Virus record (IMG/VR): IMGVR_UViG_3300033156_001279
Coordinates: 13,069-77,068 of that record
Length of the DNA stretch: 64,000 nucleotides
From: a virus
Taxonomy: Duplodnaviria; Heunggongvirae; Uroviricota; Caudoviricetes
Reading direction: 5' to 3' (one strand)
Shown here: positions 1 through 64,000 of the stretch, piece by piece
How positions within the stretch are numbered: position 1 is the first letter of the stretch
Layout of the letters: the number at the start of each line of letters is the position of its first letter
Notes under the pieces: model-generated
Databases searched by the model: none
The model's input: the letters and a program-made list of their open reading frames with translations, nothing else
What the model was told of the DNA's origin: nothing
Translations under genes and position numbers: made by a program

Positions 1-1972
1 TTTCGGTGAGAGGAGGTAAAGACGAATCTCTGCTATTATTGGCTTGGATATGCCATCTATTCGTATGAGTCGTATTTGGTGACTTGAATACTATTCTGTA
101 GGTATCATTCTTATTTAATTGTAATTCCGAGAAACTTACATATTTCCAAGAATAGTTATATTTAGCAAGTTGAGGAGCATCGGATTTATCACATAAAATC
201 CCACTCCTTAAAACATTCTCATTATGGTCTCTAATTTCATAATAGAGATGGTCTTCTGGGGGAGCAGAAGATTCATAATTAGTTGATACTCGAACCGCAA
301 TTGAATTTATTACTCGGTAAAAAGATTCTGTTTGAAATATCTGACTGTGTGTCCAATTTTGAGAGATATATGCCCAATTATCACCATAGGGTTGACCTTC
401 ATAGGTTCCATCTGAATATTCTATTGCATAAATCCCCTGATGGTCGGGAAAATACCAGTTCCAACTTCCCTCCTTGTAATGTTTATAGCATTGTTGAGAA
501 TCGGCAGTATTTCCCTTTGGAATCATCAAATTATTCGGTTTAATAGTTAACCAGGCAGCATAATCTGTTTCGCTAACAGCCCCATCATGATATTCAATTA
601 CTATGTAATAAATATTGCCTGCAGTTAATTGGGCATCTAGAGGAACCCACCACCAACCTATTTCTGTGAATTGTATTAAATCAGAAGCCAGCCATGTTCC
701 ATCAGGATTACCCGCACCATCATCAGCCTGAATTCCCAGACGATATGTGGGATGAAAATCACCTTCAACTTTTTCTATATAAACATAAGCCTTGGAAACC
801 TGGCCTGAATTCTGAGCTGTAAATCTAAATGCCCATTTTTGATCTGTATATTTTAGGGAAGTGTAATAATCTGCATCCACTCTAAAAAGATTGGAATTTG
901 GATATTCATTACAACTTGCACTACTTGAGCTAAATGAGGAAGAAGAGAAAGAACTTGAAGAAGAGCTTGTACTTTCCAAAGTACATCTGAAAGACAAATC
1001 TCTACTACCATCTGCATACCAAGTACTACCACTATCATTGGAATAACAATATCGACTATTGATATTAAAATATGTCTGAGCTTCAGCAGAATCGCCTCCT
1101 GGAGTATAATTTCTCCTGATAATATAGTAATCTGTAGAATCTGAATTAGGAGAATTAACAACAAATCTATAAGTGGTATTTGCTTTAAGAATTAAATTGC
1201 TAGATAAAGTAGCATCATACCAAGCATAATTCTCGGTTACAGTTGTAGCAGTTACAAGAGTTCCATTTCTTAGAATATTTTCTTCGTCATCTCTTATTTC
1301 ATAATATAAATCATCTGCTGGATTACTTGCTGTTGATTTTTTGATATAAGCTCCGAAAGTACTAATTTCCGTACCAAAACCAGTTTCTGTTGTATGAAAT
1401 TGACCTTTCCAATAACTGCCATTTATCCCAATTGAACTAGTACGATCATAAGGAAAACCTTCTGAACTCCCATCAGAGAATTTTAAAACAAAACAAGGAC
1501 TAGCATTGCTATATTCATTCCAACTACTAGTCCCATCGGAATAATAGAGAACTTTTTGTTGAGTATCCGAGGAATCACAATCATAAGGAATAGTTGTATG
1601 ACCTGGTCCTACATATCTCAAGGTCGCATAATTATTATCATCAATAGTTCCAGAGAAATATGCAATCACTACATGATAAACATCTCCTTTTGTAATTCCT
1701 ATATTGGGTATGCTTACTTCTAACCAATCATCATCTGGAAGCTGCGTAGTAGAAGAAGCTAAAAGAGTATTTGGTTCTCCACCGCTATCATCCCAAATCC
1801 CTACCTCATAAGTAGGAGAAGTTCCTTTTAGATTATAAGTGCTAATAAAAATAGAAGAAACCTCTTTTGAATTTTGAGCAGTAAATCTAAAAGATCTCTT
1901 TGGAAAAGAGGCATTAAGATTTCCATAATAACCTGAATCAACAATCCAATTATTTTTGGGATTATAAGGCAT
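1..1972 (-). CDS. tail fiber / receptor-binding-like structural protein, N-terminal ~657 codons (5' partial in this window; ORF runs past position 1)
   Basis: Unbroken minus-strand frame from ATG at 1970-1972 (overlapping the upstream stop as TAATG) to the window edge. It is missing from the ORF track only because it has no stop in the window. Two internally duplicated ~300-aa halves (RFTAQNS..VS and LYYEIRD.EN.LR.G in both) are joined by the linker SSSSSSFSSSSFSSSS. Lies downstream of the tape measure and Dit-like genes. Confidence 0.45.
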   Translation of the reverse strand, partial: MPYNPKNNWIVDSGYYGNLNASFPKRSFRFTAQNSKEVSSIFISTYNLKGTSPTYEVGIWDDSGGEPNTLLASSTTQLPDDDWLEVSIPNIGITKGDVYHVVIAYFSGTIDDNNYATLRYVGPGHTTIPYDCDSSDTQQKVLYYSDGTSSWNEYSNASPCFVLKFSDGSSEGFPYDRTSSIGINGSYWKGQFHTTETGFGTEISTFGAYIKKSTASNPADDLYYEIRDDEENILRNGTLVTATTVTENYAWYDATLSSNLILKANTTYRFVVNSPNSDSTDYYIIRRNYTPGGDSAEAQTYFNINSRYCYSNDSGSTWYADGSRDLSFRCTLESTSSSSSSFSSSSFSSSSASCNEYPNSNLFRVDADYYTSLKYTDQKWAFRFTAQNSGQVSKAYVYIEKVEGDFHPTYRLGIQADDGAGNPDGTWLASDLIQFTEIGWWWVPLDAQLTAGNIYYIVIEYHDGAVSETDYAAWLTIKPNNLMIPKGNTADSQQCYKHYKEGSWNWYFPDHQGIYAIEYSDGTYEGQPYGDNWAYISQNWTHSQIFQTESFYRVINSIAVRVSTNYESSAPPEDHLYYEIRDHNENVLRSGILCDKSDAPQLAKYNYSWKYVSFSELQLNKNDTYRIVFKSPNTTHTNRWHIQANNSRDSSLPPLTE

Positions 1973-2760
1973 TATAAATAAGTGGGCCAATATTCAATAG
2001 CTAAGTCTATATTGAATGCATCGGCCATGATTTCTATCTTTAAATTATTTGTATTTGGACATAATTCAAAAAATACTCCTGTGAAATCTTGATCAGCACC
2101 ATTCAACTTAACGGTCTCATCAATTGAATTTATTACCAAAGTGTCCTTATTGCTGGTATTGAAATCAGCTTCAACCTGAATCCAATCTCCAGTGGAAGTA
2201 TTAGTCAGTTTAAACACTGTCATATTCGTTTCAGAATTCACAGTCATTGTTATTATTGGTTTTGCATTATAAGTTCCAGTAATCGAGAAAGTCTTCGTGG
2301 TATTAGAAGTTATGTTCCTCCAACTATTAGAAGTATCAGAAGTAGTCGCTTTTCCGAATGGCTCACACAAAAATTCAATTGTAAATGGTAACTGAGTTAT
2401 ATTCCAAAATTCCTCTGGGATATCTATAGCCTGAACGGTTGCTGTGAAGCGAATAGTGCCCGAGTCGTCAGTTATATCAAGATTGCCCTCTTTAGCCCTC
2501 AGAGCGTCCATAAACTCGTCTCTGAGCGTTCTGAGATGGGTTTCAGAGTCAGAAATAAGCCAACCAGAAGCAGTTATTATTTTTTGGGAATATCTTATAT
2601 TTTTTATATCAAAAGAATCCCTGACAGATTGCTGTCTTAAATTAATTACTTTATCTGGAAGTTGCCTGTAATGAATATCTCTGGTAAGTCTCTGTTTTTC
2701 TTTGTTTGAGGTATCTTGCAGGCTATAAGCATTAAATGAAATATTTTTTATACTAGACAT
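1972..2760 (-). CDS. distal tail protein (Dit)-like / tail structural protein
   Basis: 262-aa ORF directly downstream of the tape measure gene in transcription order. Called on size and position only. Confidence 0.3.
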   Translation of the reverse strand: MSSIKNISFNAYSLQDTSNKEKQRLTRDIHYRQLPDKVINLRQQSVRDSFDIKNIRYSQKIITASGWLISDSETHLRTLRDEFMDALRAKEGNLDITDDSGTIRFTATVQAIDIPEEFWNITQLPFTIEFLCEPFGKATTSDTSNSWRNITSNTTKTFSITGTYNAKPIITMTVNSETNMTVFKLTNTSTGDWIQVEADFNTSNKDTLVINSIDETVKLNGADQDFTGVFFELCPNTNNLKIEIMADAFNIDLAIEYWPTYL

Positions 2761-2778
2761 AATTTTGAACCTGGGTTC

Positions 2779-5157
2779 TTATCCACCAAGTTTAGTCCAT
2801 CTTTGCCTCTGACCAAGAACCTGACTAACTTGTCTGGCTATTTCCCTTATATCATTGTCATTTCTGACAGTATTGTACATGTTAATTGTGACATTTTCTC
2901 CGCCTCTAGTTTCCCCCGCTGGAATTATTCTTTCTCCTCCGTGAGCTATTATTGGAACTGCTTGACCTCTAATCCCTGGAACTATACCACCGAACTGAAA
3001 CGGCGAAAATCCAAGTTGCGACCATAAGAGACTTGAGACTATTTTTTGCCAAGTTCCTCCACCCTTCTTTACACCTCTTGAAGCTTCTTCTAATTCCCTT
3101 CTGCCCATTCCTTCCCAAGGGAGAGGCCCTAATTCAGGTATAGTTCTTATCCATCCCATTCCTCGAATTCTACTGATTCTTGCTATAGTTCTGTTGACTA
3201 AAGAAATCAAGTTATTCAATTTATCCCTGAACCAAGTAACAAATTTGGTTATAGGATCATATAATGCATCAGTAAGTGCTTCTCCTAATACTGTAGTTAA
3301 GCCCATTAGTGCAGCATGAAAAGTCTCAAGAATAAATTTTCCCAAATTCCAAACATTTTTTCCGATTTCACTGAATAACGCAGTCCAAAAAACTGGATCT
3401 AACAAATATTTGATAAAATTATCCCAACACCATTTACCGATTTTCTCGAAGGTAAGGCCCAACTCTCTCCAAAAAAACTCCCAAAATACAGGATCGGTTA
3501 AATCTTTTTGCCAACCTTTTAACCAATCTTTCCATTTCTCCCAAGCATTCTTCATTTTTTCAGTTTGAGCATCAACTGCTTCCCCCAAATTTTCTAAATT
3601 GTCCATTAAATTCTTAAAAATCCCTCCTTCTTCTTTTCCTTGTTTTTCTCTATCTGCTAAATACCTCTCCCAATCTTCATTTTCTCTTCTTAATCTCTTT
3701 TCCAAATCCTTAATTGTCATCTGATTTGCCCACAAACCTTTACTTCTTTCTCTTTCTAAATCTTCCATAATATCCTCAACTGCTCTTTCATGAGCCACTC
3801 TTCTATCTTCATCTATTCCCATTCCATCTTCTTGAGTTTCCGCCAGACCTTTAAATCCACTCTTGATATCAGCAATTCTTTTTTTGATATTATCCATGCT
3901 CTTTGCCATCTTGTCCCAGACTCCAGTATATTTCAAAACCAGATAAGTCCCAGCAGTTAAAACAGCACTAATTCCCAAAGCAGCCAAAGCTAATTTTGAA
4001 AAGGAAAAAGCAGCCACACCTACTATAGCACTCAGTCCTTTAAGAATATTAAAAAAAGAAATTAAGATACCTATTCCGAAAGAAATTTTGCCTATTAAGG
4101 TAGTAATAGCAATGCCCAGAATAGTAATTAATGCCACGGTGGTGTTTATTTTAGGCACTAAATCCAGAACTATTTCAGTTATTTTCCTGAGAGCATTAGC
4201 AACCACCCCCAGAACAGGAGCTAAAGCTTCTCCATAAACATTTTTCAAAAGTTGAATTGAAGTTCTCAATTTGTTCAAAGTAGCTCTTAAAGTTTCTTCT
4301 TCTATTTCATGATAGCCAACTGTATAAGCATATTTTTCCTCAATAGTTTTTAAAATTGCCAATGCTTTCTGCTTTTTTGAGAGTTGGTTTATTGTAAGTC
4401 CAAGCTCTTTTTTCAACCGCCTATCAGTCTCATTCCAGAGCATAAGAGCGGTAGTGTTGCCAGCAGCAATTGAAGTTCCCTTTAAAATTCTTTCTGACAG
4501 AGCCGTCAATGCCTTGGTCATATCGTCCATTTCACTTGTGGTCAGAAAAGCTACATCCAGAAATCTATAAATGAATTTTCTTGCTTCTGGAAAACCTAAA
4601 CCAGTAATATATAAATTCTTAACTGCATTTGCCGCATCTGTTAAAGGCATCAAGCCTTTCAAAGCCAGTTCCTGAGCAAGTTTCGTTGCTTCTTCAGTAT
4701 CTCTTCCATATGCCGCTGCTGCCACTTCAATTGATAAAAATGATTCCTGTAATTCAGCTGCAACATCAATACTTTCTTTTACTACTCTTCTCCATTGTCT
4801 ACTGATCTTACTAAAAATATTTCCTAAATATCTAAAATGCCAAGCAATAAAGGTTAATTGATAACCTATTCCCTTGGCGACTTTTTTCGTACCAGTTTCC
4901 AATCTGTTTATATGATTATATGCATCTTTGAAAGAAGTACTCCAATTTTGAGCAAACCTAGTAGCTACTTTAGCAGTTTTATCTTGAGCTTTGGAAAGAG
5001 AGTTAAAAGTCTTACTAGTCTTCATGAGAGACTTCGAAACTCCTTGACTGGATTTTTTGGTTTGTTTCCCAAGATTCGCAAGATTTTTAATCAGCTTTTC
5101 CTTTTCTTCTTTCCCCTTAACACTTAATTGAATTGTTACTTTAATTTCCTCTGGCAT
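2779..5157 (-). CDS. tail tape measure protein
   Basis: 792 aa, coiled-coil-rich, with a central block of hydrophobic transmembrane-like segments (ILGIAITTLIGKISFGIGILISFF...GVAAFSFSKLALAALGISAVLTAG). Follows the G/G-T chaperone pair, the canonical position. Confidence 0.6.
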   Translation of the reverse strand: MPEEIKVTIQLSVKGKEEKEKLIKNLANLGKQTKKSSQGVSKSLMKTSKTFNSLSKAQDKTAKVATRFAQNWSTSFKDAYNHINRLETGTKKVAKGIGYQLTFIAWHFRYLGNIFSKISRQWRRVVKESIDVAAELQESFLSIEVAAAAYGRDTEEATKLAQELALKGLMPLTDAANAVKNLYITGLGFPEARKFIYRFLDVAFLTTSEMDDMTKALTALSERILKGTSIAAGNTTALMLWNETDRRLKKELGLTINQLSKKQKALAILKTIEEKYAYTVGYHEIEEETLRATLNKLRTSIQLLKNVYGEALAPVLGVVANALRKITEIVLDLVPKINTTVALITILGIAITTLIGKISFGIGILISFFNILKGLSAIVGVAAFSFSKLALAALGISAVLTAGTYLVLKYTGVWDKMAKSMDNIKKRIADIKSGFKGLAETQEDGMGIDEDRRVAHERAVEDIMEDLERERSKGLWANQMTIKDLEKRLRRENEDWERYLADREKQGKEEGGIFKNLMDNLENLGEAVDAQTEKMKNAWEKWKDWLKGWQKDLTDPVFWEFFWRELGLTFEKIGKWCWDNFIKYLLDPVFWTALFSEIGKNVWNLGKFILETFHAALMGLTTVLGEALTDALYDPITKFVTWFRDKLNNLISLVNRTIARISRIRGMGWIRTIPELGPLPWEGMGRRELEEASRGVKKGGGTWQKIVSSLLWSQLGFSPFQFGGIVPGIRGQAVPIIAHGGERIIPAGETRGGENVTINMYNTVRNDNDIREIARQVSQVLGQRQRWTKLGG

Positions 5158-5338
5158 ATTTTCCAGAAAATCTCTTTTGTTTAGCCATTGCCTTTCTTTG
5201 AGCTCTCTTCTCTTCCTCAGCTTCCAAATTGATAAAACTTAGAAAATGACTAATTTTTTCCCAAGATTGATTACTCAAATCAGAAGGAAGGCAAGAAAAC
5301 TTTTTACATAATTGATACTCAATCCATTCAAAAGGCAC
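5141..5338 (-). CDS. tail assembly chaperone T segment (probably made as a G-T fusion by -1 frameshift)
   Basis: 65-aa ORF in the -1 frame relative to 5371-5700 (codon phase 0 vs 1 on the minus strand). It stays open upstream across the A-rich slippery site. Classic G/G-T arrangement before the tape measure. Confidence 0.45.
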   Translation of the reverse strand: MPFEWIEYQLCKKFSCLPSDLSNQSWEKISHFLSFINLEAEEEKRAQRKAMAKQKRFSGKYARGN

Positions 5339-5370
5339 TTCAGAGATGGTTTTTCCCTGAAGTGCTACTA

Positions 5371-5700
5371 TTACTTTTTTGAGGTTTTCTCGTTTTTTTT
5401 TAAGTTCTTCTCTAAAATCTCATTGGCTTTATCCATCATTATTTTCAGGTCTTGAAGAGGAAACTGATTCAGGGTCTTTTCGTTAACCTCTAATTCTTTC
5501 CCTTCTTTATCAACAAAATTCCAGCTCTTGATTATATGTTGCAAGACTAGAATCCCCCTATCAAAATCATCTTTAGCTTTGCCAATTTGTTTCATCTGAC
5601 CAAAAAGCAAACCATCATACATTTCAATCTTGCTTTTTGGAAAAGATGGAAGAGTTAACTCAAAAACTCCACGAATATCTTTTAGTTCTACATTTGTCAT
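5371..5700 (-). CDS. tail assembly chaperone (gpG-like)
   Basis: 109-aa acidic ORF between the major tail protein and the tape measure. Ends ...KTSKK-stop on an AAAAAAG heptamer. Confidence 0.45.
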   Translation of the reverse strand: MTNVELKDIRGVFELTLPSFPKSKIEMYDGLLFGQMKQIGKAKDDFDRGILVLQHIIKSWNFVDKEGKELEVNEKTLNQFPLQDLKIMMDKANEILEKNLKKNEKTSKK

Positions 5701-5728
5701 GGTTTTTAACTAACCTTCAACTTAGATT

Positions 5729-6826
5729 CTATGGTTGGGACCAAGAACTTGAACTCGAACTTGAGGGAGATACTGAACTGGATGAAGATTCACTAGAAGA
5801 ACAAGAAGAACTAGATAAGGATGTAATATAAGTTTCCCCTTCATAGTGGTCTTCGGTATTTCTAACTTCTATTTCTATGCTTCCGAAATCTGGGTCATAA
5901 TCTACAACAAAAGTTGGATTTTCAGTAACAAATCCTTCTGGAGAAGTATCTATTCCTCTATCAGTTAAATGGAAACTTGGGATTTTAATTCGAATTTCTT
6001 CCCTTGAGCTGTTACCTATTTCCTCACCTATGAAAGAAACTATCATCGCTCTGTGAGTTTGGTTTTCATGAGCTGCCTGCTCTGTTGTATCCTCGAAGAA
6101 AAGAGTGTAATCTCCACCTATCTCAAGTTGCCCCATTGAAATTTGGGCTGGAGAAGTAGAACCCGAAACATACTGTGCCTCGGCATTATTGTTAATTGTA
6201 AGTGTAAAAGCAGTAAGTTTTTTGGGAGTACTCTTTGCAGCCGAACTCAAAGTATCTCCGAAATAGATATTTGCATCCTTAAAAGCCAATACATTCTCCT
6301 CGGTTATGTCTAAAGTTCCAGCACCAGCTACAGGTTTTTTGCTTAATATCCCAGCAGTCAATTCAACCCAACCATCGCTAAAACTAATCTCAGCGGTATT
6401 TACCGTACCGTAATGATATTTTCGAATATTTTCTCCACCTGTAGTTTTCTCAGCCGTATCATAAACATTTAAGCAAAGAGTTCTCGGTGGATTTGAAGCT
6501 TTACGAGTAAATTTATGAAGATAGACATTACTCTCTTGCTGAACTCCTGTAACTGTTCCAGTCCCCAAGGCTGGAAATAATAAATAAGGGGCATTCTTCG
6601 CATCCAAAAGGATAGTAATATCTCCTTCACCTCTCTCTCTCGCAACTACCGAACCCCAAGCTCTCTCTCTGATTCCCTTAGCTGCTTCATCATCTAAAAC
6701 TTCTACTACGTTATGAAGGCTTTGTGAAGTATACGGAAGATACTTTTTGGGAGTATCGCCCCCCGTTCCTGCAGAAGTTTCAAGATTAACTCCTACCCAA
6801 CCACGTCTTCCAATTGAAACACTCAT
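5729..6826 (-). CDS. major tail (tube) protein with C-terminal Ser-rich extension
   Basis: 365 aa, immediately upstream of the chaperones. The C-terminus is SSSSCSSSESSSSSVSPSSSSSSSWSQP. Confidence 0.4.
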   Translation of the reverse strand: MSVSIGRRGWVGVNLETSAGTGGDTPKKYLPYTSQSLHNVVEVLDDEAAKGIRERAWGSVVARERGEGDITILLDAKNAPYLLFPALGTGTVTGVQQESNVYLHKFTRKASNPPRTLCLNVYDTAEKTTGGENIRKYHYGTVNTAEISFSDGWVELTAGILSKKPVAGAGTLDITEENVLAFKDANIYFGDTLSSAAKSTPKKLTAFTLTINNNAEAQYVSGSTSPAQISMGQLEIGGDYTLFFEDTTEQAAHENQTHRAMIVSFIGEEIGNSSREEIRIKIPSFHLTDRGIDTSPEGFVTENPTFVVDYDPDFGSIEIEVRNTEDHYEGETYITSLSSSSCSSSESSSSSVSPSSSSSSSWSQP

Positions 6827-6840
6827 AATTGAAATTCTTT

Positions 6841-7044
6841 TTATTTAGGCTTACGACCTTTACTTGGGATCTCTTTAATTTCTGGATTGCAATTAATTGT
6901 AAAAAAATTGAAAGAATTACAATTTGGACATTTAACTACTATATTCACTTTATTTCCTTCTAAATAATATCTGAAAAGTAATTGATTACAATCTCGATTT
7001 TTTTTATTTTTGCCTTTACATCGAAAATCTCTTTTTTTTTCCAT
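6841..7044 (-). CDS. small zinc-ribbon protein (Cys pattern reminiscent of Mu Com)
   Basis: 67 aa with RCKGKNKKNRDC...LLF...CPNC. Four-Cys ribbon, basic. Confidence 0.3.
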   Translation of the reverse strand: MEKKRDFRCKGKNKKNRDCNQLLFRYYLEGNKVNIVVKCPNCNSFNFFTINCNPEIKEIPSKGRKPK

Positions 7045-7045
7045 A

Positions 7046-7528
7046 TTATGGTCTATTTTGAATTCTAATAACTTCTAATCTCAAAGTACTCTCTTTAGTC
7101 ACAAATTGTTCACCCAATTCCGTAGTCCTGGCTCTCATTCCATATTCTATACTGCCAGCATTCCTAATATACCAATTCTTATCTAATCTAAGATTATTTC
7201 TAAGTATATACAAAATAGTCTTTGGTCTCAGATTGCCAGAACTATCTTTTCCTTCCATAATTTCAGTCAGGTATCTGCTTCCTATTATTTCTTTCTTAAA
7301 TTTTTTGAGTTCAATCCTGGCATCGATAATTACTAAAACATCTATTGTAAAAGTATATTGGTCTCTCTGATTATCAAGAATATCTATGCTGGTAGATATA
7401 GGTGCTACACATAAAGCGGGCAATTCTGAAGTAGGAACCAATCCAGGTTCATCTATAAAATAATCTTTAAATGTATCTCCTAACGAATCTTTTATTAAAT
7501 CTCTGATTTTTTCACAACTCGAAAACAT
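7046..7528 (-). CDS. head-tail joining / tail completion protein (hypothetical)
   Basis: 160 aa in the connector region between the fiber and the major tail protein. Called on position only. Confidence 0.25.
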   Translation of the reverse strand: MFSSCEKIRDLIKDSLGDTFKDYFIDEPGLVPTSELPALCVAPISTSIDILDNQRDQYTFTIDVLVIIDARIELKKFKKEIIGSRYLTEIMEGKDSSGNLRPKTILYILRNNLRLDKNWYIRNAGSIEYGMRARTTELGEQFVTKESTLRLEVIRIQNRP

Positions 7529-7529
7529 A

Positions 7530-8009
7530 CTACTTAAAATCTTTTTTAATTTGTTCTCTTATCCAATCCTGAAAAATTCTCCTAATTCCTGATTTTTGTC
7601 TCTTCTGAAATTTTAAAAGTATCCTTTTGGGCATCCGACTAGTTCCCTTCTGATGATACATTGCATAAGAAACAGGATTATAGACTTCCACCCAGCCACT
7701 GTTCCTGCTTATCTCGGGTCCTCGTATATAAAAACTTCTTTTTAATCTTCCTGTTCTTACCATCATGGGATAGACAAATCCTACTTCCTTCAATTTAATT
7801 CTTTTTGTTATATCTTTTAAATCAGGCCAGCCTCCAGATTGCATCTTTTCACCTCTTTGAGCAAAATTTTCAATTGCCTCTCTTCTCATGAACTCTGCTG
7901 ATTTCACAAGAGGTGTTTTAAGGTCTCCTAAACTATCACTAAACCTTTGAAATTGCACCCTTAATTTATCATCTCCTTCTATTTTTATTTTAATATCAGG
8001 ATAAGTCAT
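7530..8009 (-). CDS. head-tail adaptor / virion morphogenesis-like protein (hypothetical)
   Basis: 159 aa. Overlaps its neighbours by 1-2 nt, which indicates a translationally coupled structural operon. Confidence 0.25.
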   Translation of the reverse strand: MTYPDIKIKIEGDDKLRVQFQRFSDSLGDLKTPLVKSAEFMRREAIENFAQRGEKMQSGGWPDLKDITKRIKLKEVGFVYPMMVRTGRLKRSFYIRGPEISRNSGWVEVYNPVSYAMYHQKGTSRMPKRILLKFQKRQKSGIRRIFQDWIREQIKKDFK

Positions 8010-8974
8010 TAAGAAGTTGGTAAATCTGGATCTTTAAATACAATTGAAGGTTCGTCTCCAATATTGAATAATTCTCCTTTATCGGCAGCTTGTTCATAAA
8101 CATTACTTCCCGAAACAAATCTAATACTTCCCTGAGTTCCTATAACATTGCCATCATCATCCACTAATTTCAAAGTCCCATCCACTATTTTATTAATCAG
8201 ACTCCAAGCCTTTTCTATCATTCTCTGACCAGATTTCGATATTTCAATATCTGCTTCCATTCCATATTCCTTAGCTATCAAATTACCAGCAGATAACAAT
8301 TCTACAATCTGTTTTCCTAATTTGGGTTTGGGACTTAAGGGCAAACTATACACCCCAGCAATTGCAGATTCAAACTCATTTTCCGCCAAATCTCTAAAAT
8401 CTGAAATACTTTCATCTGATATCCCATAAGCTTCTTCAAAACCAGCCTGTTTTCTTATGGAATCTATAGAAGTATAATGGTCAGATTCCGCTGCTTGAGT
8501 AGCAACAGCATCATCTTTACTAGTCTCTTCATTATCTATTGTACTATAATAAGTAGCTTTATACCAACTTGAAGAAGTCCCACTTACATCCTCGTAAAAA
8601 GTCCCATCTGGCCTATCAACTTCAATGTCTTTGGTTCCCAGAAGAGAATATTGTCCAGTCTTTGAAGTTGCACGGTAGAATCTTCTCTGATTATACAAAA
8701 TCTTTTGAATTTGAGTATCTTTGGAATGAGCAAATCCCAAACTGCTATTCAACTCGATGGTATTATTGGATATTCCATCAGTCTTAATTTGTTTTAATTC
8801 AGTTTTCTCATCACCCAACCTACCAATTACAATATAATCTTCCTCTCCGCTGGTATCAGAAAATCCTTGTGAATTAACCACAGTAATTGAAGAACTGCCA
8901 GCATTCACATCTGAAGCAAGATAAGTAAGTTCACTTAAAACACTAGATTCTGTTGGAGCTTGGAGTATTTGCAA
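8009..8974 (-). CDS. structural protein (hypothetical)
   Basis: 321-aa ORF with the codon usage of the surrounding late operon. Confidence 0.25.
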   Translation of the reverse strand: MQILQAPTESSVLSELTYLASDVNAGSSSITVVNSQGFSDTSGEEDYIVIGRLGDEKTELKQIKTDGISNNTIELNSSLGFAHSKDTQIQKILYNQRRFYRATSKTGQYSLLGTKDIEVDRPDGTFYEDVSGTSSSWYKATYYSTIDNEETSKDDAVATQAAESDHYTSIDSIRKQAGFEEAYGISDESISDFRDLAENEFESAIAGVYSLPLSPKPKLGKQIVELLSAGNLIAKEYGMEADIEISKSGQRMIEKAWSLINKIVDGTLKLVDDDGNVIGTQGSIRFVSGSNVYEQAADKGELFNIGDEPSIVFKDPDLPTS

Positions 8975-9076
8975 AATAGTTCTTTTGTCACTATGAGTAG
9001 TTGGACTTTATTTCATCTTCTTTTTAGATGAAACTGGCACAAAGCGATGCCACATAATAAATTAACTTATTAATTC

Positions 9077-9105
9077 AATATAAAATCTAAATCAGTTAAG
9101 GTCAA
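9077..9105 (-). promoter_or_regulatory. candidate sigma70-type promoter (minus strand): -35 TTGACC, 17-nt spacer, -10 TATATT
   Basis: The reverse complement of 9077-9105 reads TTGACC-N17-TATATT. Sits upstream of the 8009-8974 gene. Confidence 0.3.
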
Positions 9106-9383
9106 GTGTTCAACCTAATTCTTCCAGGTTTTGTAAATAATTTAGCCTTTTCTTCTTTAGTCATTAATCTTATCCTTTTTTCCTGAGTAGAAAGTCTGGT
9201 TCTATCTATTTGAGCACAATATTTTGATACTAAAATCGTTCTTCCTTCTTTAGTAGAAAGTTCTGTTCTTCCTTTTGGAAGACGAAAAATCGGAATATAG
9301 CCATCATACCGAACATTTTTATCTGAATATGTATGATAAGCAGAACTATATTTGATATATCTTTCAGAATTAGAATTTGACAT
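9102..9383 (-). CDS. hypothetical protein (93 aa, basic)
   Basis: ORF with internal RTELSTKEGRTIL / RTRLSTQEKRIRL repeats. Confidence 0.2.
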   Translation of the reverse strand: MSNSNSERYIKYSSAYHTYSDKNVRYDGYIPIFRLPKGRTELSTKEGRTILVSKYCAQIDRTRLSTQEKRIRLMTKEEKAKLFTKPGRIRLNT

Positions 9384-9384
9384 T

Positions 9385-9543
9385 TTACTTAAACTCTTTT
9401 AAAAGCTCATCTATTTCCGCCAATCTTTTCTGAAAACCCTGCTTCAACATTTCTAATTGTTCTTTTCTATATCTTCGCTTTCTTTCAGTAGTTTCTATGA
9501 CTTCTATAGTTTTGTCATCAATTTTTGTAATTTTTTTTGCCAT
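9385..9543 (-). CDS. small coiled-coil protein (52 aa; not in ORF track)
   Basis: ATG at 9543 (reverse complement). Translates to MAKKITKIDDKTIEVIETTERKRRYRKEQLEMLKQGFQKRLAEIDELLKEFK, stop at 9385-9387. Confidence 0.3.
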   Translation of the reverse strand: MAKKITKIDDKTIEVIETTERKRRYRKEQLEMLKQGFQKRLAEIDELLKEFK

Positions 9544-9574
9544 ATTTCTTAATCTATTATTGTTTATTGACCTT

Positions 9575-12523
9575 TTATTCTGTTGCCTCCCCCAATTTAT
9601 TGCTCACATAATTAAAATTCATAGCAGTTAAGTGAGCAACATCTTCCAATGTATCATTTGCGTTGCCGCCAATTCTTTCAAGTTTTAGGATTAAGAGCAA
9701 ATCGGTATCTGAAATATCAGCAGCGGGAATTGTGAAACTTGTTTTAACCAAACCCTCTGCAGTTGAGCTTGAACCAGCTATTTCTTGTAATGTGTCATCT
9801 GCTGCTGCGTCTATTGCTTCATCTTCGCTTCTTAATAAATAACTCGTTTCCCAGACGCAGTTTGCGGAAGTTGAAGGACTTGCCCATCCTATGTCAACAA
9901 CAACATCTTCTGTTCTGTCAATATCAAGAGGCAGAGGCATCTCTAAAATAACAGTTTCAGTAGTTCCGTCGGAAAACTCCCACGCCCCCGCAATTCCTAA
10001 ATCAACCCAAGAAGCAGGATGAGTTGCTGGAGGTTTAATTGAGCCAATAGCTATCTCAATATTTTTTCTAACTTTCGCCGTTCCGTGAAGGGAGAGCTCG
10101 CCGTCTGCCGCTATTTGAAGATAATTTGTAGTTCCGCCATCGCCAAAATAATGGTTTCCGTCTTTATCTATTACATATCTGAGTATTCCCTGAACTGTTG
10201 TCCAGTTTGGAGAAGTGAGAAACTCGTGCGAGGTTGGGGCATTTCCATATCCTCCTCCCCACATGAAATGGACTTCGTCCATCAGAGCCGCTATGTTTAT
10301 AAGATTTATATCTTCCTCGCCAGCCACAGGATGCGGCACAGAAATCCCGCCAAGCTGAAGTCCAAACCCAGTATCATACATTCCCAGACGCAGTTGAGTA
10401 AGAGCGCCTGTTTGTCCTCCAAGAAGTTGTAAAGGAACATCACCTTGACTTCCAGCAGTGCCAAATGCCGCTGTGCCTGTTGTTTTCAGGTCAGTGTCAC
10501 CAAAATCAGCTAATCCCGGTGTGTTCCAACTTAAAATAATATCTGAACCATCATTGGCATATAACTCCCTTGATGACCAGTTAAGAGACAAAGCATCTGA
10601 ACCGTCTGTTAATAACAGGTTTTCCCAGTCAAGTCTCTGTAAGCCAGAGCTGTCTGCTAATTGTCTATTTCCCCAATCAACACTGAGATAGTCTGAATCA
10701 TCTTTAAGATAAAGACTTCCCCAGTCAACAACATGATAACCCGAATAACCATAAAGGTATTTCCACTGCCAGCTGACATTTATATCCCCTGATGTATCCT
10801 TTAACTGCCTATTGTTTAAATCAACTGAAATCCTATCGCTTGAATCAAGAAGCCCGCTGTCAAACCTTCCTGTGCCTGTGGTTATAAGGTTGCCTGACCC
10901 CATATTCAAAGAAGCATTGTTTGGGAAAGTAATTAAACCACTTTCTACCAGCAAATCTACCTGACCAAAACCAATTGCCAAACTCTCCGCTGTATTGTTT
11001 GTAAAACCTAATCCAAAGCCAAGGGCGTTATCTGCTGTAGCATTGACATCCTGACCCATTGCGATTGCCCCCAATCCCAAAGCTTTTAGAGTGTGTCCCG
11101 ATGAGACATAACCCAGAGCGATTGCCCCTTTATGACCTACTTCACTTCCAGCAACCAAATAAAAATCATCGTGGTCTTCGCTATATCCAGAAGCAAAAGC
11201 ACCCTGCCCTTCCGCAAGAACTTTACCACCAAAAGCAGTTGCGGACTGAGCTGTTGCTTTTGACTGCCAACCCCAAGCGGTTGCATATGGTGCTTCCGCA
11301 GATGAGGAAGCTCCCCAAGCTGCTGCGTAATTCGCTGTTGCTCTCCCTTGTCCCGCAGCAAAAGATCTATTTCCAGAAGCAGTTGAGTCTCCAAGTGCGG
11401 TTGAACTCGCCCCTCCTGCCGTGCTTGTCCCCGTTGCAAAGCTATTTTCTGCTGATGCTATCGCACCCGAACCTACAGCCATTGCATAATCCCCGCTTAC
11501 ATCTGATGTCCCAAATGACACACAGAGAGCTCCAGTTGCTATCGCATCTGGCATCTTGAAAACACTCCCAATTACCGTATTTCCTGTCACTATATCTCCT
11601 GTCACTGTATCTCCTGTTATCGCCCCGTCTTCTAACAAAATCTCATCCTTGTTAATAATAAATCTTGCCCCTACATTTAGGAACTTAAATGTATCACCAA
11701 CCGACAGACCTTCAACACTGTTAAGCTCTATAACATCATTATCTCCTGCGTCTATAGCACTCACAACGGTAAATCTATTTCCTGCTTCAGCTCCTGTCAG
11801 CATTTCTATTTCTCCTCTAAAACTATCAGGAATGACACTTGGTATTACATTTGTAGTCTGAAAGTAATTTTCAAATGGAAGTGCTAAAATCTCATAAGCA
11901 TCGCTATCTGTTAGAGGAGAGCTTATTTCTATTGTTGAGATGTCCCCAAATGTCCCTGTGCCTGTGGTGGTAAAATTGCCTGAACCTAAATCTATACTAT
12001 CGTTAGCAGTGTGGGGGGTTAGAGTGCTATCTGACCTGTCCCAGAGAACTTCTTGTTTTCCATTAAATGAATTCCAATCCGCAGATGATAAATAACCATC
12101 AGTAGTACTATTAGCTTTTTGAATCGAAGCAACATTTGAAGTCAAATCCAAAGGGGCTGTCCAAGAATCTACTCTCTTGGAATAAGCATCATTCCAATTT
12201 GAATCATTTATATTAGAACCAGAGATAATTCCAGAAGCAGATATTGCACCAACAACTTCCAAAGCAACATTCGGGGTTTCTGTTCCAATACCAACTCGAC
12301 CTAATGAGTCTACTATCAGGCTTTTTACAGGAGCGGAAGAATCCGCAGCAATTATCCTATGAAGCAAAGCATGGTCTGGAGCATTAAGTTTATCTGAAGC
12401 TTTGGGTTGAGATATAGCCATAGTAAAGATTAAATAAAAATGGGCATTTAAGAGCCCATTTCTGGATGGAAGAAGAGATTCCCTAAGAGAAACTTCCACC
12501 CAGTGGGTGATTCTTCCACCCAA
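9575..12523 (-). CDS. tail fiber / tailspike-like protein
   Basis: 982 aa, Gly/Thr/Ser-rich with beta-helix-like repeats and repeated SVDWGNRQL / SLNWSSREL units. A ~14-bp tandem DNA repeat at ~11570-11615 encodes TGDTVTGDIVTGNTV. Confidence 0.5.
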   Translation of the reverse strand: MGGRITHWVEVSLRESLLPSRNGLLNAHFYLIFTMAISQPKASDKLNAPDHALLHRIIAADSSAPVKSLIVDSLGRVGIGTETPNVALEVVGAISASGIISGSNINDSNWNDAYSKRVDSWTAPLDLTSNVASIQKANSTTDGYLSSADWNSFNGKQEVLWDRSDSTLTPHTANDSIDLGSGNFTTTGTGTFGDISTIEISSPLTDSDAYEILALPFENYFQTTNVIPSVIPDSFRGEIEMLTGAEAGNRFTVVSAIDAGDNDVIELNSVEGLSVGDTFKFLNVGARFIINKDEILLEDGAITGDTVTGDIVTGNTVIGSVFKMPDAIATGALCVSFGTSDVSGDYAMAVGSGAIASAENSFATGTSTAGGASSTALGDSTASGNRSFAAGQGRATANYAAAWGASSSAEAPYATAWGWQSKATAQSATAFGGKVLAEGQGAFASGYSEDHDDFYLVAGSEVGHKGAIALGYVSSGHTLKALGLGAIAMGQDVNATADNALGFGLGFTNNTAESLAIGFGQVDLLVESGLITFPNNASLNMGSGNLITTGTGRFDSGLLDSSDRISVDLNNRQLKDTSGDINVSWQWKYLYGYSGYHVVDWGSLYLKDDSDYLSVDWGNRQLADSSGLQRLDWENLLLTDGSDALSLNWSSRELYANDGSDIILSWNTPGLADFGDTDLKTTGTAAFGTAGSQGDVPLQLLGGQTGALTQLRLGMYDTGFGLQLGGISVPHPVAGEEDINLINIAALMDEVHFMWGGGYGNAPTSHEFLTSPNWTTVQGILRYVIDKDGNHYFGDGGTTNYLQIAADGELSLHGTAKVRKNIEIAIGSIKPPATHPASWVDLGIAGAWEFSDGTTETVILEMPLPLDIDRTEDVVVDIGWASPSTSANCVWETSYLLRSEDEAIDAAADDTLQEIAGSSSTAEGLVKTSFTIPAADISDTDLLLILKLERIGGNANDTLEDVAHLTAMNFNYVSNKLGEATE

Positions 12524-12575
12524 AAATAAGCTCTAAATGGAAATCTCTTTTTTTTCTTATATTAAATCTAGTTAT

Positions 12576-13508
12576 CTAGTGGGTCAACCTTTCTAATTTT
12601 TCTTCAAGCCATTTCACTTTCATAAAATTTCTCAAATCAAGTTTACTTAAATAACAATATTTTAAAAATTCATTAAGAATCGTTTCTCTAGATTCCAAAG
12701 CTCTTCTTTCATGTAATTTGCCTAATTCGTTATCCTTGAAGTAGCCACTCATAGGCACCATAAGTCCAGTATACCAATTCTTATCAAACCATTTTCCATG
12801 CACAACTGCTATCCTTTCTTCTGTTTCACTTAATAATACTCCATTCTTTTTTATTATTCTGGTATTAGGTTTGACCCCAAAGTGATGAATCTGGGAAAAA
12901 AGATAAGGAGGCATGCAAATCATTTTTTCAGTTTTCCTCATCTTAATCCCTAAAATATTTAGATATAAAAAATCATCAAAACTATCTACTCGCTTAGATT
13001 TATAAAGGGCACTAAACCAATCTAAATCTTGTGGACTCAAAAAAATAGGAGCAGTAGTATGAATTAAATAATGAGGATATTCCTCAACTCCCAAATCACA
13101 TTTATAAATCTCTTGATGTTTTTTAGTAAATGAAATGTGCATCCCATTACTTCCAACAATTATCAATCCTTTGGAAGCAGCTAAAAAAAATCTTGCTACA
13201 TCATTAACAAAGAACATATCGGCATCTAACAAGCATACAGCATCATACTCTTTTCCAATTTCATAAGCTATCCGAAATCTTTCAATAGCGGTTCCTTGGA
13301 CTTGATGATTTATCCTTGGTTTAAATATTCGAATATTAAAACTAAAAGTTTCCTGAGCTTTCTTTAAATAATCTTCAGGAATATCAAAAGAAACCAGAAG
13401 GAAATCTTCCTTATGGCTATGAACCTCCAAACTATTCAATAAAGCATTCAAACCAGCTAAATAACTTTTAGAAGCTCCTGTTAAAAATGCAAATTTACTC
13501 TTTTTCAT
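12576..13508 (-). CDS. nucleotide-diphospho-sugar glycosyltransferase-like (DxD)
   Basis: 310 aa with a DAD motif (AVCLLDADMFF). Paralogous to 15831-16757. Confidence 0.35.
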   Translation of the reverse strand: MKKSKFAFLTGASKSYLAGLNALLNSLEVHSHKEDFLLVSFDIPEDYLKKAQETFSFNIRIFKPRINHQVQGTAIERFRIAYEIGKEYDAVCLLDADMFFVNDVARFFLAASKGLIIVGSNGMHISFTKKHQEIYKCDLGVEEYPHYLIHTTAPIFLSPQDLDWFSALYKSKRVDSFDDFLYLNILGIKMRKTEKMICMPPYLFSQIHHFGVKPNTRIIKKNGVLLSETEERIAVVHGKWFDKNWYTGLMVPMSGYFKDNELGKLHERRALESRETILNEFLKYCYLSKLDLRNFMKVKWLEEKLERLTH

Positions 13509-14175
13509 AGAATTGCTTCTTCAAATAATCTTTATATTGAAAATCTTTTTTAGTTTTAGACTTCCATCTCAACCAATCTTCAAATTGTCTTTTATTCGAC
13601 TTCCATTTTAACCAATTCTCATATTGTCCTTTTTTCCGACTCCTGCTGTCGCCGATATGAATACAGACTCCATTTTTCTCATAATCAAGAACAGCTGTCT
13701 TAAAACCCTTAAAAGCGACAGAGAATCGACGTTCGCACTCCATACTCTGAAAATCTCCTGCATCTTTACGAAGTTTAAGTAGAGTGCTCCTTCTGATTAT
13801 ATGAGGATTATGGGTCCAATGTCCACCTGTGATGAAACCTCTCTTAATTTTCTCTAAATATCTTACATTAGTCTGACCATCACCCTTTTTTCTTAATCTC
13901 ACCATGCCAACTTCAGGATGATTATCTAAAATTTCTATAGCGTCCTGAACCCAATTTCCTTTTTCTAAAAATAACCAGTCATCCTCGCACTCTAAAACAT
14001 ACTCCCCTTTTATTTTATTTAATAAGAAGGCTCTGCCTTCCCCAATAGTTTTATCATGATTGTAAATTATCATTTCCCAATAGGGATAGGTTAGAGTTTC
14101 AAGCAAGGAGGAAATAGTGGTTTCAAGAAGTTCATATCGATTAGAGGATAGAATTAAAATAGTTAAAAGTTTCAT
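13495..14175 (-). CDS. glycosyltransferase family 2-like
   Basis: N-terminus LTILILSSNRYELLETTISSLLETL resembles the GT2 opening (I..ivPtyN......l.Sl..Q). Confidence 0.4.
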   Translation of the reverse strand: MKLLTILILSSNRYELLETTISSLLETLTYPYWEMIIYNHDKTIGEGRAFLLNKIKGEYVLECEDDWLFLEKGNWVQDAIEILDNHPEVGMVRLRKKGDGQTNVRYLEKIKRGFITGGHWTHNPHIIRRSTLLKLRKDAGDFQSMECERRFSVAFKGFKTAVLDYEKNGVCIHIGDSRSRKKGQYENWLKWKSNKRQFEDWLRWKSKTKKDFQYKDYLKKQFYEKE

Positions 14176-14939
14176 TTTAAATTTTTTAAGAATTCTTTCA
14201 CTTGTCCTTTCTTAAAATTATTGATATCTATTTTTGGAATACTCTTTCTAGTATAAGTTTTTAAAGGATGTAGCTTTTCAAGATATAACAATCTTTCGGG
14301 CATCACAGATAAAGCTACCACAAATGGCCCTGAAGCAACTGTGATAGCAGCAAAACTATGTTGGATTAAACCAATTAAACTGGAAATCTTAGCTTGACAA
14401 CCCCTGACTGAATTATCAATAAAGTCATATTTTTTATTTTTAGGATTGTGCCAACAATGTTCAAAATGAACTTCAATCGGAATCTTTCCAAATTCCTTGA
14501 TTTCTTGCCATATTTGTTTTGCAATTTCTTCAGGACAATTTACTGAATTTGGCAAAGCTGTTCCCATGAAATGACAAGCTACAAAAGGACTTTCGAATTT
14601 TGGTAAATCTATAACTTCTAGATTTGGAGGTTCAATTCCCATTTCTTCTCTACAACACTTTTCTAATTTTGTTTCTTCCGAACCTTCAGCCATGGGAAAA
14701 TTCAAACTAAATATCAAATCATAATCCTGAGAATCTTTATTTTTTTCATCACCCCATATTTCTTCTTGCCCACTTTCAACATACAGATGAAAATCAATTT
14801 TTGGATAATCTTTTTTCAGTTTCTCATAAGCACCCAACCACATTAAAAGGTCTCCAAATCCATGGCCCCAGCGAATTAACACTTTTTGGCCATCTTTTAA
14901 ATAATCGGTTAATTTTCGAGTTTTAAAATCATCAATCAT
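14172..14939 (-). CDS. GT9 (heptosyltransferase)-like protein, short
   Basis: ...LIRWGHGFGDLLMWLGAYEKLKKDYPKIDFHLYV resembles the GT9 N-terminal signature (GD.l...p....lk..yP). Confidence 0.3.
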   Translation of the reverse strand: MIDDFKTRKLTDYLKDGQKVLIRWGHGFGDLLMWLGAYEKLKKDYPKIDFHLYVESGQEEIWGDEKNKDSQDYDLIFSLNFPMAEGSEETKLEKCCREEMGIEPPNLEVIDLPKFESPFVACHFMGTALPNSVNCPEEIAKQIWQEIKEFGKIPIEVHFEHCWHNPKNKKYDFIDNSVRGCQAKISSLIGLIQHSFAAITVASGPFVVALSVMPERLLYLEKLHPLKTYTRKSIPKIDINNFKKGQVKEFLKNLK

Positions 14940-15879
14940 TTTTTTCTTTTTCTTTCTCTTTTAAGATTTCCTCACGACTTGCTATGATATAGGGAACTGA
15001 TTTATATCCCAATTCTTTTGCTGCCAAAAATCTATGTCCTCCTTCTATCCCTCTAAATTTAAATTTTCCCCTTTCGCAAGATTGACAAATTAAGGGTTGT
15101 CTAATTCCCAATTTTTGAATTTTCTTTTTTAATCTATCAACTTTTGTTCTCAATATGTCATCCCATTCATTTCGAAGTTTTCCTCCTTTAGGAGCTGGAA
15201 TCCTATCCAAATTTATAAAATGAACCTCTTTACCTCTAAAACATTGTCGAGTATCTCTCTTATCTCGGGAACAACGAAAGAAAGAATAAGCTTCTTTTGG
15301 ACCTCTTTTATTCCCGCTCTTGCCTAAGTACTTATAATCATGAAAAGAAGTATTATCTCTTACTTCTTCAAATTGTTTTTTTACATCATGAAATGAATTA
15401 GTTTCGAAATACAAAACTTCCCGGGTATGCCTATCTATCCAATCTATCATTTCCTTTCCATTCTTTAGATGTGATAAGACAGCACAAAAAAAGACCACAT
15501 CAAACTTTGGACAGAAATTCTTGAATTCTTTGCTTTCTATATCCGTCTGCCAAAACTCAACATCTAATCCCTCTTCTTTTGCCAAGGCTTCTGCAGCTTG
15601 GACAGAATCAAGAATATCAACTCCCAAAACCTTACTCGCACCTCTGCGTTTTGCTTCTAAGGCTATTAAACCATTATTGCAACCCAAATCCAAAACAGAT
15701 TTTCCTTTTATATCATTCCACTTTATTAAATCAAAACGTGTTCTATCTCTGCCACGTGGATTAAAAAGAAACTGATTTCCTTTCCAAACTTGCTCATGAC
15801 TGCTAAATTTTTTGAATTCAGGATTCATAATTAAAAGATTAATTTTAAATTCTGGGGAAAATCCCAATCTTCTTTCCAA
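14932..15879 (-). CDS. class I SAM-dependent methyltransferase fused to a ParB/Srx-like C-terminal domain
   Basis: SAM motif I VLDLGCNNGLIALEA. C-terminal GIEGGHRFLAAKELGYKSVPYI matches the ParB N-terminal GxxRxxA motif. Confidence 0.5.
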   Translation of the reverse strand: MERRLGFSPEFKINLLIMNPEFKKFSSHEQVWKGNQFLFNPRGRDRTRFDLIKWNDIKGKSVLDLGCNNGLIALEAKRRGASKVLGVDILDSVQAAEALAKEEGLDVEFWQTDIESKEFKNFCPKFDVVFFCAVLSHLKNGKEMIDWIDRHTREVLYFETNSFHDVKKQFEEVRDNTSFHDYKYLGKSGNKRGPKEAYSFFRCSRDKRDTRQCFRGKEVHFINLDRIPAPKGGKLRNEWDDILRTKVDRLKKKIQKLGIRQPLICQSCERGKFKFRGIEGGHRFLAAKELGYKSVPYIIASREEILKEKEKEKND

Positions 15880-16757
15880 TCTATCTTATGATAAAGTTCA
15901 GTATTAAAATATTTCGTGAATTCCCAAAATAACTTAACATTATTGAAAGCAATCTCTTGATTTTCCCTCTCCTTAACACCATTAATATATTTTTCACAGA
16001 TACTTTTTATCCACCATCTTCTATGAAAGGAAAAGATTCGGTCACCTCCTCTATGCTCTCCCAAATACCACTTATTATTTATATTTCTTCTAGCTAACTT
16101 TACATGATAGTAATGAGATTGAACCCAACGAGAATTCGAAAGAACAAAAATATCTTTCATCATATTAAGATTAATTAAAGCATTATTCAAAGAACACATA
16201 TCTGAACCAGGCTCTTCAAGCATTCTTGAAGGAATCTTATTAAATATCTTAGGTTTGAAAAACAATGGCATGCAGTGTAAAGGAGGCGAAGCCGCTCCAT
16301 GATAAGGATAATCAGGATGCCAATCATATTCCTGATTTGAATAATCATTATTTGGCATCAGAATTTTTTCAGTTTCATCCGCAATTTCAAAATAAGGCAT
16401 TATATTATTCACAATTTGCATATCAGCATCGAAGATGGCTACCGCATCATAATCCTGAAGCTCATTAATAGCATAAAAGTAGCGATAAAATTTGTAATAC
16501 CAAGCTGATTCCTTTTTTCTTGGATGTTTTGGATAATTATCTTTTTCTTTTAGCTTTTCAAGTTCAATTTTTTTTAAATTCGGAAAAACATCTCCTAAAG
16601 TATTCAAATATTCGATTACTTTCTTGCTTCCATAAAGCAAGTGAAACTCAACATTAATATTATAATATCTAGTAGCATTGAGTAAGCCATTAACCCCAGG
16701 AATGTGTCCGCTAGAAGTGACTATCAAAGCATATTTTTTATTTTCTGAATTCTTCAT
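15831..16757 (-). CDS. glycosyltransferase-like (DxD), paralog of 12576-13508
   Basis: AVAIFDADMQIV DxD motif. Similar N-terminal region to 12576-13508 (..L.TSSGHIPGVNGLLNA / FLTGASKSYLAGLNALLNS). Confidence 0.35.
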   Translation of the reverse strand: MKNSENKKYALIVTSSGHIPGVNGLLNATRYYNINVEFHLLYGSKKVIEYLNTLGDVFPNLKKIELEKLKEKDNYPKHPRKKESAWYYKFYRYFYAINELQDYDAVAIFDADMQIVNNIMPYFEIADETEKILMPNNDYSNQEYDWHPDYPYHGAASPPLHCMPLFFKPKIFNKIPSRMLEEPGSDMCSLNNALINLNMMKDIFVLSNSRWVQSHYYHVKLARRNINNKWYLGEHRGGDRIFSFHRRWWIKSICEKYINGVKERENQEIAFNNVKLFWEFTKYFNTELYHKIDWKEDWDFPQNLKLIF

Positions 16758-17550
16758 TGGATTTCAACATTTGTTTAATTAATTTTGGATCATATCCTGC
16801 CTTTTCTGAAAATCGAATCAAAGCACTAACATCTTTGGGAAAGCACTTTCCACCAAATCCAGGTTTATCCTCAAAAACCGCAGTGTGTAATTTTTCAACT
16901 CTCGGATCTAAAGCCCATAATTCTCTTACTTCCCCAAAGTTTAAATCCAAAGAATCACATATTTTTTTCATCTCATTTGCCCAGGTGACTTTCATAGAAC
17001 CCCAACAGTTCGTCATGTATTTTGTCATCTCTGCAACTTTTGAACAAACAAACCTATATTCCTTAGATGGCCCCAAAATCGGAAGAATCAAATCGTATAT
17101 ATATTTAGTATCTTTTTTCTTCCCGCCTAAAATTAAAAAAGGAGTTTCAAGAGGATCATAATGAAATTTGAACGGACTCCAGTATTTATTTTCACCAATA
17201 AATTCTGGACTAAAGACTATGTGTTTTTTATATTTATCACTCAAATATTTGGTGGTTCCAGGTGGAATTGTTGACTTAATTAAAATTGGAGTTTCAATCC
17301 AGCTTACCACCTCTTCTACTATTGAAGTATCACATTCACCATCTTCTTTCATGGGAGTCGGAACACAGATAACAGCCAAAATAGAGTTATTAACCTCTTT
17401 TCGGCTTCCAATCTTTTTAGGTTCATCATATTCAAAAACCTCATATTGATTGTTATAAGACCATAATTTCTTTTGAGCAGAACCAACATATCCCTCACTT
17501 CCTATAATCGCTATTTGTTTTAAGTTTCCAGCCATAACCTTTGCCACCAT
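16738..17550 (-). CDS. UDP-glucose/GDP-mannose dehydrogenase-family protein (short)
   Basis: Rossmann IAIIGSEGYVGS, ICVPTP motif, and catalytic-Cys motif GGKCFPKDVSAL. At 270 aa it is shorter than typical family members. Confidence 0.5.
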   Translation of the reverse strand: MVAKVMAGNLKQIAIIGSEGYVGSAQKKLWSYNNQYEVFEYDEPKKIGSRKEVNNSILAVICVPTPMKEDGECDTSIVEEVVSWIETPILIKSTIPPGTTKYLSDKYKKHIVFSPEFIGENKYWSPFKFHYDPLETPFLILGGKKKDTKYIYDLILPILGPSKEYRFVCSKVAEMTKYMTNCWGSMKVTWANEMKKICDSLDLNFGEVRELWALDPRVEKLHTAVFEDKPGFGGKCFPKDVSALIRFSEKAGYDPKLIKQMLKSNEEFRK

Positions 17551-18461
17551 TTAAATGCCTGAATCAAATTTTCAAATACTGTATTTTTCAAAAAATCAAA
17601 ATTAAATTGCAAAAGCATCTCCTTATAAGTTCCAATCCTAACTTTCTCAAATCCTTTATCAACAAATTTATAAAATTCATCAGAATGTTTATTCATCGCT
17701 ATCTCCTCTTGAGCATCTTCTCTCGCATTTATTTTAGTATCATGATAAATAATCGGCAAACCGTAAGAAATGCTTTCCTTTCGTTTTTCTAAAAATTTTT
17801 GCATTATATATCCTCCCCAAATGTCATCATGTCTTGAAAAATAATAGTCTCTATATTTAAAATTCGGTAAGAAAAATAAAGCAGGAATTAGTTCCTTTCG
17901 ACAGATAAAATTCATTCCAGAAAAAGGTATCTTACCTACTGCAATTTTATTATCATCTATCAAAGTATTCTTAGGTGGATTATAAGAAATTCTATCTTGC
18001 CCATTAATATCCAACTCATTCTCCCACAAACCCATATTTATCATAACTTTTCGTTTCCTTTGAGAGTATGGGAAACCTCTTGGATACCAACCTATCTTAT
18101 ATAAAGGATTTTCCCAACCATAACCCTCTTTGTCTAATGCTTCTGAATGTTGTTCAACAAAATTCTCCAAACAAATGCAATCAGAATCTAAGCTTATAAT
18201 TCTGTCATAATTTTTCTTGTAAGCTAGCCAATGACCAAAATTCTTACAAGAAGAACTATGATGAAATTGCTTGAAACCTTCATAAAATCTACCCAATTCC
18301 TGCTTTTGTCGCTTATAATCATAAACCTCAATATTTTTTCTCTTAATATTAATTTTTCCATTACTATCATCTACTATAATAATTGGAACATCAGGTAAAT
18401 TCCTAATCCATTTTTTCGATGGCTGTTTATGAACTGCGCTTACAACTACAAATTTAGTCAT
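17520..18461 (-). CDS. hypothetical protein in glycan island (possible glycosyltransferase)
   Basis: 313-aa ORF. Called on context only. Confidence 0.2.
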   Translation of the reverse strand: MTKFVVVSAVHKQPSKKWIRNLPDVPIIIVDDSNGKINIKRKNIEVYDYKRQKQELGRFYEGFKQFHHSSSCKNFGHWLAYKKNYDRIISLDSDCICLENFVEQHSEALDKEGYGWENPLYKIGWYPRGFPYSQRKRKVMINMGLWENELDINGQDRISYNPPKNTLIDDNKIAVGKIPFSGMNFICRKELIPALFFLPNFKYRDYYFSRHDDIWGGYIMQKFLEKRKESISYGLPIIYHDTKINAREDAQEEIAMNKHSDEFYKFVDKGFEKVRIGTYKEMLLQFNFDFLKNTVFENLIQAFKWWQRLWLET

Positions 18462-18478
18462 AACTCTTTAAATCTCAA

Positions 18479-19531
18479 TTATAAATCCAACCATTTTTGA
18501 TTCTCAGGTCTTATCATCCATTCCACACATTTTCTTAATGACTCTTCTAAATTTAATTTTGGTATCCAGCCTAATTTTTTTAACTTCTCACCTGATAATG
18601 CATATCTAAAATCATGACCGGGTCTTAAAACATGATAATCTTTAAATTCTATCTCATTTTCCTTTAATTTTCTGCCCTGTATAATTTGGGAAATCTTATT
18701 GGCCATCCAAAGAGCATCTTTTTCCTCTCCAACTATGTTATAACTTTCTTCCCTTTTTCCATTAAATAACAAGAAGAAGAGACCATCATAGATATTTTTA
18801 GTGAATAACCAATGTCTTTGAGAGATTTGATTGGGTTTGCCATGAATTATAACTTTTTCCTTTCTTAAAATTTTCCTTACAACCATTGGAACAAACTTCT
18901 CAGGATGCTGTCTTTCTCCAAATATATTCATTGAATGAACCATACAAATCGGAATCTTAAACGAATGAGCGAAAGCATATTCCATAGACCATTGTCCCGC
19001 CTTTGCTGCCGAATACGGATTTGACGGATAAAACTTATCGGTTTCCGGATGATATTCTCCTTTCTCAGCTGGTCCATAAACTTCATCAGTGTTAAAACCA
19101 ATATATTTTTTGATATTAGGTCTTGAATTTTTTATCCATTCTAATAAATTAGTGGTTCCAACCACATTACTTTGAGCAAAAGGTAAAGCGTTTTTGAGAC
19201 TTCTTTGCACATCACTTTCAGCCGCTAAATGGATAATATAATCTACTTCGCCAATCAACTTATCAATAATTGAAGAAATAGGGCTTCTTAAGTCATGATA
19301 AACAAATTTAACTCTATCCTTTTCGAGTTTCCAGTTATCAATTTCGGTTATTCTATTTAAATTCCCAGCATAGGAAAGCCTATCTAAAATCTTAATATCC
19401 CAATTGGTTTCTTTTAAGAATCCTGAAACAATGTGCGAACCCACAAAACCAGTGCCTCCAGTTATAAGCACTTTTTTTCGATTATTTTTAAGATTTTCTA
19501 ACTCTTCTTCCATAATAATATTGTTTATCAC
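18479..19531 (-). CDS. NDP-sugar 4,6-dehydratase / epimerase (extended SDR)
   Basis: Rossmann VLITGGTGFVGSHIV, NTDEVYGP, and YxxxK as NPYSAAKAG. Pattern resembles RmlB-type dehydratases. Confidence 0.55.
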   Translation of the reverse strand: MINNIIMEEELENLKNNRKKVLITGGTGFVGSHIVSGFLKETNWDIKILDRLSYAGNLNRITEIDNWKLEKDRVKFVYHDLRSPISSIIDKLIGEVDYIIHLAAESDVQRSLKNALPFAQSNVVGTTNLLEWIKNSRPNIKKYIGFNTDEVYGPAEKGEYHPETDKFYPSNPYSAAKAGQWSMEYAFAHSFKIPICMVHSMNIFGERQHPEKFVPMVVRKILRKEKVIIHGKPNQISQRHWLFTKNIYDGLFFLLFNGKREESYNIVGEEKDALWMANKISQIIQGRKLKENEIEFKDYHVLRPGHDFRYALSGEKLKKLGWIPKLNLEESLRKCVEWMIRPENQKWLDL

Positions 19532-20162
19532 TGTTCGCTATGTTTTTCCAACCTGTTATTTTCTTTAAAGTCTTACTTTCAAAATGATGCACATAACTAT
19601 CTAAAACTTCTTTAGGAGAATATCCAGAACAAGTAAGACGCTTAATATAGTCTATATCCCCTCGAGCTAGTTTAAATTTCTCATCAAAATAACCAATAAT
19701 CCTAAATGCTTTTCTTTTAATAGCAAAACAAAATAGAGGAATTCCTTTGTGTTCTCGTTCAGTATTTTTTGGAAAATTCTTAGGAAGCTTCTTTCTAGTA
19801 AAACTTGGGTAAACTAATAACGAATTAGATTTTTTAAGTTCTTTAATTAAATTATCAATGGCTAGAGGTGCAAAAATAATATCATTATTTATAACTACTA
19901 TTAGTTCTGAATCAGAAGCTTTAAGTCCTTGGTTTATTGAAGTATAAACCCAATGATTCACCTTATTTTTTATTTGTAACAGCTCAATTTCATTGGAGTA
20001 ACAGAAATTATAGACCCATTCCAGTGTTTGATCAACAGAAGCATTATCTACTTGTATCAAACGAAATTCTAATTTAGTATTGGTTTTTAGACTTCTAAGA
20101 CATTGTTTTGTAAAATCAATCTCATCTTTCGTTAAAATAACTATATCTATCTTCTCAATCAT
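19488..20162 (-). CDS. glycosyltransferase family 2
   Basis: IVILTKDEIDFTKQCLRSLKTN...VDNASVDQT, the GT2 N-terminal signature. Confidence 0.5.
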   Translation of the reverse strand: MIEKIDIVILTKDEIDFTKQCLRSLKTNTKLEFRLIQVDNASVDQTLEWVYNFCYSNEIELLQIKNKVNHWVYTSINQGLKASDSELIVVINNDIIFAPLAIDNLIKELKKSNSLLVYPSFTRKKLPKNFPKNTEREHKGIPLFCFAIKRKAFRIIGYFDEKFKLARGDIDYIKRLTCSGYSPKEVLDSYVHHFESKTLKKITGWKNIANSDKQYYYGRRVRKS

Positions 20163-21306
20163 TGAATTTTTCGAATTTATTTTTCAAATTCCTATAAGTC
20201 TCATCATCAGGAATTATTAATCTTCCACCTTTATAATACATCTTTACCGAATCCAATATTCTTTCTGGGGTAATAATTTCAAAACATCTTGGAACTTCCC
20301 CCTTATCCGTCTTAATTAGATTTTTACACTTTCCTTTTATCGAACCTCCTAACCAACAACCATCCCATTTACAACATTCCATACAACCATTGGAATAGAT
20401 ATATTGAATATGCGGATAGATTTGCCAAAGGACTCCTTCTTTTCCCCCAGCTACAACTACTGCTGGCTGTTCAAATGCAGCAGACATTTCGAATTGAAAT
20501 GAGATAGGTCCAATAGTTCCTTCAGCCCAATATCCAAGCCTGATTAATTCTCTGAGATTGGTCTTGCCAACTAAATTTAAGACTCCTTTTAAGGGAGGAT
20601 GAATATGAGCTTGATGCCCTATCTGAACTAACTTAACTCGACCATCAAAATAATTATTAAACAAATCAACAAACTCCTGCCAGCGATGATATTGTTTTAA
20701 TTCATTATCTTGTTTTCTGCCAGCATTTATAAGCCAAAATGGTCCATCCCATCCAAATTCACAATGAACTTGATTATACCAACTTTTTTCTTGCTCTGAT
20801 ATCCATAATTCTGGTTTTATACCAGTCTTTTTGATTGGAATTTCAAGTTTCTTTTCCAGTTCATGCCTGAAAGCATCTGAAAAATGCAGACCATTCCAAC
20901 CAGATTGGTGAATTTCTTCATATCCAATATTGAAAATCTCCACTCCTTCATCATTTTCATTTAAAGGACTCAATCTTGGATTATTCTCCCAAATTTCGGG
21001 AGCGGGAGATCTGATATCAATTTGATAATTTGGATAACTTTCCTTTAAATCACCAACAGCTCTGGTAAATACTAAAATATCGCCGGGCGATTGGCCTTGT
21101 CTAAGGATTACTTTTCTTTTCTTTTTAACTATTTCGGGATGAGCTTCTGCCCATAACTCCCATGGTGTTTTTGCATCAATATAATTTATTGGAAACATAT
21201 TTAAAAAGGAAAGGAGAGAATCAAGAGGTTTCTCAAGATTCTCTCCTATTTTTGGAGAAGATTCAATTATCAAAAAGTTCATCGAGGCTGATAGCAGAAG
21301 TTCCAA
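20155..21306 (-). CDS. GT9-family heptosyltransferase-like glycosyltransferase
   Basis: ILRQGQSPGDILVFTRAVGDLKESYPN and a C-terminal ...LVGKTNLRELIRLGYWAEGTIGPISFQ block resemble ADP-heptose:LPS heptosyltransferases. Confidence 0.45.
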   Translation of the reverse strand: MELLLSASMNFLIIESSPKIGENLEKPLDSLLSFLNMFPINYIDAKTPWELWAEAHPEIVKKKRKVILRQGQSPGDILVFTRAVGDLKESYPNYQIDIRSPAPEIWENNPRLSPLNENDEGVEIFNIGYEEIHQSGWNGLHFSDAFRHELEKKLEIPIKKTGIKPELWISEQEKSWYNQVHCEFGWDGPFWLINAGRKQDNELKQYHRWQEFVDLFNNYFDGRVKLVQIGHQAHIHPPLKGVLNLVGKTNLRELIRLGYWAEGTIGPISFQFEMSAAFEQPAVVVAGGKEGVLWQIYPHIQYIYSNGCMECCKWDGCWLGGSIKGKCKNLIKTDKGEVPRCFEIITPERILDSVKMYYKGGRLIIPDDETYRNLKNKFEKFND

Positions 21307-22045
21307 ATCTAGAAATTACAATTCCTGCTGCCTTGTTAGCAAGCTCCATCATTTTTCTAGGATTCCTTATTCCATTTAAAAGACAAAAAATCAGAATCGA
21401 CATTACGGTATCACCTGCACCTGTAACATCAATGACTTCTTTGACATCTGCTGGAACATTTTCAACAAACTTTCCATTCTCATAATAATCAATTCCTTTC
21501 TCAGCCCGAGTAATAAATGCTTGAGGAAAATCAGGATTTTTAGCTTCAGCAAATTCAAACTGATTAATCTTAAGAATTTCAGTTCCCTTAAAAACAGAGA
21601 GGTCTTTCTTTTTGGAGTCAACTATAGTTGCCTTACCGCCTTTTATGAATCCTTTATCATAATCTACAAAAGCAATAACTTCGAAATCACAAGGATTGGG
21701 TAATAGGATTCCTTCTAAATCTTCTGGTCGATAAACCGAAGGCTCATCTATCCTCAGTAATTGTTGACGTTGAGCTACTATTCTTGTCTTTCTCAGAGAT
21801 TGACACCTTTTGGGACTAATGATTTCGAAATCAAAATCTCTTGCAAATTCATCATCAATGATAGTAAATACAACTGGAATTATTCCCAACCCCATCAGAT
21901 TAATTGCTACATTAAGAGCTCCACCAGCTCTAATCTCTGTCCGCTCAACATCTATAATTGGAACAGGAGCTTCAGGAGAAATTCTTTCAACTTTTCCAAA
22001 ACGATATTCATCAATGAAACTATCACCGACGATAGCAACCTTCAT
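21263..22045 (-). CDS. PfkB-family sugar kinase (HldE kinase-domain-like, heptose-7-phosphate kinase type)
   Basis: DVTGAGDTVMS (the PfkB DTxGAGD motif). N-terminal MKVAIVGDSFIDEY...GGALNVA. Confidence 0.6.
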   Translation of the reverse strand: MKVAIVGDSFIDEYRFGKVERISPEAPVPIIDVERTEIRAGGALNVAINLMGLGIIPVVFTIIDDEFARDFDFEIISPKRCQSLRKTRIVAQRQQLLRIDEPSVYRPEDLEGILLPNPCDFEVIAFVDYDKGFIKGGKATIVDSKKKDLSVFKGTEILKINQFEFAEAKNPDFPQAFITRAEKGIDYYENGKFVENVPADVKEVIDVTGAGDTVMSILIFCLLNGIRNPRKMMELANKAAGIVISRFGTSAISLDELFDN

Positions 22046-22046
22046 C

Positions 22047-23030
22047 TCAGCCTCCTTTCTGAAATTGGAAGCTTCTCCTTTTCAAAGAGCTATTCTTAAT
22101 TTGTCGGATTAAATTAGTTGTTGAAAAACCTTTCAAAAGAGGAATTATTACTACTTTACCCCCCGACTTTCTTACAAAATCAGCACCAACTACTGTTTTC
22201 AAAGTATAATCACCTCCCTTAACTAGTATATCAGGTTTGATATTCTCAATCAAATTCAAGGGACTATCTTCATCAAAAATCTCAACTCTATCTACAAAAC
22301 TAATCGCTTCTAAAAGTTCTTTCCGCAATTTTTCCCCAATGATTGGCTTTCTTTTCCACCTCTTTGCTGAATCATCAGAATTAATTCCGACAATTAATTT
22401 ATCTCCAAGTTTCCTAGCTTTTCTCAGGAGATGCAAATGACCCGAATGTAATAAATCAAATACTCCATTGGTAAATACAACACTCTTTTTTCTGAATAAT
22501 GCGCTATAAATATCTTCCCTGATTCCAGATTCTGTTTCAGGATAACCAGACTTAATAAGTTTGAAACCTCTAACTTGAAAGAATAAGTCTAAACTCCGCT
22601 CTGTAAAATAATGTAAATGCTCTCCAGTCTGATATTTGAGATGTTTCCAACCATCCAAATTCTTTCCGAATGGTAAAATGGGAACGGTAACAAAAACATA
22701 ATCAGTCATTTGGAATAAGCTATCAAGTACTAAAAAATCAGGAATATGCTCCAAGACATCACAAAGAAAAATCAGATCATAATGACTATGTCTGATTCCC
22801 GTATACTGAATTGGAAAATCTCCAATATCATAAGTATCAACCACTGTACCTTTAGGCTTAAAATCTTTTAGCAGATTCAAACCCGCTCCATAATCAAGAA
22901 CTGTTTTGGGTTTTATTTCTTCAACAAAATTCCAACGCAGTTCATTAATTACTTTTGCCGTTTCCATATTCAATTTTTTCATATATTCCCAATATTGTTT
23001 TCCATATGGGAAGGAATCTCTTTTAGACAT
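22047..23030 (-). CDS. bifunctional methyltransferase-like / cytidylyltransferase-like nucleotidyltransferase (HldE adenylyltransferase-domain-like)
   Basis: C-terminal VVFTNGVFDLLHSGHLHLLRKARKLGDKLIVGINSDDS carries the HxGH motif of the cytidylyltransferase family (RfaE domain II / TagD). N-terminal SAM-MTase-like VLDYGAGLNLL...LIFLCDVLEHI. The start is placed at the ATG at 23028-23030, which is preceded by an AAAGGAGG Shine-Dalgarno. The ORF track's TTG-extended ORF runs to 23081. Confidence 0.6.
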   Translation of the reverse strand: MSKRDSFPYGKQYWEYMKKLNMETAKVINELRWNFVEEIKPKTVLDYGAGLNLLKDFKPKGTVVDTYDIGDFPIQYTGIRHSHYDLIFLCDVLEHIPDFLVLDSLFQMTDYVFVTVPILPFGKNLDGWKHLKYQTGEHLHYFTERSLDLFFQVRGFKLIKSGYPETESGIREDIYSALFRKKSVVFTNGVFDLLHSGHLHLLRKARKLGDKLIVGINSDDSAKRWKRKPIIGEKLRKELLEAISFVDRVEIFDEDSPLNLIENIKPDILVKGGDYTLKTVVGADFVRKSGGKVVIIPLLKGFSTTNLIRQIKNSSLKRRSFQFQKGG

Positions 23031-23058
23031 GTTGACCTCCTTTCTTGTTAGGAAACTT

Positions 23059-23157
23059 GGAGAGACGTAATTTCCCAACAACCTTAAGGTCTCTCCAAAC
23101 CATTAGATATCATAAACTCCTTTTAGTGAAGTCTCCTTCTAATGGTTAACTTAAGGA
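23059..23157 (-). terminator. two adjacent hairpins downstream of the major capsid gene (candidate terminator/attenuator)
   Basis: Inverted repeats GGAGAGAC...GTCTCTCC (23059-23096) and AACCATTAGA...TCTAATGGTT (23098-23157), between the MCP stop and the glycan-island start. Confidence 0.3.
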
Positions 23158-23176
23158 TTTAATAAACTATTGAGAC

Positions 23177-24121
23177 TTAGAGCGACCAATCGGGATTACA
23201 ACCGTAAGCATACTGCCACATTCCAAAGCCAACATTTCCCCTGAAATCAACTCCGAAATAGAGTTTCTTTTTCAAGAAACTATCAGTATTATCCTTAGTC
23301 AGACTATCAAAGGTAATATCTCGTCTGATTTGAAGGATAATAGGTTTAACAATTCCAGTGGTATCTATAACAGCCCAGAAATTAGTATCTACATATGGAG
23401 TAACATAAAGATCCAGAGCTCCTTTCAGAACGTTCGTTGCAAGTTTGGTTCCTTCAACCTCTGTTGGGTAGTATTGGCTATTCAGAATTTCTCGAGCAGT
23501 AAATTGCTGACTTGGATTAACTATCAAGAGATTAGGTCTAACTTCAAGTGGATTTCCCTTATCATCCACCCATTGCATCATTTCTTCAATTACAGTTTGA
23601 AGATTATCAGCAGTCAATTCCAGGTTATCTCCATTTCGTTGAGTTCCAGATTCACCTTCTTCATGAGAATCTGAAAAGAAAGCCTGACCATCATAACAGG
23701 AAATATCTTTGCCTTCAAGAATTGTTCCATCTTCTCCTGTGGTGTTATCCCCTTGGTTTAATAAGGTATATACCATTTTGCCCCAGAACCTTCCAGCTTT
23801 ATTTGCCAAATCTCTTACTCTGATATTAATCTGGCCATACTGTTCATCTTCCAATGCATCTCTATCCACAGAAATAGAACTTTCCCAAGATCGATTCCTA
23901 ATGGAGAAATGATGTTCTAAAAGACCCTGTGGAACTCTTTCGTCTACCCATTCATGTAAGTCAGGTACCGCACCCAACCAAGGATAGGTTTCTTCACTCT
24001 TGGTTGAGTTTATTCTAGTAGCAATTCTTTCCCATTCAGCTTCATGCTTTCTAAACTCTTTCATGAATGTCTTTCTCATTCCAGCCTCTAATAGTTTTGG
24101 AATATCAGATTTTACTAACAT
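23177..24121 (-). CDS. major capsid protein
   Basis: 314 aa, immediately downstream of the protease/scaffold and a small head protein. Size and composition fit HK97-fold or Mu gpT-like capsid proteins. Confidence 0.5.
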   Translation of the reverse strand: MLVKSDIPKLLEAGMRKTFMKEFRKHEAEWERIATRINSTKSEETYPWLGAVPDLHEWVDERVPQGLLEHHFSIRNRSWESSISVDRDALEDEQYGQINIRVRDLANKAGRFWGKMVYTLLNQGDNTTGEDGTILEGKDISCYDGQAFFSDSHEEGESGTQRNGDNLELTADNLQTVIEEMMQWVDDKGNPLEVRPNLLIVNPSQQFTAREILNSQYYPTEVEGTKLATNVLKGALDLYVTPYVDTNFWAVIDTTGIVKPIILQIRRDITFDSLTKDNTDSFLKKKLYFGVDFRGNVGFGMWQYAYGCNPDWSL

Positions 24122-24123
24122 AA

Positions 24124-24624
24124 TTATGCACTCTCAGAAGAGCTTGAAAATGAACTGCTTGAGAAACTAGAACTAGAAGAACTCCAAGATTTTTGAGCAT
24201 ATTCACCTATTCCACCTTGAATATCAACTTTCACAGTAGAACTATCAATGAATTTCACTACTTGTCCAACCACAAGATCATTTGTGACATCTCCTACTTC
24301 ACCAACAGTATTATCGTCTACCACAAAGACTTGATCTCCAACTACTCGTTGAGCAGCTCTAAATGCTGTAGCAAACTTGAATACTCCTCTTCTATGAACT
24401 CTGACACTTCTATCTCCACTCTTATCATTATCAGGTGCTTCAGATTTCTCTGCTGCAACCCCTACCACCACACTATTGGCGGCATCAGTTGCCGCTCTCA
24501 GATAACCATCAGCTCCAACCATAACAATTGCACCTTTGTAGATATCCTCATCTGCATAAATCTTATATCTAATCAAATCTCCCTCTTGTCGTTCAGCCTC
24601 ATAATCGTCTGTTAACGCAGCCAT
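24124..24624 (-). CDS. head protein (decoration-like) with C-terminal poly-Ser tail
   Basis: 166 aa ending SWSSSSSSFSSSSFSSSSESA. The same Ser-rich motif occurs in the 1-1972 fiber. Confidence 0.35.
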   Translation of the reverse strand: MAALTDDYEAERQEGDLIRYKIYADEDIYKGAIVMVGADGYLRAATDAANSVVVGVAAEKSEAPDNDKSGDRSVRVHRRGVFKFATAFRAAQRVVGDQVFVVDDNTVGEVGDVTNDLVVGQVVKFIDSSTVKVDIQGGIGEYAQKSWSSSSSSFSSSSFSSSSESA

Positions 24625-24664
24625 TATTTAAGATTTTTAAATTTTTTAAGAACTGACCTTTAAC

Positions 24665-27109
24665 TTAGAAAGGAGTTGATTCACCTTCCTTTTTTTTCTC
24701 ATCTTGAACTTCTTTCCAAACTTCTTTTTGAATATCTTCATCCAATTCCATTGCTTCCATTACCTTCTTCCCATCCTCAGGAATTTCAGAAGTTTTTTCT
24801 CTCTCTTCTTTATCTTCATTAATTATACCTTCTTCTGATAAAGAAAAGATTGACTTTTTAGATTTCAGGAATTTTTCTAAAGCTTTACCAACCATTACTT
24901 TCTTTCCATCTTCCAATTCTATTTTGGAATCAGAACCAAGTAATGGAAGTAAAAGTTCTCTTTCTGTAGGAGTTACTTTTCCCATCCTGAGAAGAGCGTT
25001 ATATCTTTTCTCGGCTAAATCAACTTCTTTTTCTTCAGAATTCTCTTCAGTGGAAGTTTCTTCAGTTACAGATTCTTCAGATTCAGATTCCTCTTTTTCT
25101 TCTTCCTCGGTATCTTGACCAACTTTAGAAGACTCAGACTCTTCTTTCTCTGAAGTTTCTTCTGAAGTTTCCTCCGAAGTTTCCTCTGAAGTTTCATCTT
25201 CATTTAATTCCAATTTCTTCTCTATCCTTCTTATTTTCGAACTAATTTCCTCTTGGGTCAAGGGAGGTTCGGAATTCAGAATTGGAATAACCAATTTACC
25301 CTCAAAATTTTCTGAAAGCGGAACAAAGTTTTCCATTCCTTTGATATAAGGTTCGGTAACTAAGGCCGCATGAAATAAAGTCGGACCAATCCTTTCCCCT
25401 GTATCCTTTCTCATATAATCTTCAACAAAACTAGCTGAGATTCCATTAATCAAACCCTTTTTGATTCTTTCCGCAACTGCATCATCTTTCACTTCAATAA
25501 TTGCAGAAAGTTTGGTTCCATCTTTTGAAAGTTCCAAATCATTAACCTGACCTGCATTCTTCATTGGCTCGTCACCAACAGGATGTCCCAAAGGAACAGT
25601 AACATTATCAAGAACTCCTTTTTTAAAATTCTCATACAGCTTTCTTAGTGTCTCTTTTGAAACTTTCAAAATTCCATTTTTACTCGATTCATGAAACCAA
25701 GAACCAACTCTCAATATCTCCTTTTTAAATCTATTCCCTTCGCTAAGTTTGATTAATCCATTGTTATAAACTCGGTAAATCAAATCTTGATTTTCAGCCA
25801 ATTCTTTTTTAGGACTAGGATATGCTGAAGGATACTTTTCTTTTAGACTGATAATTTTCTCACGAATCTTTTTTAACTTGGTAGCAATCTTTTCATCGGC
25901 TTCTTTAATTATAGAATCAAGATCTCCTAAAATTGAATCAAGATTAGTCGTAGCCTTCCGAACTGGATAAGGATAACCATAAGGATAACGGTAAGGATAA
26001 CGGTAGGGATATTGATAAGGATATTGATAGGGATATTTAGAAGGATATTTTGGATATTTAACCGTTCTTTTGGCCTTCTCAGTTTTTCCGCTACAAATTT
26101 TGGCAGCTTCTTTCATTGATTTTCCAGCCTTCATCTCCTTTTTCATACAATCGGTATAAGCTGATTTTTCGAGTTTAGTTATTTTACCAGCTTTCTTAAC
26201 TTTCTTGCTACATATCTTTGCTGCTTCTTTAAATGGAGTTCCTTTCTTAAGCTCTTTTTTCATACAATCGGTGTAAGCGGATTTCTCTACATAAATTTTC
26301 TCAGTTAATTCAGTTTTTTCTTCTTCCTCATCGTCATCCTCTTCCTCATCTTCTTCATCTTCCTCATCCTTGTCTTCCTTATCATCCTCTTCCTTTTCAG
26401 TTTCTTCCTCTTTGTCCTCACCTTCTTCTTTATCCTCGACTTCTTCCGTATCCTCTTCAGACTCATCAGTTCCCTCTTCCTCAGTTTCCTCCTCTTCCTT
26501 AGTCCCTTCGGCCTCCGTTTCTTCAGTTTCTTCTTTATCATCTTCTAAACTTTCCTCTTCAGTTTCACTTAACTCTTCGAAATCTTCTTCTAAATTTTTG
26601 TTCATGGTTTTTTCAGCCATATCAATAGCTTTGGATACATACCATCGAATGGCTTTTGCTTCTGGATTTGCACCTTGCGGAACTAATGATACTTCCTCAA
26701 TATGCAAATCCTTAATTACTCTTAATTTCAAATCAGGAAATAACTCGACCTTTTCTCCATATTTTATCTCTCCTTTGACCGAGAGGCTATTTAGTTCTCC
26801 TGATTTGATTTTATCTATAATTTTTGGTTTATCTACTTCAGTCTTAATCCAAATTTTCCCTTTCCTGAAAACACAATCAAGAACTTTTCCTATTTCTTCT
26901 TTTGTATGGTTCAAACAGAATTTTCCATATTCTTTGAAATCCTTTATGCTTTTCCTTAAAGCTTTATCAGTAATAATATCATTCTGTAAATCAAAATCAT
27001 TCGCAACAGCAAATCCTTCAAGAATAAATCTTTCTTTTTTCTCTTTTTTCTCACTCAAAAAAAGTGGAAATTGAAATTCTATTTTTGGATAATATAATAA
27101 CTTGTTCAT
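24665..27109 (-). CDS. prohead protease (HK97 gp4/S78-like) fused to acidic repeat-rich scaffold region
   Basis: N-terminal FILEGFAVANDFDLQNDIITDKAL...LNHTKEEIGKV...LNSLSVKGEI and a second S78-like segment ...PLGHPVGDEP...GQVNDLELSKDGTKLSAIIEV...IKKGLINGISASF. Between them lie a poly-E/D tract, duplicated KSAYTDCMKKE.K.G..KEAAKICS modules, a YPYQYPYQYPYRYPYRYPYGYPYP repeat, and C-terminal ETSE x4. Confidence 0.5.
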   Translation of the reverse strand: MNKLLYYPKIEFQFPLFLSEKKEKKERFILEGFAVANDFDLQNDIITDKALRKSIKDFKEYGKFCLNHTKEEIGKVLDCVFRKGKIWIKTEVDKPKIIDKIKSGELNSLSVKGEIKYGEKVELFPDLKLRVIKDLHIEEVSLVPQGANPEAKAIRWYVSKAIDMAEKTMNKNLEEDFEELSETEEESLEDDKEETEETEAEGTKEEEETEEEGTDESEEDTEEVEDKEEGEDKEEETEKEEDDKEDKDEEDEEDEEEDDDEEEEKTELTEKIYVEKSAYTDCMKKELKKGTPFKEAAKICSKKVKKAGKITKLEKSAYTDCMKKEMKAGKSMKEAAKICSGKTEKAKRTVKYPKYPSKYPYQYPYQYPYRYPYRYPYGYPYPVRKATTNLDSILGDLDSIIKEADEKIATKLKKIREKIISLKEKYPSAYPSPKKELAENQDLIYRVYNNGLIKLSEGNRFKKEILRVGSWFHESSKNGILKVSKETLRKLYENFKKGVLDNVTVPLGHPVGDEPMKNAGQVNDLELSKDGTKLSAIIEVKDDAVAERIKKGLINGISASFVEDYMRKDTGERIGPTLFHAALVTEPYIKGMENFVPLSENFEGKLVIPILNSEPPLTQEEISSKIRRIEKKLELNEDETSEETSEETSEETSEKEESESSKVGQDTEEEEKEESESEESVTEETSTEENSEEKEVDLAEKRYNALLRMGKVTPTERELLLPLLGSDSKIELEDGKKVMVGKALEKFLKSKKSIFSLSEEGIINEDKEEREKTSEIPEDGKKVMEAMELDEDIQKEVWKEVQDEKKKEGESTPF

Positions 27110-27121
27110 AGGGTCAAGAGT

Positions 27122-30100
27122 TTATTTGGGCTTTGGAAGTTCGCTTTTCTTTAAAACCCAAAACTTGCTGGCATCTTCCCTTTCTAAAATCCACAGACCT
27201 TTTAATTTTTTGCCTTTAAATTCAAATTTTTTAAAAGAATCAGAATCTTCATAAACGACTGCTTTCCCTTTATCTATTATCTTAATATATGAACTCGTTG
27301 CCTTAGTTGGGTTCGCTTCTTCTATTCCAGGTGGTAATTTTGCCAATTCCTTTTCTGACATTTTTGCTCTTTCATTTGCAGGCGGAAGATACTGAGAGAC
27401 TTCCATCCATTCTTTATATTTACAAGGTTTCCATATCGCTGTAATCTCTTTATTTTTTAAAGGATTTTGACTAAGAACAAAATGCATCAAGCCTTCCCTT
27501 TCAGGAAAATTGAATCTCAAATCCCAATGTTCTTTTGAGATTCCCGCTCTAATAACCCTTTGTCCGCGCCACCAATGCCACTGCAAAACAAAGGAAACTG
27601 TTTTTGCCTTTTCAATCTGTAAAAGTTCAACCATAATCAACTTCATATCGTTGGGTCTTTTTCTCAACCAAGTTATAATATCCTTCAGCCATTCTTTCTT
27701 AAGTGGATGAAGCTCTTTGAACTCTTGTAGTGCTTTCTCAACCCGTTTAACTTTTTCCGGGTAAGGAGTTCGAAGCCAAAAAGTTAAAATCTGTTGGGAC
27801 AAAACATATCGATAAGCAGCCCTTGCCCAACTTGCACCTGGGTTCAATTTTTTTTCAACAAGTTCTTTTCCAAGTTTTTCAACTAACTTATCTCTAACTT
27901 CTAACCTTTTCTTTTTATCTTCAAATTTCCAATACTGAAATTCTTTGGAAATTTTCTTTTTTATCTTTTCTGGTAGAGCAGAAATATTCTTTGGAGGAAT
28001 CCATTTTTTCTCAACAGCCACATCTGAAATAACATAAGGTGTTTCGTCTAATGGCTTAACAAGGAACCATGATGCTTCTTCTCTAAATTTTGTTTCTCTT
28101 GCTGGAGGTATAACTTCCTGCTTCTCTATCTTTCCTCGAAATTCAGCAGGTCTTAATTGCCTGAAAAACCACCTGCCCTTGAGTTTGCCACCAGAAAAGA
28201 AGTATTCATGGAAATAAGACTTTTGAGTTCCGCATTCGCAAAAACCCCTATCAATGATATGAAAAACTCCAGGGTATTCTTTCGTTGCCCCCACTTCTCC
28301 TTTTGGTGTTATACCTTCGACATTCAGCCACTCCACTGGCTCCCTTGATTTCCTCATCGCTGCTATTTCAGCATATTTTTCTTTGAATCCAGGCTTAATC
28401 CCAGGCCTTAATTTGGGAATACCTTTCTTCCAATCTATTTTCCAGATATCTTGGGCATCATATTTTTTCGCTTCAGCTATTGAAAGAACTGGCTCTTTGA
28501 TTTTTCCCTTGATTTGGTCAGCGATAGTCCAACCAATAAGAAATTCATTATACTTAAACCTCAAATCGGAATGGCAACTTTTACCCCTATAGTGATGCTG
28601 AACTACATACTTTTTCTTTCCTTCTGGCTTGGGATATTCCATATAAGGGTCAGCTAGTTTTTCAACCTTAAGCTTGGTCTTCATATATTTTTCTGCTCGC
28701 TTCCAGCATTCATACCAAGAGCCAGTCTTTTTCTTTGGTTTTATATCAATTCCAATACTATGCAAAACATCAACTATCTTAGCAAAATATCTCAAAATAT
28801 CTTCCATTGTCCAATCACCCCATTTTTTTCCTGCTTTTAATCTTGGAAAGCCAGCATTGCCCAAATATCTCAGATCTGCTATCAATTCTCTTTTTCTTTT
28901 CTTTGGATTTTTCAAATCTTCATCCATTCCTTCACTTCTAAATTGTTCCAAATGAAGTTTTTCTATTTCAGATAGATAAATAATCTTTCCTTCTTTCGTA
29001 ATCTCCTTCTCCTGTAAACAATAATTCTTCTTTGCTCGCTCAATCGTTTCTCTAACCGTATCTGCTTTCCTATCTACCTTACGCATTACTCTCGGAGCCC
29101 AAACCGAAATTCTCCAAGTATCATCTGTCAAATCATGTTCAGCATTCAGAGTTTCACCCTCAATCTCCAAGACATCTCCTTTATTAGCTTTTAAAGAGGT
29201 AGAGAAAGTTCTACCAGAACGGTGATAGAAAACATTGCCAAGTTTTTCTGTCTTCATTTTGTATTTTCCAGGTTCTAAACCGAAATAATAGTTATATACT
29301 TCTTTTACTTTGGTCTCTTTGATTTCAAGAACCTTGCCATAAACTGCTGTTGAATTATGAAATTTTACCATCCCACTCCGTATACCTTTGAGATTAAATT
29401 TGAAATCTCTTGTCTTACAAACATTGCCTTCTGAACCTGGTAGTCGTCTTAAAAATTCTGTATGTTTTCTTAGTTCCCTTCTGTTTTTTGAAAGAAGATA
29501 AGGGGCAAAATTCAATTTCATTTTTGTATCTGGAATTTTCCATGTTCTTTGCTTAAAAGGCAAAGACTCAAGTAACTTTAATCTTTTTTCAAAAGACTCA
29601 TTATGGATATCAATTTTAAAATAAGGCATATCATAAACATTAGCAACCACATGAGAATCATCAGGCATTCCTTTTTGATGCATATAACCAGCAATTACTT
29701 CTCTTGGTTTATGGTCATTGTCTTCCCACCATTCTAATTCGGCCATCAATACACAATCTTCTTTAGTTAATCTTTTCACTTCTTCAATCAAAGTAGGCAA
29801 TCTGTTAGTTATGATTTCACCATCTTCCGAAAAGATTTTTATTTCATTTCCTTTTTTATGCAACTCACAATTAAATCCATCATACTTCTTAGTTGAATAA
29901 AAAGGATATTTCCCTATTCCCTCCATTACTTCAGTAAATAAAACAATCGTTTGTCTTTTTTCTGGATAATACCCTCTTGTGGGTTTTAACGGCAAGAAAA
30001 ATCTGAACAATTTAATTTTATCTTCTCTTGCTGAAGTCTCAGCATCCTTGACCGCTGAAGCAACTCGGGGTTTTTCTCTTAGTTCTTTTTCAATTTCAGA

Positions 30101-31828
30101 AAGTTTCAGCATTCTATCTTTGCTTCTTAACATCACCAGATTATAAAGAGGAATAGCATTTGTGAAAGGAGTTGAAAATTTATCATAAACAAAATGCAAT
30201 CTTCTTCTAATCCACCAAGGAAGACTTCTAGCTATTCTAAATTCAATTATTCTTCTCATATCAAAACTCAACCATTCAGGTAAAAGAATATCCAAATCTC
30301 CTCTTGTTGCACCTCGGTTCACTATTCCTCCCGTAAGATAAACAAGCGGTCTTTGAATGGTAAAATTTTTAAAATAAGGCAATACCTCTTTCAAAACTAA
30401 GGTCTTTCCCATTCTCTTACCAGAAGTATAAATCGGCGCTGAATTCTCACTTAAATTGATAACCGTGTTATCTGTTGCTATGATGGCAGGAATTTTTGTT
30501 AACTCTTTAATTTTAGTTAACAAAACATCATCTCCATAACTCAGCGATTCTTTACCTAAATGAGTAATTATAATCTTTTTAACATTATCAACTGTATACC
30601 AATTCTTTAACTGATTGGCGATGCTACTATGACCATATGGTTCACCTGCTTTCCCTTTTCTTCTCGCCAAAGTTCTGGTAAGAGAAGAACCATCAATAAT
30701 TGCTAAATCCAATTTCTTAACATACTTTTCCTTATCTCCAGAATGCCAACCTAGGATATCTGTTGCTTGAAGAACTTTCTTATCACCCATTTGAATTATG
30801 AAAACATGCATTTTTGCCCGAATAGAATGAAGAACGGGAATTGGGGTTATTTTGAAGGGACCTAGATTAAAAGTCTTATAAGATTCATATTTTGCTCTGG
30901 TATCAATGTTGAAATCTTTATAAAGATTTGGAATTTCTTTTGCAGTTTCTTTGGAAACTATGACAGACATATCTTTCAAACCTAAAAGATGATCTGGGTG
31001 GGAGTGGCTAACCAAACAATAGTCTGGTTTAATTTCACTTAGGTTACCCTGATTTATCTCCCCGTAATCCACTAAAAGTCTTTTGCCTTTATACTCATAG
31101 AGAATCGCAGTATGGAACCTATGTCCAGGACCTTCTTCTTCAATTAAACCTTTTGTCCCGTAAAATGAAACTTTGTAACCTTCTTTGCTAAATCTTTCTT
31201 CAAATTTTTTTGATTCTTTATCTAAATTATCATCCATTACCTCATGTTTGAGTTTTCTTTTTAATATCTCATTCTTAATTAAAATGTGATAGTTGATACA
31301 TTCTTCTTTCGAAGCTGCTGATTGTTGCCATATTTTATGCAGTTTCTTATGCATATCCAAAAGTTCTTCATCGCTGAATTTAGCTGGATCACCAAAGTTC
31401 ATACTTTTGAAAGTTACACCTTCTAACCAAACCTGAGCACCTTTTGGTCTGATGATTTCTTTAGGAGGATCAAATTTCGAGATGAGTTCGATTGGGTAAT
31501 AGTACAAAGTCTTCTTCCCTTTCCACCACTTTCTGTATTCAGAATCTGAAATCTTATGAAATTTTCTCAGTTTCTTAAATTCTTTTAAATCAATCTTTCT
31601 GCCTTCTTTTAGTTCGATGATTCCTAAAGCTTTGTCTTCCTCAATCAAATACACTGGAATTCCAATATATTTCTTAAATAATCTTGAACTGACTATTGCT
31701 TTTTTCTTTCTTTGCCAAATCAAAGTACCATGGGGTTTCACCAAAATTTTTCCAGGCAACATAATTGTTCTTCCAGGCTGTATCAATTCAGGAATGTCTG
31801 ATGGAACTAACATTTTTGCAGAAATCAA
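27122..31828 (-). CDS. LigD-like multidomain DNA-end processing enzyme: MBL-fold + possible Pol-beta-type NTase + ATP-dependent ligase + two LigD 3'-phosphoesterase domains
   Basis: HSHPDH (HxHxDH) at aa 275-280. GG-x9-DLD at ~aa 500-513. Ligase motifs KYDG (648-651), DGE (669-671), EGNVCK (800-805), KVLEIKETK (~832-840). LigD PE signatures VVQHHY..HSDLRF..EGITPKGEVG..IIDRG..GGKLKGRWFF (aa ~1073-1225) and VLQWHW..HWDLRF..GKKLKGLWIL (~1413-1552). Confidence 0.6.
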   Translation of the reverse strand: MISAKMLVPSDIPELIQPGRTIMLPGKILVKPHGTLIWQRKKKAIVSSRLFKKYIGIPVYLIEEDKALGIIELKEGRKIDLKEFKKLRKFHKISDSEYRKWWKGKKTLYYYPIELISKFDPPKEIIRPKGAQVWLEGVTFKSMNFGDPAKFSDEELLDMHKKLHKIWQQSAASKEECINYHILIKNEILKRKLKHEVMDDNLDKESKKFEERFSKEGYKVSFYGTKGLIEEEGPGHRFHTAILYEYKGKRLLVDYGEINQGNLSEIKPDYCLVSHSHPDHLLGLKDMSVIVSKETAKEIPNLYKDFNIDTRAKYESYKTFNLGPFKITPIPVLHSIRAKMHVFIIQMGDKKVLQATDILGWHSGDKEKYVKKLDLAIIDGSSLTRTLARRKGKAGEPYGHSSIANQLKNWYTVDNVKKIIITHLGKESLSYGDDVLLTKIKELTKIPAIIATDNTVINLSENSAPIYTSGKRMGKTLVLKEVLPYFKNFTIQRPLVYLTGGIVNRGATRGDLDILLPEWLSFDMRRIIEFRIARSLPWWIRRRLHFVYDKFSTPFTNAIPLYNLVMLRSKDRMLKLSEIEKELREKPRVASAVKDAETSAREDKIKLFRFFLPLKPTRGYYPEKRQTIVLFTEVMEGIGKYPFYSTKKYDGFNCELHKKGNEIKIFSEDGEIITNRLPTLIEEVKRLTKEDCVLMAELEWWEDNDHKPREVIAGYMHQKGMPDDSHVVANVYDMPYFKIDIHNESFEKRLKLLESLPFKQRTWKIPDTKMKLNFAPYLLSKNRRELRKHTEFLRRLPGSEGNVCKTRDFKFNLKGIRSGMVKFHNSTAVYGKVLEIKETKVKEVYNYYFGLEPGKYKMKTEKLGNVFYHRSGRTFSTSLKANKGDVLEIEGETLNAEHDLTDDTWRISVWAPRVMRKVDRKADTVRETIERAKKNYCLQEKEITKEGKIIYLSEIEKLHLEQFRSEGMDEDLKNPKKRKRELIADLRYLGNAGFPRLKAGKKWGDWTMEDILRYFAKIVDVLHSIGIDIKPKKKTGSWYECWKRAEKYMKTKLKVEKLADPYMEYPKPEGKKKYVVQHHYRGKSCHSDLRFKYNEFLIGWTIADQIKGKIKEPVLSIAEAKKYDAQDIWKIDWKKGIPKLRPGIKPGFKEKYAEIAAMRKSREPVEWLNVEGITPKGEVGATKEYPGVFHIIDRGFCECGTQKSYFHEYFFSGGKLKGRWFFRQLRPAEFRGKIEKQEVIPPARETKFREEASWFLVKPLDETPYVISDVAVEKKWIPPKNISALPEKIKKKISKEFQYWKFEDKKKRLEVRDKLVEKLGKELVEKKLNPGASWARAAYRYVLSQQILTFWLRTPYPEKVKRVEKALQEFKELHPLKKEWLKDIITWLRKRPNDMKLIMVELLQIEKAKTVSFVLQWHWWRGQRVIRAGISKEHWDLRFNFPEREGLMHFVLSQNPLKNKEITAIWKPCKYKEWMEVSQYLPPANERAKMSEKELAKLPPGIEEANPTKATSSYIKIIDKGKAVVYEDSDSFKKFEFKGKKLKGLWILEREDASKFWVLKKSELPKPK

Positions 31829-31942
31829 ATCTAGTTATTTATGATAACGACCAATGAATAACCACTTCATTAGTCATCTTTTTGAATTTTAGCTGATAAA
31901 AGCCAACCACATTTTCGACAGTATTGCCTGCTTTCTTCATTT

Positions 31943-33415
31943 TTAGTTCCGCATCTGGGACAAATTTTTTTTCTTTTGGCCATCAGCATATTTCTGACCC
32001 AACTTAAAACATTTAATTTCCAAGTCGGGACCAGGTTTTAAATTTAATATACTATCTTTCAAAGACTGAGGAGTCTTTGGAGCATTTATTTTAAGCTCAT
32101 CACTTCTTCTTCGCTTTCCTTCTTCAAAAGATTTTAACAAATTCTTATTCCTTTTCTCTGTCTCTTCCTCTTTCTTATGAATCCACTTGAGTTTTAAATT
32201 CCTTGCAGTCTCATCAATTACTTCGTCCACAAAACCATCAGGCAATCGTTTAGAGTCTGCTATCTTAGAAAAGACCGTTTCCAAGAATTGAGCAGTCTGT
32301 CCAGTTATCTTCTCAAATTCAATTCTTGGATATGCTTGACTGCCAAAGTTCCAATCTATAAGGGGAGCCACAGCATAAGTATTCAAGGTAGATTCCATCT
32401 GATTCATAATAGATTGAATAGACAAGGTGGCATATTGAGAGCTTTGGGTTCCTTTCCCATATGGATAAGCATATTTAATCTGATCTAAGACCTGCACCAA
32501 AGCTGACTTACTCATTTCACTATTATGATGTTCAATTAAAGGAAGAGGATCAAAACCTTTTTCACCACCTCTCTGAATTTCAAGTTCAATTCCTGGAGGC
32601 AAAGTCACTCTTGAATTAACTCCAAGAGTATCCACCACTTCTTCTGCTCTCTCTCTTTCTTGAGGAGTGGTAGTCTGTCCAATTTTTAATATTTTCAAAC
32701 CCAATGTGTCCAACTCGGCCTTTTTATGAGTTAAATAATATAACTTATGTTTTTTGTCATAATGATACCAGGCCGTCTTTAATATAGATTCGCCATAAAG
32801 CCAATGTTTTTCTTTTTGAAAGGTAAATAAAAGACACTTTTCAGGAGGAAAGTCTATAGAGACGGTTTCTCCCCCAAATGTTGCATCCTGATGTGCTCCA
32901 GCAAAACCGCCATGCTTATCAGGTTTTAAGGTAATAGTTTGAGCATCCCTCGGAGCTAATTTTTTCCAACCCACTTTACCTTTGTACTTACCATCGGGAA
33001 TTATTCTGGCTACTTTCTCATAAAGTCTAAATCCCTCAAAAATTGCTCTGGTCATATCAGCCACAATAAAAGGAAGTGGGGTAGTCATCCCACCTTGACC
33101 TGGAGGATTCATAAAAACCATTTCTATAAAGTCTCTTTCTCCCTTATCTCCTTCTGCTGGAAGAATATGAATAGGAGTTGAAATTATAGGTAAAGTCAGA
33201 AGTCTAACTATAGCCTGTATTTCACCATCATTGCTCTGCATCTGAATATAATCTTCGGGAGTCAATTCATCTGGATTTTCTTCTGTTTCATACGAGCTTA
33301 AGACTCCTTCACGAGCCAAACCGAACTCTTTCATAAACTCGCTGATAGTCAAAACCTTCCTTTCTTTCTTACTCCTTTTTTTTCTCTTAAAAAAATTAGG
33401 AATTTTTATATTCAC
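31943..33415 (-). CDS. portal protein (putative)
   Basis: 490 aa, upstream (in transcription order) of the protease/scaffold and MCP. Acidic, with size and position typical of portals. No diagnostic motif was verified. Confidence 0.4.
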   Translation of the reverse strand: MNIKIPNFFKRKKRSKKERKVLTISEFMKEFGLAREGVLSSYETEENPDELTPEDYIQMQSNDGEIQAIVRLLTLPIISTPIHILPAEGDKGERDFIEMVFMNPPGQGGMTTPLPFIVADMTRAIFEGFRLYEKVARIIPDGKYKGKVGWKKLAPRDAQTITLKPDKHGGFAGAHQDATFGGETVSIDFPPEKCLLFTFQKEKHWLYGESILKTAWYHYDKKHKLYYLTHKKAELDTLGLKILKIGQTTTPQERERAEEVVDTLGVNSRVTLPPGIELEIQRGGEKGFDPLPLIEHHNSEMSKSALVQVLDQIKYAYPYGKGTQSSQYATLSIQSIMNQMESTLNTYAVAPLIDWNFGSQAYPRIEFEKITGQTAQFLETVFSKIADSKRLPDGFVDEVIDETARNLKLKWIHKKEEETEKRNKNLLKSFEEGKRRRSDELKINAPKTPQSLKDSILNLKPGPDLEIKCFKLGQKYADGQKKKNLSQMRN

Positions 33416-33461
33416 AATTCGAAAATTTTAAGAACTTATTAACTAGATCGATTTTAACTCA

Positions 33462-34100
33462 TTAATTCTTGGTCATCTGATTAATCTCACCACCTGAGAA
33501 CTCCGCAATCCACAAGTATCTCCCGTCTGTTGTAATTCCGCATGGATGCGAAATCGTTGCTGTAACATCTATCATTTTAATAACATTACCCTGCATGTCC
33601 ATTTGACAAATCTTTTTGTTTGAGTAATCTGTCCACCACAAATATTTCCCGTCTGTTGTAATATCCATTGGATAGGTAGTAATCGCTGAAACATCTATTG
33701 ATTTTATGACATTGCCATTTCTGTCTAACTTATGAATTGCATCAGTAGAGCTTTCAGTTATCCACAAGTATTTTCCGTCAAACGTAATTCCCCGGTCATA
33801 TGCTACACTGCCAGAGGGAATAAAGGAACGGATTAAATTACCCTGCTTATCTGATTGTATGATGCCTACTCCAGGGCCAATCCACCAAAGATATTTCTTA
33901 TCAAAAGCTGTGATTCCTCGTGGGCTTGCAGTTATTCCTGAAATATCTATTGTTTTTATCAGATTTCCCTGCTTGTCCAACTGATAGACATTATCATTGT
34001 CGTCACCTGTTACCCATAAATACTTTCCGTCTGTTGTGATACCTCGAAGAACACCATCTATTGCAGAAATATTAAGAGTTTTAATAATTGAAGCTGCCAT
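33462..34100 (-). CDS. 5-bladed beta-propeller-like repeat protein
   Basis: Five ~42-aa repeats (RGITTDGKYLWVT....DKQGNLIK.IDIS.IT..P) tile the whole 212 aa. Confidence 0.45.
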   Translation of the reverse strand: MAASIIKTLNISAIDGVLRGITTDGKYLWVTGDDNDNVYQLDKQGNLIKTIDISGITASPRGITAFDKKYLWWIGPGVGIIQSDKQGNLIRSFIPSGSVAYDRGITFDGKYLWITESSTDAIHKLDRNGNVIKSIDVSAITTYPMDITTDGKYLWWTDYSNKKICQMDMQGNVIKMIDVTATISHPCGITTDGRYLWIAEFSGGEINQMTKN

Positions 34101-34103
34101 TTT

Positions 34104-34490
34104 CTATCGATAGAGCTCTATATAAGCTGAAACGGTAAAAAAGGTTCCCCCATCAGTTCCAGCACTGGTAATCTTCAACCTAAGGTCTCTGGCAAAACAA
34201 GGTCCTTTTAACACTTCCTTCAAATCACCTTGATCCAGGGTATATCTTAAATCTCCCCAAAAATCATTTTGAAGATCAAACCAAGTATCTCCCCCGTCAG
34301 CAGAACCTTGAATTGTAAAAACTAAAGTTTCATCAGTATAAGAACCAGTGGTTGAAATATCCAAATATAGTGCAAATTCCGAGAAAGTATAAGAATTAAT
34401 CTTCTTTGAATATTGAGTTTCTGCACCCTTCTTAAAGACTTGGTCGGAAAATAGAGTCTTTACTTTTGATCTTTTGGTTAAATAATCCAT
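34104..34490 (-). CDS. hypothetical protein (128 aa)
   Basis: ORF in the late operon. Called on context only. Confidence 0.3.
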   Translation of the reverse strand: MDYLTKRSKVKTLFSDQVFKKGAETQYSKKINSYTFSEFALYLDISTTGSYTDETLVFTIQGSADGGDTWFDLQNDFWGDLRYTLDQGDLKEVLKGPCFARDLRLKITSAGTDGGTFFTVSAYIELYR

Positions 34491-34536
34491 ATGCTTAAAA
34501 AGAAGATGTTATCTTGCTTTAGTTATCTAGAACCGA

Positions 34537-35496
34537 TTATTTTCTAGTTAAAACTAAATGAATAACTCTATCGGAGAGTTCGACTCTCTCTCCAGTATAA
34601 TTCTCATTTTCAAGTGCTATCAGCCTCCAGTCTTTGCTTTTAGAAATAACTTTTTCCTGGAAATCAGACTGAAGAAGAATTTTGACGAATTCTTTGCCTC
34701 TCTCTTCTTTAAATTCAAATGGCAGATGTTCTTTCAATTTAGAAATTTTCTCTCCTTCCTTCTCTATCACTTTTTCTCTCATAATTTCCCAAGATTCAGG
34801 CAAATCAAAGACTTCTAAACCTGGTACCCCCTCTAAATCCAAAAGAGCCATGCCAACTTGATTCTCAAATCTGGGTATTTGGTTCAGAATAGATTTAATC
34901 TTTTCTGAGAAAGTCTTGAGATTCCCTTCTAAATCATCCGAACCAGCAAAATTAGTTTCCTCAATTATAGGAATCTCTCCTGCAGTTGTGGACAAGTCAT
35001 ATAACCTTCCCGTGAAATTTTGAGAAGTAGAACTAACCGCATTCCAAATTGTTCTTTGCTCCACATTCCTCATTTTAAAATTGGTATGAGACAAATAAGA
35101 ATCAAAATTGGAAGTAGCTATTCCCGAGGAAGTCATAGTAGATCCGGTATAAATTCCTTTAGAGGCATGAACGCAACGCACATCTATTCCAACTTTCTCT
35201 CCTGGCATAATCAAATAACTCCTAACAGCTATTCTCTCTTGAGTATCACCAGAAAAAATCTCACTCATTCTGATGTAAACTGGTTTTTTCTCGTTATTCT
35301 CCACTTCTACTTTGTTAATTTTGCCAGTATCCGTTATCTTAACATTTTTAGCCTCAGATAAAAGAAGATAATTCCTCCTTTTTCGAGTCTTTCTTAAAAT
35401 AGGAAGAATAGCCACTATCGAATCCTTGTTATATCTCCAACTTTTGCCGAAGGAGAATCCATCCTTCTCTTCGGCGATGCATTGACAAAAGTTCAT
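34537..35496 (-). CDS. hypothetical protein (319 aa), first gene of the leftward operon
   Basis: ORF downstream of the candidate late promoter at 35547-35576. Confidence 0.3.
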   Translation of the reverse strand: MNFCQCIAEEKDGFSFGKSWRYNKDSIVAILPILRKTRKRRNYLLLSEAKNVKITDTGKINKVEVENNEKKPVYIRMSEIFSGDTQERIAVRSYLIMPGEKVGIDVRCVHASKGIYTGSTMTSSGIATSNFDSYLSHTNFKMRNVEQRTIWNAVSSTSQNFTGRLYDLSTTAGEIPIIEETNFAGSDDLEGNLKTFSEKIKSILNQIPRFENQVGMALLDLEGVPGLEVFDLPESWEIMREKVIEKEGEKISKLKEHLPFEFKEERGKEFVKILLQSDFQEKVISKSKDWRLIALENENYTGERVELSDRVIHLVLTRK

Positions 35497-35546
35497 AATT
35501 TAAATTCTAGATTTTTAAAGAACAAGATAACATCTTCCTTAACTTA

Positions 35547-35576
35547 ATAATAAACACTGAATAATTAAAAGGTCAA
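35547..35576 (-). promoter_or_regulatory. candidate promoter for the leftward structural operon: -35 TTGACC, 18-nt spacer, -10 TATTAT
   Basis: Reverse complement of 35571-35576 is TTGACC. Reverse complement of 35547-35552 is TATTAT. Confidence 0.3.
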
Positions 35577-35704
35577 GTCTTTTATCATAAGAAATATAAA
35601 TAATGCGGTTAGCTGTTTGTTAAAGTAGCGAGTTTGGGATTTTTGTTGTGGGTGGGAGGGGGCTAGGAGGTTCCCCTTTTTCTTCTTTCTTTTTTTTTAT
35701 CCTT

Positions 35705-35850
35705 CTTTATCTGGTCCGGTTTTATTTGGTCCGGTTTTCTTTTTATTTCTTTTTAATCTCTGATCTCTGGTCCTGGTCCCGGTACTGGTCCTGATCTCTG
35801 GTCTCCAGTCTCCGGTCTCCGGTCTCCCTCTGGTCTCCGGTCTGGTTTTA
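35705..35850. repeat. GGTC-core short tandem repeat array in the divergent intergenic region
   Basis: ctGGTCCGGTTTTatt x2 (35711-35742), then GGTCCTGGTCCCGGTACTGGTCCTGATCTCTGGTCTCCAGTCTCCGGTCTCCGGTCTCCCTCTGGTCTCCGGTCTGG. About 14 GGTC units, including CGGTCTC x3 in tandem. Confidence 0.6.
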
Positions 35851-35871
35851 TACTCAAAAGAAGTTTTCCCC

Positions 35872-35900
35872 TTGACGGGGGGGCTTGATTTTGCTAAACT
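35872..35900 (+). promoter_or_regulatory. sigma70-type promoter P1: TTGACG-gggggg-N-TAAACT
   Basis: -35 TTGACG at 35872-35877, 17-nt spacer, -10 TAAACT at 35895-35900, followed by AAAGG. Shares the ggg-after-minus-35 architecture with the other promoters listed below. Confidence 0.4.
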
Positions 35901-35971
35901 AAAGGTAGGTGTGAATAACTCAAAAGGTCCATTAAAAATTAAATACTACTTGCCGGGGTAGTTAAAAAAAA

Positions 35972-36187
35972 ATGAGTAAAAAAGATTATATTAGGATCGC
36001 AGACGCAATCTCACATTTCCTCAATAGCACAGAGGAGAAAATTGACTTAGAGGGTCTAATTGCTTGTTTTTATGAAGAGCTAACAAGGGACAATTACCGT
36101 TTTGATATAGATAGATTTGTTATGTATCTTAGAAATAGAGTAAGACCGGATAAATTGAAAATGTATAAAAGCATCCTATCCAAATAG
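35972..36187 (+). CDS. hypothetical early protein (71 aa)
   Basis: First ORF of the rightward block. Confidence 0.4.
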   Translation: MSKKDYIRIADAISHFLNSTEEKIDLEGLIACFYEELTRDNYRFDIDRFVMYLRNRVRPDKLKMYKSILSK

Positions 36188-36341
36188 TATGAAGAAGCTT
36201 CAATTTGAAACTTTTGACGAATACCTGAAAAGAAGAAAAGAAGAAAAGAAAGAAAATAGAAATCTTATAAGGTTCTATTGTCTGTTGTTCTTAATGCTTG
36301 CCGTTGTTCTTCTTCTTCTTTACTTTTAAAGGGTTTTAGTT

Positions 36342-36376
36342 GGTAGCTTTAAAGTCCCCGGCGCTTTAAAGCTACC
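36342..36376 (+). promoter_or_regulatory. perfect 13-bp-stem hairpin GGTAGCTTTAAAG-tccccggcg-CTTTAAAGCTACC
   Basis: Seen directly in sequence. Lies downstream of ORF 35972-36187 and is followed by AAAGGTC. Confidence 0.5.
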
Positions 36377-36402
36377 CCTAAAGGTCTTTAAAAGATCTAA
36401 TG

Positions 36403-36422
36403 AAAGAGGTTGCCGGCTCTTT
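36403..36422 (+). promoter_or_regulatory. SD-containing hairpin AAAGAG-gttgccgg-CTCTTT, 12 nt upstream of the ATG
   Basis: Seen directly. A second copy sits at 36978-36998 (AAAGGAG-gttgccgg-CTCTTT) before ORF 37010. Confidence 0.45.
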
Positions 36423-36434
36423 TAAAAATGAAAA

Positions 36435-36767
36435 ATGAAAAAACAATATAATTTGAGGGGTTTTTATACCATTACATTCTGGGGTGGTGGAACTGGTTTT
36501 AAACATATCAATATAATTACAGATGAAGAGGGTTTGAAAAAGATAAGAAAAGAACCTTTACAGGATTACATATCTTTTGGGGTGGAGAGTGTGGATTATG
36601 TATCTTTTGAAGTGTATTTAACAGAGATTAAAGAAGAAGAAGACAAAACAATAAAAACAGAATATCTTGAACCTGTTGAAAGAATTGAGGCGGGTAAGTA
36701 TAAATTATCTTCAAAAGAAGAAGAAGCATTATTTGAAGATTTAGAAATAGCAAAGATTAACTATTAG
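36435..36767 (+). CDS. hypothetical protein (110 aa)
   Basis: ORF. The earlier ATG at 36428 is out of frame and hits a stop after 7 codons. Confidence 0.4.
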   Translation: MKKQYNLRGFYTITFWGGGTGFKHINIITDEEGLKKIRKEPLQDYISFGVESVDYVSFEVYLTEIKEEEDKTIKTEYLEPVERIEAGKYKLSSKEEEALFEDLEIAKINY

Positions 36768-36781
36768 TTTTTATTCTTTTA

Positions 36782-36815
36782 GTTAGCATCAAACATCCGG
36801 CGGTTTGGTGCTAAC
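36782..36815 (+). promoter_or_regulatory. conserved RNA hairpin element, copy 1 (loop ATCCGGCGG)
   Basis: GTTAGCATCAAAC-atccggcgg-TTTGGTGCTAAC. The flanking ..attcttttagt and acaataaagRat are also conserved with copy 2. Confidence 0.5.
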
Positions 36816-36934
36816 AATAAAGAATGAAAGCTCATCTTTAAAAAAATGAAGCCGTGAGAGGCGATTTAAGAGGTTTAAATGATAGGGTTAATGGTTTAGG
36901 TCATCTATTTTGGTCCAATTTGAAGTTTAGCTAT

Positions 36935-36962
36935 TGACAGGGGGTCTTGGTTTTGCTAAAAT
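36935..36962 (+). promoter_or_regulatory. sigma70-type promoter P2: TTGACA-ggggg-N-TAAAAT
   Basis: -35 at 36935-36940, 16-nt spacer, -10 TAAAAT at 36957-36962. Confidence 0.4.
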
Positions 36963-37009
36963 TAAGAATAGATAACTAAAGGAGGTTGCCGGCTCTTTCA
37001 CAATAAAAA

Positions 37010-37261
37010 ATGAATAAAAAACAAATAAAAGCAATCTTAGAGGAAGTTAGGAATGAATTAAAAGAAGATAAGAAATGGGAGCATCAAGTTAAGAAATGGA
37101 AGAAAAACAAAGTAAAAACCACCTCCGAAGATTTTGTGAATTGGTTAAAGAAAAACAGACAGGATTTAGTTCAAAAGATCTCCCAGTTAAGTTGTAAGGA
37201 AGTATGGGATGAAGGGTTTTTAGTTGCTGGAATTGTATGGAGTAGCTTAATGAAAAAATAA
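37010..37261 (+). CDS. hypothetical protein (83 aa)
   Basis: ORF preceded by an SD hairpin. Confidence 0.4.
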   Translation: MNKKQIKAILEEVRNELKEDKKWEHQVKKWKKNKVKTTSEDFVNWLKKNRQDLVQKISQLSCKEVWDEGFLVAGIVWSSLMKK

Positions 37262-37287
37262 ACAAAACATTTAATTGTATTCTTTTA

Positions 37288-37321
37288 GTCAGCATCAGTC
37301 ATCCGGCGGGCTGGTGTTGAC
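37288..37321 (+). promoter_or_regulatory. conserved RNA hairpin element, copy 2 (loop ATCCGGCGG; stem holds with G-U wobbles)
   Basis: GTCAGCATCAG(tc)-atccggcgg-GCTGGTGTTGAC. The primary sequence differs from copy 1 in the stem, but pairing is kept through G-U wobble. That is compensatory-type conservation. Confidence 0.5.
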
Positions 37322-37380
37322 AATAAAGGATATAAACTAAAGGTCGTTTATTAAAAATTAAATAAAATAAAATATAAAAT

Positions 37381-37581
37381 ATGAGTAGAAAATATATTAT
37401 TAAGGATTTAGGCGATGGCTGGTATGATTTTAGTAAAATACCCCAGAATAAAAGCTACATAAAGATTGGTGCGGTGATGTGTAAAAGTCCAGAAAAAGCA
37501 CAAAAACAAGCCCTTCATATTTTAGAGGTCAATGGTTTGATTCCTACCAGTCCTGATGGTGCTGAAGTAATAATAAAATAA
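37381..37581 (+). CDS. hypothetical protein (66 aa)
   Basis: ORF. Confidence 0.35.
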   Translation: MSRKYIIKDLGDGWYDFSKIPQNKSYIKIGAVMCKSPEKAQKQALHILEVNGLIPTSPDGAEVIIK

Positions 37582-37619
37582 TCAAAAAAAAGGTCGTAAG
37601 TAAAAACAAATAATGAAAA

Positions 37620-37937
37620 ATGAATAAAAAAGAATTAGAATTACAACAAAAAGGAGCAGAATTAGTATCCCGGCACATCTTACATAATTTAAGCTTGACA
37701 GCAGAAAAAGAATTAAAAGAAAACCCGGAGTTATTAGATGAGGCGAAAAATTATGATTATGGAGAAAGTGAGATTTACGAGTTTTGGGCGGTTGATGAGT
37801 GGTTAGCGAATAAGTTAGAAAATAAGGGCGAGATAATTTTTAAAATGTTGGATTTTATAGTTTGGGGCAGACAAACAACGGGACAAGCAATCAAAATGGA
37901 TAATGTAATTCAAGAAATAGCAGAAGAAACATTTTAG
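37620..37937 (+). CDS. hypothetical protein (105 aa)
   Basis: ORF. Confidence 0.4.
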   Translation: MNKKELELQQKGAELVSRHILHNLSLTAEKELKENPELLDEAKNYDYGESEIYEFWAVDEWLANKLENKGEIIFKMLDFIVWGRQTTGQAIKMDNVIQEIAEETF

Positions 37938-38032
37938 GTTCTTTACTCCCTCTTGATTATCCAGCAATAGTTAGGAGGGAGAAAAGAGGATAAAATTAAA
38001 AAGGTCGCATATTAAAATTAAAAAACAATAAT

Positions 38033-38206
38033 ATGAAGAAAGGTGATAAGGTTAGGATTTATCAAAAACCAATAACAGAAGAAGATTTTGAGGGAGAAGC
38101 CACCTTAATACGAAAAGATTTAACTGATAAAAAGAACAACTTAGAAGTTTGGTGGGTAAAGTTTAAAGGAGATACCAGAGAGTTTAGAAGAACTATTAAG
38201 GGTTAA
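38033..38206 (+). CDS. hypothetical small protein (57 aa; below ORF-track cutoff)
   Basis: ATG at 38033, 26 nt after AAAGGTCG. Translates MKKGDKVRIYQKPITEEDFEGEATLIRKDL... Confidence 0.3.
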   Translation: MKKGDKVRIYQKPITEEDFEGEATLIRKDLTDKKNNLEVWWVKFKGDTREFRRTIKG

Positions 38207-38301
38207 AAAAGAGGATTTTAGCCCAAAAACAAGCCATTGAGAGGCGTTTTAAGGCGTTTAAAAATAAAAGTAAGGGTATAATACCTTTTTAAAAGAGAAA
38301 A

Positions 38302-38700
38302 TTAAAGAGAACTAATTTGACCTACAGCATCAATAACATATCTTGTTCCGTTCTTTCTTTTATAAATACTTCTATTATCTTTATCAGGTATATCCTCAGG
38401 ATTTTCTGGTTCTGGTCTCGTCTTCCAAGTAGCACCTAAAGAATTGGTTATACCTTCTTTTTCGTGTTCGTATATCACAGCTCTTCTTCCATAAACTTCT
38501 TCACCCTTTACTACTGTATAAGATAATTTGTCCGAGTTATTATTGTCCGCTTTTATCCCGGACACTTGAACTTTATTGTCCGCTTTATTGTCCGCTTTAT
38601 TGTCCGCTTTACGAGAATATGCTTTTCTACACCTATCCGAACAAAACTTAGCATCTTTTCTTTTAGATATAAACTCTTTATTACAATTTAAACATCTCAT
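38302..38700 (-). CDS. zinc-ribbon protein with ADNK tandem repeat
   Basis: MRCLNCNKEF...CSDRC, then ADNKADNKADNK. This is encoded by a 12-bp x3 tandem DNA repeat at ~38565-38610. Lone leftward gene inside the rightward block. Confidence 0.45.
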   Translation of the reverse strand: MRCLNCNKEFISKRKDAKFCSDRCRKAYSRKADNKADNKADNKVQVSGIKADNNNSDKLSYTVVKGEEVYGRRAVIYEHEKEGITNSLGATWKTRPEPENPEDIPDKDNRSIYKRKNGTRYVIDAVGQISSL

Positions 38701-38848
38701 ATCTACATAATTATTTTGCTTATTATGACCTTTTTATTGTTATTCTATTAAGTATAGCAAAAACAAGTTATAAAGTCAAGGGTTCAATAAACTTAATAAG
38801 TAAAAGCCGTATTTTTAAGGGGATTTTATACCTGTGGAAAACTATCTA

Positions 38849-38878
38849 TTGACAAGGGGTTATGAAAAATGCTACAAT
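38849..38878 (+). promoter_or_regulatory. sigma70-type promoter P3: TTGACA-agggg-N-TGC-TACAAT-gg
   Basis: -35 at 38849-38854, 18-nt spacer with extended -10 TGn, -10 TACAAT at 38873-38878. Confidence 0.45.
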
Positions 38879-39051
38879 GGATAGTAGAGAATAGAGCATA
38901 TTATAATTGAAAGTTAGGTTGGCGGTTTTTGAGGATAGAAGACAGGAGAGTTGAAACTCTTAACATATCAAAAAAAAGAAAAGAAAAAAAAGAAAAGAAA
39001 AAAGAAAACCCTCAATAAATTCTAAAACCTTAATAAACTTTAAACCTTAAT

Positions 39052-39309
39052 ATGAAATATAAAGTTATTGTGAATTGTAATTTGGAATATACTTTTGATG
39101 TTGATAGTAGAGAGGAAGCGATTATAGGGGTGGAAAATGTAGAGTTGCCTCCAGAATATGTAGAAGATAGCTTTAAAATTGTTAAGGTAAAGAAAGATAA
39201 AAATTTAGTTTATTGCGAAAATTGCCAGAAAATGACCCCTACCAAACTACATAAGGATAAATATGGAAATGATTATATGACCTGTGTAATATGTAAAGAA
39301 ACTAAATAA
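39052..39309 (+). CDS. small zinc-ribbon protein, member of a YKV...VEAKD.EA family
   Basis: CENCQK...CVICK. The N-terminal MKYKVIVNCNLEYTFDVDSREEAI resembles 42889, 43129 and 44540. Confidence 0.4.
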   Translation: MKYKVIVNCNLEYTFDVDSREEAIIGVENVELPPEYVEDSFKIVKVKKDKNLVYCENCQKMTPTKLHKDKYGNDYMTCVICKETK

Positions 39310-39512
39310 TATGAGAATATACTCCAAAGAGGAGAAAAATAAGATATGGAAAAGAATAGCAGAATTGGAACAAGAAGCGATTGGAAGATATATAGAAGTT
39401 GTGAACTGGGATTATATTGTGAAAATGTTAGATGAAGATAGCCAAAAAGAATTAAAGGAGCTTTATAAAAAGATAAAAAGATTTTAAAAAGGTCAAAAAA
39501 AAAGCTAAAACT

Positions 39513-39716
39513 ATGAGATTAACAAAGAAACAAATTGATGAATTATTAAGTTGTCATATAGGAGTGGGGATAGTAGCTTATAAGAGTGCCGATGACACAA
39601 TAACAAAGTTTGAATTTTATACGGATGATGATAATAAAGTCAGAAAAATAAGTGATTTTAAAACTCCCGAAATAGATTTAAGTAAGGAAGTTAGTAAGAA
39701 TTTATTAAGAGCATAG
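39513..39716 (+). CDS. hypothetical protein (67 aa)
   Basis: ORF. Confidence 0.35.
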   Translation: MRLTKKQIDELLSCHIGVGIVAYKSADDTITKFEFYTDDDNKVRKISDFKTPEIDLSKEVSKNLLRA

Positions 39717-39732
39717 TTTAATAAGCAAAAAA

Positions 39733-39927
39733 ATGAAAACAATAAAACAAGTCCAGAATAAAGCGAAGAGGTTATTAGAAGAATATAAAAAAGAGGAGCC
39801 GAGAGAAGATTTGGTTTCTGTTTATGAGAGAAAATTAGATGATTTTATAGGTGATTTTTGGGATTATAGTTATTTTGAGAGACAAAAATTAAGTGAAATA
39901 AGGGCTGATTTCTTTGATGAATTATAA
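39733..39927 (+). CDS. hypothetical protein (64 aa)
   Basis: ORF. Confidence 0.35.
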   Translation: MKTIKQVQNKAKRLLEEYKKEEPREDLVSVYERKLDDFIGDFWDYSYFERQKLSEIRADFFDEL

Positions 39928-40391
39928 GTGGAATATCTTTGCGGGAAGCCGGTAAGATGGTTTATGGTAAGTGATAAAAAAAGTGTTTAATTTTAGCCGG
40001 TTTGAAGCTCAAAAAATTAAAATTACTTTTTATCAAAACCCATTTACGATTTTATTTGGCTTTCTACAAAGGTATTCTGACTTGCCACCTTTATTCTACC
40101 ATATTTAATTCAAAAAGTCAAAAATATACTTCTTGAACCCAGGTTCAAAAACTATTTTAAAAAGTGAACTTATGTTTCAAAAAATGAAATTAACTATCAG
40201 AAGATATATTAAGAATAGAGAAATTAACTTTAATTGGAAAGGACAACTCTATATTTTAGCTTTCAGAGAGCTAAGGAAACAGGATAGAGGATTTTTCTTT
40301 AGCATTTACAAAATAGAGGGTTTAAAGTATAAAAGAGTTTTTAAGTTCTAAGTTCATTTTAGCAATAATAAAAATAAAGGTCAAGTAAATT

Positions 40392-40640
40392 ATGAAAAAA
40401 GCAAATAAAAAAGAGGTAGATAAAGACATAAAGGAAATTGTAGATAAAATAGCAGAATTGGTAGGTTGTCATATTCAGTTTAACAATTCTCCCTGTAATA
40501 CCTGTTTTCACACTTGGGCTGGTGATATTGGTCTTTCTGACAATATGGCTCATTTATTTTGGCTCGTATTATTGGGGATTAGAGGAGATTATCCAGAAGA
40601 AGAGATTATAGAGGGAATTAAAGAAATGAAACTTTACTAA
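40392..40640 (+). CDS. hypothetical protein (82 aa)
   Basis: ORF 9 nt after AAAGGTCAAG. Confidence 0.35.
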   Translation: MKKANKKEVDKDIKEIVDKIAELVGCHIQFNNSPCNTCFHTWAGDIGLSDNMAHLFWLVLLGIRGDYPEEEIIEGIKEMKLY

Positions 40641-40649
40641 ACTAATAAT

Positions 40650-41306
40650 TTGACTATGGAAAATAAAAAGAAAAAACAAGGAGTATTTTTTAACAAGTTT
40701 AACTTCTTAATACATAATTTTTGCGGTAAGTCCTCCGGAAGACCCGAACTGGGAGGAGTGTTTGTTTCACCTGCTCACACCGTAAGCACAGACAGTTTTA
40801 AGATAATCAAGGTAGACACCCCAAAGGGTTTAGATCCTGATGATTATCCAATTATACCTAATAAACCAAAACCTTTGAATAATTTTAAGAGTTTTATTCT
40901 GCCGAAAGATGAAGCAAAAGAGGTATTAGAAATGTTTAGAAGTCAAAAGAGTTCAAAATCTCTACCTATTTTAGATTATGCCGTGCTTCTAAAAAATGAT
41001 AAGGAAAATGTAGAGATAGGAAAAACCAATTTAGAAAGTTTTAGGAGTGTAAGCAGTAGAAAAATCGTAGGTGAATATCCCAGATACCAAGATTTATTTG
41101 TTGAGAGAGGCAAATATATTGAGATTTCAGTCAATCCCTCGTTTTTAAAAGAGATAGTGAACTTTTATGTCAGTTTTATAGATAAACCCTTAAAAGAATT
41201 AAAGATTAAAGTTCCAATAGAAAAAACTAACCCCATAAGGTTTTATGCTGAACGGCAAGAAGGGCAAAAAGCTGTCGCTTTATTGATGGCTATTGAGGAT
41301 AAATAA
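40650..41306 (+). CDS. hypothetical protein (218 aa)
   Basis: Largest ORF in this part of the early block. No motif recognised. Confidence 0.4.
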   Translation: MTMENKKKKQGVFFNKFNFLIHNFCGKSSGRPELGGVFVSPAHTVSTDSFKIIKVDTPKGLDPDDYPIIPNKPKPLNNFKSFILPKDEAKEVLEMFRSQKSSKSLPILDYAVLLKNDKENVEIGKTNLESFRSVSSRKIVGEYPRYQDLFVERGKYIEISVNPSFLKEIVNFYVSFIDKPLKELKIKVPIEKTNPIRFYAERQEGQKAVALLMAIEDK

Positions 41307-41676
41307 ATTGGTCTTTAATACTTAGACAGACGAAGTAAGCCGGAAAAACCAAGATAAAACTTTAAAACTTCTCTTGGGTCTGTCTAAGTATTAGGGACTA
41401 ATTTAAAGGATTTTCTGAAACTTTTAAAATGCTGATAAGGAAATGATAGAAACGAAATTGTCAATTAAGGATATTGTTTTAGAAACTACCTATCTGAAAT
41501 TGATCCCCTTATGACTTAGAAACCTTATCTGATATTTTTAAAAGTTTTAGTTATATTGCTTATAAAGAAGTTCCTAATGACTTCTAACAAAGTTAGATGA
41601 CTTGATAAGAATAGTTTATCGCCTTAACAATTTGATAGTTAAAAGGAAAGTTCTTTGGTAGTTTCTGCTTTTCCTT

Positions 41677-41937
41677 TTGCTATCCTCAATTATGAAATTC
41701 TTAATCGCTATGTTATTATTTATTCTTCTGTTCTTTACTCTGCTTTTAAGTGCCTATTTTATAGCCAGATATACCAGTATAGCTGGATATATCAAGGCAA
41801 ATAAAGAACTAAAAGAAGAAAATTGGTCTTTGATACAAGACAACAGACAATTGGAACAATTGGTAGATGTTTGTGTTAAAGAATTAAAAGAGTGTAGAAA
41901 AAATTATATTGAAGAATACTTCCAGGAAAATAACTAA
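41677..41937 (+). CDS. small membrane/coiled-coil protein (86 aa)
   Basis: N-terminal hydrophobic helix LIAMLLFILLFFTLLLSAYFIA, then a coiled coil. Confidence 0.35.
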   Translation: MLSSIMKFLIAMLLFILLFFTLLLSAYFIARYTSIAGYIKANKELKEENWSLIQDNRQLEQLVDVCVKELKECRKNYIEEYFQENN

Positions 41938-41952
41938 TTATTTAAAATCTCT

Positions 41953-42168
41953 ATGACTATGTTTAAAAAAATCTATGTGGTCTATCCCAGAAAATTCAAT
42001 AGCGATAAAGAGATAATGGATTATCTTGAAAAAGACGGAGATGTTGAGAGTTTTTCAAGTTTAAAAAAGGCAAGAGAGTTCAAAAAAGAATATGGCGGTT
42101 GGATAAACCAAGAAGTAGCCGATGAAGAAGTGTTTAAAGAAATTGATAAATATACCAAAAGAATATGA
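41953..42168 (+). CDS. hypothetical protein (71 aa)
   Basis: ORF. Overlaps the next gene by 4 nt. Confidence 0.35.
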   Translation: MTMFKKIYVVYPRKFNSDKEIMDYLEKDGDVESFSSLKKAREFKKEYGGWINQEVADEEVFKEIDKYTKRI

Positions 42169-42872
42169 CAAAGAATACTTTAAAAGTTCACCAGATTTTG
42201 GATAAGTTTGTTCAGGGCGTTGTCAAAGATTTAAGTAATTCTTTATTAGTAGTAGGATCAGCTGGAACTGGAAAAACCGAAGGAATACTCTCAAGTTTAA
42301 AGAAACTAAAACTTCAAGAAAACAGACATTTTAAATACCTAAATAGCTATTCCAGTCCTCTTGAATTCTATCATTTGTTGGAAGATGTAAATGAACTGGA
42401 AAAACCAAGATTGCTGGTGCTTGATGATGCCGAAGAGTTTATTCACAACAAAAGAATTTTATCGTTGTTAAGAAGTAGTTTATGGGGAAATTTAGAAGGA
42501 AAAAGAATAGTCCATTGGATTTCGCCAAGAACAGAAAATCATAGTTTTGAGTTTAATGGCAAAATTATAATTCTACTAAATGAATTAAACCTAAATAATA
42601 GTTTAATCCGGGCTTTGATTTCAAGAGGATTTTTCTATAATTTAAAACTGACAAGGCAAGAAATATCAGATCTTATTCAAGAAAGAGCAAAAGTTCCGTA
42701 TAAAAATCTTTCATTTAAACAAAGAAAGAAAATAGCTAATTTTTTAATAGAGGAAGGAAATAAGGGTAAAAAACTCAATTTGCGAACTTTTCCTTTAGCA
42801 ATGAACTTATTTCTTCTTTCTCCTAATCATTATCAAAGGTTGATTTCAGAACTTTTATCAAAAAATTATTAA
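42165..42872 (+). CDS. AAA+ ATPase (helicase-loader / replication-initiator-like)
   Basis: Walker A VVGSAGTGKTEG, Walker B LLVLDDAEEF. 235 aa, the size of DnaC/IstB-type loaders. Lies downstream of a 370-bp structured non-coding region. Confidence 0.5.
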   Translation: MTKNTLKVHQILDKFVQGVVKDLSNSLLVVGSAGTGKTEGILSSLKKLKLQENRHFKYLNSYSSPLEFYHLLEDVNELEKPRLLVLDDAEEFIHNKRILSLLRSSLWGNLEGKRIVHWISPRTENHSFEFNGKIIILLNELNLNNSLIRALISRGFFYNLKLTRQEISDLIQERAKVPYKNLSFKQRKKIANFLIEEGNKGKKLNLRTFPLAMNLFLLSPNHYQRLISELLSKNY

Positions 42873-42888
42873 CAAACCAATTGATAAT

Positions 42889-43095
42889 ATGAAAAAATTA
42901 TATCTAATAAACTGCGATGTTCACGATGAATATCCTTATTACACTTTCTTTATTGAAGCCAAAAATGAAATTGAAGCAAATGAAAAAGCGATGAAAATTG
43001 CCAAAAGGGATTATGAAATGGTTGCTTTGAAAGAACCCGAAATATATTCCTATGAAATAAAGAGTTTAGAAGATATTAGAAAAAGGTGTCTTTAA
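42889..43095 (+). CDS. small protein of the Y(K/R)V...EAK.E.EA family
   Basis: MKKLYLINCDVHDEYPYYTFFIEAKNEIEANEKAMKIAKRDY. Confidence 0.35.
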   Translation: MKKLYLINCDVHDEYPYYTFFIEAKNEIEANEKAMKIAKRDYEMVALKEPEIYSYEIKSLEDIRKRCL

Positions 43096-43128
43096 AGGTC
43101 GGTTCTAATCAACTTTAATACTTTAATT

Positions 43129-43365
43129 ATGAAAAAATATAGAGTAAATTTTTATTCCACAAATGCTCAAGTTGAAGCAAAAGATAAGGTTGAAGCAGTC
43201 CGAAAAGCCAAAATATTATTCTATGATGGCGAACTATGTTCTGAAGTAGAAAGTGCTGAAGAAATAGAAGAAGAAAGGTCTTGCCGGAAGTGTGGCAAAA
43301 CTTCTGGATTGCTTGAAGAAGAAGATATTTGTTATACTTGTGCCAAAGAAAGAGGAATTATTTAA
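43129..43365 (+). CDS. small zinc-ribbon protein of the same family
   Basis: MKKYRVNFYSTNAQVEAKDKVEAVRKAKILF... plus CRKCGK...CYTCAK. Confidence 0.35.
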   Translation: MKKYRVNFYSTNAQVEAKDKVEAVRKAKILFYDGELCSEVESAEEIEEERSCRKCGKTSGLLEEEDICYTCAKERGII

Positions 43366-43379
43366 AATAAGATAAAAAT

Positions 43380-43556
43380 ATGTATAAATGTGATAAATGC
43401 GGAAAAAAAGCTAAATACAATTTACAGACACGCTGGCATCTATACGAGATAACTGGCGAAGATGAAAATGAGGATTTTAAGGAAATGGAAACTTGGGATG
43501 GAGACGATAATGAATTTCTCTGTAAAAAGTGTGCCAAAGAAGAAGGAATAATCTAA
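43380..43556 (+). CDS. small zinc-ribbon protein (58 aa; not in ORF track)
   Basis: MYKCDKCGKK...LCKKCAKEEGII. C-terminal ...C.KCAKEEGII resembles the 43129 gene's C-terminus (CYTCAKERGII). Confidence 0.35.
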   Translation: MYKCDKCGKKAKYNLQTRWHLYEITGEDENEDFKEMETWDGDDNEFLCKKCAKEEGII

Positions 43557-43567
43557 AAAATAAAATT

Positions 43568-43783
43568 ATGAAAACTTATATCTGTCCTTCGTGTAGAAAA
43601 AAACAATATAAAGTAAGAGAATGGCGAAGAGGTTTATTTTCTCGCGAGTTCAATTTAAAAACTGGAAAGATGGGAATATATTATCAGATTGGAGATAATT
43701 CCGAACACAAAAATTGGGCTTGTCCGAATTGTGATGCTAATCTACCTTTTGAAATTATTGATGGATTTATAGAACAAATCTAA
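43568..43783 (+). CDS. small zinc-ribbon protein
   Basis: MKTYICPSCRKK...CPNCDANL. The start is placed at the ATG at 43568; the ORF track shows a longer upstream extension. Confidence 0.35.
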   Translation: MKTYICPSCRKKQYKVREWRRGLFSREFNLKTGKMGIYYQIGDNSEHKNWACPNCDANLPFEIIDGFIEQI

Positions 43784-43930
43784 ATGAAGTCAGATTATGT
43801 CAAAACTAAATTCTGTAAATCCTGCCCAGTCAAAAATTGTTCTGGGAAAGAGCTTGGCAAATTGGGTTATCCTGTTGTTATCTGTCCTGTCAAAAAAAAG
43901 AAAAAAAAGGTCAAAACCAATTCAAAATAA
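43784..43930 (+). CDS. small Cys-rich basic protein (48 aa; not in ORF track)
   Basis: MKSDYVKTKFCKSCPVKNCSG...VVICPVKKKKKKV. Confidence 0.3.
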   Translation: MKSDYVKTKFCKSCPVKNCSGKELGKLGYPVVICPVKKKKKKVKTNSK

Positions 43931-43936
43931 ACTAAT

Positions 43937-44110
43937 ATGAGAAGTCGTCAAAATGGCAATCACAAAATTTTAGAAATCTATCTTAGTGATTTAAAAAAGG
44001 AAGCACAGAAAGAAGTATTAGATTTATATCAATTGAAAGAAGACAACTACGATATAGCTCCGTTGTTTGTATTAGAAAATGAAACAAAAAAACAAAGAAT
44101 ATCCAAATAA
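43937..44110 (+). CDS. hypothetical small protein (57 aa; not in ORF track)
   Basis: ATG 24 nt after AAAGGTCA. Confidence 0.3.
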   Translation: MRSRQNGNHKILEIYLSDLKKEAQKEVLDLYQLKEDNYDIAPLFVLENETKKQRISK

Positions 44111-44525
44111 ACTGAGATGTAAAATCTGTGGCAAAGAGTTTGAGCATTTGGGTTCTCATATTTGGCACAAACACAAAATACCTGTTCGTGAATATAAGGA
44201 GAGATTTGAATTACCGTATAATGAAGCCCTGATTTCAGAAGAAATTTATTATAAGAAAAAGAAGCATTGGGAAAGCAGGAGAGATTATTATCTTAAAAAT
44301 TTAAGGAGAGGAAAAAAATATCAGTTTAAGAAAGGGCATAGAGGTCAGAGAAGAATATCAGCAAGCGAAAGAAAACGACTTATTAAGAGAATACTTGAAG
44401 TTAACAAAAAAAGAAAGTTGGAAAAATGCCCTATTTGTAATCTAAAATTTTATTGTTTGGATGCTCATCTTTTTAAAAAACATCAATTCTTGAGAGTTCC
44501 TAAAATCAAAAAGGTCGCAAAATAA
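44079..44525 (+). CDS. C2H2-like zinc-finger protein (two CxxC...HxxxH units), basic
   Basis: CKICGKEFEHLGSHIWHKH and CPICNLKFYCLDAHLFKKH. Confidence 0.35.
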   Translation: MKQKNKEYPNKLRCKICGKEFEHLGSHIWHKHKIPVREYKERFELPYNEALISEEIYYKKKKHWESRRDYYLKNLRRGKKYQFKKGHRGQRRISASERKRLIKRILEVNKKRKLEKCPICNLKFYCLDAHLFKKHQFLRVPKIKKVAK

Positions 44526-44539
44526 AAAAAAAGAGAAAT

Positions 44540-44863
44540 ATGAAAAGAGAAAATCTAAAACCAAAGGATGAAGAAGAACTAACACAGATACTTAGTAAAA
44601 ACATCTTAGAGAGATATGATAATAAGGAGTATTGGGATCAGAAACAGAAACTTATTGAAAGTTATCTACAAGAAAAGGAAGAAGAATATAAGAAAAAGAA
44701 AAAATACAGAGTGGGTTATTGGCAAACTGATTACGGCTATTTTGAAATAGAAGCTAAAGATGAAAAGGAGGCAAGAGAAATTGCTGAAAAATTAGATGAT
44801 ACTTCGGAAGAATTTGTAAGTAAAAGGGTAGATTTTGGAATAGAAGAAATAGAAGAAATTTAA
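44540..44863 (+). CDS. hypothetical protein (107 aa), C-terminal part of the Y.V...EAKDEKEA family
   Basis: ...KKYRVGYWQTDYGYFEIEAKDEKEAREIAEKLDD. Confidence 0.35.
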   Translation: MKRENLKPKDEEELTQILSKNILERYDNKEYWDQKQKLIESYLQEKEEEYKKKKKYRVGYWQTDYGYFEIEAKDEKEAREIAEKLDDTSEEFVSKRVDFGIEEIEEI

Positions 44864-44896
44864 AAAGGTCGGAAAATTATTAACCTAAAGAAAAAT

Positions 44897-45343
44897 ATGG
44901 AATTAAAATTTAAAGTTGGAGACAAAGTAAGAGGAATAGGTGCTGATATTAAAGGTTGCGAAGGGATTATAGAAGAAGTTAAACCTGATGGTTATAACAT
45001 CCGTTTCACAAAGGTGGGAAATGAAGCTTGGCACGGAATTGGAGAATGGAGAGTGGGTAATTTAATGTGTAGGCATACTTTTTGGGAAGGTTCTTTAGAA
45101 TTAATAACATCCTCTGACGAAACAAATAAGCGGAGGACATTTAAAATGAAGTTAAATACAATGATGAAGAAATTGCTTGATAAGGATACCAAAATTCTTA
45201 TTGAAGCAGATTATATCGATGGCAATCTGTTGCTCACCGAAGAAGGCAAAAGAGCCCTTGATGCCATCATATTTGAGGAATATAAAGCTGATTTAGTCAA
45301 ACTTGCTAAAGAAAAGATAGAAGAAATCAAAGAAAACAAATAA
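44897..45343 (+). CDS. hypothetical protein (148 aa)
   Basis: ORF 25 nt after AAAGGTCG. Confidence 0.4.
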   Translation: MELKFKVGDKVRGIGADIKGCEGIIEEVKPDGYNIRFTKVGNEAWHGIGEWRVGNLMCRHTFWEGSLELITSSDETNKRRTFKMKLNTMMKKLLDKDTKILIEADYIDGNLLLTEEGKRALDAIIFEEYKADLVKLAKEKIEEIKENK

Positions 45344-45617
45344 TGAAGTTTAGGAGTTTGGAAAAAATTTTAAGAATTAAAAGATGTTATCTTTGTGGTT
45401 GCTTGATATGGTGGTCAAAAGAGAAGATTAGAATAATTGAAAGTCCTAAAGACCGATATGGGATAAAAGTCCCCATCTGTTCAAAATGCCATCGGGAGTT
45501 AGAGAGAACTAACTCTTAAAATCAATTCTACCCCCTCTATTTGCCCCTCTAACAAGCTTTTAAGAAGAAGTAGTAGAAAGTATAGCAAGTTAAATAAAAA
45601 AGAAAATAAACAAAAAT

Positions 45618-45818
45618 ATGGAAAAACCCTTCTTATATTGTCCTCATTGTAAAAAATATCCCAATAAGATTAAAGAAATAATTCAGAATAAGGAAAGCAT
45701 CCTGCGAAATTGGAATAGTCAGGAATATGAAAAGGTCGGGAGTTCTTCTAAATCTTCAATAAAAGCATTTTGCCCTCATTGCGGAACAGAATTAAGAATT
45801 AAAGGTCAAATTAAATAA
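45618..45818 (+). CDS. small zinc-ribbon protein
   Basis: CPHCKK...CPHCGTE. Confidence 0.35.
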   Translation: MEKPFLYCPHCKKYPNKIKEIIQNKESILRNWNSQEYEKVGSSSKSSIKAFCPHCGTELRIKGQIK

Positions 45819-45836
45819 AAAATAATAAATAAAAAT

Positions 45837-46100
45837 ATGACTGATGAAATAAAAATCACAGAAGAAAAAATCAAAGAAATTTTGAAAGAGAAACTACCAA
45901 AATGGTTTGAAGAACAATTATCTGCTGATTATTCAAATCCATTAAAAGATGCTATTGAAGCGGAGATTAAGGAACAGGAAGGAGTTATTAAAAAACTGGT
46001 TAAAGAAATCCTTTCCAGTGTGGTAGAAGACCCGAAATTCAAAGAAGAAATTGGAAAAGAAGTGATAGGGAGAATTATCTCTAAAGGATTGAATAACTAA
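45837..46100 (+). CDS. hypothetical protein (87 aa)
   Basis: ORF. Confidence 0.35.
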   Translation: MTDEIKITEEKIKEILKEKLPKWFEEQLSADYSNPLKDAIEAEIKEQEGVIKKLVKEILSSVVEDPKFKEEIGKEVIGRIISKGLNN

Positions 46101-46128
46101 AGGTCAAAAAACAAAATAACTTAAAATT

Positions 46129-46374
46129 ATGACTTTTGCGATCATAGCAATTACAATAATTGTGATTTCAGCTCTTTTAGCTAAGTATAAAGAAAGAAGT
46201 GTGGGTTTGGCAATAGTTTCAGCTGTGTTCTTTGGAATTTTCACAATTATCTATTATCTGATAGTAAGTAAATTGAAAGAATGCCCAAAATGTAAAATGA
46301 AAGTAAAAGAAACAGCCTTGACTTGTTATCATTGTGGACATTCTTTTGTGAAAAAAACTCAGAATAACAAATAA
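46129..46374 (+). CDS. membrane-anchored zinc-ribbon protein
   Basis: Two hydrophobic helices, then CPKCKMK...CYHCGH. Confidence 0.35.
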   Translation: MTFAIIAITIIVISALLAKYKERSVGLAIVSAVFFGIFTIIYYLIVSKLKECPKCKMKVKETALTCYHCGHSFVKKTQNNK

Positions 46375-46385
46375 TCCGAGTGAAA

Positions 46386-46405
46386 TTTTGAACCTGGGTT
46401 CAAAA
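46386..46405. repeat. 20-bp perfect palindrome TTTTGAACC-TGG-GGTTCAAAA
   Basis: Seen directly. Other copies lie at 2766-2779 (one mismatch), 40133-40148, 50258-50271, 52395-52410 and 54746-54759. Confidence 0.8.
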
Positions 46406-46408
46406 TCC

Positions 46409-46437
46409 TTGACACAAGTTTTTCAGTTTGATAAAAT
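46409..46437 (+). promoter_or_regulatory. sigma70-type promoter P7: TTGACA-N17-TAAAAT-gg, firing into a non-coding region
   Basis: -35 at 46409-46414, -10 at 46432-46437. Confidence 0.4.
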
Positions 46438-46443
46438 GGAATA

Positions 46444-46570
46444 ATACCTGCTCGGTCTTAATATTTATACCCGCCCGAGACCGAGCAGGTTAAGGAGGTT
46501 TTATCATAAACATTAGGAAATGAACCCAACTATGCAAAACAAAATCCCAGCATTTGCTGAGGTTTTTTTG
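46444..46570 (+). ncRNA. candidate small RNA (~125 nt): P7 promoter, 12-bp-stem hairpin, then terminator-like hairpin with T7 tract
   Basis: CCTGCTCGGTCT(46447-46458)...AGACCGAGCAGG(46478-46489), then CAGCatttGCTG followed by TTTTTTT (46549-46570). The only reading frame inside is a 17-codon one whose SD is 21 nt from the ATG. Confidence 0.35.
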
Positions 46571-46652
46571 TAATATTGGTTCGCCTATTTTCGTCTTAAT
46601 TACAACCCAAGTTAGGCTGGTAAAATGCCGGTAATAAGAAATTTCTTTACGA

Positions 46653-46683
46653 GGAGAATTAAAAACTCTCCTCTTTTCTTTTA
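46653..46683 (+). terminator. hairpin GGAGA-attaaaaac-TCTCC followed by a T-rich tract
   Basis: Seen directly. Sits at the convergence point of the rightward block and the leftward genes 46681-47974. Confidence 0.3.
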
Positions 46684-47106
46684 TAGTATCTCTTGTCTTT
46701 GTTCTAACATAATCTTCTTAGATATTTTTTCTAATGGAGTCGGAAAAATATTGTGAGCTCTCCGATAATCATCAATTTGCATAAGTTCTTTATCAGTGCA
46801 AAGCTCACAATCTTGTGGAATATAAGTTGTTAGAAAACCAATTTTAACCTTCTTTCCTTTTCCTACTCCTTCAGTTCCTAAATTACAATAAGTATTGTTT
46901 TGCGAATAAATTCTATCCCAATCTCGGTAGCTTACTAATTTCTTTACAAAAACTGGCTCTATTGATTTGGATTTTGGAACTGTTCTTTCTCTGAAATCTT
47001 TAATTCCTTGTTTTGCTTTGGGACTATTTTTCAGCATCTCCTGAAAACTTAAATACCCAAAACCTCCTTTTGATTCCGATGTTTTTGAAATCTGTTCAAA
47101 TGTCAT
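46681..47106 (-). CDS. hypothetical protein (141 aa)
   Basis: ORF co-oriented with the Rep-like gene and downstream of it. Confidence 0.35.
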   Translation of the reverse strand: MTFEQISKTSESKGGFGYLSFQEMLKNSPKAKQGIKDFRERTVPKSKSIEPVFVKKLVSYRDWDRIYSQNNTYCNLGTEGVGKGKKVKIGFLTTYIPQDCELCTDKELMQIDDYRRAHNIFPTPLEKISKKIMLEQRQEIL

Positions 47107-47119
47107 AATTTTATTAAAT

Positions 47120-47974
47120 TTAATAATTATTTCGACCTTTATTATTAAATGGCTCTAATTCATCAAGATTCTCATCAATAAATTTATGAATTGTTTCTAA
47201 TTTCCACGGAAAGTTTACATTGTCGCACAACCAATCCATCACAGCTACTATTTCCTCATCTGGATAACCAATAAGAGCTTTTGCTGGTCTTAACTCTCTT
47301 TTAAGAGCGGCTTGATATTGTTGCTGATTAGCAAACTGAAAATTTTTATATTCCCAATAAAGAGCAATAATTTGGATATGTCTCTTTTTATCTTTTTTCA
47401 TTTCTTCTAATTTAGATTTAAAAGAAAATTCTTTGAGTTGTGACTTAGTCGCAACATTCCTTTCTTTTGTGTTTCCTTTCTTTTGTGTTTCCTTACTATT
47501 AGAAGTAAAACTGTTTAACCCGTGATGTAAAACTCTTATACTCGTGAGTTTTAACTCTTTTACATCACCTTTGTAAGTGTTGTAAAACTCTTTTACTTCA
47601 CTTTCGCTCATATTTTTGAATTTCTTTTTAAGTTCTTTCAGTTCGCTAAAATCAGTTCTCCAATGTTTTTTACCCAAAAGCCAATATCTATTCGTGCATT
47701 GTTTTCCTATTCTCTTTTGTTTTATGAGTCCGAAATATCTTAAAACTTTAATCCCTTCATTGACTGTTGCTCTACTTAATGCTAATTCTTCAGCAATCTT
47801 TTTTTGAGCAGGAAATGCCTTTTGATTTTTATCAGCATATCTACATAAACTAATATAAATCATTGAGAAAGTAGTTCCCAAAATTCGAGCGTACCCATTA
47901 AGAAACTTATCATCAGTCCAATACCAACCCTTAGGTCTCATATCTCTCACTTCAAATTGTTCTTTTTCCTCCAT
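47120..47974 (-). CDS. HTH replication-initiator / replisome-organizer-like protein
   Basis: The N-terminal ...ISLCRYADKNQKAFPAQKKIAEELALSRATVNEGIKVLRYFGLI resembles the winged-HTH of plasmid/phage Rep (DnaD/RepA_N-like) proteins. Adjacent to inverted repeats at 48041-48115. Confidence 0.45.
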   Translation of the reverse strand: MEEKEQFEVRDMRPKGWYWTDDKFLNGYARILGTTFSMIYISLCRYADKNQKAFPAQKKIAEELALSRATVNEGIKVLRYFGLIKQKRIGKQCTNRYWLLGKKHWRTDFSELKELKKKFKNMSESEVKEFYNTYKGDVKELKLTSIRVLHHGLNSFTSNSKETQKKGNTKERNVATKSQLKEFSFKSKLEEMKKDKKRHIQIIALYWEYKNFQFANQQQYQAALKRELRPAKALIGYPDEEIVAVMDWLCDNVNFPWKLETIHKFIDENLDELEPFNNKGRNNY

Positions 47975-48009
47975 AATCTAATACAAAGCGAGATTCACAT
48001 GACAAAAAA

Positions 48010-48035
48010 CCACCTCAAAAAAAGGTGGCTTTTTG
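48010..48035. terminator. hairpin CCACCT-caaaaaa-AGGTGG flanked by A/T runs (bidirectional terminator-like)
   Basis: Seen directly, in the divergent Rep/MTase intergenic region. Confidence 0.3.
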
Positions 48036-48040
48036 CTTCT

Positions 48041-48115
48041 TGACAGCGACAAGAATCTGGGGGAATAAAACCCAGAGCTCTGAATTATATTTAAAAAATG
48101 TTTTTGTCGCTGTCA
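48041..48115. repeat. 12-bp perfect inverted repeat TGACAGCGACAA ... TTGTCGCTGTCA with nested TCTGGG/CCCAGA
   Basis: Seen directly. The arms are separated by ~50 bp. Candidate origin or operator next to the Rep-like gene. Confidence 0.5.
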
Positions 48116-48308
48116 TATTCTCATCTTACATTATTCAAAAACTTGTGTCAAGCCTTGATTATATTTTGAATTATTTAATTTGGCGAGATAGCAGATGCCA
48201 AACCGCCACGATATGAAACGTAAACAACTTTGCAGTCATAACCTTTCAGTCGTAGAAGTAAGGCAACTACTATCTTCACTATCTATCTTAACATTTTTTC
48301 TTGCGAGA

Positions 48309-48347
48309 TGTCAAGAGTTGACAAGGGTGTTCTAAAAATGATATAAT
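48309..48347 (+). promoter_or_regulatory. sigma70-type promoter P4 (TTGACA-aggg-N-TATAAT-gg) with overlapping palindrome TGTCAA-gag-TTGACA
   Basis: -35 at 48318-48323, 18-nt spacer, -10 TATAAT at 48342-48347, ATG at 48354. The palindrome 48309-48323 covers the -35 and is a candidate operator. Confidence 0.45.
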
Positions 48348-48353
48348 GGAGTT

Positions 48354-49175
48354 ATGGGCAGGAGGCAAAAATTATTTAAACCAATTACAGATGAAAGTTC
48401 TGCCTCTCAATATATGGGTATTAAAGAATTTAAAAATAAAATAATATGTGGAGATTGCTTAAAGATTTTACCAAAGATTCCTGATAATTCTGTTGATTTG
48501 ATAATAACTGATCCGCCTTATAATATAAGCCAAAAAGGTAAAAGTATATCAAGAAAATCAATGAGAGCAACTTCAATGAAGAGAAATATGGATATCAAAT
48601 TGGATTTTGGAGATTGGGATCATATGTCAGAAAAAAATTTTAAGAAATTTACAGAAGAATGGTTTAAAGAGTGTGCAAGAATTCTAAAACCGAAGAGTTG
48701 GATCTATGTATTTTTTAGTAAGGAGAGAATTGGATATTTAGCGATGAATTTAGATTTGAAATATGGTTTGAAGACAAGAACTATATTTACTTGGGTAAAG
48801 AAAAACCCAGCACCTCAATTTAAAAAAGTCAATTGGATTTCCGCAACAGAATTTATTTGGGTAGGAAGTAAAGGAGCAAGTAAATTGAAAAACTATGGTT
48901 ATGTTAAAGATATGTATAATTGGTATATGACTTGTAATAAATCCATTTATGGTAAAACAGAGCATCCAACAGAAAAACCAGTTGAATTGGTAGAACATTT
49001 CATAAGATATAACTCCAATGAAAATGATATAGTTCTTGATCCTTTTCTTGGTTCGGGCACTACAGCAGTTGCATGCAAAAGATTAAGAAGAAATTATTTA
49101 GGAATCGAAAAAAATAAGAAGTATTGTAGAATAGCGAAACAAAGAATTGATGCTCAAACTCTGCCTCTCTTTTAA
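48354..49175 (+). CDS. beta-class DNA methyltransferase (DPPY; N6-adenine or N4-cytosine)
   Basis: Motif IV LIITDPPYN precedes motif I FLGSGTTAVAC, which is the beta-class order. Confidence 0.7.
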   Translation: MGRRQKLFKPITDESSASQYMGIKEFKNKIICGDCLKILPKIPDNSVDLIITDPPYNISQKGKSISRKSMRATSMKRNMDIKLDFGDWDHMSEKNFKKFTEEWFKECARILKPKSWIYVFFSKERIGYLAMNLDLKYGLKTRTIFTWVKKNPAPQFKKVNWISATEFIWVGSKGASKLKNYGYVKDMYNWYMTCNKSIYGKTEHPTEKPVELVEHFIRYNSNENDIVLDPFLGSGTTAVACKRLRRNYLGIEKNKKYCRIAKQRIDAQTLPLF

Positions 49176-49179
49176 AAGA

Positions 49180-50250
49180 ATGGAATTTGTAAAAAAAATA
49201 CCACAAAATAATACAGAAAAAAATATAAGGCGGTTTATAAACTCCAATATTCAAGGAGATACACTGGAAGTATTAAAAACATTTCCAGAAGAATGCATTG
49301 ATTCAATTATTACATCACCACCATATTATTTACTAAGAGACTACCAAATTGAAAAACAAATTGGGTTGGAGAGAACTTATCAAGAATATCTTGCTAAACT
49401 TTGGGTAATTTTTGATGAAATAAAAAGAGTATTGAAGAAAGATGGAACCTGTTTTGTAAATTTGGGTGATACTTTTTCTGGCGGTGGATTTGGATATGGA
49501 AATATTACAGATGAAGAATTCAAAAAAAAATCCCCAAAACAAGGAAGCAATGTTGGGACTTTGTCGGGTAAAAGCAGATTAAAGATAAATAAATTAAGAA
49601 AATTGAAACAATGTCCAGCTAAATCTTTAATGCTCATTCCTCACAGATTCGCAATAGGAATGCTAGATAGAAATTGGCATTTAAGGAATACTTTGATCTG
49701 GATAAAGAAAAATGCAATGCCTGAAAGCGTGCGAGACAGATGGAAAAAAGCTCATGAGTATATTTTTTTCTTTACTAAATCGCCTAAATATCATTTTGAT
49801 TTAGATGCTATAAGAAGACCACACAAAGAAGTTTCAATCAAGCGAGCTAAATATGAGCAAGGTAGAAACGCATTAGGATTAAATCCGAGTAGCATGGGAA
49901 AAAAATATAAAGGCAATAAAAGATATTTTGGAATGCCTGCCAGAATGGTTAAATTAAATCCCAAAGGGGCAGTTCCGCCAGATTATCTCTTGGTTAATAC
50001 CAACTGTTCAGAAAAAGATACTTCGGAACACTATGCCAGCTTTCCACAGGATTTAATTATTCCCTTAATCCAAGCTGGCTGTCCTAAAAGAGGAATCATA
50101 TTAGATCCATTTATAGGAAGTGGAACAACAGGAATAGTCGCTCTCAAATTAGATAGAAATTTTATAGGGATTGATATAAAAGAAGAATATGTAAAAATGG
50201 CTAATAAAAGAATTGAACCATATCTAAGACAAACAAAATTATTTAAGTAA
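49180..50250 (+). CDS. beta-class DNA methyltransferase (SPPY; probably N4-cytosine)
   Basis: IITSPPYY, then C-terminal FIGSGTTGIVAL. The start is placed at the ATG at 49180 (MEFVKK); the ORF track shows a longer overlapping extension. Confidence 0.7.
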   Translation: MEFVKKIPQNNTEKNIRRFINSNIQGDTLEVLKTFPEECIDSIITSPPYYLLRDYQIEKQIGLERTYQEYLAKLWVIFDEIKRVLKKDGTCFVNLGDTFSGGGFGYGNITDEEFKKKSPKQGSNVGTLSGKSRLKINKLRKLKQCPAKSLMLIPHRFAIGMLDRNWHLRNTLIWIKKNAMPESVRDRWKKAHEYIFFFTKSPKYHFDLDAIRRPHKEVSIKRAKYEQGRNALGLNPSSMGKKYKGNKRYFGMPARMVKLNPKGAVPPDYLLVNTNCSEKDTSEHYASFPQDLIIPLIQAGCPKRGIILDPFIGSGTTGIVALKLDRNFIGIDIKEEYVKMANKRIEPYLRQTKLFK

Positions 50251-50256
50251 TTATCT

Positions 50257-50916
50257 ATGAACCCAGGTTCAAATGCGAATAAGAAAAAGATAATCCTTGA
50301 CTTATGTGGGGGAACAGGAGCTTGGAGCAGACCCTACAAAGAAGCAGGATATGATGTGAGGAATATAACCTTACCTGATTATGATGTTAGAACTTATAAG
50401 CCACCTAAAAACGTTTATGGGATATTGGCTGCTCCGCCCTGTGTGCAATTCAGTTTTGCTAAAACTACTGGTAAACCTAGAAACTTGAGAAAAGGAATGG
50501 AAATAGTTATTGCTTGTTTAAAAATAATTTGGGAATGTCAATATGATTTAAAGAGTCCTTATGCAAAAGAAACTACACTAAAGTTTTGGGCATTAGAAAA
50601 CCCTAGTGGATTACTCAAAAGATTTCTTGGAAAGCCAGTCTTTGAATTCTGCCCTTATGATTTTGGTGATGAATATCAAAAACATACTTCTTTGTGGGGT
50701 TATTTCAATATTCCGAAAAAAAAACCAACAAAATTGTCTAAAAGATTAAAAGAATTATCTAAAACTCATAGTCAACCTTTAGCAAAATATATGAAATTTG
50801 ACAGATTAAAAACGAGAGAGATACATCCAGAATATTATGGAAAATTAACACGAGCAGAAAGAAGGGCTATAACTCCATCTGGTTTTGCTGAGGCATTTTT
50901 TCAGGCTAATAAATAA
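50257..50916 (+). CDS. minimal C5-cytosine methyltransferase-like protein (motifs I, IV, VI only)
   Basis: ILDLCGGTGAWS (motif I-like), AAPPCVQFSFAKTTG (PC motif IV), FWALENPSG (ENV-like motif VI). 219 aa with no recognisable target-recognition domain. The ATG is immediately followed by the TGAACCCAGGTTCA palindrome. Confidence 0.45.
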   Translation: MNPGSNANKKKIILDLCGGTGAWSRPYKEAGYDVRNITLPDYDVRTYKPPKNVYGILAAPPCVQFSFAKTTGKPRNLRKGMEIVIACLKIIWECQYDLKSPYAKETTLKFWALENPSGLLKRFLGKPVFEFCPYDFGDEYQKHTSLWGYFNIPKKKPTKLSKRLKELSKTHSQPLAKYMKFDRLKTREIHPEYYGKLTRAERRAITPSGFAEAFFQANK

Positions 50917-52395
50917 TCACCAACCTTTCGGAATCTTTTTTCCTTCTTCAAACATAGAACCTCCGCCGACGCTAACTTCCCTGTCTTTTCCTTCCGAAGC
51001 ACCCATTTTATTAAAACCCTGTAGAGCCAAAGCTACTGACCAAAAATCATCCGAATGCTGAGTCCCAGTTTCCATACTCACTAAATCATTAGTAACAGAA
51101 CATATGGAAGTCAGCATTTCTTCATCATTAAGAAGTTCCAATTGTCGGTTCAAAACTACCTTTCCGAAATCAGTAGCCATCTGAACTCTTTTCTTGGAAG
51201 TAAAAACCACAGGGACAAATTGAGGAGACAAGAGTCCTAAATCACTGGCTCCTTCCAATTCTCCTCTGGTACTGTCATAAAAGACATAATCAATTCCAAA
51301 AACCCTTATAGCTTCTTTGACATATTCCAACTGAGTTGGTTTGAGAGGGTCATATGTTTCGCCAGAATAATAGCCCCAATTTCTCACACTCTTTCTGTGA
51401 ATGTGTATGGCTTTTCCTTTCCTGATTTCAAAAACATTCAAGACGCTTGGATGTTTTTTCTTTCCCAAATCCCAACCAGCTACAACCAAGTTGTCTGTTT
51501 TAAAACCTTCGATTATCGGGATATTTCTCAAACTCTCATTGACTATCTCCTTTCTCAACTTTTCTTTCTTAAAATAACTATCAGTTGAATAATACGGATT
51601 ACATTGCACTTCTGCTGAAAAAGCCTTTTCCCCCATAACTGGGATTTTCGCTTTTAATTGTTCCAAGGTATAAAACTCGGGCCAAGTCGGAACTTCATTT
51701 CCTTCTTTATCTCTGGTAATTCCTGGGTAAAAACGAACATGAAATTCTTTTTGGATTTCAGGATCAAAATAAATATCAGCACGGGAGATGGTGGACCCAG
51801 CGACATGAATTTCACCTCCAGGTTTGAGTGCTTCCAAAATAACACTCCTAAATATATCTGAGATTTTTAGAGTTAGAGTTGGATGAATCGGATTAGAAGG
51901 GTCTGAAAATAAATCATCGCATAAAATTATGTTATCCTTTGCTCCCCTTGTAAATGAGATTATTCCAGAAGGTCTGATCCTTATCACGTGTTTTCCATCC
52001 CAAGTATAAGCAGCAACATTCTCCGCTAAAGGTTTCAAATTTTTAAGTTCTTCGAAATAAGGATTTTTATCTATCAAACTTTTAATTTGCTGAATATGCC
52101 AACCAGCTAATCTATCATTAAATGAATAATATCTGATGCTCAAATCTTGCTTAAAGCCTTGGAACATTATTTTAAAGAGAACATAAGAGTAGAAACTTGT
52201 ACTTTTAAAATGGCTTCTGGCAGCGACCCTCATTGTTCTATCATATTTCTGAAGATAATCACAACATTCTTTGATATAGGACCCGCCAGTGAAATTGGTA
52301 AAACTTTCAGCAAATATTTTTGTTGTAAAAAAATAAAAGCTCTTTTGAGCTTCACTCAATATCTTAACTTTGGTTTTTAAATCTATATTTTTCAT
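50917..52395 (-). CDS. terL: terminase large subunit
   Basis: N-terminal ATPase region (RVAARSHFKSTS Walker A-like, ILCDDLF Walker B-like). C-terminal RNaseH-like nuclease (VAGWDLGKK..., ...METGTQHSDDFWSVALAL). The start is taken at the ATG at 52393-52395. The ORF track extends to a TTG at 52410, which lies inside the palindrome. Confidence 0.6.
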   Translation of the reverse strand: MKNIDLKTKVKILSEAQKSFYFFTTKIFAESFTNFTGGSYIKECCDYLQKYDRTMRVAARSHFKSTSFYSYVLFKIMFQGFKQDLSIRYYSFNDRLAGWHIQQIKSLIDKNPYFEELKNLKPLAENVAAYTWDGKHVIRIRPSGIISFTRGAKDNIILCDDLFSDPSNPIHPTLTLKISDIFRSVILEALKPGGEIHVAGSTISRADIYFDPEIQKEFHVRFYPGITRDKEGNEVPTWPEFYTLEQLKAKIPVMGEKAFSAEVQCNPYYSTDSYFKKEKLRKEIVNESLRNIPIIEGFKTDNLVVAGWDLGKKKHPSVLNVFEIRKGKAIHIHRKSVRNWGYYSGETYDPLKPTQLEYVKEAIRVFGIDYVFYDSTRGELEGASDLGLLSPQFVPVVFTSKKRVQMATDFGKVVLNRQLELLNDEEMLTSICSVTNDLVSMETGTQHSDDFWSVALALQGFNKMGASEGKDREVSVGGGSMFEEGKKIPKGW

Positions 52396-52410
52396 TGAAC
52401 CTGGGTTCAA

Positions 52411-52533
52411 TTATCTCCTGTTTCGTCCTTTACCAGTTCTTCGAGTGGGGCTACATCCGCCACGCCCTCGATTTGCTCTTATCCCTCTTCCACTTCCGTC
52501 TCTACGAGGTATTCCTCTTTTTGTTTTAGTCAT
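52411..52533 (-). CDS. candidate 40-aa Arg/Gly-rich micro-ORF in a locally GC-rich spacer between terS and terL
   Basis: Minus-strand ATG at 52531-52533. Translates MTKTKRGIPRRDGSGRGIRANRGRGGCSPTRRTGKGRNRR, stop at 52411-52413. Its GC content is visibly above the surroundings. Confidence 0.25.
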   Translation of the reverse strand: MTKTKRGIPRRDGSGRGIRANRGRGGCSPTRRTGKGRNRR

Positions 52534-52542
52534 ATTTTTAAT

Positions 52543-53004
52543 CTAACTTTGCTTATTTAAGACCTCCAAAATCTTTTTAACAGATTCTCCACCTTCTAAT
52601 GTGACCGAATATTTTTCCTGATATATCGATTTCAATTTATTCAGTTCAATCTCATCATTTCTAATCTCGGAATTTAACTCTTTTATATTTCTAACAGAAG
52701 GCTCATTTTTTTTATATTCCTTTTCCAATTGTTCAGTTAATTTCTTAATCCTTTCACTAATAGAAAAGATAGCCCCTTTCAAAATAATCTTATTGGGCAA
52801 AGAAATAAATTCTTTGTTGACAAAAGTAATTGCTTTCTTGATGGTCTTTTTAGAAAAGCCATAATCTTTTTCCAATTGCCAAATGGGCTTCTTCCTGAAG
52901 AAATGGTCAGACCAAATTTTGATATATCTTTCTTGGATTTCCTCATCCTCTTTTGCTGAAGGTCTTCCTGGATGAGTCCTATTTTTTTCGTTAGCTATTG
53001 ACAT
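52543..53004 (-). CDS. terS: terminase small subunit (putative, HTH)
   Basis: 153 aa immediately upstream of terL. HTH-like KKPIWQLEKDYGFSKKTIKKAITFV. C-terminal coiled coil. Confidence 0.4.
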   Translation of the reverse strand: MSIANEKNRTHPGRPSAKEDEEIQERYIKIWSDHFFRKKPIWQLEKDYGFSKKTIKKAITFVNKEFISLPNKIILKGAIFSISERIKKLTEQLEKEYKKNEPSVRNIKELNSEIRNDEIELNKLKSIYQEKYSVTLEGGESVKKILEVLNKQS

Positions 53005-53027
53005 AACTTTAGATAAAATGCTATAAT
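52998..53027 (+). promoter_or_regulatory. sigma70-type promoter P5: TTGACA-N18(TGC)-TATAAT-gg
   Basis: -35 at 52998-53003, overlapping the terS start codon on the other strand. -10 at 53022-53027. Confidence 0.45.
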
Positions 53028-53046
53028 GGATGTATAATAGATTGAT

Positions 53047-53322
53047 ATGAATATGGAAAACTTTAAAACTAAGGATTTCCCATTATCGGCCTTTCTTATT
53101 GCTAAAGGTTTTAGATTGCTTGATATTGAGAATCATTCCAAAAGAAAAACCTTTGTTTTTGAATCCAATCCTGAGATTAACAGATTAGCTCAGGCTTTTT
53201 ATTTTGATAAGAATAATTCCAAAAATCTGCAAGTGGATGCCAGAGAATTTATTAGAGCTGAAAGAGAACTGAAAACCAAGCTGTATTCCACTTACTTTGA
53301 TATTAAGACTAAAAGAGACTAA
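53047..53322 (+). CDS. hypothetical protein (91 aa)
   Basis: ORF 20 nt after P5. Confidence 0.4.
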   Translation: MNMENFKTKDFPLSAFLIAKGFRLLDIENHSKRKTFVFESNPEINRLAQAFYFDKNNSKNLQVDAREFIRAERELKTKLYSTYFDIKTKRD

Positions 53323-53377
53323 GGTCAAGTCCAATGGCTAGAAAAGAAAAGATAAAAAAATAAAAATATAAGAATTT

Positions 53378-53902
53378 ATGAGAAAATTAATCGATGAAAA
53401 AAATTTCATAGTTTCGGAAATTGAAGAAAGCGATATTGATAAATGGATTAAAGAGGAATTTAGGAACTGTCATCCTGAAAATCTTATAAAGGCAACTTTT
53501 CCAAAGAAAATCATGGACATTATCTGTTCCGACCATCATAAAAGTAAGGATGGAGGTTTCATCATAAGTTATGATTTCTGGGATGACAAGTGGTATATTT
53601 TCCATCATGGCTATATTCGGGAAGTCGAGGTTGAAGGAAAGACATTTTTAGAAGTTGCCCGAAAATATCTGAGAAAGATAGAAAGAGAGAACGAGCGGGT
53701 TCTATATCGGGAAATTGAAGAAGAAGCAAACAAACTCCTGCCAAAAAATATCTCGATTGAAATTTCTGAAGGGAGTATTTCTGTCTATGATTATTCCAAA
53801 GGAGAAGATAATTTAAAATGCATAGCTAATTATGATATTGAAAACAAAACAGTCAAGAAAGTAGTGAGAAAGGTGAATGAAATATTAAAGGAAACATATT
53901 GA
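53378..53902 (+). CDS. hypothetical protein (174 aa)
   Basis: ORF. Confidence 0.4.
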   Translation: MRKLIDEKNFIVSEIEESDIDKWIKEEFRNCHPENLIKATFPKKIMDIICSDHHKSKDGGFIISYDFWDDKWYIFHHGYIREVEVEGKTFLEVARKYLRKIERENERVLYREIEEEANKLLPKNISIEISEGSISVYDYSKGEDNLKCIANYDIENKTVKKVVRKVNEILKETY

Positions 53903-53912
53903 ACTCAGTATA

Positions 53913-54455
53913 ATGAAGAAAAGAGGATTAAGTTTAAAACAAAAGAATCAATTAGCCCAAAAATCAGATGATGAACTCGCAAAATGGCGAAGAATTGGTT
54001 CTATTTCATACTTATATCAAGGAAAAATATTAAAAAAAATCAAGGAAAATAACCTTTATAAGTATCTTGGTAAGAGTCCTGAATTTGAGAACTTTGAGAT
54101 GTATGTAAACTCACGTGGAATTGATTTGAGGAAAGCATACTACCTGATACAGATATATTCAGTCTTTGTAGAAGAGTATAAATACAAGCCTGAAGAACTT
54201 TCAGATACTCACTGGACTTCTTTAAGAAGTCTTCTGCCAGTTGTAAACAAAAAAAATGTTAAGGAATTGGTGGAAAAGGCAAAAATTCTCACTAGAAGTC
54301 ATTTGGATCAAGAAATAAAATCATTAAAGGCAGGCTTAACTTCTATGGAAGACTTAGGTAAGCATATCCACACTTGGAAATTTATTTCGTACTATCGTTG
54401 TACTATTTGTGGAGAGAGAAGTTTAACAAAGCCCAAAGATGGAAAAATTTTATGA
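53913..54455 (+). CDS. hypothetical protein with C-terminal zinc ribbon (180 aa)
   Basis: ...RCTICGERSLTKPKDGKIL C-terminus. The stop overlaps the next start as ATGA. Confidence 0.35.
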   Translation: MKKRGLSLKQKNQLAQKSDDELAKWRRIGSISYLYQGKILKKIKENNLYKYLGKSPEFENFEMYVNSRGIDLRKAYYLIQIYSVFVEEYKYKPEELSDTHWTSLRSLLPVVNKKNVKELVEKAKILTRSHLDQEIKSLKAGLTSMEDLGKHIHTWKFISYYRCTICGERSLTKPKDGKIL

Positions 54456-54748
54456 AAACGCTAAATGACATTTTAAAAGAGTATTATAGAAGATTTACTC
54501 ACGATTGGCCTCCCGAATGGTATACAAAGGAAGAGGCTAAAAATCATCCGATAGAAGCGGGAAAATTTCTTACCAAAGAAATAACCGAATTACTAGAAGA
54601 ATTAGTTGGAAAAGAACGAAAACTTCCTAAAAATGCAAAAATGCTTTTTAGCAATGAAGAATTGAAAAAAGAAAAATTAAGAAATTATGGTTCTAATTTA
54701 AGACGTCAATACCTTAAAACCCAAATTAAAGAAATATTAAAGAAATGA
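54452..54748 (+). CDS. hypothetical protein (98 aa)
   Basis: ATG at 54452 coupled to the upstream stop. The TGA stop is part of the 54746-54759 palindrome. Confidence 0.35.
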   Translation: MKTLNDILKEYYRRFTHDWPPEWYTKEEAKNHPIEAGKFLTKEITELLEELVGKERKLPKNAKMLFSNEELKKEKLRNYGSNLRRQYLKTQIKEILKK

Positions 54749-54841
54749 ACCCAGGTTCAAATTATGTTTTATAAAAATTTATCTAAAAAAGGTTTAAATA
54801 AATTAGGTTCTCATTATAAATAACTGAATCCGATATAAAAT

Positions 54842-55231
54842 ATGTTTAATAAAGAAAAATCATTTGTTAAATATCTAGAGAAACTCATACTTAAATACTC
54901 TCCATTATTAGGAGTGGATTCTTATTGGATTTTGGTTGATTCGAGAGCAAGCATTGCTGATGATCCCCGGACTGGTTTTCAAATAGAAATATTATATCCG
55001 TATAAACGAGCATTTTTGCATTGGACAGAAAAGGCACTGAATAAATACCAAAAAAAGAATTTCAAGCAACTTGAACAAGCAGTAATTCATGAACTTTGTC
55101 ATATTCCAGTTGCAGGATTGAAAGAAATAACTAAAGAACGTTATATCAGCGAGAGAGAAGTCAGTGAAAAAACTGAACATTTAATTGATCATTTTGCTAA
55201 TGTATTCTTTAAGTTAATAAATAAAGGTTGA
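54842..55231 (+). CDS. HExxH metallopeptidase-like (SprT/Wss1-like) small protein
   Basis: AVIHELCHIPVAG contains HELCH, an HExxH motif. 129 aa. Confidence 0.3.
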   Translation: MFNKEKSFVKYLEKLILKYSPLLGVDSYWILVDSRASIADDPRTGFQIEILYPYKRAFLHWTEKALNKYQKKNFKQLEQAVIHELCHIPVAGLKEITKERYISEREVSEKTEHLIDHFANVFFKLINKG

Positions 55232-55256
55232 CAATAGGACAGTTTAATATCTTAAT
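55228..55256 (+). promoter_or_regulatory. weak promoter-like TTGACA-N17-CTTAAT-ggg
   Basis: -35 is perfect. -10 is poor. Confidence 0.2.
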
Positions 55257-55325
55257 GGGTGCAATCACGGAATTAGTCAAATTCGAAAAAAAATAACTGA
55301 TAATAGGTCATAAAATAATATTAAG

Positions 55326-56258
55326 ATGAAGAAACCAAAGCAAAAATCTAAAAATAATCCTCTACTAAAACTAGAGAATTGGATAAGAAAGACATACAAA
55401 GCAACTCCAAAAGATAAGTTATATCTTAAAGTTGCTAATCTTATAAAAAGTTCGAATTCTTCGGAAAGATATTTCTCGCTTTCTGAACACGAATATATTA
55501 TCGAGAATAGGGATTGGGACTATTATTTTATTGTGCCCGAAAGTGCTTTCAAAGATAAAGAGGAGATGAAAGTTACAAAAATCAAATGTAAAAACCTAAT
55601 CCGAGAAGTGATAGAATTTCCTTCTAAGTTGGTATTTTCTTTAATGGACCAATCATATTCACCATTGGGAACCGATGGTTTTTGGAAGTATAGTGAGAAA
55701 TGGGATGATGAAACTTTTGAATTTAAGCCCAGAATAGCAATTAATAAGAGTGGCAAATTAATCGGAGGTGATGGCAAACCCCTATTTGGATTTCATTTTA
55801 GTTCACCTAGAGGAAGAATTTACAAAAACATACTTTTTACTGATTTAACAAAAGCTAGTCTGAAAAGAGCAAAAATTCTATTACTTAAACAGAATTTAAT
55901 TCCTCTAAAAGAATTCAAGAAACAAAAATTTCTATTAGTAGTTTCACCAGAAATAGAATTTAAGGCAAAAGAAATAGAACATGAACTTATGAAAGAAAAA
56001 CATCCAGACGATCTTTTAGTAACCCCTTATCTGAAAAAACTTAATTGGGCAATAATCTTAGAATCTCCTGCCAAGCCCTTGATTTTTCAACTCAGGTCAG
56101 AACCAGATTTCTGTGTAAATGTTAAAAGACTTTTTGCAGAGGAGTTTGAAAAGAAGACAGTAATAGATTCTAATATGAGATGCAATGCGGGAATTGGAGA
56201 CTGGAAGAAAATAGTTGGTTCATTCAAGAAGGAAGTTGAAAATGAAATATTTAATTAA
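55326..56258 (+). CDS. hypothetical protein (310 aa)
   Basis: ORF. Confidence 0.4.
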   Translation: MKKPKQKSKNNPLLKLENWIRKTYKATPKDKLYLKVANLIKSSNSSERYFSLSEHEYIIENRDWDYYFIVPESAFKDKEEMKVTKIKCKNLIREVIEFPSKLVFSLMDQSYSPLGTDGFWKYSEKWDDETFEFKPRIAINKSGKLIGGDGKPLFGFHFSSPRGRIYKNILFTDLTKASLKRAKILLLKQNLIPLKEFKKQKFLLVVSPEIEFKAKEIEHELMKEKHPDDLLVTPYLKKLNWAIILESPAKPLIFQLRSEPDFCVNVKRLFAEEFEKKTVIDSNMRCNAGIGDWKKIVGSFKKEVENEIFN

Positions 56259-56291
56259 ATTTATCAAAAACTAAATTAAAAGGAAATCAGT

Positions 56292-56621
56292 TTGGTGAAA
56301 ACTAAGAAATGTAAAAAATGTAACAAGCCAGCCAAATCCCGTGGTTTGTGTAATACTCACTATTATCAGTGGTGGTCTAAACATATGTATGAGAAAAATA
56401 TGAAAAAAAAGAAAACAAAGAAAAAAAAGGATAAATGGAATATTAATTTGTTTAAAGTGAGAAATGCAGAATATACAGTAGAGAACTTTAAAATGGAATT
56501 TGGTTTTCCTGATTTAGATGACTTAAATATAAAAGACCCAAAAGAATTATTATTAGAACCATTGATAGAACTTAAAAGATTTAGTATTGATATTAAAATT
56601 AAAAAGAAAAAATCTAGGTAA
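56292..56621 (+). CDS. small Cys-rich basic protein (CKKCNK...GLCNTHY)
   Basis: ORF. The N-terminal Cys/His cluster could be HNH-like or a zinc ribbon. Confidence 0.3.
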   Translation: MVKTKKCKKCNKPAKSRGLCNTHYYQWWSKHMYEKNMKKKKTKKKKDKWNINLFKVRNAEYTVENFKMEFGFPDLDDLNIKDPKELLLEPLIELKRFSIDIKIKKKKSR

Positions 56622-56643
56622 TCAAAATAAAGGTAAAATAAAA

Positions 56644-57021
56644 ATGATAGACAGAAGAAAAATAGGTAAACAAAATAAAAGGAAAGGAGCATTAGCAGAA
56701 ACTGAATCAGCTAAGTTTTGGAGCAAGAAACTAAATTCAAATATTAGGCGTACTCCACGTTCTGGAGCTTTCATAGATTGGCCAGGAGATTTAATTGATT
56801 TAGGAAATTCCATTTTAAAAGATTTTATAGTAGATATTAAAAGCGGAAAAACTGCGGTTCCCAAAAAATTAGAAAGGGAAATGAATAAATTAAAGGATGA
56901 AGCACAAGGCAAATTATATTTTCTTGAACTTTCAAAACCTTGGGGCGAAAATTACATAATAATAAATAGAAAACATTTTGGAAGATTACTTTATGAATTA
57001 CAAAACTACAGAAAAAAATAA
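56644..57021 (+). CDS. PD-(D/E)xK nuclease, Holliday-junction-resolvase-like
   Basis: GALAETES...PGDLIDLGNS...IVDIKSGK gives an E...D...D-x-K layout. The start is placed at ATG 56644 after AAAGG; the ORF track extends upstream. Confidence 0.4.
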   Translation: MIDRRKIGKQNKRKGALAETESAKFWSKKLNSNIRRTPRSGAFIDWPGDLIDLGNSILKDFIVDIKSGKTAVPKKLEREMNKLKDEAQGKLYFLELSKPWGENYIIINRKHFGRLLYELQNYRKK

Positions 57022-57022
57022 T

Positions 57023-57238
57023 ATGCTGTTTTCTTACACTATTTTTTTCTTTGCTACATTTATTCCTATTAGTATAATCTTAAAATATGTTTTTCATGCT
57101 GGAATTGACACCTACCTTTTAGTAGCTATTTTTGCTAGCGGGGCAGCAATCTTGAATTCACTCGAGATTCGACTTAAATCATATCTTAAAATTATTTTAC
57201 GGACATTATCTCAATTTTCTGAAAAAAAAAGACAATAA
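57023..57238 (+). CDS. small integral membrane protein
   Basis: Two hydrophobic helices (FFFATFIPISIIL..., LLVAIFASGAAIL). Confidence 0.3.
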   Translation: MLFSYTIFFFATFIPISIILKYVFHAGIDTYLLVAIFASGAAILNSLEIRLKSYLKIILRTLSQFSEKKRQ

Positions 57239-57274
57239 ATAAAGGTCGAAAATGAAAATTAAATAAAAAAAAAT

Positions 57275-57640
57275 ATGCTTAAAATAACAATTAAAAAAGA
57301 AGGTTTTCCCAGAGAAGTGGAAATAGAAGGAAGTACAGAAGAGATTACTAAAGTTCTCAGAGGTCTTTATTATCGGGAATACAAGACAGGTGCTTATCCA
57401 AGAGAAAAAATGAAGACGAAAGGGAATTGTATTATCTGTGGAAATCCCCTGCCTGCAGGAAAAATAAAATACTGTTCTGAGGCTTGCTATAAAAAGGGAA
57501 TGAAAAAGATTTACGAAAGGTATAAAAAAAGAAGAGAAATGGAAAGAAAAAGAAAAGAAAAGGAAAGCTTAAATGAAAATAAGCTTGGAGAAGTAAACTC
57601 TAAGTTGGATGAAAGAAATACAACAGATACAACCTGGTAA
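57275..57640 (+). CDS. zinc-ribbon protein with basic coiled-coil tail
   Basis: CIICGNPL...CSEAC. Confidence 0.35.
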   Translation: MLKITIKKEGFPREVEIEGSTEEITKVLRGLYYREYKTGAYPREKMKTKGNCIICGNPLPAGKIKYCSEACYKKGMKKIYERYKKRREMERKRKEKESLNENKLGEVNSKLDERNTTDTTW

Positions 57641-57692
57641 TTATGCAGAAATTAAAGGTCGAATAAAACAAAAAAATTAAATAAAAAAAATT

Positions 57693-58520
57693 ATGAAAAT
57701 GTTTAATTATGTGACGGAAAGAGACGAAAATGGAATTCAAAGGTTGAGATGGGGAAAACTAATTGGTCACTTAGTTTTACTAATGGTCTTAATCGTGTTG
57801 TTCTTTGGTGCGTGGGGCACTATCGGTGCTGGCGAAAGAGGAGTATTACTCCAGTTTGGTGCTGTTCAGGATAAGATTTTCGATGAAGGATTTTATCTCA
57901 AGATTCCTTTTGTCCAGTCAGTAAGAAAAGTAGATGTCAAAATCCAAAAAGACGAGGTATCCGCCAGTGCTGCTTCTAAAGACTTACAGATAGTCACTTC
58001 TACAATTGCTTTAAATTACCATATTGATCCAAACTCAGTTAACAGATTATGGCAAGAAGTGGGAGTAAACTATAATGCAAGAATTATAGCACCAGCTATT
58101 CAAGAAGCAATGAAAGCGACAACAGCTCAATACACAGCCGAAGAACTGATTACCCGCAGAGAGGAAGTAAAAGAAGCCACAAAGATGAACTTAACGGAAA
58201 GATTATCGGATAGAGGAATTATGGTGGATGAATTCAATATTATTGACTTTGATTTCTCAAAGGCATTTAATGAAGCAATTGAAGCTAAAATCACCGCCGA
58301 ACAATTGAAATTAAAAGCTGACAGAGATTTAGAAAGAATCAAGATTGAGAAAGAGCAGATGATAACAGCGGCACAGGGCAAAGCAAAAGCTATTAAAATA
58401 GAAGCTGAAGCATTAATGTCAAATCCTAAAGTTGTCGAGCTTCGGTATATTGAAAAATGGGATGGAAAAATGCCCCAATTCTGGGGCGGTGCTACACCCT
58501 TTGTGGGTATTGACAAATAA
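57693..58520 (+). CDS. SPFH/band-7 (prohibitin/HflKC-like) membrane protein
   Basis: TM helix, then GAGERGVLLQFGAVQDKIFDEGFYLKIPFVQSVRKVDVKIQ...NYHIDP, which is the canonical SPFH core. Coiled-coil tail. Confidence 0.6.
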   Translation: MKMFNYVTERDENGIQRLRWGKLIGHLVLLMVLIVLFFGAWGTIGAGERGVLLQFGAVQDKIFDEGFYLKIPFVQSVRKVDVKIQKDEVSASAASKDLQIVTSTIALNYHIDPNSVNRLWQEVGVNYNARIIAPAIQEAMKATTAQYTAEELITRREEVKEATKMNLTERLSDRGIMVDEFNIIDFDFSKAFNEAIEAKITAEQLKLKADRDLERIKIEKEQMITAAQGKAKAIKIEAEALMSNPKVVELRYIEKWDGKMPQFWGGATPFVGIDK

Positions 58521-58521
58521 C

Positions 58522-58704
58522 ATGAGGAAAGCTTTTACTTTAGTCGAATTATTGATTATAATTGCCATAATTGGAATTTTGGCAACTATTATTATAACTA
58601 CTGTAATAGAGGTAAGAAAGAATGAAGGCAATTGCCAAGAAGTCAGAGAACAATGTGTTTCTGAATGTTTTAAACAGGAAGAAAAATGTCTAATTAAGAA
58701 TTAA
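58522..58704 (+). CDS. type IV pilin/pseudopilin-like protein (class III signal peptide)
   Basis: MRKAFTLVELLIIIAIIGILATII matches the prepilin [KR]-[GA]-F-T-L-[IV]-E leader and hydrophobic helix. The start is at the ATG one nt after the SPFH stop. Confidence 0.5.
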   Translation: MRKAFTLVELLIIIAIIGILATIIITTVIEVRKNEGNCQEVREQCVSECFKQEEKCLIKN

Positions 58705-58734
58705 AGGTCGAATAAACCAACTAAAAATAAAATC

Positions 58735-58911
58735 ATGAACGAAGAAGAAAAAAAGGAAACTACTGAAGAAGAAACAGGAGATACAGAAGAGAAAACAGAA
58801 GATACAGAAGAAAAAACAGAAGAAGAAACGACAGAAGAAACAGAGGAAGAATCAACAGAGGGAACAGAAGAATCCGAAGAAACTCCTGAAAGTGTTCCTG
58901 AAGAAGAATAA
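58735..58911 (+). CDS. highly acidic E/T-rich small protein (58 aa)
   Basis: MNEEEKKETTEEETGDTEEKTEDTEEKTEEETTEETEEE... Confidence 0.3.
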   Translation: MNEEEKKETTEEETGDTEEKTEDTEEKTEEETTEETEEESTEGTEESEETPESVPEEE

Positions 58912-58949
58912 GTTTCATGCCATCCCTTATCCTGTTTAAGGGATAAGGG

Positions 58950-59321
58950 ATGGCTAACTCAATTATGGGAGATAGAACAACATGGATAGAAAAATGTCCC
59001 AAATGCGGAGCGGACATCGAAGTTTATTCTGCACCTTCTTCATTAATTTGGAGAAAGCATTGTCATATTTGCGGATATGATGATGGATTAGATTACTATG
59101 AAGCCCCTAATTATGTCATTGAAAAACTAACAGAAAAAGAAGCAAGAGAGAAAAAAATTATATTTGATTGTCCCAAATGCAAAACAATTATGACATGGTG
59201 GGAAAAGAAAAAATATGGGATGTGTATTTCCTGTCATCAAGAAAAAACTAATAAATTAAAGAATCATGAATCCAGAAGCAATTCAACAAATAGTAGAAAC
59301 TATCAAGACCCTAAATCTTAA
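58950..59321 (+). CDS. multi-zinc-ribbon protein
   Basis: CPKCGA...CHICGY...CPKCKT...CISCH. Confidence 0.35.
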   Translation: MANSIMGDRTTWIEKCPKCGADIEVYSAPSSLIWRKHCHICGYDDGLDYYEAPNYVIEKLTEKEAREKKIIFDCPKCKTIMTWWEKKKYGMCISCHQEKTNKLKNHESRSNSTNSRNYQDPKS

Positions 59322-59487
59322 TATAGATAGCCAAACAGCTATAGAAATAGTTCAGATTTTAAAGCCTCTTATGTGGCTCTATATCCTAAAAGGTTTTGTC
59401 TTGTCCTTTCTCGGTCTTGTAGCATTTGTCTTTGCTATTTATCTTATTAGCAAAGCAGTTAAAAGTTATTACAAAAATAAAGAGTAA
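59266..59487 (+). CDS. single-pass membrane protein (holin-like candidate)
   Basis: Central hydrophobic helix LYILKGFVLSFLGLVAFVFAIYLI, charged C-terminus. Confidence 0.3.
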   Translation: MNPEAIQQIVETIKTLNLNIDSQTAIEIVQILKPLMWLYILKGFVLSFLGLVAFVFAIYLISKAVKSYYKNKE

Positions 59488-59489
59488 CC

Positions 59490-59657
59490 ATGTGGTGGTT
59501 CTATTTTATCTTGACTTTATGGATAGGTTGGGTGTTGGCTTTGTGCAGGCATAAAATAGAAAGAGATAGTTTTACGTTTGATTGGGTTGATGTAATTATT
59601 CTCTCTACTTTGGGTGCTATGATTGCCTTTTTGATGATTGTAGTTGGAATAGCTTGA
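59490..59657 (+). CDS. two-helix small membrane protein (55 aa; holin-like candidate; not in ORF track)
   Basis: MWWFYFILTLWIGWVLAL...VIILSTLGAMIAFLMIVVGIA. The stop overlaps the P6 -35. Confidence 0.3.
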   Translation: MWWFYFILTLWIGWVLALCRHKIERDSFTFDWVDVIILSTLGAMIAFLMIVVGIA

Positions 59658-59683
59658 CAGGGGCTTAGTAAAAATGCTATAAT
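59655..59683 (+). promoter_or_regulatory. sigma70-type promoter P6: TTGACA-gggg-N-TGC-TATAAT-ggag
   Basis: -35 at 59655-59660, 17-nt spacer, -10 at 59678-59683, ATG at 59696. Confidence 0.45.
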
Positions 59684-59695
59684 GGAGTATGAAAA

Positions 59696-60325
59696 ATGAA
59701 ATTCAAAACTATACTAAAAGATTTTATAAATAGTAATCCTCATCCTCGTATCCTTGGCAGATTTTGGGCTAGTGAAATTTTCGCTATTCAGAAAGGATAT
59801 TTGAAGCCAGAAGATTTCTTTAAAAACGACCCAATCGATTTATCTGGATGCAGAAAAATTAGTTCGGGAATCGCTTATGAGGAATATCTTTCAAAAATAT
59901 TTTTGGAAAGGGGGATTTTGCCAGAGATGAAAGATAGAAATAAGATTACAGAATTAAAGGCGAAATTGGAAGAAACTCTTAAAGAATCCAAACTAGATGA
60001 ATTATTGGAAATCAATTTAATTCCAAAACAAGAAAAGAAAATCTTAAAAATTTCAGATGAAGTCTCACTGGTAGTAAAACCCGATTTTGTCTTTCCAGAT
60101 AAGATTGTTGAAACCAAATATGTATTCAGGTGGGATGGAGAAATTCCGGAGAGATATAAGCCTCAACTTGAAGCGGAATTTCAGGCATTTAAGAAACCTG
60201 TATATCTTGGAAGATTTGAAACTCCTTTTTCTCTTAAATTTTATAAATATGTCCCTTCTTCGAAAAGGTGGGAAAATATAAAAAAGACATTACTGGATTT
60301 TTATGAGAAGATTCAGCAAATTTGA
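59696..60325 (+). CDS. PD-(D/E)xK-like nuclease (putative)
   Basis: ...SLVVKPDFVFPDKIVETKYVF gives the hhhPD...E-x-K pattern. Confidence 0.35.
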   Translation: MKFKTILKDFINSNPHPRILGRFWASEIFAIQKGYLKPEDFFKNDPIDLSGCRKISSGIAYEEYLSKIFLERGILPEMKDRNKITELKAKLEETLKESKLDELLEINLIPKQEKKILKISDEVSLVVKPDFVFPDKIVETKYVFRWDGEIPERYKPQLEAEFQAFKKPVYLGRFETPFSLKFYKYVPSSKRWENIKKTLLDFYEKIQQI

Positions 60326-60752
60326 TTTTTATCTTTTGGGAATTATAACAGGAATACTGCTGGCTTTGGGCTTATATTTGATAATAAATTGGTCTCCTAG
60401 AGAAATTTCCCAGCCAGAAACCAGATTGGAGGAGTGTTTTGTGAAAGCCCCTAATCTCCCTCTAATCCCTCATATTCAGACATTGGCTACTGTAACAGCC
60501 TATAACCCGACCAAAGAACAGTGCGGACAGAACCCGGACATAATGGCAAGTGGTAAGAGGGTTTACGAGGGATCGGTGGCTTGCCCAAGGGAACTGGAGT
60601 TTGGAACTGTGGTTAGAATAGACGGGAAGTGGTATGTTTGCGAGGACAGGACAAGCAAGAAGTATGACGGCCGTTTTGATTTGTTAATGTTTAGCGAGAA
60701 AGAGGCAATAGAATTTGGAAAACAAAAGAAAGAGGTTGAGATTTATAAGTAA
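60303..60752 (+). CDS. membrane-anchored 3D-domain protein (MltA/YuiC-like cell-wall hydrolase; endolysin candidate)
   Basis: N-terminal TM, then VTAYNPTKEQCGQNPDIMASGKRVYEGSVACP...EFGTVVRIDGKWYVCEDRTSKKYDGRFDLLM, which is the 3D-domain signature. Confidence 0.5.
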   Translation: MRRFSKFDFYLLGIITGILLALGLYLIINWSPREISQPETRLEECFVKAPNLPLIPHIQTLATVTAYNPTKEQCGQNPDIMASGKRVYEGSVACPRELEFGTVVRIDGKWYVCEDRTSKKYDGRFDLLMFSEKEAIEFGKQKKEVEIYK

Positions 60753-60794
60753 TTAGTAAAAAAGTTGGGGTTATAAATACTAATCGTAAATAAT

Positions 60795-61275
60795 ATGAGA
60801 AAATATAAACTAACAAAAGAGAAGAAGGAAATATCGGGAACTACACTCTACCGAATAGAAGCGTTAAGAGACTTTGGAGATGTAAAGAAAGGAGATAAAG
60901 GCGGATTTATAGAGAAAGAGGAAAACTTGTCGCACGAGGGAAATTGCTGGGTTTATGATAATGCTTGTGTCTTTGACAATGCTCGGGTCTTTGACGATGC
61001 TCGGGTTTATGATAATGCTTGTATTTTTGATAATGCTTGGGTTCACGGCGTTGCTTGTATTTTTGATAACGCTTGGGTTCACGGCGATGCTTTAGTTTAT
61101 GACGATGCTCTGGGTTTATGATAATACTCAGGTTTATGATAATGCTCGGGTTTGGGGCAACACTTGGGTTTACGGGCAATTAAGACTTTCTGGTGGTGGT
61201 TTCTATTACTTCAAACCAAAATCAGAAAAAAGTAGAAAAGATAGAACTTGGAGAAGATTACGAACTTTTATGTAG
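60795..61275 (+). pseudogene. hexapeptide-repeat (V-[YF]-D-[ND]-A-x) protein gene interrupted by a +1 frameshift inside its 18-bp tandem repeat array
   Basis: About 14 tandem 18-bp units at 60950-61190. The unit gacgatgctcgggtttatgat has become gacgatgctcTgggtttatga at ~61111. This creates a TGA at 61119-61121, and the repeat frame continues in +1 to a TAG at ~61273. Confidence 0.45.
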
Positions 61276-61390
61276 CAATCCAAAGGTAGAGAGAGAAGAA
61301 AAGGAAGAGTTAAAATTGGGCAGGAAAGTAAGAGTGAGGTTAAAAGAGGGACAAATAGTTGAAGGGGAAATTGTGGAAGATTGGTTTTAG
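61193..61390 (+). CDS. hypothetical small protein (65 aa)
   Basis: ORF. It overlaps the tail of the repeat gene in another frame, so its reality is uncertain. Confidence 0.25.
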   Translation: MVVSITSNQNQKKVEKIELGEDYELLCSNPKVEREEKEELKLGRKVRVRLKEGQIVEGEIVEDWF

Positions 61391-61439
61391 ATAATTTATG
61401 AAAGAAGAAAAGAACTATTAAGTAATTATTAAAAGAGAT

Positions 61440-62028
61440 ATGAAATATCCAGATGACTTTGTAAATAAAATAATATGTGGAGATTGTTTAGAAGTAATGA
61501 AAGATATACCTGATAAGAGTGTGAATTTAGTTTTGACAGACCCACCATATCCTGACTATCATAAAGAGATTTATAGTTATAAAAAAAGGATTATTAGAAC
61601 CGTTAAAAAGATTTAAGTGTAAGCAACTGATATTTTGGTCAGCAAAAGTAGATTTTCCTCTTGATTATACGGCAATACATATTTGGGATAAAAAATGTGG
61701 AGTTGGTTCTATGTATGAACGAATTTTTGAGAGAAATGGAAATAAAGAATACAAAGTTTATAACTACTATTTAATAAATTCGGAAGTAGCGGCAAATTAT
61801 ACAAGAGATATTTTTTGGAAACATCCATCTCAAAAACCAATTAAGTTAATAGAGAGATTGATTTCAGAGAATAGTAAAGAAAATGATTTGATATTAGATT
61901 TATTTATAGGAACAGGAACAATAGCAGTGGCGGCTAAACATTTAAAAAGAAACTTTATAGGCATAGAAATAAACCCAGAATATTGTGAAATAGCAAGGCA
62001 AAGGTTGAGACAAGAATTACTAATTTAA
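61440..62028 (+). pseudogene. beta-class DNA methyltransferase (DPPY) split by a frameshift in an A7 homopolymer
   Basis: 61440-61616 gives MKYPDDFVNKIICGDCLEVMKDIPDKSVNLVLTDPPYPDYHKEIYSYKK, then a stop. The frame-1 continuation from the A7 run (61581-61587) reads ...GLLEPLKRFKCKQLIFWSAKVDFPLD...HPSQKPIKLIERLI...ILDLFIGTGTIAVAAKHLKRNFIGIE to 62028. An A6 run would restore one ORF. Confidence 0.55.
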
Positions 62029-62048
62029 GCAATTATTAAAATAGGGAT

Positions 62049-62258
62049 ATGAAGAGAGAAGAGAAAATTAAAAAAAGATTAAACGAGCATATTCGTTTAT
62101 TAAATAGTGGGCGTCATAAGATTTGTAATTGTGATATAGAAAGTGCTTGGTTTTATGATTTTGGAATGTATAAATGTCAGTATTGCGGGGGTATGTTAAC
62201 CGATTTGGAGAGAGTAAGAAAAATTATTGAATATAATATACCCTCTAACCCTAAATAA
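62049..62258 (+). CDS. small zinc-ribbon protein
   Basis: ICNCD...CQYCGG. Confidence 0.35.
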   Translation: MKREEKIKKRLNEHIRLLNSGRHKICNCDIESAWFYDFGMYKCQYCGGMLTDLERVRKIIEYNIPSNPK

Positions 62259-62262
62259 ACCT

Positions 62263-62490
62263 ATGAAGAAAGAAAAGGAAATTAAACCTGATAAGTTAAA
62301 AACAACCAAAGAAGTATTTGGGTTTCCTTTTAAAACATTTAAAAATAGTAAGGATTTACATCGCCAGATGTTAGAAGCGAGTGAGAATACTTTATTCTTA
62401 ATTGGTGAAAATATAATCAAATATCCAGAAGGGAGAGAAGCAATAGAGTTGGTATGGGCGAGAATTTTTAGGACAAGGGATAACCATTAA
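62263..62490 (+). CDS. small protein, MKKEKEIK family (conserved 5' leader)
   Basis: Start is placed at the ATG after AACCCTAAATAAACCT. The ORF-track start at 62227 is an upstream extension. Confidence 0.35.
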   Translation: MKKEKEIKPDKLKTTKEVFGFPFKTFKNSKDLHRQMLEASENTLFLIGENIIKYPEGREAIELVWARIFRTRDNH

Positions 62491-62505
62491 ACCCTAAATA
62501 AAACT

Positions 62506-62739
62506 ATGACTAAAGAAGAAATATTAAAAAGGGAAGGATTACAAGATTGGAAAATAAAAATAACTCATAGTGGAGGTGGGTTGACATTATTTGATAAAAA
62601 AGAAATTTGGCTGGATAAAAAATATAAAGATGATTTGCCAATGTTTCTTCACGAACTGGCTCACGCTATTACTGGTGAGAAACATAATGGAATTTTTGCT
62701 GATAAATTTACAGAATTAGTCAGAAAATATCTAAACTAA
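62506..62739 (+). CDS. small protein, MTKEE family (conserved 5' leader)
   Basis: ACCCTAAATAAAACT-ATG-ACTAAAGAAGAA. Confidence 0.35.
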   Translation: MTKEEILKREGLQDWKIKITHSGGGLTLFDKKEIWLDKKYKDDLPMFLHELAHAITGEKHNGIFADKFTELVRKYLN

Positions 62740-62755
62740 AACCCTAAACAACCCT

Positions 62756-63151
62756 ATGACTAAAGAAGAAAAAAGTGAATTTGGAAAAGGATTTATTTAT
62801 AATCTGATTTTATTCAGCAAACATTGGTGGAGAGCTTTTAAAGATATGGAAGACTATAAAGAAGTGTTTAAGAAAAAAACACCAAAAGAAATAGAACAAA
62901 TGGTGATGGATTTATGGTTTAATGGTGCTTCTGACCATTTTTATGAGTTAGAAATCCCGCCTCAATTTAAAAGAAAAAAAATAGGAAAACTTGCTAAATG
63001 GCTTCAGGATAGATGTTTATACTTAGGACACGGATTTGAAGAAAAAGCAACTAAAAAGGATTTTGAAGAAGTATTTGAGAAGTTAGAGGAGTTGGCTCGG
63101 CTAATAGATAAAGAATTAGGAGTAAAATGTATTAAAGCAGATTTTAGATAA
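62756..63151 (+). CDS. small protein, MTKEE family (conserved 5' leader)
   Basis: ACCCTAAACAACCCT-ATG-ACTAAAGAAGAA. Confidence 0.35.
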   Translation: MTKEEKSEFGKGFIYNLILFSKHWWRAFKDMEDYKEVFKKKTPKEIEQMVMDLWFNGASDHFYELEIPPQFKRKKIGKLAKWLQDRCLYLGHGFEEKATKKDFEEVFEKLEELARLIDKELGVKCIKADFR

Positions 63152-63164
63152 TTTATGAAAAAAA

Positions 63165-63407
63165 ATGATGAGTGATTTTAGGATTCTTACAATGGGAATA
63201 GGGATAATAATTGGGATTATATCGTTGTTAATTTTTAGTGTGTATTTAATGGACAGATTTATTTTGTGTCCTAATTTTGGAGAGGAAGTTGAGCTACCTT
63301 GTAAATATAATTTCTGGGCTGGCGGTTGTTTTGTTCAATTAGATAGCGGACAATGGATTAGAGTAGATAATTTTCACGGTGTCAATCTTAACCAAAACCC
63401 TAAATAA
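63165..63407 (+). CDS. small membrane protein (80 aa)
   Basis: N-terminal hydrophobic helix ILTMGIGIIIGIISLLIFSVYLM, then Cys-rich. Confidence 0.3.
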   Translation: MMSDFRILTMGIGIIIGIISLLIFSVYLMDRFILCPNFGEEVELPCKYNFWAGGCFVQLDSGQWIRVDNFHGVNLNQNPK

Positions 63408-63411
63408 ACCT

Positions 63412-63669
63412 ATGACTAAAGAAGAAAAACGAATGAAACAAATGGAACACATAGAAGCCCAAGAGCATTTTGCGGATTGTAGAGAATGTCAGAAGATATT
63501 TCAAGACAAATTAGAAGCCCAAAAAAAAGAATTATTAGAGAAGATAAAGTGGATAGAGGGATTCTGTTTTAAAAACTGGAAATCAATTTATGACCAGAAA
63601 AAAGATTGTGAATTTACTTGTATTAGCGGAAAAGATTTGGCAAAGAAAATTAAGCAATTGTTAAAATAG
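63412..63669 (+). CDS. small protein, MTKEE family (conserved 5' leader)
   Basis: ACCCTAAATAAACCT-ATG-ACTAAAGAAGAAAAACG. The ORF-track 63379 start is an upstream extension. Confidence 0.35.
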   Translation: MTKEEKRMKQMEHIEAQEHFADCRECQKIFQDKLEAQKKELLEKIKWIEGFCFKNWKSIYDQKKDCEFTCISGKDLAKKIKQLLK

Positions 63670-63782
63670 AGATATGAAAGAAGAATACACAAGTTCTTAT
63701 GATAATTGGAGATTTGGATTGATTACTGGATTGTTGGCGGTGGTTTTAATGATAACTATTTATTTGATATTAAAATAAACCT

Positions 63783-63995
63783 ATGAAGAAAGAAAAGAAA
63801 ATTAAAAGAGAACTTAAACGATTTTATTGTCAAAATTGTAATACTGAATATGTTATTGCTTTTGGATATAAAAAATTCGGAGAGCCAATTTTTTGTGATA
63901 ATTGTAGAAAATATGGTGTGATAGATAGATGGTGGGATTATAAAAATAATACATTTAAAAAGGAAAATAGTGAGATTTTTTCGCTCAAAACTTAA
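63783..63995 (+). CDS. small zinc-ribbon protein, MKKEKKIK family
   Basis: AAATAAACCT-ATG-AAGAAAGAAAAG...; CQNCNTEY...CDNCRKYG. Confidence 0.35.
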   Translation: MKKEKKIKRELKRFYCQNCNTEYVIAFGYKKFGEPIFCDNCRKYGVIDRWWDYKNNTFKKENSEIFSLKT

Positions 63996-64000
63996 CCAAA

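Follow-up and report, generated by a model that had tools for sequence, protein, structure and literature searches.

AAAGGTC, a predicted gene-start signal conserved between an uncultured tailed phage and relatives from metagenomes

Frequency, strand and location of the motif

In the 64,000-nucleotide stretch of DNA from an uncultured tailed phage analyzed here (the window), the heptamer AAAGGTC recurs about 23-30 nt ahead of many start codons, raising the question of what kind of signal it represents and whether it is read in DNA or in mRNA. As judged from sequence comparison, it is a genuine conserved gene-start signal of this phage and its metagenomic relatives. Counting both strands of the window, 29 copies are found versus 12.17 +/- 3.23 expected from dinucleotide shuffles, a background frequency from which none of 100 shuffles reached the observed number. 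The observation is stronger than claimed in a preliminary description of this DNA. The chance rate amounts to about one copy per 10 kb per strand rather than the one per 20 kb given there. Within the 60 nt of sense strand preceding the 92 called genes, AAAGGTC is the top enriched 7-mer and occurs before 21 genes (1.1 expected). The other 8 exact copies lie elsewhere in the window, and none of the one-mismatch variants is enriched upstream of genes. All 21 upstream sites share the orientation of the gene they precede. The preliminary description was right in regarding the motif as non-random and as a gene-expression signal.

With distances counted from the C of the motif to the ATG, plus-strand sites are located at 35923-35929 (42 nt to ATG 35972, 22 nt after the -10 of a sigma70-type promoter at 35872-35900), 36380-36386 (48 nt to ATG 36435, directly 3' of an 11-bp hairpin), 37339-37345 (35 nt to ATG 37381), 37589-37595 (24 nt to ATG 37620), 38000-38006 (26 nt to ATG 38033) and 39488-39494 (18 nt to ATG 39513). 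An outlier at 40376-40382 is separated by 9 nt from ATG 40392; read as its reverse complement, it also supplies the TTGACC -35 for an extended -10 promoter on the minus strand (40384-40356). The site at 43094-43100 overlaps the upstream TAA stop (28 nt to ATG 43129), those at 43906-43912 (24 nt to ATG 43937), 44510-44516 (23 nt to ATG 44540) and 45801-45807 (29 nt to ATG 45837) lie within the end of the upstream ORF, and those at 46099-46105 (23 nt to ATG 46129) and 58703-58709 (25 nt to ATG 58735) are placed on a TAA stop. Further plus-strand sites are found at 44864-44870 (26 nt to ATG 44897), 57241-57247 (27 nt to ATG 57275) and 57654-57660 (32 nt to ATG 57693 of an SPFH/Band 7 gene).

The earlier listing comprised plus-strand copies only and associated the motif with early genes. 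However, five copies are on the minus strand, each before a minus-strand gene, and three of these belong to the structural module, namely at 24655-24661 (30 nt to the ATG of 24124-24624, which precedes the major capsid gene), 9569-9575 (adjoining the stop of a 982-aa gene, 25 nt to the ATG of 9385-9543) and 6855-6861 (28 nt to the ATG of the tail gene 5729-6826). The other two are at 47134-47140 (within the end of a replication-initiator-like gene, 27 nt to the ATG of 46681-47106) and 38727-38733 (26 nt to the ATG of the lone minus-strand gene 38302-38700), the latter 17 nt after the -10 of a TTGACT-N17-TATACT promoter (38779-38751). Moreover, the site at 45801 was missing from the list, the copy given as 44509 starts at 44510, and 45731 is, like 43274, an ordinary copy inside an ORF, whereas reverse-complement TTGACC -35 boxes of leftward promoters are the better interpretation of 35568 and of the 53320 variant (TAAGGTCAA). 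Inside ORFs, sense copies number 26 versus 14-16 expected, a count inflated by orthologous copies in several loci, while antisense copies are mildly depleted (2 versus 4.6-7 expected).

The motif changes strand where the GC skew switches, near 35.6 kb, and GGTC resembles the T7 primase recognition sequence, both of which could point to primase sites or Chi-like sites that follow replication direction rather than genes. However, motifs on the minus strand (38727-38733, 47134-47140) precede the two minus-strand genes that interrupt the right arm, hence the motif follows genes and not replication arms. Neither replication direction nor a compositional or chance enrichment, which the shuffles contradict, would explain the fixed spacing to the ATG. 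Strand and spacing data together refute this explanation, the probability of which is considered negligible.

Form of the element and its distance to the start codon

Pooling the window with relatives resulted in 58 non-redundant AAAGGTC sites, from which the element can be described as W-AAAGGTC-R followed by an A-rich, G-poor leader devoid of a Shine-Dalgarno (SD) sequence. A purine follows the C in 52 of the 58 sites. No position outside W-AAAGGTC-R is conserved across them, leaving only 9 informative positions, and the information content of the AAAGGTCR site is about 15 bits. Spacing to the ATG, previously described as variable (14-45 nt), is constrained, with 16 of the 21 window sites at 23-32 nt and 45 of the 58 pooled sites at 20-30 nt (mode 23 nt), and the distribution, densest at 23-27 nt, shows a sharp minimum at about 21-23 nt with a right-hand tail. 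The reported overlap with the preceding stop codon is real but secondary, since five sites within the end of the upstream ORF still have the next ATG at 23-29 nt; the position of the motif is fixed by the downstream ATG and not by the upstream stop.

No consistent RNA structure or fold was detected around AAAGGTC, and no Rfam family matches at gathering score anywhere in the window. Neither a -35 nor a -10 partner occurs at a preferred distance from the motif or from the ATG, and, measured against shuffled leaders, no distance from the motif is favored by TAnnnT or TAAATA hexamers. Lacking a second element at fixed distance, AAAGGTC is not a sigma70-type promoter (TTGACA-like -35 and TAnnnT -10, 16-19 bp apart).

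With roughly one motif per cistron, a direct ribosome-binding signal pairing with 16S rRNA might be considered. AAGG or AGGT could pair with part of a generic anti-SD, and AAAGGAGGT is present in two leaders about 20-22 nt before the ATG. Yet the spacing of 21-30 nt is far beyond the SD range of about 4-12 nt before the start, in agreement with the earlier exclusion of an SD, and GGTC lacks complementarity to the anti-SD. Only 6 of the 92 genes possess any SD core in the 20 nt preceding their start. In addition, whole operons at 48.3-50.9 kb and 59.7-64 kb of the window are free of AAAGGTC, hence it is not a general requirement for translation. Taken together, an SD-like function is highly improbable. 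Cluster K mycobacteriophages possess a conserved asymmetric motif (SAS) repeated just upstream of many start codons, which is 13 bp long, contains the SD and is placed 3-8 bp from the start codon. To our knowledge, the function of SAS is still unproven. In contrast, AAAGGTC is positioned 21-30 nt from the start in a phage hardly using SD sequences.

It had also been proposed that the motif shares a binding site with the GGTC array at 35705-35850. However, the array units (TTTATTTGGTCCGGT, CTGGTC, TCTCCGG) differ from W-AAAGGTC-R at at least 2 positions and already single mismatches are not enriched, hence a shared site is not supported. The GGTC-containing array of L029 is a different one (GGTCTGAACTTN, about 13 copies) and is located elsewhere, inside an ORF. 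From the three candidates put forward, a phage-specific promoter and an mRNA processing site remain the leading ones.

Operon-head promoters and conservation in relatives

Near-consensus host-type promoters (TTGAC-N15-19-TGnTAnnnT) are strongly over-represented in the window (11 versus 0.77 expected). Each operon head examined is equipped with one, and a leftward promoter of this type faces the structural operon, so that no extra promoter class is required. Downstream of four host-type promoters, the motif follows the -10 at 5, 9, 17 and 22 nt, with its spacing to the ATG being normal. In several early promoters, AGGGGTC is present at the -35-proximal end of the spacer.

Motif and spacing are conserved in the related loci L010, L013, L029, L032 and L034 (portal proteins 50-65% identical), while the sequences between motif and ATG are not conserved. 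For example, the L032 orthologue of the gene starting at 43129 has retained the motif with a different 22-nt spacer. In L032, 12 of the 13 copies are found 17-27 nt before an ATG, the density is 12 in 6.5 kb, and genes lacking a copy overlap or directly adjoin the one before them. In L002, L006 and L017, the motif is 5 nt upstream of a TTTACA-N17-TATAAT promoter and, hence, outside its transcript. None of the 12 tRNA genes of L030 is preceded by AAAGGTC.

L001, L003, L006, L007, L013 and L017 have ATTCTGGAACTYRA at the corresponding site, 18-37 nt ahead of the ATG. It forms the 3' arm of a two-part hairpin in this sister clade. The sister-clade element (TCTGGAAC) has 18 predicted pairs, 7 of which show compensatory changes, and an invariant U.G pair, indicating selection at the RNA level. 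This long hairpin resembles T7 RNase III sites; its long stem matches that type, whereas AAAGGTC itself, being without structure, does not. Two motif classes, each in gene blocks of its own, occur in L013 and in L006, and in L013 the hairpin class is used in one block and AAAGGTC in the next.

Reading of the motif in DNA or in mRNA

A phage polymerase or sigma-like factor might recognize AAAGGTCR as a single-element phage-specific promoter and start a few nucleotides downstream, giving leaders of about 15-20 nt and boosting or re-timing single genes in tandem with the host-type promoters. This is possible, albeit not probable. A compact, nearly invariant and strictly oriented motif before many genes, the purine after its C and the depletion of antisense copies inside ORFs would be in line with such a function, and the sharp minimum distance to the ATG would fit a start site plus minimal leader. 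Likewise, module-specific use and the two motif classes in L013 and L006 are as temporal promoter classes would show. The T4 late promoter TATAAATA depends on a gp55-type sigma-like factor, with transcription starting 6-7 nt downstream of the element. As in this promoter and those of the phiEco32 and 7-11 sigma factors, AAAGGTC is a compact, multi-copy single element without a -35, a few tens of nucleotides before gene starts, and can be deduced from genome sequence alone; all 21 sites are in gene orientation and the exact 7-mer is required. Phage-specific promoters are typically well conserved and inferable from genome sequence (PMC4331800), which counts in favor of this reading.

However, with just 9 conserved positions around a GGTC core, the motif lacks the AT-rich, -10-like character of T4 late promoters, and its sites are inside operons already having host-type promoters, up to one per gene, reaching an extreme density in L032. 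The absence of the motif upstream of the L030 tRNA genes is a further point against a promoter. Neither the window proteins nor the covered parts of L029 and L036 yielded a gp55-like, sigma or RNA polymerase Pfam family. Coverage comprised all 64 kb of the window and 37 kb of a related 76.8-kb genome, although small factors could escape detection. T7-type promoters have about 20 conserved bp (-17 to +6) and are accompanied by a phage RNA polymerase gene; this single-subunit polymerase type was rejected for AAAGGTC due to its 9 conserved positions and because no polymerase gene was found in the sequences covered.

Binding of a monomeric phage protein to asymmetric AAAGGTCR sites at promoters and in short intergenic spaces, blocking initiation or elongation in an orientation-dependent manner as the mycobacteriophage L5 repressor does, is regarded as unlikely. 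Sites of L5 (Cluster A) are asymmetric, occupy promoter regions and short intergenic spaces at more than 20 per genome, and are strikingly correlated in orientation with the direction of transcription (PMC9283540). AAAGGTC resembles them in asymmetry, copy number, location and orientation; relative to host-type promoters, four copies fall at about +1 to +16, a classic operator position, and the copies just upstream of a -35 in three relatives as well as AGGGGTC in the early promoters would also fit. In addition, a Ros/MucR-type zinc-finger protein is encoded at 44079-44525 of the window and, weakly, in L029. On the other hand, L5 sites are 13-mers bound by the immunity repressor of a temperate phage, whereas AAAGGTC has 9 informative positions, and about 15 bits is little for a DNA-binding protein that must be specific against the background of a bacterial genome. 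In the window and the related loci, all incomplete genomes, neither an integrase nor a CI-like or immunity repressor was detected, so that nothing suggests a temperate phage needing genome-wide silencing. Furthermore, the constrained spacing with its sharp 21-23 nt minimum would be left unexplained by a DNA roadblock, and sites in L5 are far less dense than the copies in L032.

Tentatively, W-AAAGGTC-R is read as a phage-family-specific cistron-start or leader signal that may act in mRNA rather than as a promoter. Strict sequence and orientation, the position set by the ATG, the absence of partner elements and the promoters at operon heads point in this direction, as do the sister-clade hairpin, the motif-free L030 tRNA genes, the scarcity of SD sequences and the occurrence of the motif in transcribed leaders, comparable to the T7 RNase III site ahead of the first early gene. 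T4 RegB and T7 RNase III sites are likewise short sense-strand intergenic signals in polycistronic phage transcripts. The layout of AAAGGUCR, an intergenic, short single-stranded core with A-rich 3' context, resembles that of strong T4 RegB sites, which are described as GG*AGRAYARAA with a short G-containing core, A-rich 3' context and intergenic location (PMC3014915). AAAGGUCR differs from these in its core and in being about 23 nt upstream of the ATG instead of within the SD. It also differs from T7 RNase III sites in lacking RNA structure.

Against this RNA-level reading, no candidate nuclease or RNA-binding protein and no RegB or barnase-like match was found among the proteins examined, in contrast to T4 with its regB gene. 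Moreover, sense copies inside ORFs are not avoided, although a nuclease cutting the bare heptamer should select against them. RegB illustrates that context can rescue such a scheme. Not every copy of a RegB site is used (PMC3014915). The module-specific use of the motif, fitting temporal classes and thus usual promoter behavior, and the L002, L006 and L017 copies outside the promoter's transcript also count against it.

If nevertheless acting in mRNA, the signal would operate on long polycistronic transcripts initiated by host RNA polymerase at the consensus-type promoters of operon heads. We infer that recognition takes place on the RNA and leads to cleavage or binding; the sequence-specific factor recognizing single-stranded AAAGGUCR before each cistron not translationally coupled to its predecessor would probably be a phage-encoded endoribonuclease or RNA-binding protein. 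The A-rich 3' context possibly assists this step, as S1 does for RegB. As AAAGGUCR is about 23 nt before the ATG and outside an SD, cleavage would create a leader and not inactivate one. Recognition may thus fix or mark the 5' boundary of an unstructured, A-rich, SD-less leader of about 20-25 nt, from which the ribosome would start.

The heptamer AAAGGTC at gene starts

Within the 60 nt upstream of the 92 genes called in the window (sense strand), AAAGGTC is the most enriched k-mer, being present at 21 genes versus 1.1 expected, and the window as a whole holds 29 copies compared to 12.2 ± 3.2 in shuffled sequences, which corroborates the non-random occurrence claimed in the preliminary description. 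Almost all copies in motif orientation are located just 5′ of a start codon on the same strand. None of the one-mismatch variants is enriched; the exact heptamer is required, and the logo reads W-AAAGGTC-R followed by an A-rich, G-poor leader. From the C of the motif to the ATG, 16 of the 21 window sites show a distance of 23–32 nt. Five sites lying within the end of the upstream ORF still keep 23–29 nt to the next ATG, hence it is the start codon that determines where the site lies, and the many overlaps with TAA stops are a consequence of close gene packing. The signal is more regular and more widespread than initially described. Its association with gene starts stands, whereas the proposed restriction to early plus-strand genes does not, as five minus-strand copies precede genes, three of these in the structural module. 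Likewise, the spacing is indeed wrong for a Shine-Dalgarno (SD) sequence but not as variable as had been stated. A tie to replication direction was also rejected, since two minus-strand genes embedded in the right arm carry the motif on the minus strand.

Outside the class of sites within 60 nt of called genes are eight copies, six of them within ORFs in sense orientation (1402, 3846, 26747, 27196, 43274 and 45731), one antisense (14846) and one at 35568. The latter and a variant at 53320 can be read, on the opposite strand, as TTGACC –35 boxes of leftward promoters, and the same applies to a copy at the orthologous place in the related locus L029 (5179), albeit such an antisense –35 role accounts for only few AAAGGTCAA copies. 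Within ORFs, sense-strand AAAGGTC is not avoided (26 versus 14–16 expected, a count inflated by orthologous copies), and antisense AAAGGTC is mildly depleted (2 versus 4.6–7). Use of the motif across the window is modular, with many copies at 36–46.4 kb and 57–58.9 kb, few in the structural operon and none in the methyltransferase operon or at 59.7–64 kb. A second conserved junction, (C)TAAATAAACCT, directly precedes the ATG in runs of small genes (window 62245–63785, L029 14340–20470) from which AAAGGTC is absent, and looks like a translational-coupling junction.

For the comparison with related genomes proposed in the preliminary description, relatives were recovered via the portal protein (IMG/VR and JGI metagenomes) and via homologs of early proteins. 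The same heptamer with the same use was found in phages with a portal 50–65% or an early NTPase 49–68% identical to that of the window. The clearest case is contig L032 (GC 27%), where 12 of 13 copies are placed 17–27 nt before the ATG, most often 23, and where genes lacking a copy overlap or abut the preceding gene. An orthologous gene (window 43129, L032 at about 3637) has retained the motif but not the spacer, the sequence and length of which are different (28 versus 22 nt). Over 58 non-redundant sites, conservation is limited to W-AAAGGTC-R, regardless of alignment by motif or by ATG, and the spacing distribution rises steeply at 21–23 nt with a tail to the right. The more distant L035, having a gene in common, possesses strong AGGAGG SD sequences and does not use AAAGGTC. 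The motif is also absent upstream of all 12 tRNA genes of the related contig L030, on which these and a gene for an RtcB RNA ligase are located (16373–19621 and 2157–3380); tRNA genes were not found in the window. Literature searches with the motif string returned only unrelated primers and cos sites. AAAGGTC is a genuine gene-start signal that is conserved within a single phage family and specific to it.

The phage, its host and host-type promoters

The window belongs to an uncultured tailed phage, spans the larger part of one genome and has a GC content of about 32%. It encodes a portal, a tape-measure protein, a Mu gpT-type major capsid protein and a terminase-like ATPase as well as three DNA methyltransferases and a DnaD/HTH_36 replication initiator. 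Near 35.6 kb, both GC skew and gene direction flip. By DNA search, no cultured relatives were found for the window, and the portal, terminase-like and capsid proteins show distant matches only; several terminase-like homologs bear inteins. Adjoining the portal gene, a 1568-aa protein (27122–31828, minus strand), conserved in L029, combines metallo-beta-lactamase, ATP-dependent DNA ligase and LigD 3′-phosphoesterase domains. The position of its gene suggests an unusual protein, possibly one packaged in the virion. Within the structural region, a block of about 11 genes for sugar-nucleotide and glycosyl transfer is found (12576–23081, minus strand), including UDP-glucose dehydrogenase, GDP-mannose dehydratase/epimerase, glycosyltransferases, a cytidylyltransferase and an RGP-like protein. 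Two genes of this block (starts at 22045 and 23030) belong to the only 6 of 92 window genes having an SD core within 20 nt. Start codons generally have an A at –3 and a T at –1. A 209-aa early protein was set aside as transcription factor because of a PD-(D/E)XK-like D...ExK motif recognized by eye, and a clamp-like reading of 40656–41306 was dropped for want of PDB support.

Homologs of window proteins (P0022, P0264, P0303; contig L034) bear the MAG labels Hodarchaeales, Woesearchaeota and Nanoarchaeia, and the archaeal-labelled L034 uses AAAGGTC. However, an archaeal host was rejected on the basis of promoters, replication genes and murein-lysis genes. A bacterial host with murein is indicated by 11 consensus bacterial promoters in the window, by DnaB and DnaG-type genes in the related L031 and by a holin, an SLT lytic transglycosylase and a peptidoglycan-binding domain in the related genome L036, which also contains an IS605 OrfB/TnpB element. 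The archaeal labels probably result from binning of AT-rich phage contigs with AT-rich archaeal genomes. In line with a bacterial host, reading the motif, with its center near –27 of leaderless ATGs, as an archaeal TATA/BRE element was set aside. Bacteroidota-type promoters are not clearly enriched in the window, their matches being mostly inside genes. Judging from the sequences, the host would employ canonical promoters and hardly any SD sequences.

The 11 near-consensus extended –10 promoters (TTGAC-N15-19-TGnTAnnnT; 0.77 expected) are positioned at operon heads, on the plus strand at 35872–35900, 36934–36962, 38849–38878, 46409–46437, 48318–48347, 52998–53027 and 59654–59683 and on the minus strand at 38779–38751, 40121–40093, 40384–40356 and 48314–48285. 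Several of these have AAAATGCTATAATGGAG in common as well as a G-rich spacer start (TTGACAGGGGTC...), while a weaker TTGACC-N18-TATTAT promoter faces the structural operon. Operons in relatives are headed by the same promoter type, too. With these promoters, host polymerase can account for all transcription units seen. At four of them, AAAGGTC follows the –10 element after 5, 9, 17 and 22 nt, which places it in the first cistron's leader with the usual spacing to the ATG. Immediately after others, genes start with a short leader or none, as in TATAAT-N6-ATG at 48354; a gap of only 6–19 nt to the ATG at three of the 11 implies leaderless or very short leaders.

Further elements were observed in this context. 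The palindrome (TT)GAACC(YR)GGTTC(AA) is present in six exact copies (2767–2778, 40135–40146, 46390–46401, 50259–50270, 52397–52408 and 54747–54758), with 0.79 expected even when allowing one mismatch, at or just before gene starts such as those of the terminase-like gene, a methyltransferase and the gene after the tape measure, and also upstream of the L029 portal gene; it could be either a small hairpin or the site of a dimeric regulator. In the stretch 46409–46570, downstream of an extended –10 promoter, there is a long hairpin (about 46448–46490), then AAGGAGGT, a 17-codon ORF and a terminator-like hairpin that has a T run, possibly constituting a small RNA or leader peptide unit. Ahead of each of the first two genes in the leftward operon, a copy of the palindrome GAAGATGTTATCTTC (within CAAGATAACATCTTC) is located (35520–35540 and upstream of 34490, minus strand), which may be a regulator site for that operon.

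AAAGGTC itself does not qualify as a sigma70-type promoter, as a partner hexamer does not occur at any preferred spacing, and bipartite or MotA-box-like promoters were rejected likewise for lack of a partner element. A single-element, phage-specific promoter, comparable to T4 late promoters or those of phage-encoded sigma factors (PMC4331800), would agree with the modular, class-like use of the motif and with the sharp minimum in leader length. However, neither an RNA polymerase nor a sigma factor, a RegB-like nuclease, an integrase or a CI-type repressor was detected in the window and 37 kb of a related 76.8-kb genome. Considering also the GGTC core, the extreme motif density and the host-type promoters already there, the sequence data make such a promoter somewhat less likely than an RNA-level signal. 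Still less probable is a stoperator-like DNA site, although the motif closely fits the published description of the asymmetric repressor sites of mycobacteriophage L5 (PMC9283540), as it would be left without a repressor, without any sign of a temperate life style and without a reason for the spacing constraint.

The preliminary description had also considered a binding site shared with the GGTC array at 35706–35843. This finds no support, since the array units deviate at two or more positions and the motif tolerates no mismatch; a related genome has a different GGTC-containing array elsewhere. The array, located at the GC-skew and strand switch, comprises TTTATTTGGTCCGGT (2.5 times), CTGGTC (six times) and TCTCCGG (seven times) and may represent origin iterons or a cluster of primase-type TGGTC sites. 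T7-type primases recognize sites of the TGGTC kind, and genes for a DnaB-like helicase and for a DnaG zinc ribbon are present in L031.

An RNA hairpin at the equivalent place in a sister clade

Around AAAGGTC, no RNA fold was found, nor does the motif match any Rfam entry. In a sister clade (L001, L003, L006, L007, L013 and L017), a strict element, (GAGAT)ATTCTGGAACTYRA, is found 18–37 nt before start codons, for example, at L006:1698–1783 (minus strand). There, ATTCTGGAACTYRA forms the 3′ arm of a two-part hairpin with a consensus fold of 18 pairs, one of them an invariant U.G pair and seven showing compensatory changes, a pattern selectable in the sense-strand RNA only. This hairpin may be an RNase III-type processing site. 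Three ATTCTGGAACTYRA copies do not have the 5′ arm and are preceded by TTGACA or TTGTCA at 16–17 nt spacing, so that TATTCT could serve as –10 element in these cases. AAAGGTC and the TCTGGAAC hairpin are both present in L013 and L006, only AAAGGTC in the window and L032, and neither in L035. In L013, the gene block beside the strand switch has the hairpin and the block following it AAAGGTC; in L006, the early side has the hairpin, and the structural module AAAGGTCG.

Mechanism and significance

Most likely, AAAGGTC belongs to a known kind of phage gene-expression signal, as a new case. The reading tentatively favored here is that of an RNA-level punctuation or leader signal. The main argument for it is the RNA hairpin occupying the corresponding position in the sister clade; further support comes from the occurrence of about one motif per cistron, from its retention in leaders of genes next to a promoter and from the finding that host-type promoters suffice. 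T7 RNase III sites are one of two precedents for a signal of this type. The other are the sites of the T4 endoribonuclease RegB, the strong ones of which, GG*AGRAYARAA, are intergenic and depend on an A-rich 3′ context (PMC3014915).

More speculatively, and with little probability, AAAGGUCR might be a leader tag retained close to the 5′ end of phage mRNAs, primary and processed alike, that is, a new SD-independent leader element. It would be read by a phage factor or the ribosome about 23–30 nt upstream of the AUG and would either direct SD-independent translation or protect phage messages in a host hardly using SD sequences. If true, this would constitute a novel type of signal for translation or mRNA selection in bacteria, with a function resembling that of leader sequences in eukaryotic viruses more than that of any known phage element.

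The motif represents a regulatory code common to an uncultured family of phages of about 77 kb, spread over dozens of metagenome contigs, in which almost all genes lack an SD sequence. It flags true gene starts and hence aids annotation, and provides a sequence handle for finding relatives. In addition, it raises the question of how tightly packed, SD-less cistrons are individually expressed. If the motif acts as RNA, the linear heptamer and the hairpin would be a natural pair of interchangeable punctuation systems, whereas a promoter function would imply an unrecognized phage transcription factor.

Follow-up and report, generated by a model that had tools for sequence, protein, structure and literature searches.

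Dispersed palindromes are a kind of repeat that has already been seen in phages and that in some of them is still unexplained. Short ones have been noted in a few cultured phages, and the best-documented case, that of the Cluster O mycobacteriophages, has gone unexplained for a decade. The 17-bp repeats of these phages, 5'-TGTTCGG-NNN-CCGAACA, are absent from the host genome; a dimeric regulator was proposed for them, but no function was found and a transcriptional role was judged unlikely (Cresawn et al. 2015, PMC4351075). In the plasmid-prophage N15, the centromere repeats IR1-IR4, GTGCGACC-NN-GGTCGCAC, form four separate natural sites that are bound by SopB (PMC7205306, Table 4). The stoperators of L5 gp71, found in Cluster A mycobacteriophages, block elongation rather than initiation (PMC9283540).

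Here we describe a 14-base palindrome, TGAACC-NN-GGTTCA, that is present in six copies in a 64-kb stretch from the genome of an uncultured, 77-kb tailed phage (the whole of this stretch is referred to as the window). The palindrome is real, under selection, associated with gene boundaries and conserved. It follows the Cluster O repeats in being dispersed through a siphovirus genome of ~70 kb, with invariant arms and a variable spacer, and in its mixed locations, some copies lying in short intergenic gaps, others at the 5' ends of genes or within genes. As in Cluster O, relatives mostly share positions, single-base losses occur, some indels are flanked by sites, one site lies beside methylase genes and most sites lie away from promoters; the arm invariance, excess of copies and homologous positions in relatives that characterize the Cluster O repeats were all found here. 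The two elements differ in sequence, in geometry (7-3-7 there; 6-2-6 here, with two 6-base arms and a 2-base centre), in number (Cluster O genomes have more than 30 copies each, the present 64 kb has 6-8) and in orientation, which has little bias there and a clear one here. The arms of the present element, moreover, recur in unrelated phages whose hosts have very different GC contents.

The N15 repeats, too, are dispersed through the genome. They share with the present element arms that end in ACC, followed by a free 2-bp centre and GGT, and their occurrence as a few single copies in a siphovirus genome; they are read by a dimeric HTH protein, whereas a dimeric reader is only proposed here. 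SopA and SopB are encoded beside plasmid functions in N15 and its sites are not tied to stop or start codons, while neither partition genes nor a plasmid lifestyle are evident in the present phage. With the stoperators, the palindrome has in common its location in short intergenic spaces inside operons and an orientation that follows transcription (with two exceptions in relatives here), and their block of elongation is the mechanistic model that we adopt. Stoperators, however, are 13-mers that lack symmetry and are recognized by a monomer, and the phages that carry them are temperate and have an identified repressor; here the element is a palindrome, and no repressor or sign of lysogeny was found. 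A further comparison is with the promoter-early stem-loop (PeSL) cassettes of T4-type phages, in which a promoter and a terminator-like stem-loop occupy tens of bases, and with the associated "linker" idea of modular evolution, according to which short regulatory sequences at boundaries double as recombination points for accessory genes. The present element differs from these in being no more than a palindrome of 14-16 bp, devoid of promoter features. The present case contributes demonstrable purifying selection, a clear grammar of placement, and arms that recur in unrelated phages together with a sister motif in phage HJ05, and with these the question becomes testable.

The palindrome in the window

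A sequence-only reading of the window had reported six copies, and all are present where it had placed them (Table 1). Five are perfect 14-mers, starting at 40134, 46389, 50258, 52396 and 54746; the sixth, at 2766, deviates at one position. When up to one mismatch was allowed, TGAACCNNGGTTCA gave 8 matches against 0.14 expected and a shuffle maximum of 2, a comparison that the same reading had proposed. The pattern GAAC-N4-GTTC is confined to the six sites in the 64 kb, with 0.68 expected. All six sites are intergenic or placed at a gene boundary, as had been claimed, although only 17% of positions qualify (P ~2.5e-5). Two arrangements recur, one in which a stop codon, the site and a start codon follow each other and one in which the site lies beside a terminator. 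The distance between site and start codon ranges from -15 to >80 nt, and sites of the late region are roughly regularly spaced, at 6-8 kb.

The extended element reads TGAACC-YR-GGTTCA-AA and has an A-rich 3' flank. Read along local transcription, its central dinucleotide is CA at all six sites of the window. The proposal that the element is centred on CCWGG, the Dcm/EcoRII site, had to be abandoned: CCWGG lies off-centre in the palindrome and not within the conserved element, and the corresponding bases are CCTAGG, CCAAGG or CCATGG in relatives and CCCCGG or CCCGGG in unrelated phages. Nor is CCWGG underrepresented in the window (47 found, 34 expected).

Table 1. Palindrome sites, candidate near-sites and adjoining features in the window
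Feature	Coordinates	Strand	Context
Site 1, AGAACCCAGGTTCAAA, one mismatch	2764..2779	-	Fills the gap from tape-measure stop to Dit ATG (2760)
Site 2, perfect 16-mer	40134..40149	+	465-bp gap within rightward early operon
Site 3, 20-mer TTTTGAACCTGGGTTCAAAA	46386..46405	.	Convergent gap between early operon and rep operon
Site 4, perfect 16-mer	50258..50273	+	Overlaps ATG 50257 and codons 1-5 (MNPGS) of C5-MTase-like gene 50257-50916
Site 5, TGAACCCAGGTTCAAT	52394..52409	-	Between stop of 40-aa basic ORF (52411-52533) and terL ATG (52395)
Site 6, perfect 16-mer	54746..54761	+	Contributes the TGA stop codon of ORF 54452-54748
Candidate variant near-site TGAACCCAGGTGCA (TGAACC-NN-GGTGCA)	27833..27846	-	Inside gene 27122-31828; codes LNPGAS
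Candidate variant near-site TGAACCGAGGTGCA (TGAACC-NN-GGTGCA)	30308..30321	-	Inside gene 27122-31828; codes VNRGAT
Promoter P46409, early-class sigma-70	46409..46437	+	TTGACA-17-TAAAAT; TGn and ATGGA common to other early promoters
Putative small RNA, ~125 nt, from P46409	46444..46570	+	14-bp 5' hairpin and terminator; z = -4.6

Site 1 overlaps the tape-measure gene by one base, its first base being the final A of the TAA stop codon, and the shared stop codon at site 6 had been read correctly from the sequence. At site 3, the 20-mer had been described as perfect; it is present, and is palindromic apart from the central TG, which breaks the symmetry. The oriented 16-mer within it occupies 46387-46402 on the minus strand, and the -35 element of P46409 lies 6 nt downstream. 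P46409 is the sole early-class (strong) promoter that abuts a site, one of the six. The putative small RNA that follows it contains a half-site, UGAACCCA, at 46521 and belongs to no Rfam family; an Rfam search of the 64 kb gave no match at the gathering threshold.

The MNPGS N-termini to which the motif gives rise had been taken for artefacts. This holds for the TTG start at 52410, since terL homologues begin at the MKNIDL position, whereas ATG 50257 is probably the true start of the C5-MTase-like gene, because no other ATG, GTG or TTG precedes catalytic motif I. Nor is MNPGS a conserved N-terminus, as it was found in 0 of 120 listed C5-MTase-like homologues and in 0 of 42 inspected terL homologues. 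The three units that had been drawn between consecutive copies are not transcription units, and relatives do not exchange them as blocks.

Elsewhere in the window, a 1568-aa protein encoded among the head genes has metallo-beta-lactamase nuclease, ATP-dependent DNA ligase and LigD-phosphoesterase-like domains, and the gene at 14932-15879 encodes a ParB_N domain fused to a methyltransferase.

Conservation in related genomes

A megablast search with the region from 40 to 56 kb against GenBank phages returned no match and no cultured relative, a search of species genomes with the Dit alignment gave no match, and the terL product has only 27% identity to those of Bacteroides phages. Conservation was followed in related contigs. 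The arms were aligned for ~20 sites from nine of these, and the twelve arm positions are identical in 18-20 of the 20 sites. The centre in the same sites is CA, TA, TG or AA, with AT and AG at further sites, and it is mixed even within one genome (AA/TA in L144, TA/CA in L149). Each arm variant is a single unpaired change that has no compensating partner. The centre and the asymmetric variants are oriented with transcription, apart from two reversed sites in relatives.

The junction of tape-measure and Dit genes carries the motif in six of the seven genomes first compared (the window and six relatives), and is also empty in L277. At the end of the late operon, the motif is found in 4/4 relatives, beside a bidirectional terminator. 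The site upstream of terL is present or visibly decayed in four lineages; outside the window it is found in L154 and L275, and L150 has a decayed version. Coding DNA that flanks the conserved sites is 57-79% identical. Sites have been lost in L148 and L277 and have decayed in a 76.8-kb relative, in which a degenerate copy, CGAACCCGAGTTCA, still keeps the GAAC-N4-GTTC core. Four relatives have an in-gene copy, ~240 nt inside the gene, that is spelled with an ACC codon (3-21% of Thr codons) and in two of these four also with CAG (10-17% of Gln codons). From this comparison of sequences, purifying selection on the sites is demonstrable, both in the syntenic positions and in the rare-codon in-gene copy. 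Positional conservation in related phages, which had been set beforehand as a test, was thus observed, and the conserved syntenic positions argue against recent mobility of the palindrome.

Occurrence in unrelated phages and in bacterial genomes

Unrelated viral contigs with 47-61% GC, in which Shine-Dalgarno sites are used, have the same palindrome in multiple copies. Identical arms are found in phages without detectable protein homology, with hosts that range from 33% to ~60% GC. The cultured Aeromonas phage HJ05 carries an analogous palindrome, TTGCAAC-YG-GTTGCAA. HJ05 is a distant relative of one of the high-GC contig groups (38% identity over half of one protein), yet its palindrome is different.

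When 185,579 species genomes were scanned with the motif, at least 120 had a match; of the 120 listed, 116 are single-site and 4 (49-69% GC) have 2-3 sites, and none is related to the phage. No low-GC genome with several copies was among the matches listed, and neither RAYT nor TnpA was found. A host REP/BIME-like element, which would have hundreds of chromosomal copies and a RAYT transposase and had been named beforehand as a refuting outcome, drew no support from the matches listed. The matches listed from 16-mer scans of metagenomes and genomes are mostly chance singletons, with contigs L054, L099 and L114 being informative. A literature search for the exact motif strings and for DUF5659 gave no match.

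Comparison with known signal types

Several familiar signals were considered and rejected. As an RNA hairpin the motif is weak (-3.7 kcal/mol; 5-bp stem, CNNG loop), it is followed by A and not T, and it was absent from the terminator scan, all of which speaks against an intrinsic terminator; separate true terminators adjoin some of the sites. A promoter for the host or a phage RNA polymerase is excluded at most sites, where the ATG abuts or precedes the motif, and no RNA polymerase gene was found. A location beside -35 elements is not a general rule (3 cases, against an estimated ~2 expected). The variable spacing to start codons given above, in a phage that is almost without Shine-Dalgarno sequences, is incompatible with a substitute for these. 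A resemblance to the tRNA T-arm (GGTTCAAA) was dismissed, as tRNA genes are absent and a matching 3' stem is missing. In relatives, the sequences that flank the two TnpB elements have nothing in common with the motif, which disposes of an IS605/TnpB end hairpin.

A proposed protein-binding site and the search for its binder

We tentatively read the motif as the double-stranded DNA recognition site of a homodimeric, sequence-specific and most likely phage-encoded protein that would punctuate transcription. An operator for a dimeric DNA-binding protein was among the functions suggested by the sequence-only reading, and the comparative data favour it (invariant arms, free centre, absence of compensation, in-gene copy). 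We infer that a protein binds, that the phage encodes it and that transcription is affected. Occurrence of the motif in unrelated high-GC viral contigs, together with the different palindrome of HJ05, points to a phage-borne rather than a host reader, and so does the lack of a low-GC genome with several copies among the matches listed from the species genomes.

The putative homodimer would read TGAACC-YR-GGTTCA together with the A-rich 3' flank. A few such sites would be kept in the smallest spaces available, between cistrons, at operon ends and occasionally within a gene. Once bound, the protein might act as a roadblock, a termination aid or an insulator that parts upstream from downstream cistrons, and it might seal the ends of converging operons; position, and the analogy with the stoperators, suggest such a roadblock role. 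The operon-end sites abut intrinsic terminators. At site 3, the bound protein may in addition regulate the neighbouring early promoter, P46409. Five of the six sites, however, have no early-class promoter beside them, so a classical operator role cannot explain these five. As a by-product, identical islands in otherwise diverged genomes would mark, and may promote, the junctions at which accessory genes are gained or lost. Further findings count against this reading. A symmetric dimer gives no reason to expect a strand bias, yet both the centre and the variants have one, and individual sites are dispensable in relatives.

The binder was sought among ~100 ORFs of the window, which were compared with Pfam, 20 of them also with PHROGs. 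No binder was identified, and the sole DNA-binding matches were the HTH_36 domain of Rep, a Ros/MucR-like protein and a weak Mor-like match in the putative terS. The suggestions that TerS or Rep is the binder, or that the palindrome is a homing-endonuclease target, are unsupported and stay conjectural. Two further proteins were examined as candidates. The DUF5659 protein (53047-53322) gave a pLDDT of 52 in single-sequence AlphaFold and no PDB match, and L154 lacks it at the corresponding position. A conserved 180-aa protein (53913-54455) has no Pfam or PDB match, even by profile.

Alternative explanations

Among the alternatives, recombination survives best, though we consider it unlikely. The palindrome would then be the target of a recombinase or of a homing or HNH-type endonuclease, or a shared microhomology, and cassettes would be gained, lost and swapped exactly there. 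The related suggestion that the copies mark module boundaries holds for some sites. Of the intergenic early-region sites, roughly half immediately follow the 3' end of a core gene and are themselves followed by lineage-specific genes, and site 6 heads a ~2-kb segment that is missing from the 76.8-kb relative. In the 76.8-kb relative a frameshifted HNH gene directly follows a site, and its remnant is located 1.5 kb from site 6 in the window; TnpB, LAGLIDADG genes and inteins are plentiful in relatives. The widely mobile C5-MTase-like gene owes its start codon to the motif and has an N-terminus that none of its 120 best-scoring listed homologues has, and the same motif is found in unrelated phages. 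In Cluster O, indels have been explained by recombination between repeats (PMC4351075). The boundary suggestion fails, however, at the best-conserved sites, those at the tape-measure/Dit junction and the late-operon end, whose flanks are syntenic and similarly diverged on both sides. Rare codons keep the in-gene copy, and no second site was found at the right end of the insertion that follows site 6. Moreover, 74% of early genes are lineage-specific, so that closeness to accessory genes is partly a matter of base rate. The AACC-NN-GGTT core presumably resembles the invertase crossover sites hix and gix, and the constant CA centre of the window would agree with this; the relatives, however, have mixed centres (L144, L149), between which a serine recombinase would be unable to exchange strands, and the ~100 ORFs include no invertase or other recombinase gene and no Resolvase domain.

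It is quite unlikely that the motif acts as RNA, namely as a small mRNA hairpin bound by a translational repressor or a processing nuclease, by which a downstream cistron (terL, Dit, methyltransferase) would be controlled or the upstream 3' end protected. Such an element would account for sites that lie 0-8 nt from, or overlap, the start codons of these genes, for sites close behind stop codons, and for a centre and variants oriented with transcription; in a host without Shine-Dalgarno use, initiation should also respond to local structure. Yet an invariant "stem" with a variable "loop" is the opposite of what RNA operators show, and the recurrent U12-to-G change breaks a pair and is never compensated. 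The operon-end sites and one site after a terminator precede no gene, the in-gene copy lies far inside its gene, and two sites in relatives have the opposite orientation. A double-stranded dimer site is favoured over an RNA structure because compensatory changes are absent and the hairpin is weak.

We regard as very unlikely a centromere-like or genome-organising role, in which a ParB/SopB-type or clamp-like protein would load at the sites for partition or for DNA compaction. The architectural parallel to N15 IR1-4 is close, the late-region spacing is roughly regular, and a ParB_N domain is present in the methyltransferase fusion. Against this, no ParA/SopA or HTH-bearing ParB was found in the 64-kb window, outside which 13 kb of the genome lie, or in ~38 kb of the closest relative, and no partition genes appear in the precomputed Pfam lists of the relatives. 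Signs of a temperate or plasmid lifestyle, such as an integrase or a repressor, were not seen, and the tight coupling to stop and start codons would be left unexplained.

Single-strand interruptions, for which a phage nickase would cut one virion strand at the palindromes as in T5 and some Pseudomonas phages, are highly improbable. Nicked phage genomes are known, the sites have a strand-specific asymmetry, and the 1568-aa nuclease/ligase/phosphoesterase-like protein is encoded among the head genes; the orientation of the sites, however, tracks gene direction and not one genome strand, and known nick consensus sequences are non-palindromic.

The least credible alternative is a LexA box that places phage genes under host SOS control: GAAC-N4-GTTC, which we take to be the central part of the box bound by Gram-positive-type LexA (the Cheo box), survives in the degenerate copy of the 76.8-kb relative, but only one of six sites is near an early-class promoter, so that the promoter overlap of Cheo boxes is not seen, the central flanking C/G and outer T/A conserved here lie outside the Cheo consensus, and the motif is also found in phages of high-GC, Shine-Dalgarno-using hosts. 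The Proteobacterial LexA box differs, a point that applies if these high-GC hosts are Proteobacteria, as distant Aeromonas and Vibrio phage kin suggest. LexA motifs differ widely among phyla (PMC8565304).

Implications and variant sites

Taken as a whole, the sequence-only interpretation is partly supported. If the sites punctuate transcription, as in the protein-binding reading that we prefer, or seed cassette exchange, they would explain in part how operons are partitioned and why mosaic breaks fall at gene boundaries. A phage-borne reader, if real, could be found by phylogenetic profiling and be tested in the culturable Aeromonas system. A bolder extension, to which we assign little probability, would be that tailed phages possess a portable system of "genome punctuation". 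Cistron-end palindromes (TGAACC-NN-GGTTCA and its HJ05 cousin) would then be recognized by a horizontally mobile DNA-binding protein and insulate or terminate transcription units, and they would also serve as standard linkers for clean cassette exchange, at gene boundaries, between unrelated phages of very different hosts.

A minor observation concerns the two candidate near-sites at 27833 and 30308, whose GGTGCA variant is also found at the terS/terL sites of relatives.

Number and placement of the palindrome

Allowing at most one mismatch, TGAACCNNGGTTCA occurs eight times in the 64-kb window, where 0.14 matches are expected and shuffled sequences never gave more than two. Five copies are perfect (40134, 46389, 50258, 52396 and 54746), the copy at 2766 has a single mismatch at base 1, and two near-copies (27833 and 30308) lie inside a gene. 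Taken with its orientation, the 16-mer TGAACCCAGGTTCAAA has perfect copies at 40134(+), 46387(-), 50258(+) and 54746(+) and copies with one mismatch at 2764(-) and 52394(-). Within the window the core GAAC-N4-GTTC (0.68 expected) is confined to these six sites, all of them intergenic or on a gene boundary, where such positions make up 17% (P ~2.5e-5). Read along local transcription, the two-base centre is CA in all six. The sequence-only reading had given the coordinates and description of the 20-mer at 46386-46405 correctly.

The gaps that hold the sites are the smallest possible. Site 1 takes its first base from the final A of the tape-measure TAA and stops 5 nt short of the Dit ATG. One spare base separates site 5 from the stop of a 40-aa basic ORF, and none separates it from the terL ATG; the TGA of site 6 doubles as a stop codon. 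A C5-MTase-like gene begins at site 4, which carries its start codon and its first five codons. This MNPGS start had been called an artefact; to judge from the sequence the ATG is probably real, since catalytic motif I is preceded by no alternative start, and in homologues by 1-25 residues. MNPGS itself was never found at the N-terminus of these homologues. Site 3 occupies the gap in which the early and rep operons converge. It precedes the -35 element of the promoter P46409 by 6 nt; a putative, strongly folded small RNA of ~125 nt would be made from this promoter. In this putative RNA (MFE -39.9 kcal/mol, z = -4.6) a 14-bp 5' hairpin is combined with an AAGGAGG stretch and a terminator; the RNA matches no Rfam family and lies antisense-proximal to the rep operon's 3' end.

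Coordinates of the palindrome sites and of other features in the window
Feature	Position	Strand	Remark
Dit	1972-2760		late, leftward
Site 1	2764-2779		tape-measure/Dit
Tape-measure gene	2779-5157		late, leftward
Tail tube gene			late, leftward
Sugar-nucleotide/glycosyltransferase cluster	12576-23081	-	~10 kb, inside late operon
Methyltransferase-ParB_N fusion	14932-15879		in the same cluster
gpT-like capsid gene	23177-24121		late, leftward
Nuclease/ligase protein, 1568 aa	27122-31828	-	between portal and capsid genes; holds both near-copies
Mu-like portal	31943-33415		late, leftward
Strong early promoters	38849-38878, 46409-46437, 48318-48347, 52998-53027		common form TTGACA-N15-TGnTAnAATGGA
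Possible fifth early-class promoter	~59675-59690
Site 2	40134-40149
Site 3	46386-46405		upstream of P46409
Putative small RNA	46444-46570	+
Rep-like operon	46681-47974
Three methyltransferase genes	48354-50916
Site 4	50258-50273		C5-MTase-like start
terS and terL	50917-53004	-	split from other late genes by early, Rep-like and methyltransferase genes
Site 5	52394-52409		40-aa ORF/terL
40-aa Arg/Gly-rich ORF (MTKTKRGIPRRDGSGRGIRANRGRGGCSPTRRTGKGRNRR)	52411-52533	-	inserted between terS and terL
Conserved early protein, 180-187 aa	53913-54455	+	homologues at L154:598-1161 and L275:1336-1899
Site 6	54746-54761		heads insertion
Inserted segment, early operon	54842-56621	+	absent from 76.8-kb relative
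Second Mu gpT-like capsid paralogue	55326-56258	+
HNH endonuclease remnant	56292-56621	+

Conservation in related phages

Relatives were found via the motif itself together with Dit and terL homologues, and the comparison set consists of parts of ~10 related phage genomes, with 47-67% identity to the window in Dit or terL; gene calls in these loci are crude. The tape-measure/Dit junction reads AGAACCCAGGTTCA in the window, TGAACCCAGGTTCA in the loci L054 and L099, TGAACCAAGGTTCA in L144, TGAACCTAGGTTCA in L149 and CGAACCCGAGTTCA in the 76.8-kb relative; that of L148 and L277 has no site. Coding DNA on each side of this site (270-300 nt) is 57-79% identical, and divergence runs across the site without a step. 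Four relatives extend to the end of the late operon, and in each a site lies 4-22 nt past the last small gene and directly before a bidirectional terminator. At terS/terL, TGAACC-NN-GGTGCA stands 4 nt ahead of the terL ATG in L154 and L275 and 4 nt past terS in L151; this gap contains a decayed copy, TAAACCAGGATTCA, in the 76.8-kb relative and no site in L152. Where the window has its 40-aa ORF, relatives have no ORF or a different small one.

A further copy, GGAACC-NN-GGTTCAAAAAATA, is internal to a conserved structural gene (318 aa) of L144, L148, L149 and L099, the window homologue of which is without it. Thr is encoded in this copy by ACC, a codon that accounts for 3-21% of Thr; two of the four relatives also use CAG there, which accounts for 10-17% of Gln. 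Since this in-gene copy exists, a stop or start codon is, on the sequences compared, not needed by the element. The consensus of 20 intergenic sites is T18 G20 A20 A20 C20 C20 (C13 T6 A1) (A16 G4) G19 G20, followed at positions 11-16 by T20 T19 C20 A20 A16 A17.

The pattern of variation suggests a site read by a dimer

The sites share invariant arms around a free centre, which is almost always a pyrimidine-purine step. Each arm variant is an isolated substitution (A, C or G at T1; T or G at C6; G at T12; T at C13), and none has a compensating change at its partner position. Such a pattern is the signature expected of a DNA duplex recognised by a dimer, with one half-site per subunit and a centre that would be uncontacted and bendable. 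An RNA operator would have a covarying stem and a fixed loop, the opposite of what is seen, and as RNA the motif folds at best into a 5-bp stem (-3.7 kcal/mol). We regard a protein-binding DNA site as somewhat the likelier identity of the motif. In most sites CA, not TG, faces the direction of transcription; the asymmetric variants are all co-oriented with it (~8 to 0, events that are not all independent), and two sites in relatives have the reversed orientation.

No binder was found among ~100 ORFs compared with Pfam, 20 of them also with PHROGs, or in two structure/profile attempts. The conserved early protein at 53913-54455 is a circumstantial candidate. It carries a C-terminal zinc ribbon, is 58-70% identical across five relatives and has no Pfam or PDB match; in L154 and L275 the stop codon of its homologue abuts a motif copy.

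A possible role in transcription

A dimeric protein, taken as phage-encoded, would occupy the sites and, once bound, would act as a transcription roadblock or termination aid. It would thereby grade expression across the tape-measure-Dit, terS-terL and second-third methyltransferase junctions, and would seal converging operons. The model is that of Cluster A mycobacteriophage stoperators, which block elongation (PMC9283540). The effect is taken as transcriptional because the sites cluster at cistron junctions and at operon ends by terminators, and one touches an early promoter; operon ends beside terminators are their best-conserved placement. A transcriptional role of the Cluster O repeats was doubted by their authors (PMC4351075). 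This explanation as a whole, drawn from position and analogy, is tentative and somewhat less probable than the binding site itself.

The motif had also been proposed as a module boundary, which we retain as a secondary effect. Early regions are hypervariable (74% of genes without a homologue in the other five of six compared segments), and about half of the intergenic early-region sites lie directly 3' of a conserved gene with lineage-specific genes downstream. Site 6 heads a ~2-kb insertion with a second gpT-like capsid gene and an HNH remnant; in the 76.8-kb relative an HNH gene of intact length but frameshifted directly follows a motif copy; and the third methyltransferase takes its ATG from the motif. 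Cluster O repeats also flank indels (PMC4351075). Against a primary boundary function, the best-conserved sites are not breakpoints.

Other readings fit less well. A LexA box would match the GAAC-N4-GTTC core, but neither the location nor the cross-host distribution. For a host REP element, the genome matches listed comprised 116 singletons and four loci with two to three sites, at 49-69% GC; none of those listed was related to this phage or of low GC. The suggested CCWGG (Dcm) methylation core fails, as the centre is unconserved and CCWGG is not avoided elsewhere (47 versus 34 expected). An intrinsic terminator is contradicted by the weak hairpin, the A that follows and true terminators separate and alongside; a promoter, by start codons that abut or precede the motif; an invertase site, by centres differing within single genomes of relatives, and no recombinase was found among ~100 ORFs. 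For a partition site no ParA/SopB was found in the window, only the ParB_N-methyltransferase fusion, and no known RNA family (Rfam) matched in the 64 kb.

The motif in unrelated phages

We scanned IMG/VR with TGAACCNNGGTTCAAA; the contigs below come from at least 114 matches listed. Multi-copy contigs among these have 47-61% G+C and no protein match to the window (tblastn, 1e-4) except methyltransferases in L370. L365 has four copies of TGAACCCCGGTTCA, L366 four of TGAACCCGGGTTCA, an 87.8-kb contig (L295 and L305) four, L375 three, and L380, L358 and L370 two each; by our own estimate the chance of a second copy within 10 kb is ~6e-4. The centre is mostly constant within each contig up to orientation (CC/GG, CG or TA), and two contigs mix. 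Placement is as in the window: the TGA of the motif serves as stop of the upstream gene, with a Shine-Dalgarno sequence and ATG next in line, or else the motif neighbours a terminator and the promoter after it.

Aeromonas phage HJ05, a distant relative of this contig group, has a protein 38% identical to one of L365 over about half of the latter's length; other Aeromonas, Vibrio and Rhizobium phages (79-110 kb) match that L365 protein more weakly. TGAACC-NN-GGTTCA is absent from cultured HJ05 (OQ594355.1). Its first 50 kb (1-50000) instead hold 11 copies of TTGCAAC-(T/C)G-GTTGCAA, 0.7-7 kb apart, about half intergenic (by eye against annotated CDS) and always with YG as centre on the coding strand. 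Three lie directly 3' of hairpins, two of which are clear intrinsic terminators. Neither palindrome string was matched in the literature searched, and the HJ05 repeat seems undescribed. As one motif spans hosts differing in G+C and Shine-Dalgarno use, and HJ05 uses another, the sequences make a phage-carried reader more likely than a host-carried one. Being culturable, HJ05 offers with its sister motif an experimental entry point.

Dispersed palindromic, protein-site-like repeats of phage genomes are a kind already known and poorly understood, in which the N15 IRs (PMC7205306) and L5 stoperators (PMC9283540) are explained and the Cluster O repeats (PMC4351075) are not. N15 IR1-4, GTGCGACC-NN-GGTCGCAC with centres AC, TC, AT and AC, closely parallel our motif in architecture. 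New here are the sequence of the repeat and the uncultured lineage that carries it. Unlike in the Cluster O description, an in-gene copy is under demonstrable selection, and identical arms recur in unrelated phages of very different hosts.

Genomic setting

The window (33.5% G+C) derives from a 77,068-bp metagenomic siphovirus contig, 13 kb of which lie outside it; its Dit and terL are 100% identical to JGI proteins on that contig. No cultured relative was found, the best terL identity being 27%, to Bacteroides phages. MAGs labelled Hodarchaeales, Woesearchaeota or Nanoarchaeia contain some of the remoter Dit/terL homologues, probably by mis-binning, as the promoters are bacterial. The late genes run leftward from ~35.5 kb, and the early genes between them and terS/terL rightward. 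The shared form of the early promoters would define a phage-specific class. The gene at 48354 starts 6 nt past the -10 of its promoter and is probably leaderless; Shine-Dalgarno sequences are missing from nearly all of the ~99 window ORFs, a clue to the host.

Relatives L150-L154 and L275 carry TnpB (IS605 OrfB), LAGLIDADG genes and terL inteins among them, as well as RtcB RNA ligase, RecA, S-adenosylmethionine synthetase and a class-I aminoacyl-tRNA synthetase-like gene (Pfam tRNA-synt_1b). In the window, the 1568-aa protein joins a metallo-beta-lactamase nuclease fold, an ATP-dependent DNA ligase and a LigD phosphoesterase-like region. The sugar-nucleotide cluster encodes two GT2 glycosyltransferases, UDP-glucose dehydrogenase-like, GDP-mannose dehydratase/epimerase and RGP-like proteins, a PfkB kinase and a cytidylyltransferase-methyltransferase, which suggests glycan modification of virion or host.

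Follow-up and report, generated by a model that had tools for sequence, protein, structure and literature searches.

A phage gene following two amino-methyltransferase genes encodes a candidate ultra-compact DNA cytosine-5 methyltransferase of the phrog_757 family

The 64,000-nt stretch of phage DNA analyzed here (the window) carries, directly after two DNA methyltransferase (MTase) genes, an open reading frame (ORF) for a protein of only 219 aa, which raises the question of whether so short a chain can be a complete cytosine-5 (C5) MTase. A preliminary description of the locus had called the product a minimal C5-cytosine-MTase-like protein and offered three readings, namely a trimmed anti-restriction enzyme resembling Dcm, a noncatalytic DNA-binding derivative, and one half of a split enzyme. 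We found another reading to be the most convincing one: the protein is probably an "orphan" DNA cytosine-5 methyltransferase, SAM-dependent and complete in a single chain that stands alone, and belongs to an ultra-compact phage family, as judged from sequence comparisons and a structural model. The observations on which this reading is built are the fold, the motif conservation, the size of the family, the lack of a conserved partner, and the gene arrangement.

The 219-aa ORF, with its ATG start, was confirmed in the ORF list of the window (Table 1), and gene calling on the JGI metagenome contig Ga0366835_1024766 gave the same gene. Because of this identical call and because its closest homologs match the protein with an E value of 2.7e-127 and 87% identity, we consider the ORF to be a real gene. 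Its minimal size and its place right after two beta-class amino-MTases, both pointed out in the preliminary description, were borne out. The two upstream genes encode full-length N6_N4_Mtase proteins, both with motif IV on the N-terminal side and FxGxG (DPFLGSGTT/DPFIGSGTT) on the C-terminal side, which is the beta-class order. The first of them, the DPPY enzyme, spans positions 1-221 of the 221 in the PF01555 profile and has a CcrM-like NCBIfam match below the cutoff. The start of the second, the SPPY enzyme, is the ATG at 49180 in the JGI contig call, and a TTG at 49147 (giving 367 aa) is also possible. Downstream, a convergent gene for the terminase large subunit (phrog_38, E 3.3e-21) adjoins the stop codon of the 219-aa gene. 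The consensus sigma-70 promoter upstream of the three MTase genes is the only perfect site of its kind between 47800 and 51300, and 6 nt separate its end from the ATG of the first gene. It probably drives a three-MTase operon in which the 219-aa gene is the third member, and this promoter and the three consecutive genes suggest co-expression as an anti-restriction module.

Table 1. Coordinates of the features at the methyltransferase locus, given as positions in the window
Feature	Coordinates	Strand	Remarks
Consensus sigma-70 promoter, TTGACA-18-TATAAT with upstream TG	48318..48347	+	12/12 match
Beta-class DNA amino-methyltransferase, DPPY, 273 aa	48354..49175	+	PF01555 E 5.8e-47; phrog_67 E 3.3e-69
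Beta-class DNA amino-methyltransferase, SPPY, 356 aa	49180..50250	+	PF01555 E 4.8e-51, profile 1-221 of 221
Gene for the compact protein with predicted C5-MTase fold (phrog_757 family)	50257..50916	+	Stop codon included
14-nt near-palindrome TGAACCCAGGTTCA over the start codon of the 219-aa gene	50258..50271	+	Repeated motif copy
Motif I, residues 14-22 LDLCGGTGA, AdoMet-binding glycine loop	50296..50322	+	Aligned to HhaI FIDLFAGLGG
Motif IV, residues 60-68 PPCVQFSFA, predicted catalytic Cys62	50434..50460	+	C62 aligned to HhaI C81
Motif VI, residues 110-116 FWALENP, Glu114	50584..50604	+	Aligned to HhaI E119, DNMT3A ENV
Motif VIII-like strand, residues 136-153 FGDEYQKHTSLWGYFNIP	50662..50715	+	K142-x-T144 replaces canonical R-x-R
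Variable basic segment in the place of the target-recognition domain (TRD), about residues 154-196	50716..50844	+	pLDDT 46-59, low confidence
Conserved C-terminal block, residues 197-218 LTRAERRAITPSGFAEAFFQAN	50845..50910	+	Probable compressed motif IX/X equivalent

A PHROGs search assigned the protein over its full length (residues 5-219) to phrog_757, annotated as "DNA methyltransferase" (E 1e-30). At 90% identity, its homologs fall into at least 7,965 clusters, nearly all of them 190-236 aa long, and at 50% identity into 2,114 (E ≤ 1e-3). A length of about 200 aa is the norm across these clusters, which speaks against the suggestion that the enzyme had been trimmed. A precomputed Pfam domain was attached to none of the at least 7,965 clusters listed. 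At least 590 confirmed stretches in IMG/VR carry homologs, as do 34 records of cultured phages and archaeal viruses, and the family thus ranges over phages of bacteria and of archaea. Cultured carriers include the mycobacteriophages Send513 (gp92) and Papyrus (gp93), Haloferax tailed virus 1 (HFTV1; gp60), Pelagibacter phage HTVC106P, Tetrasphaera phage TJE1, and Vibrio and Bacteroides phages. Most of the relatives in cultured phages (about 200-230 aa) share 25-40% identity with the 219-aa protein over 95-98% of the length; the match to HFTV1 gp60, which is 218 aa long by its coordinates, spans 62%. The latter protein has independently been assigned to the C5-cytosine MTases from motif analysis by Liu et al. 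(PMC8651126). All residues of the family signature, ILDLCGGTG...PPC.FS...WALENP...K.T.LWG.F..P...R[AS]ITP.GFA.AF..AN, are present in the 219-aa protein.

Within phrog_757, the protein sits in a metagenomic sub-clade whose members are up to 87% identical to it. The nearest relatives of this sub-clade in genome collections are found in metagenome-assembled genomes (MAGs) of Ca. Saccharibacteria, but the MTase gene alone is common to these and other MAG contigs, which therefore do not point to a host. Our literature searches found no biochemical or methylome characterization of any phrog_757 member. The 219-aa protein is therefore a member of an annotated but uncharacterized family, labeled "DNA methyltransferase" in phrog_757 and GenBank and "C5-cytosine MTase" in HFTV1.

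The relationship to C5-MTases was not evident from searches with single sequences. The search against PF00145, which had been proposed as a check in the preliminary description, gave no match for the 219-aa query at E ≤ 1, and the sole Pfam match of the query or of a profile of its close homologs was a marginal one to Methyltransf_23 (E 0.069). The query matched nothing in NCBIfam, and HMMER searches of the PDB sequences with the query alone and as a profile retrieved no relative. Weak PF00145 matches (E ≤ 1) appeared in 33 of 70 diverse relatives, the best with E 2.6e-7; ten members scanned singly scored 12.7-18.9 bits or gave no match, all below the gathering threshold of 22 bits. We then aligned the alignment of these 70 diverse members with one of canonical enzymes, composed of M.HhaI (its sequence verified against 10mh_A) and seven canonical phage C5-MTases, using hhalign. 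The two matched with a probability of 96.3% and an E value of 1.8e-9 over query residues 11-156, covering motifs I to VIII and pairing motif I with motif I, C62 with C81 of HhaI, and E114 with E119. The family alignment reached 61.3% against M.HhaI and 55.7% against DNMT3A (sequence verified), and a low-diversity alignment was uninformative against M.HhaI (11%).

A structural comparison agreed with the profile alignment: in a Foldseek search with the model of the 219-aa protein, the best 50 matches were all catalytic domains of DNMT3A, DNMT3B, or DNMT3C. The model has a class I Rossmann-like MTase fold that is most like those of solved DNA C5-MTases. By the refutation criterion put forward in the preliminary description, the empty PF00145 search of the query would have counted against the protein; the kinship was recovered solely by profile-profile and structural comparison. 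The original designation as C5-cytosine-MTase-like held up on this evidence, and we place the protein in the C5-MTase fold on the strength of the alignments and the predicted structure. Structural relatives also occur within phage proteins of 1,100-1,400 aa, one of them annotated as "Helicase/UvrB, N-terminal." Some high-GC family members are extended at the N terminus by about 100 aa; one such extension has helix-turn-helix (HTH) matches, and the others have a ribbon-helix-helix (RHH)-like "VFxVRLxxxER" segment in common. Such extensions and the relatives within large phage proteins are consistent with action on DNA. Dnmt2 has the DNA-MTase fold and methylates tRNA, and we consider it very unlikely that the 219-aa protein acts in its manner, as a cytosine-5 methyltransferase of RNA such as tRNA.

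The three motifs named in the preliminary description, LDLCGGTGA, PPCVQFSFA, and ALENP, are present in the ORF at residues 14-22, 60-68, and 112-116. Each is strongly conserved in the alignment of 70 members. In motif I, L16 is found in all 70, G21 in 68, and D15 in 58; in motif IV, P60 is invariant, and C62 and F65 are kept in 69 and 68 members, respectively; in motif VI, E114 is present in 69 and N115 in all 70. We take this near-invariance of the predicted catalytic residues as a mark of purifying selection.

Motif VIII has a different character. Its R-x-R arginines (R163 and R165) are invariant across the canonical set, whereas this hallmark of C5-MTases is missing from the family, in which K142 and T144 are each present in 69 of the 70 members and G148 in all of them. 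The hhalign comparison pairs K142 with R790 of DNMT3A, T144 with R792, and WG with WG. In canonical enzymes, the motif VIII arginines touch the flipped cytosine and a phosphate. By these alignments, K-x-T is a genuine departure from the canonical C5-MTases, and it weighs against methyltransferase activity; it is a conjecture that R203 or R75 may stand in for a lost arginine.

The altered motif VIII and the unusual C terminus would also suit an enzyme that retains the fold and the covalent Cys chemistry but transfers a nonmethyl group to C5, works in another DNA context (single-stranded or replicating DNA), or modifies another pyrimidine. A precedent is CmoX, a phage DNA cytosine C5-carboxymethyltransferase (PDB 8yf3) defined by SPPC and by an Arg at the position of HhaI N304; enzymes of this type co-occur with CmoA (PMC12783734). 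We regard such altered chemistry as unlikely for the 219-aa protein. Its conserved C-terminal residue is an Asn, not the Arg of CmoX, and its motif I has the normal GGTG. Accessory genes conserved in the 80 related loci were not found, and neither were genes for TET/JBP, a ligase, or other hypermodification enzymes among the window ORFs scanned, or for CmoA among the methyltransferase-like ORFs of the window. The methyltransferase-like ORFs at 14.9-15.9 and 22-23 kb are part of a sugar/heptose cluster.

Between motif VIII and the C-terminal block, where canonical enzymes have their TRD, the family has a variable region of 18-98 aa (median, 46) whose sequence cannot be aligned. In the 219-aa protein, it amounts to about 45 residues. 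A variable region between motifs VIII and IX is thus present, but it falls far short of its length in canonical enzymes, and the confidence of its prediction is low; it resembles no solved or Pfam family in the Pfam and PDB sequence searches. It is basic, with 17 K/R against 5 D/E at residues 151-203, as is the whole protein (40 K/R against 20 D/E). In position and behavior, the segment is what would be expected of a target-recognition region in miniature. To our knowledge, no characterized prokaryotic C5-MTase has a recognition module as small as 18-50 residues.

The segment is followed by a C-terminal block with the consensus R203-[AS]-I-T-P-x-G-F-A-x-A-F-x-x-A-N218, in which R203 is conserved in 65, F210 in all, and N218 in 68 of the 70 members. 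The earlier statement that C-terminal motifs are lacking is therefore incorrect, residues 197-218 being strongly conserved. Compared by eye, the block resembles a compressed motif IX/pre-motif X segment that ends at the motif X Asn; when the last 70 residues of the chain were aligned by hhalign with the C-terminal half of the canonical enzymes (motif IX region), the E value was 0.71, which is not significant. The short chain can be accounted for by four features, namely a collapsed connector between motifs II and III (a 19-residue gap relative to HhaI in hhalign), the small variable segment, the C-terminal block, and the altered motif VIII.

The small size could alternatively mean that the protein is one subunit of a split C5-MTase of the M.AquI/M.EcoHK31I type, with a second polypeptide bringing the TRD and motifs IX-X; natural two-polypeptide C5-MTases do exist (PMC3404938). 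This idea, carried over from the preliminary description, fared poorly, and we consider it highly improbable. The C-terminal block is conserved and lies in cis, in the same polypeptide. When the window ORFs were compared with the canonical C-terminal half carrying the TRD and motifs IX-X, none matched (best E, 0.16), and the gene downstream is that of the convergent terminase. Around the homologs, no neighbor was conserved in more than 11 of 80 viral loci, and a conserved partner family was likewise absent from 41 genomic loci. By inspection of the sequences, the commonest neighbors looked like terminase, a ParB-fused N6/N4 MTase, DNA polymerase, DnaB, portal, and exonucleases. The relatives typically lie between the replication and packaging modules, near the TerL, portal, DnaB, PolA, and ParB-MTase genes. 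These common neighbors in the 80 viral loci put the gene where the replication and packaging modules meet, with no partner dedicated to it.

The start codon of the 219-aa gene lies, as the preliminary description had stated, within a palindrome containing CCWGG (here CCAGG). This near-palindrome, TGAACCCAGGTTCA, has 6-bp inverted arms around a 2-nt center. Exact copies occur five times in the window, at 40134, 46389, 50258, 52396, and 54746, against 0.14 expected; of three further copies with one mismatch, one lies on a gene boundary (2766), and a large ORF contains the other two. The flanks of the copies are not conserved, and the asymmetric center CCCAGG always follows the local direction of transcription. 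The sites at gene boundaries are the ATG of the 219-aa gene, a position just before the terminase ATG, the stop codon at 54746, and the junction between two tail genes at 2766. None of the 89 other loci examined contains the motif. A role as an MTase-specific site was considered and rejected, since copies stand at gene boundaries unrelated to the MTase and none is found in those other loci. The motif therefore seems to serve regulation or processing in this phage lineage and not to be a feature of the methyltransferase gene. CCWGG itself is not unusually frequent in the window (47 observed against 60 ± 8 expected), and with the palindrome repeated genome-wide, the proposed Dcm-like CCWGG specificity of the 219-aa protein is unsupported.

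A start codon that overlaps a repeated, regulatory-looking palindrome, a strongly basic composition, and the loss of the canonical motif VIII arginines would each be compatible with a DNA-binding derivative that has lost all or nearly all catalytic activity and serves as a regulator, a decoy, or an occluder of restriction sites. We think it quite unlikely that the protein is of this sort. Hardly any variation is seen at Cys62, at Glu114 and Asn115, or at the glycines of motif I when representatives of some 2,000 clusters (50% identity) are compared, which is hard to explain without catalysis and counts against the noncatalytic derivative considered at the outset, and the palindrome is also found at five other, unrelated gene boundaries.

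We therefore return to a stand-alone methyltransferase. That the 219-aa protein is an active DNA m5C methyltransferase seems somewhat better than an even guess from its sequence, and methylation of the phage DNA by it would most likely serve to evade host restriction. We infer that it is catalytically active, that it acts on DNA with SAM as cofactor and recognizes a short sequence, and that it serves against restriction. By homology, motif I and the acid of D43-V44 would hold AdoMet, Cys62 of PPC would attack C6 of a flipped-out cytosine while Glu114 of ENP protonates N3, and the methyl group would then be moved to C5 of the cytosine. DNA contact and any sequence preference would come from the K/R-rich variable segment in the TRD position; the catalytic loop probably assists in DNA contact, and oligomerization may do so too, as in the DNMT3 enzymes. 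SAM is a more probable cofactor than carboxy-SAM, because the conserved residue near the C-terminal end is an Asn and not the Arg of CmoX and because no methyltransferase-like ORF of the window resembles CmoA. Probably co-transcribed with the two beta-class amino-MTase genes from a strong early promoter, the gene would help to mark replicating phage DNA with as many as three types of methylation ahead of packaging, which would shield that DNA from host restriction enzymes.

By itself, this window is an ordinary one, that of a phage with a three-gene anti-restriction methylation operon, and the interest lies in the family more than in this locus. The family is an under-studied variant, set apart by its length of about 200 aa, its mini-TRD, and the K-x-T of motif VIII. 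A bolder and tentative proposal, which we hold to be possible though on the doubtful side, is that the family, for which the 219-aa protein is typical, forms a distinct class of cytosine-5 DNA-modifying enzymes of about 200 aa with neither a folded TRD nor the motif VIII arginines. Such enzymes may be either the smallest active m5C MTases, with a DNMT3-like architecture, a short or relaxed specificity, and possibly a dependence on oligomers, or enzymes of altered C5 chemistry. If active, the family members would be smaller than any known DNA cytosine-5 methyltransferase, M.HhaI having 327 aa and the catalytic domain of DNMT3 about 285 aa. They would then reveal the minimal protein needed for base flipping and target choice, and they could provide compact effectors for targeted DNA methylation.

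Surveys of m5C based on PF00145 would probably overlook the family, because the query and probably many of its relatives score below the PF00145 threshold; an example is a methylome study that pairs m5C motifs with genes found by PF00145 (PMC11954522). An overlooked family of this kind could be part of the reason for the orphan m5C motifs in data from phages and microbiomes. Viromics papers often list phage "DNMT3A" genes from KEGG assignments (PMC11309003), and these genes may belong to the phrog_757 family.

Among known systems, the split enzymes M.AquI and M.EcoHK31I resemble the 219-aa protein in having a small polypeptide with motifs I-VIII, but their TRD and motifs IX(-X) come from a second subunit that they require (PMC3404938), whereas the 219-aa protein carries its C-terminal block in cis and no partner was found. 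It differs from CmoX in having APPC instead of SPPC, in having Asn218 in place of the Arg (the equivalence of Asn218 to HhaI N304 being inferred), and in its surroundings, as CmoX has a CmoA gene nearby and no methyltransferase-like ORF of the window gave a CmoA-like match.

The canonical type II C5-MTases differ more broadly. M.HhaI is about 110 residues longer, and its motif II-III connector is not collapsed. M.HhaI, M.HaeIII, and Dcm have a folded small domain, in place of which the 219-aa protein has a variable region of about 45 aa. Canonical enzymes have R-x-R in motif VIII, continue with a helix beyond the conserved Asn at which the 219-aa chain stops, and, unlike it, match PF00145. The catalytic domains of DNMT3A, DNMT3B, and DNMT3C are the closest structural matches of the predicted model. 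The DNMT3 enzymes have a short TRD loop, and their function depends on dimer and tetramer interfaces. They keep R790/R792 where the 219-aa protein has K142/T144, and the sequence likeness to DNMT3A in hhalign is no stronger than that to M.HhaI; we see no evidence of a specific common ancestry of the family with DNMT3. It is with the other phrog_757 members that the 219-aa protein agrees throughout: they match it over the full length and share the same set of motifs, and nothing essential differs between them.

The near-palindrome (T)TGAACCCAGGTTCA(A), 14 to 16 nt in length, was found in several copies in the window versus 0.14 expected, and none was found in the 89 other fetched loci. All six copies at gene boundaries follow the direction of local transcription, and the sequence flanking the copies shows no conservation. 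The near-palindrome is probably a lineage-specific operator, a promoter element, or an RNA-processing hairpin. One copy has immediately upstream of it a 40-aa ORF consisting almost entirely of Arg and Gly, with the Mor-like gene on one side and the terminase gene on the other. This ORF may encode a protein, or its GC-rich sequence may instead act as a structured RNA or DNA element.

The first of the three methyltransferase (MTase) genes is preceded by a perfect sigma-70 promoter that ends 6 nt short of its ATG (48354), and its mRNA may therefore be leaderless or nearly so. Two divergent promoters on the opposite strand are directed at the replication-initiator gene. These promoters suggest that the host uses a sigma-70-type transcription system.

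Features of the window and of fetched family members (window coordinates unless a locus is named)
Feature	Location	Strand	Match or source
Sigma-70 promoter, 12/12, extended -10 TG	48318-48347	+
Two divergent promoters, 10/12, back-to-back	48314-48285; 48151-48123	-
Near-palindrome, exact copies	40134-40147; 46389-46402; 50258-50271; 52396-52409; 54746-54759
Near-palindrome, one-mismatch copies	2766-2779; 27833-27846; 30308-30321
982-aa ORF	9578-12523	-
Two GT2 glycosyltransferases	within 12576-23081	-
UDP-glucose/GDP-mannose dehydrogenase	within 12576-23081	-
RGP-family transferase	within 12576-23081	-
Nucleotide-sugar epimerase	within 12576-23081	-	phrog_540, E 1.5e-68
Heptosyltransferase-like, weak match	within 12576-23081	-
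Class-I methyltransferase fused to ParB_N domain	14935-15879	-
HldE-like heptose kinase	21266-22045	-
Heptose-1-P adenylyltransferase fused to methyltransferase	22050-23081	-
ORF with capsid-type match, structural block	23180-24121	-	NCBIfam protease/MCP-fusion-like, E 3.7e-11
Arg/Gly ORF, 40 aa (MTKTKRGIPRRDGSGRGIRANRGRGGCSPTRRTGKGRNRR)	52411-52533	-
ORF with capsid-type match, + strand block	55326-56255	+	phrog_371 major head protein, E 7.5e-13
Degenerate-loop paralogues	L072:5001-5633; L084:5001-5648		both on IMG/VR contig 3300025087_000091
Module fusions	L113:5239-6513		family proteins P0172, P0186, P0187, P0194, P0198, P0200, P0211, P0247; structural relatives BFVD A0A6J5SE15, A0A6J5NPY6

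Elsewhere in the window, about 10.5 kb on the minus strand (12576-23081) is occupied by sugar-metabolism genes; a capsid-like gene (23180-24121) precedes this cluster, and the 982-aa ORF and tail genes follow it. This cluster may constitute an ADP-heptose/glycan pathway that glycosylates the virion or the host surface. The 982-aa ORF, for which no PHROG match was found, lies in the sole GC-rich stretch of the window (44% versus approximately 33%). Capsid-type matches fall in two separate ORFs on opposite strands, and the terminase (50917-52410) and portal (31946-33415) genes are separated by approximately 17 kb of mainly plus-strand early genes.

One subfamily of the compact C5-MTase-like family has a degenerate AdoMet loop, LHLCxSxIGSDS rather than LDLCGGTGAWS, together with IANPPC and RRSICS, and retains PPC, ENP, and the altered motif VIII, K-x-T. 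Column counts in the alignment of 70 diverse relatives suggest that it makes up about 8 of them; two paralogues occur approximately 8 kb apart in a single phage. The subfamily may reflect changed cofactor use or a regulatory paralogue. The compact module was also found fused to additional parts. Some high-GC members carry about 100 aa of RHH/HTH-like sequence at the N-terminus, a protein on a Planctomycetia contig is extended at its N-terminus by about 250 aa, and phage proteins of 1,100 to 1,400 aa contain the module internally, one of them annotated as "Helicase/UvrB, N-terminal."

The nearest genome-collection relatives of the 219-aa window protein (loci L091, L094, L095, L100, and L107; 50 to 67% identity) lie on contigs binned to Candidatus Saccharibacteria and Parcubacteria MAGs, which weakly suggests CPR bacteria as hosts of the phage lineage. 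Apart from the MTase gene, these contigs share no gene with the window. PAPS-reductase-like proteins are frequently associated with DNA modification pathways, and in Haloferax tailed virus 1 (L003, MG550112.1, 32884-34474), the family member gp60 is located two genes downstream of the PAPS-reductase-like gp58, in the MCM/PCNA replication module.
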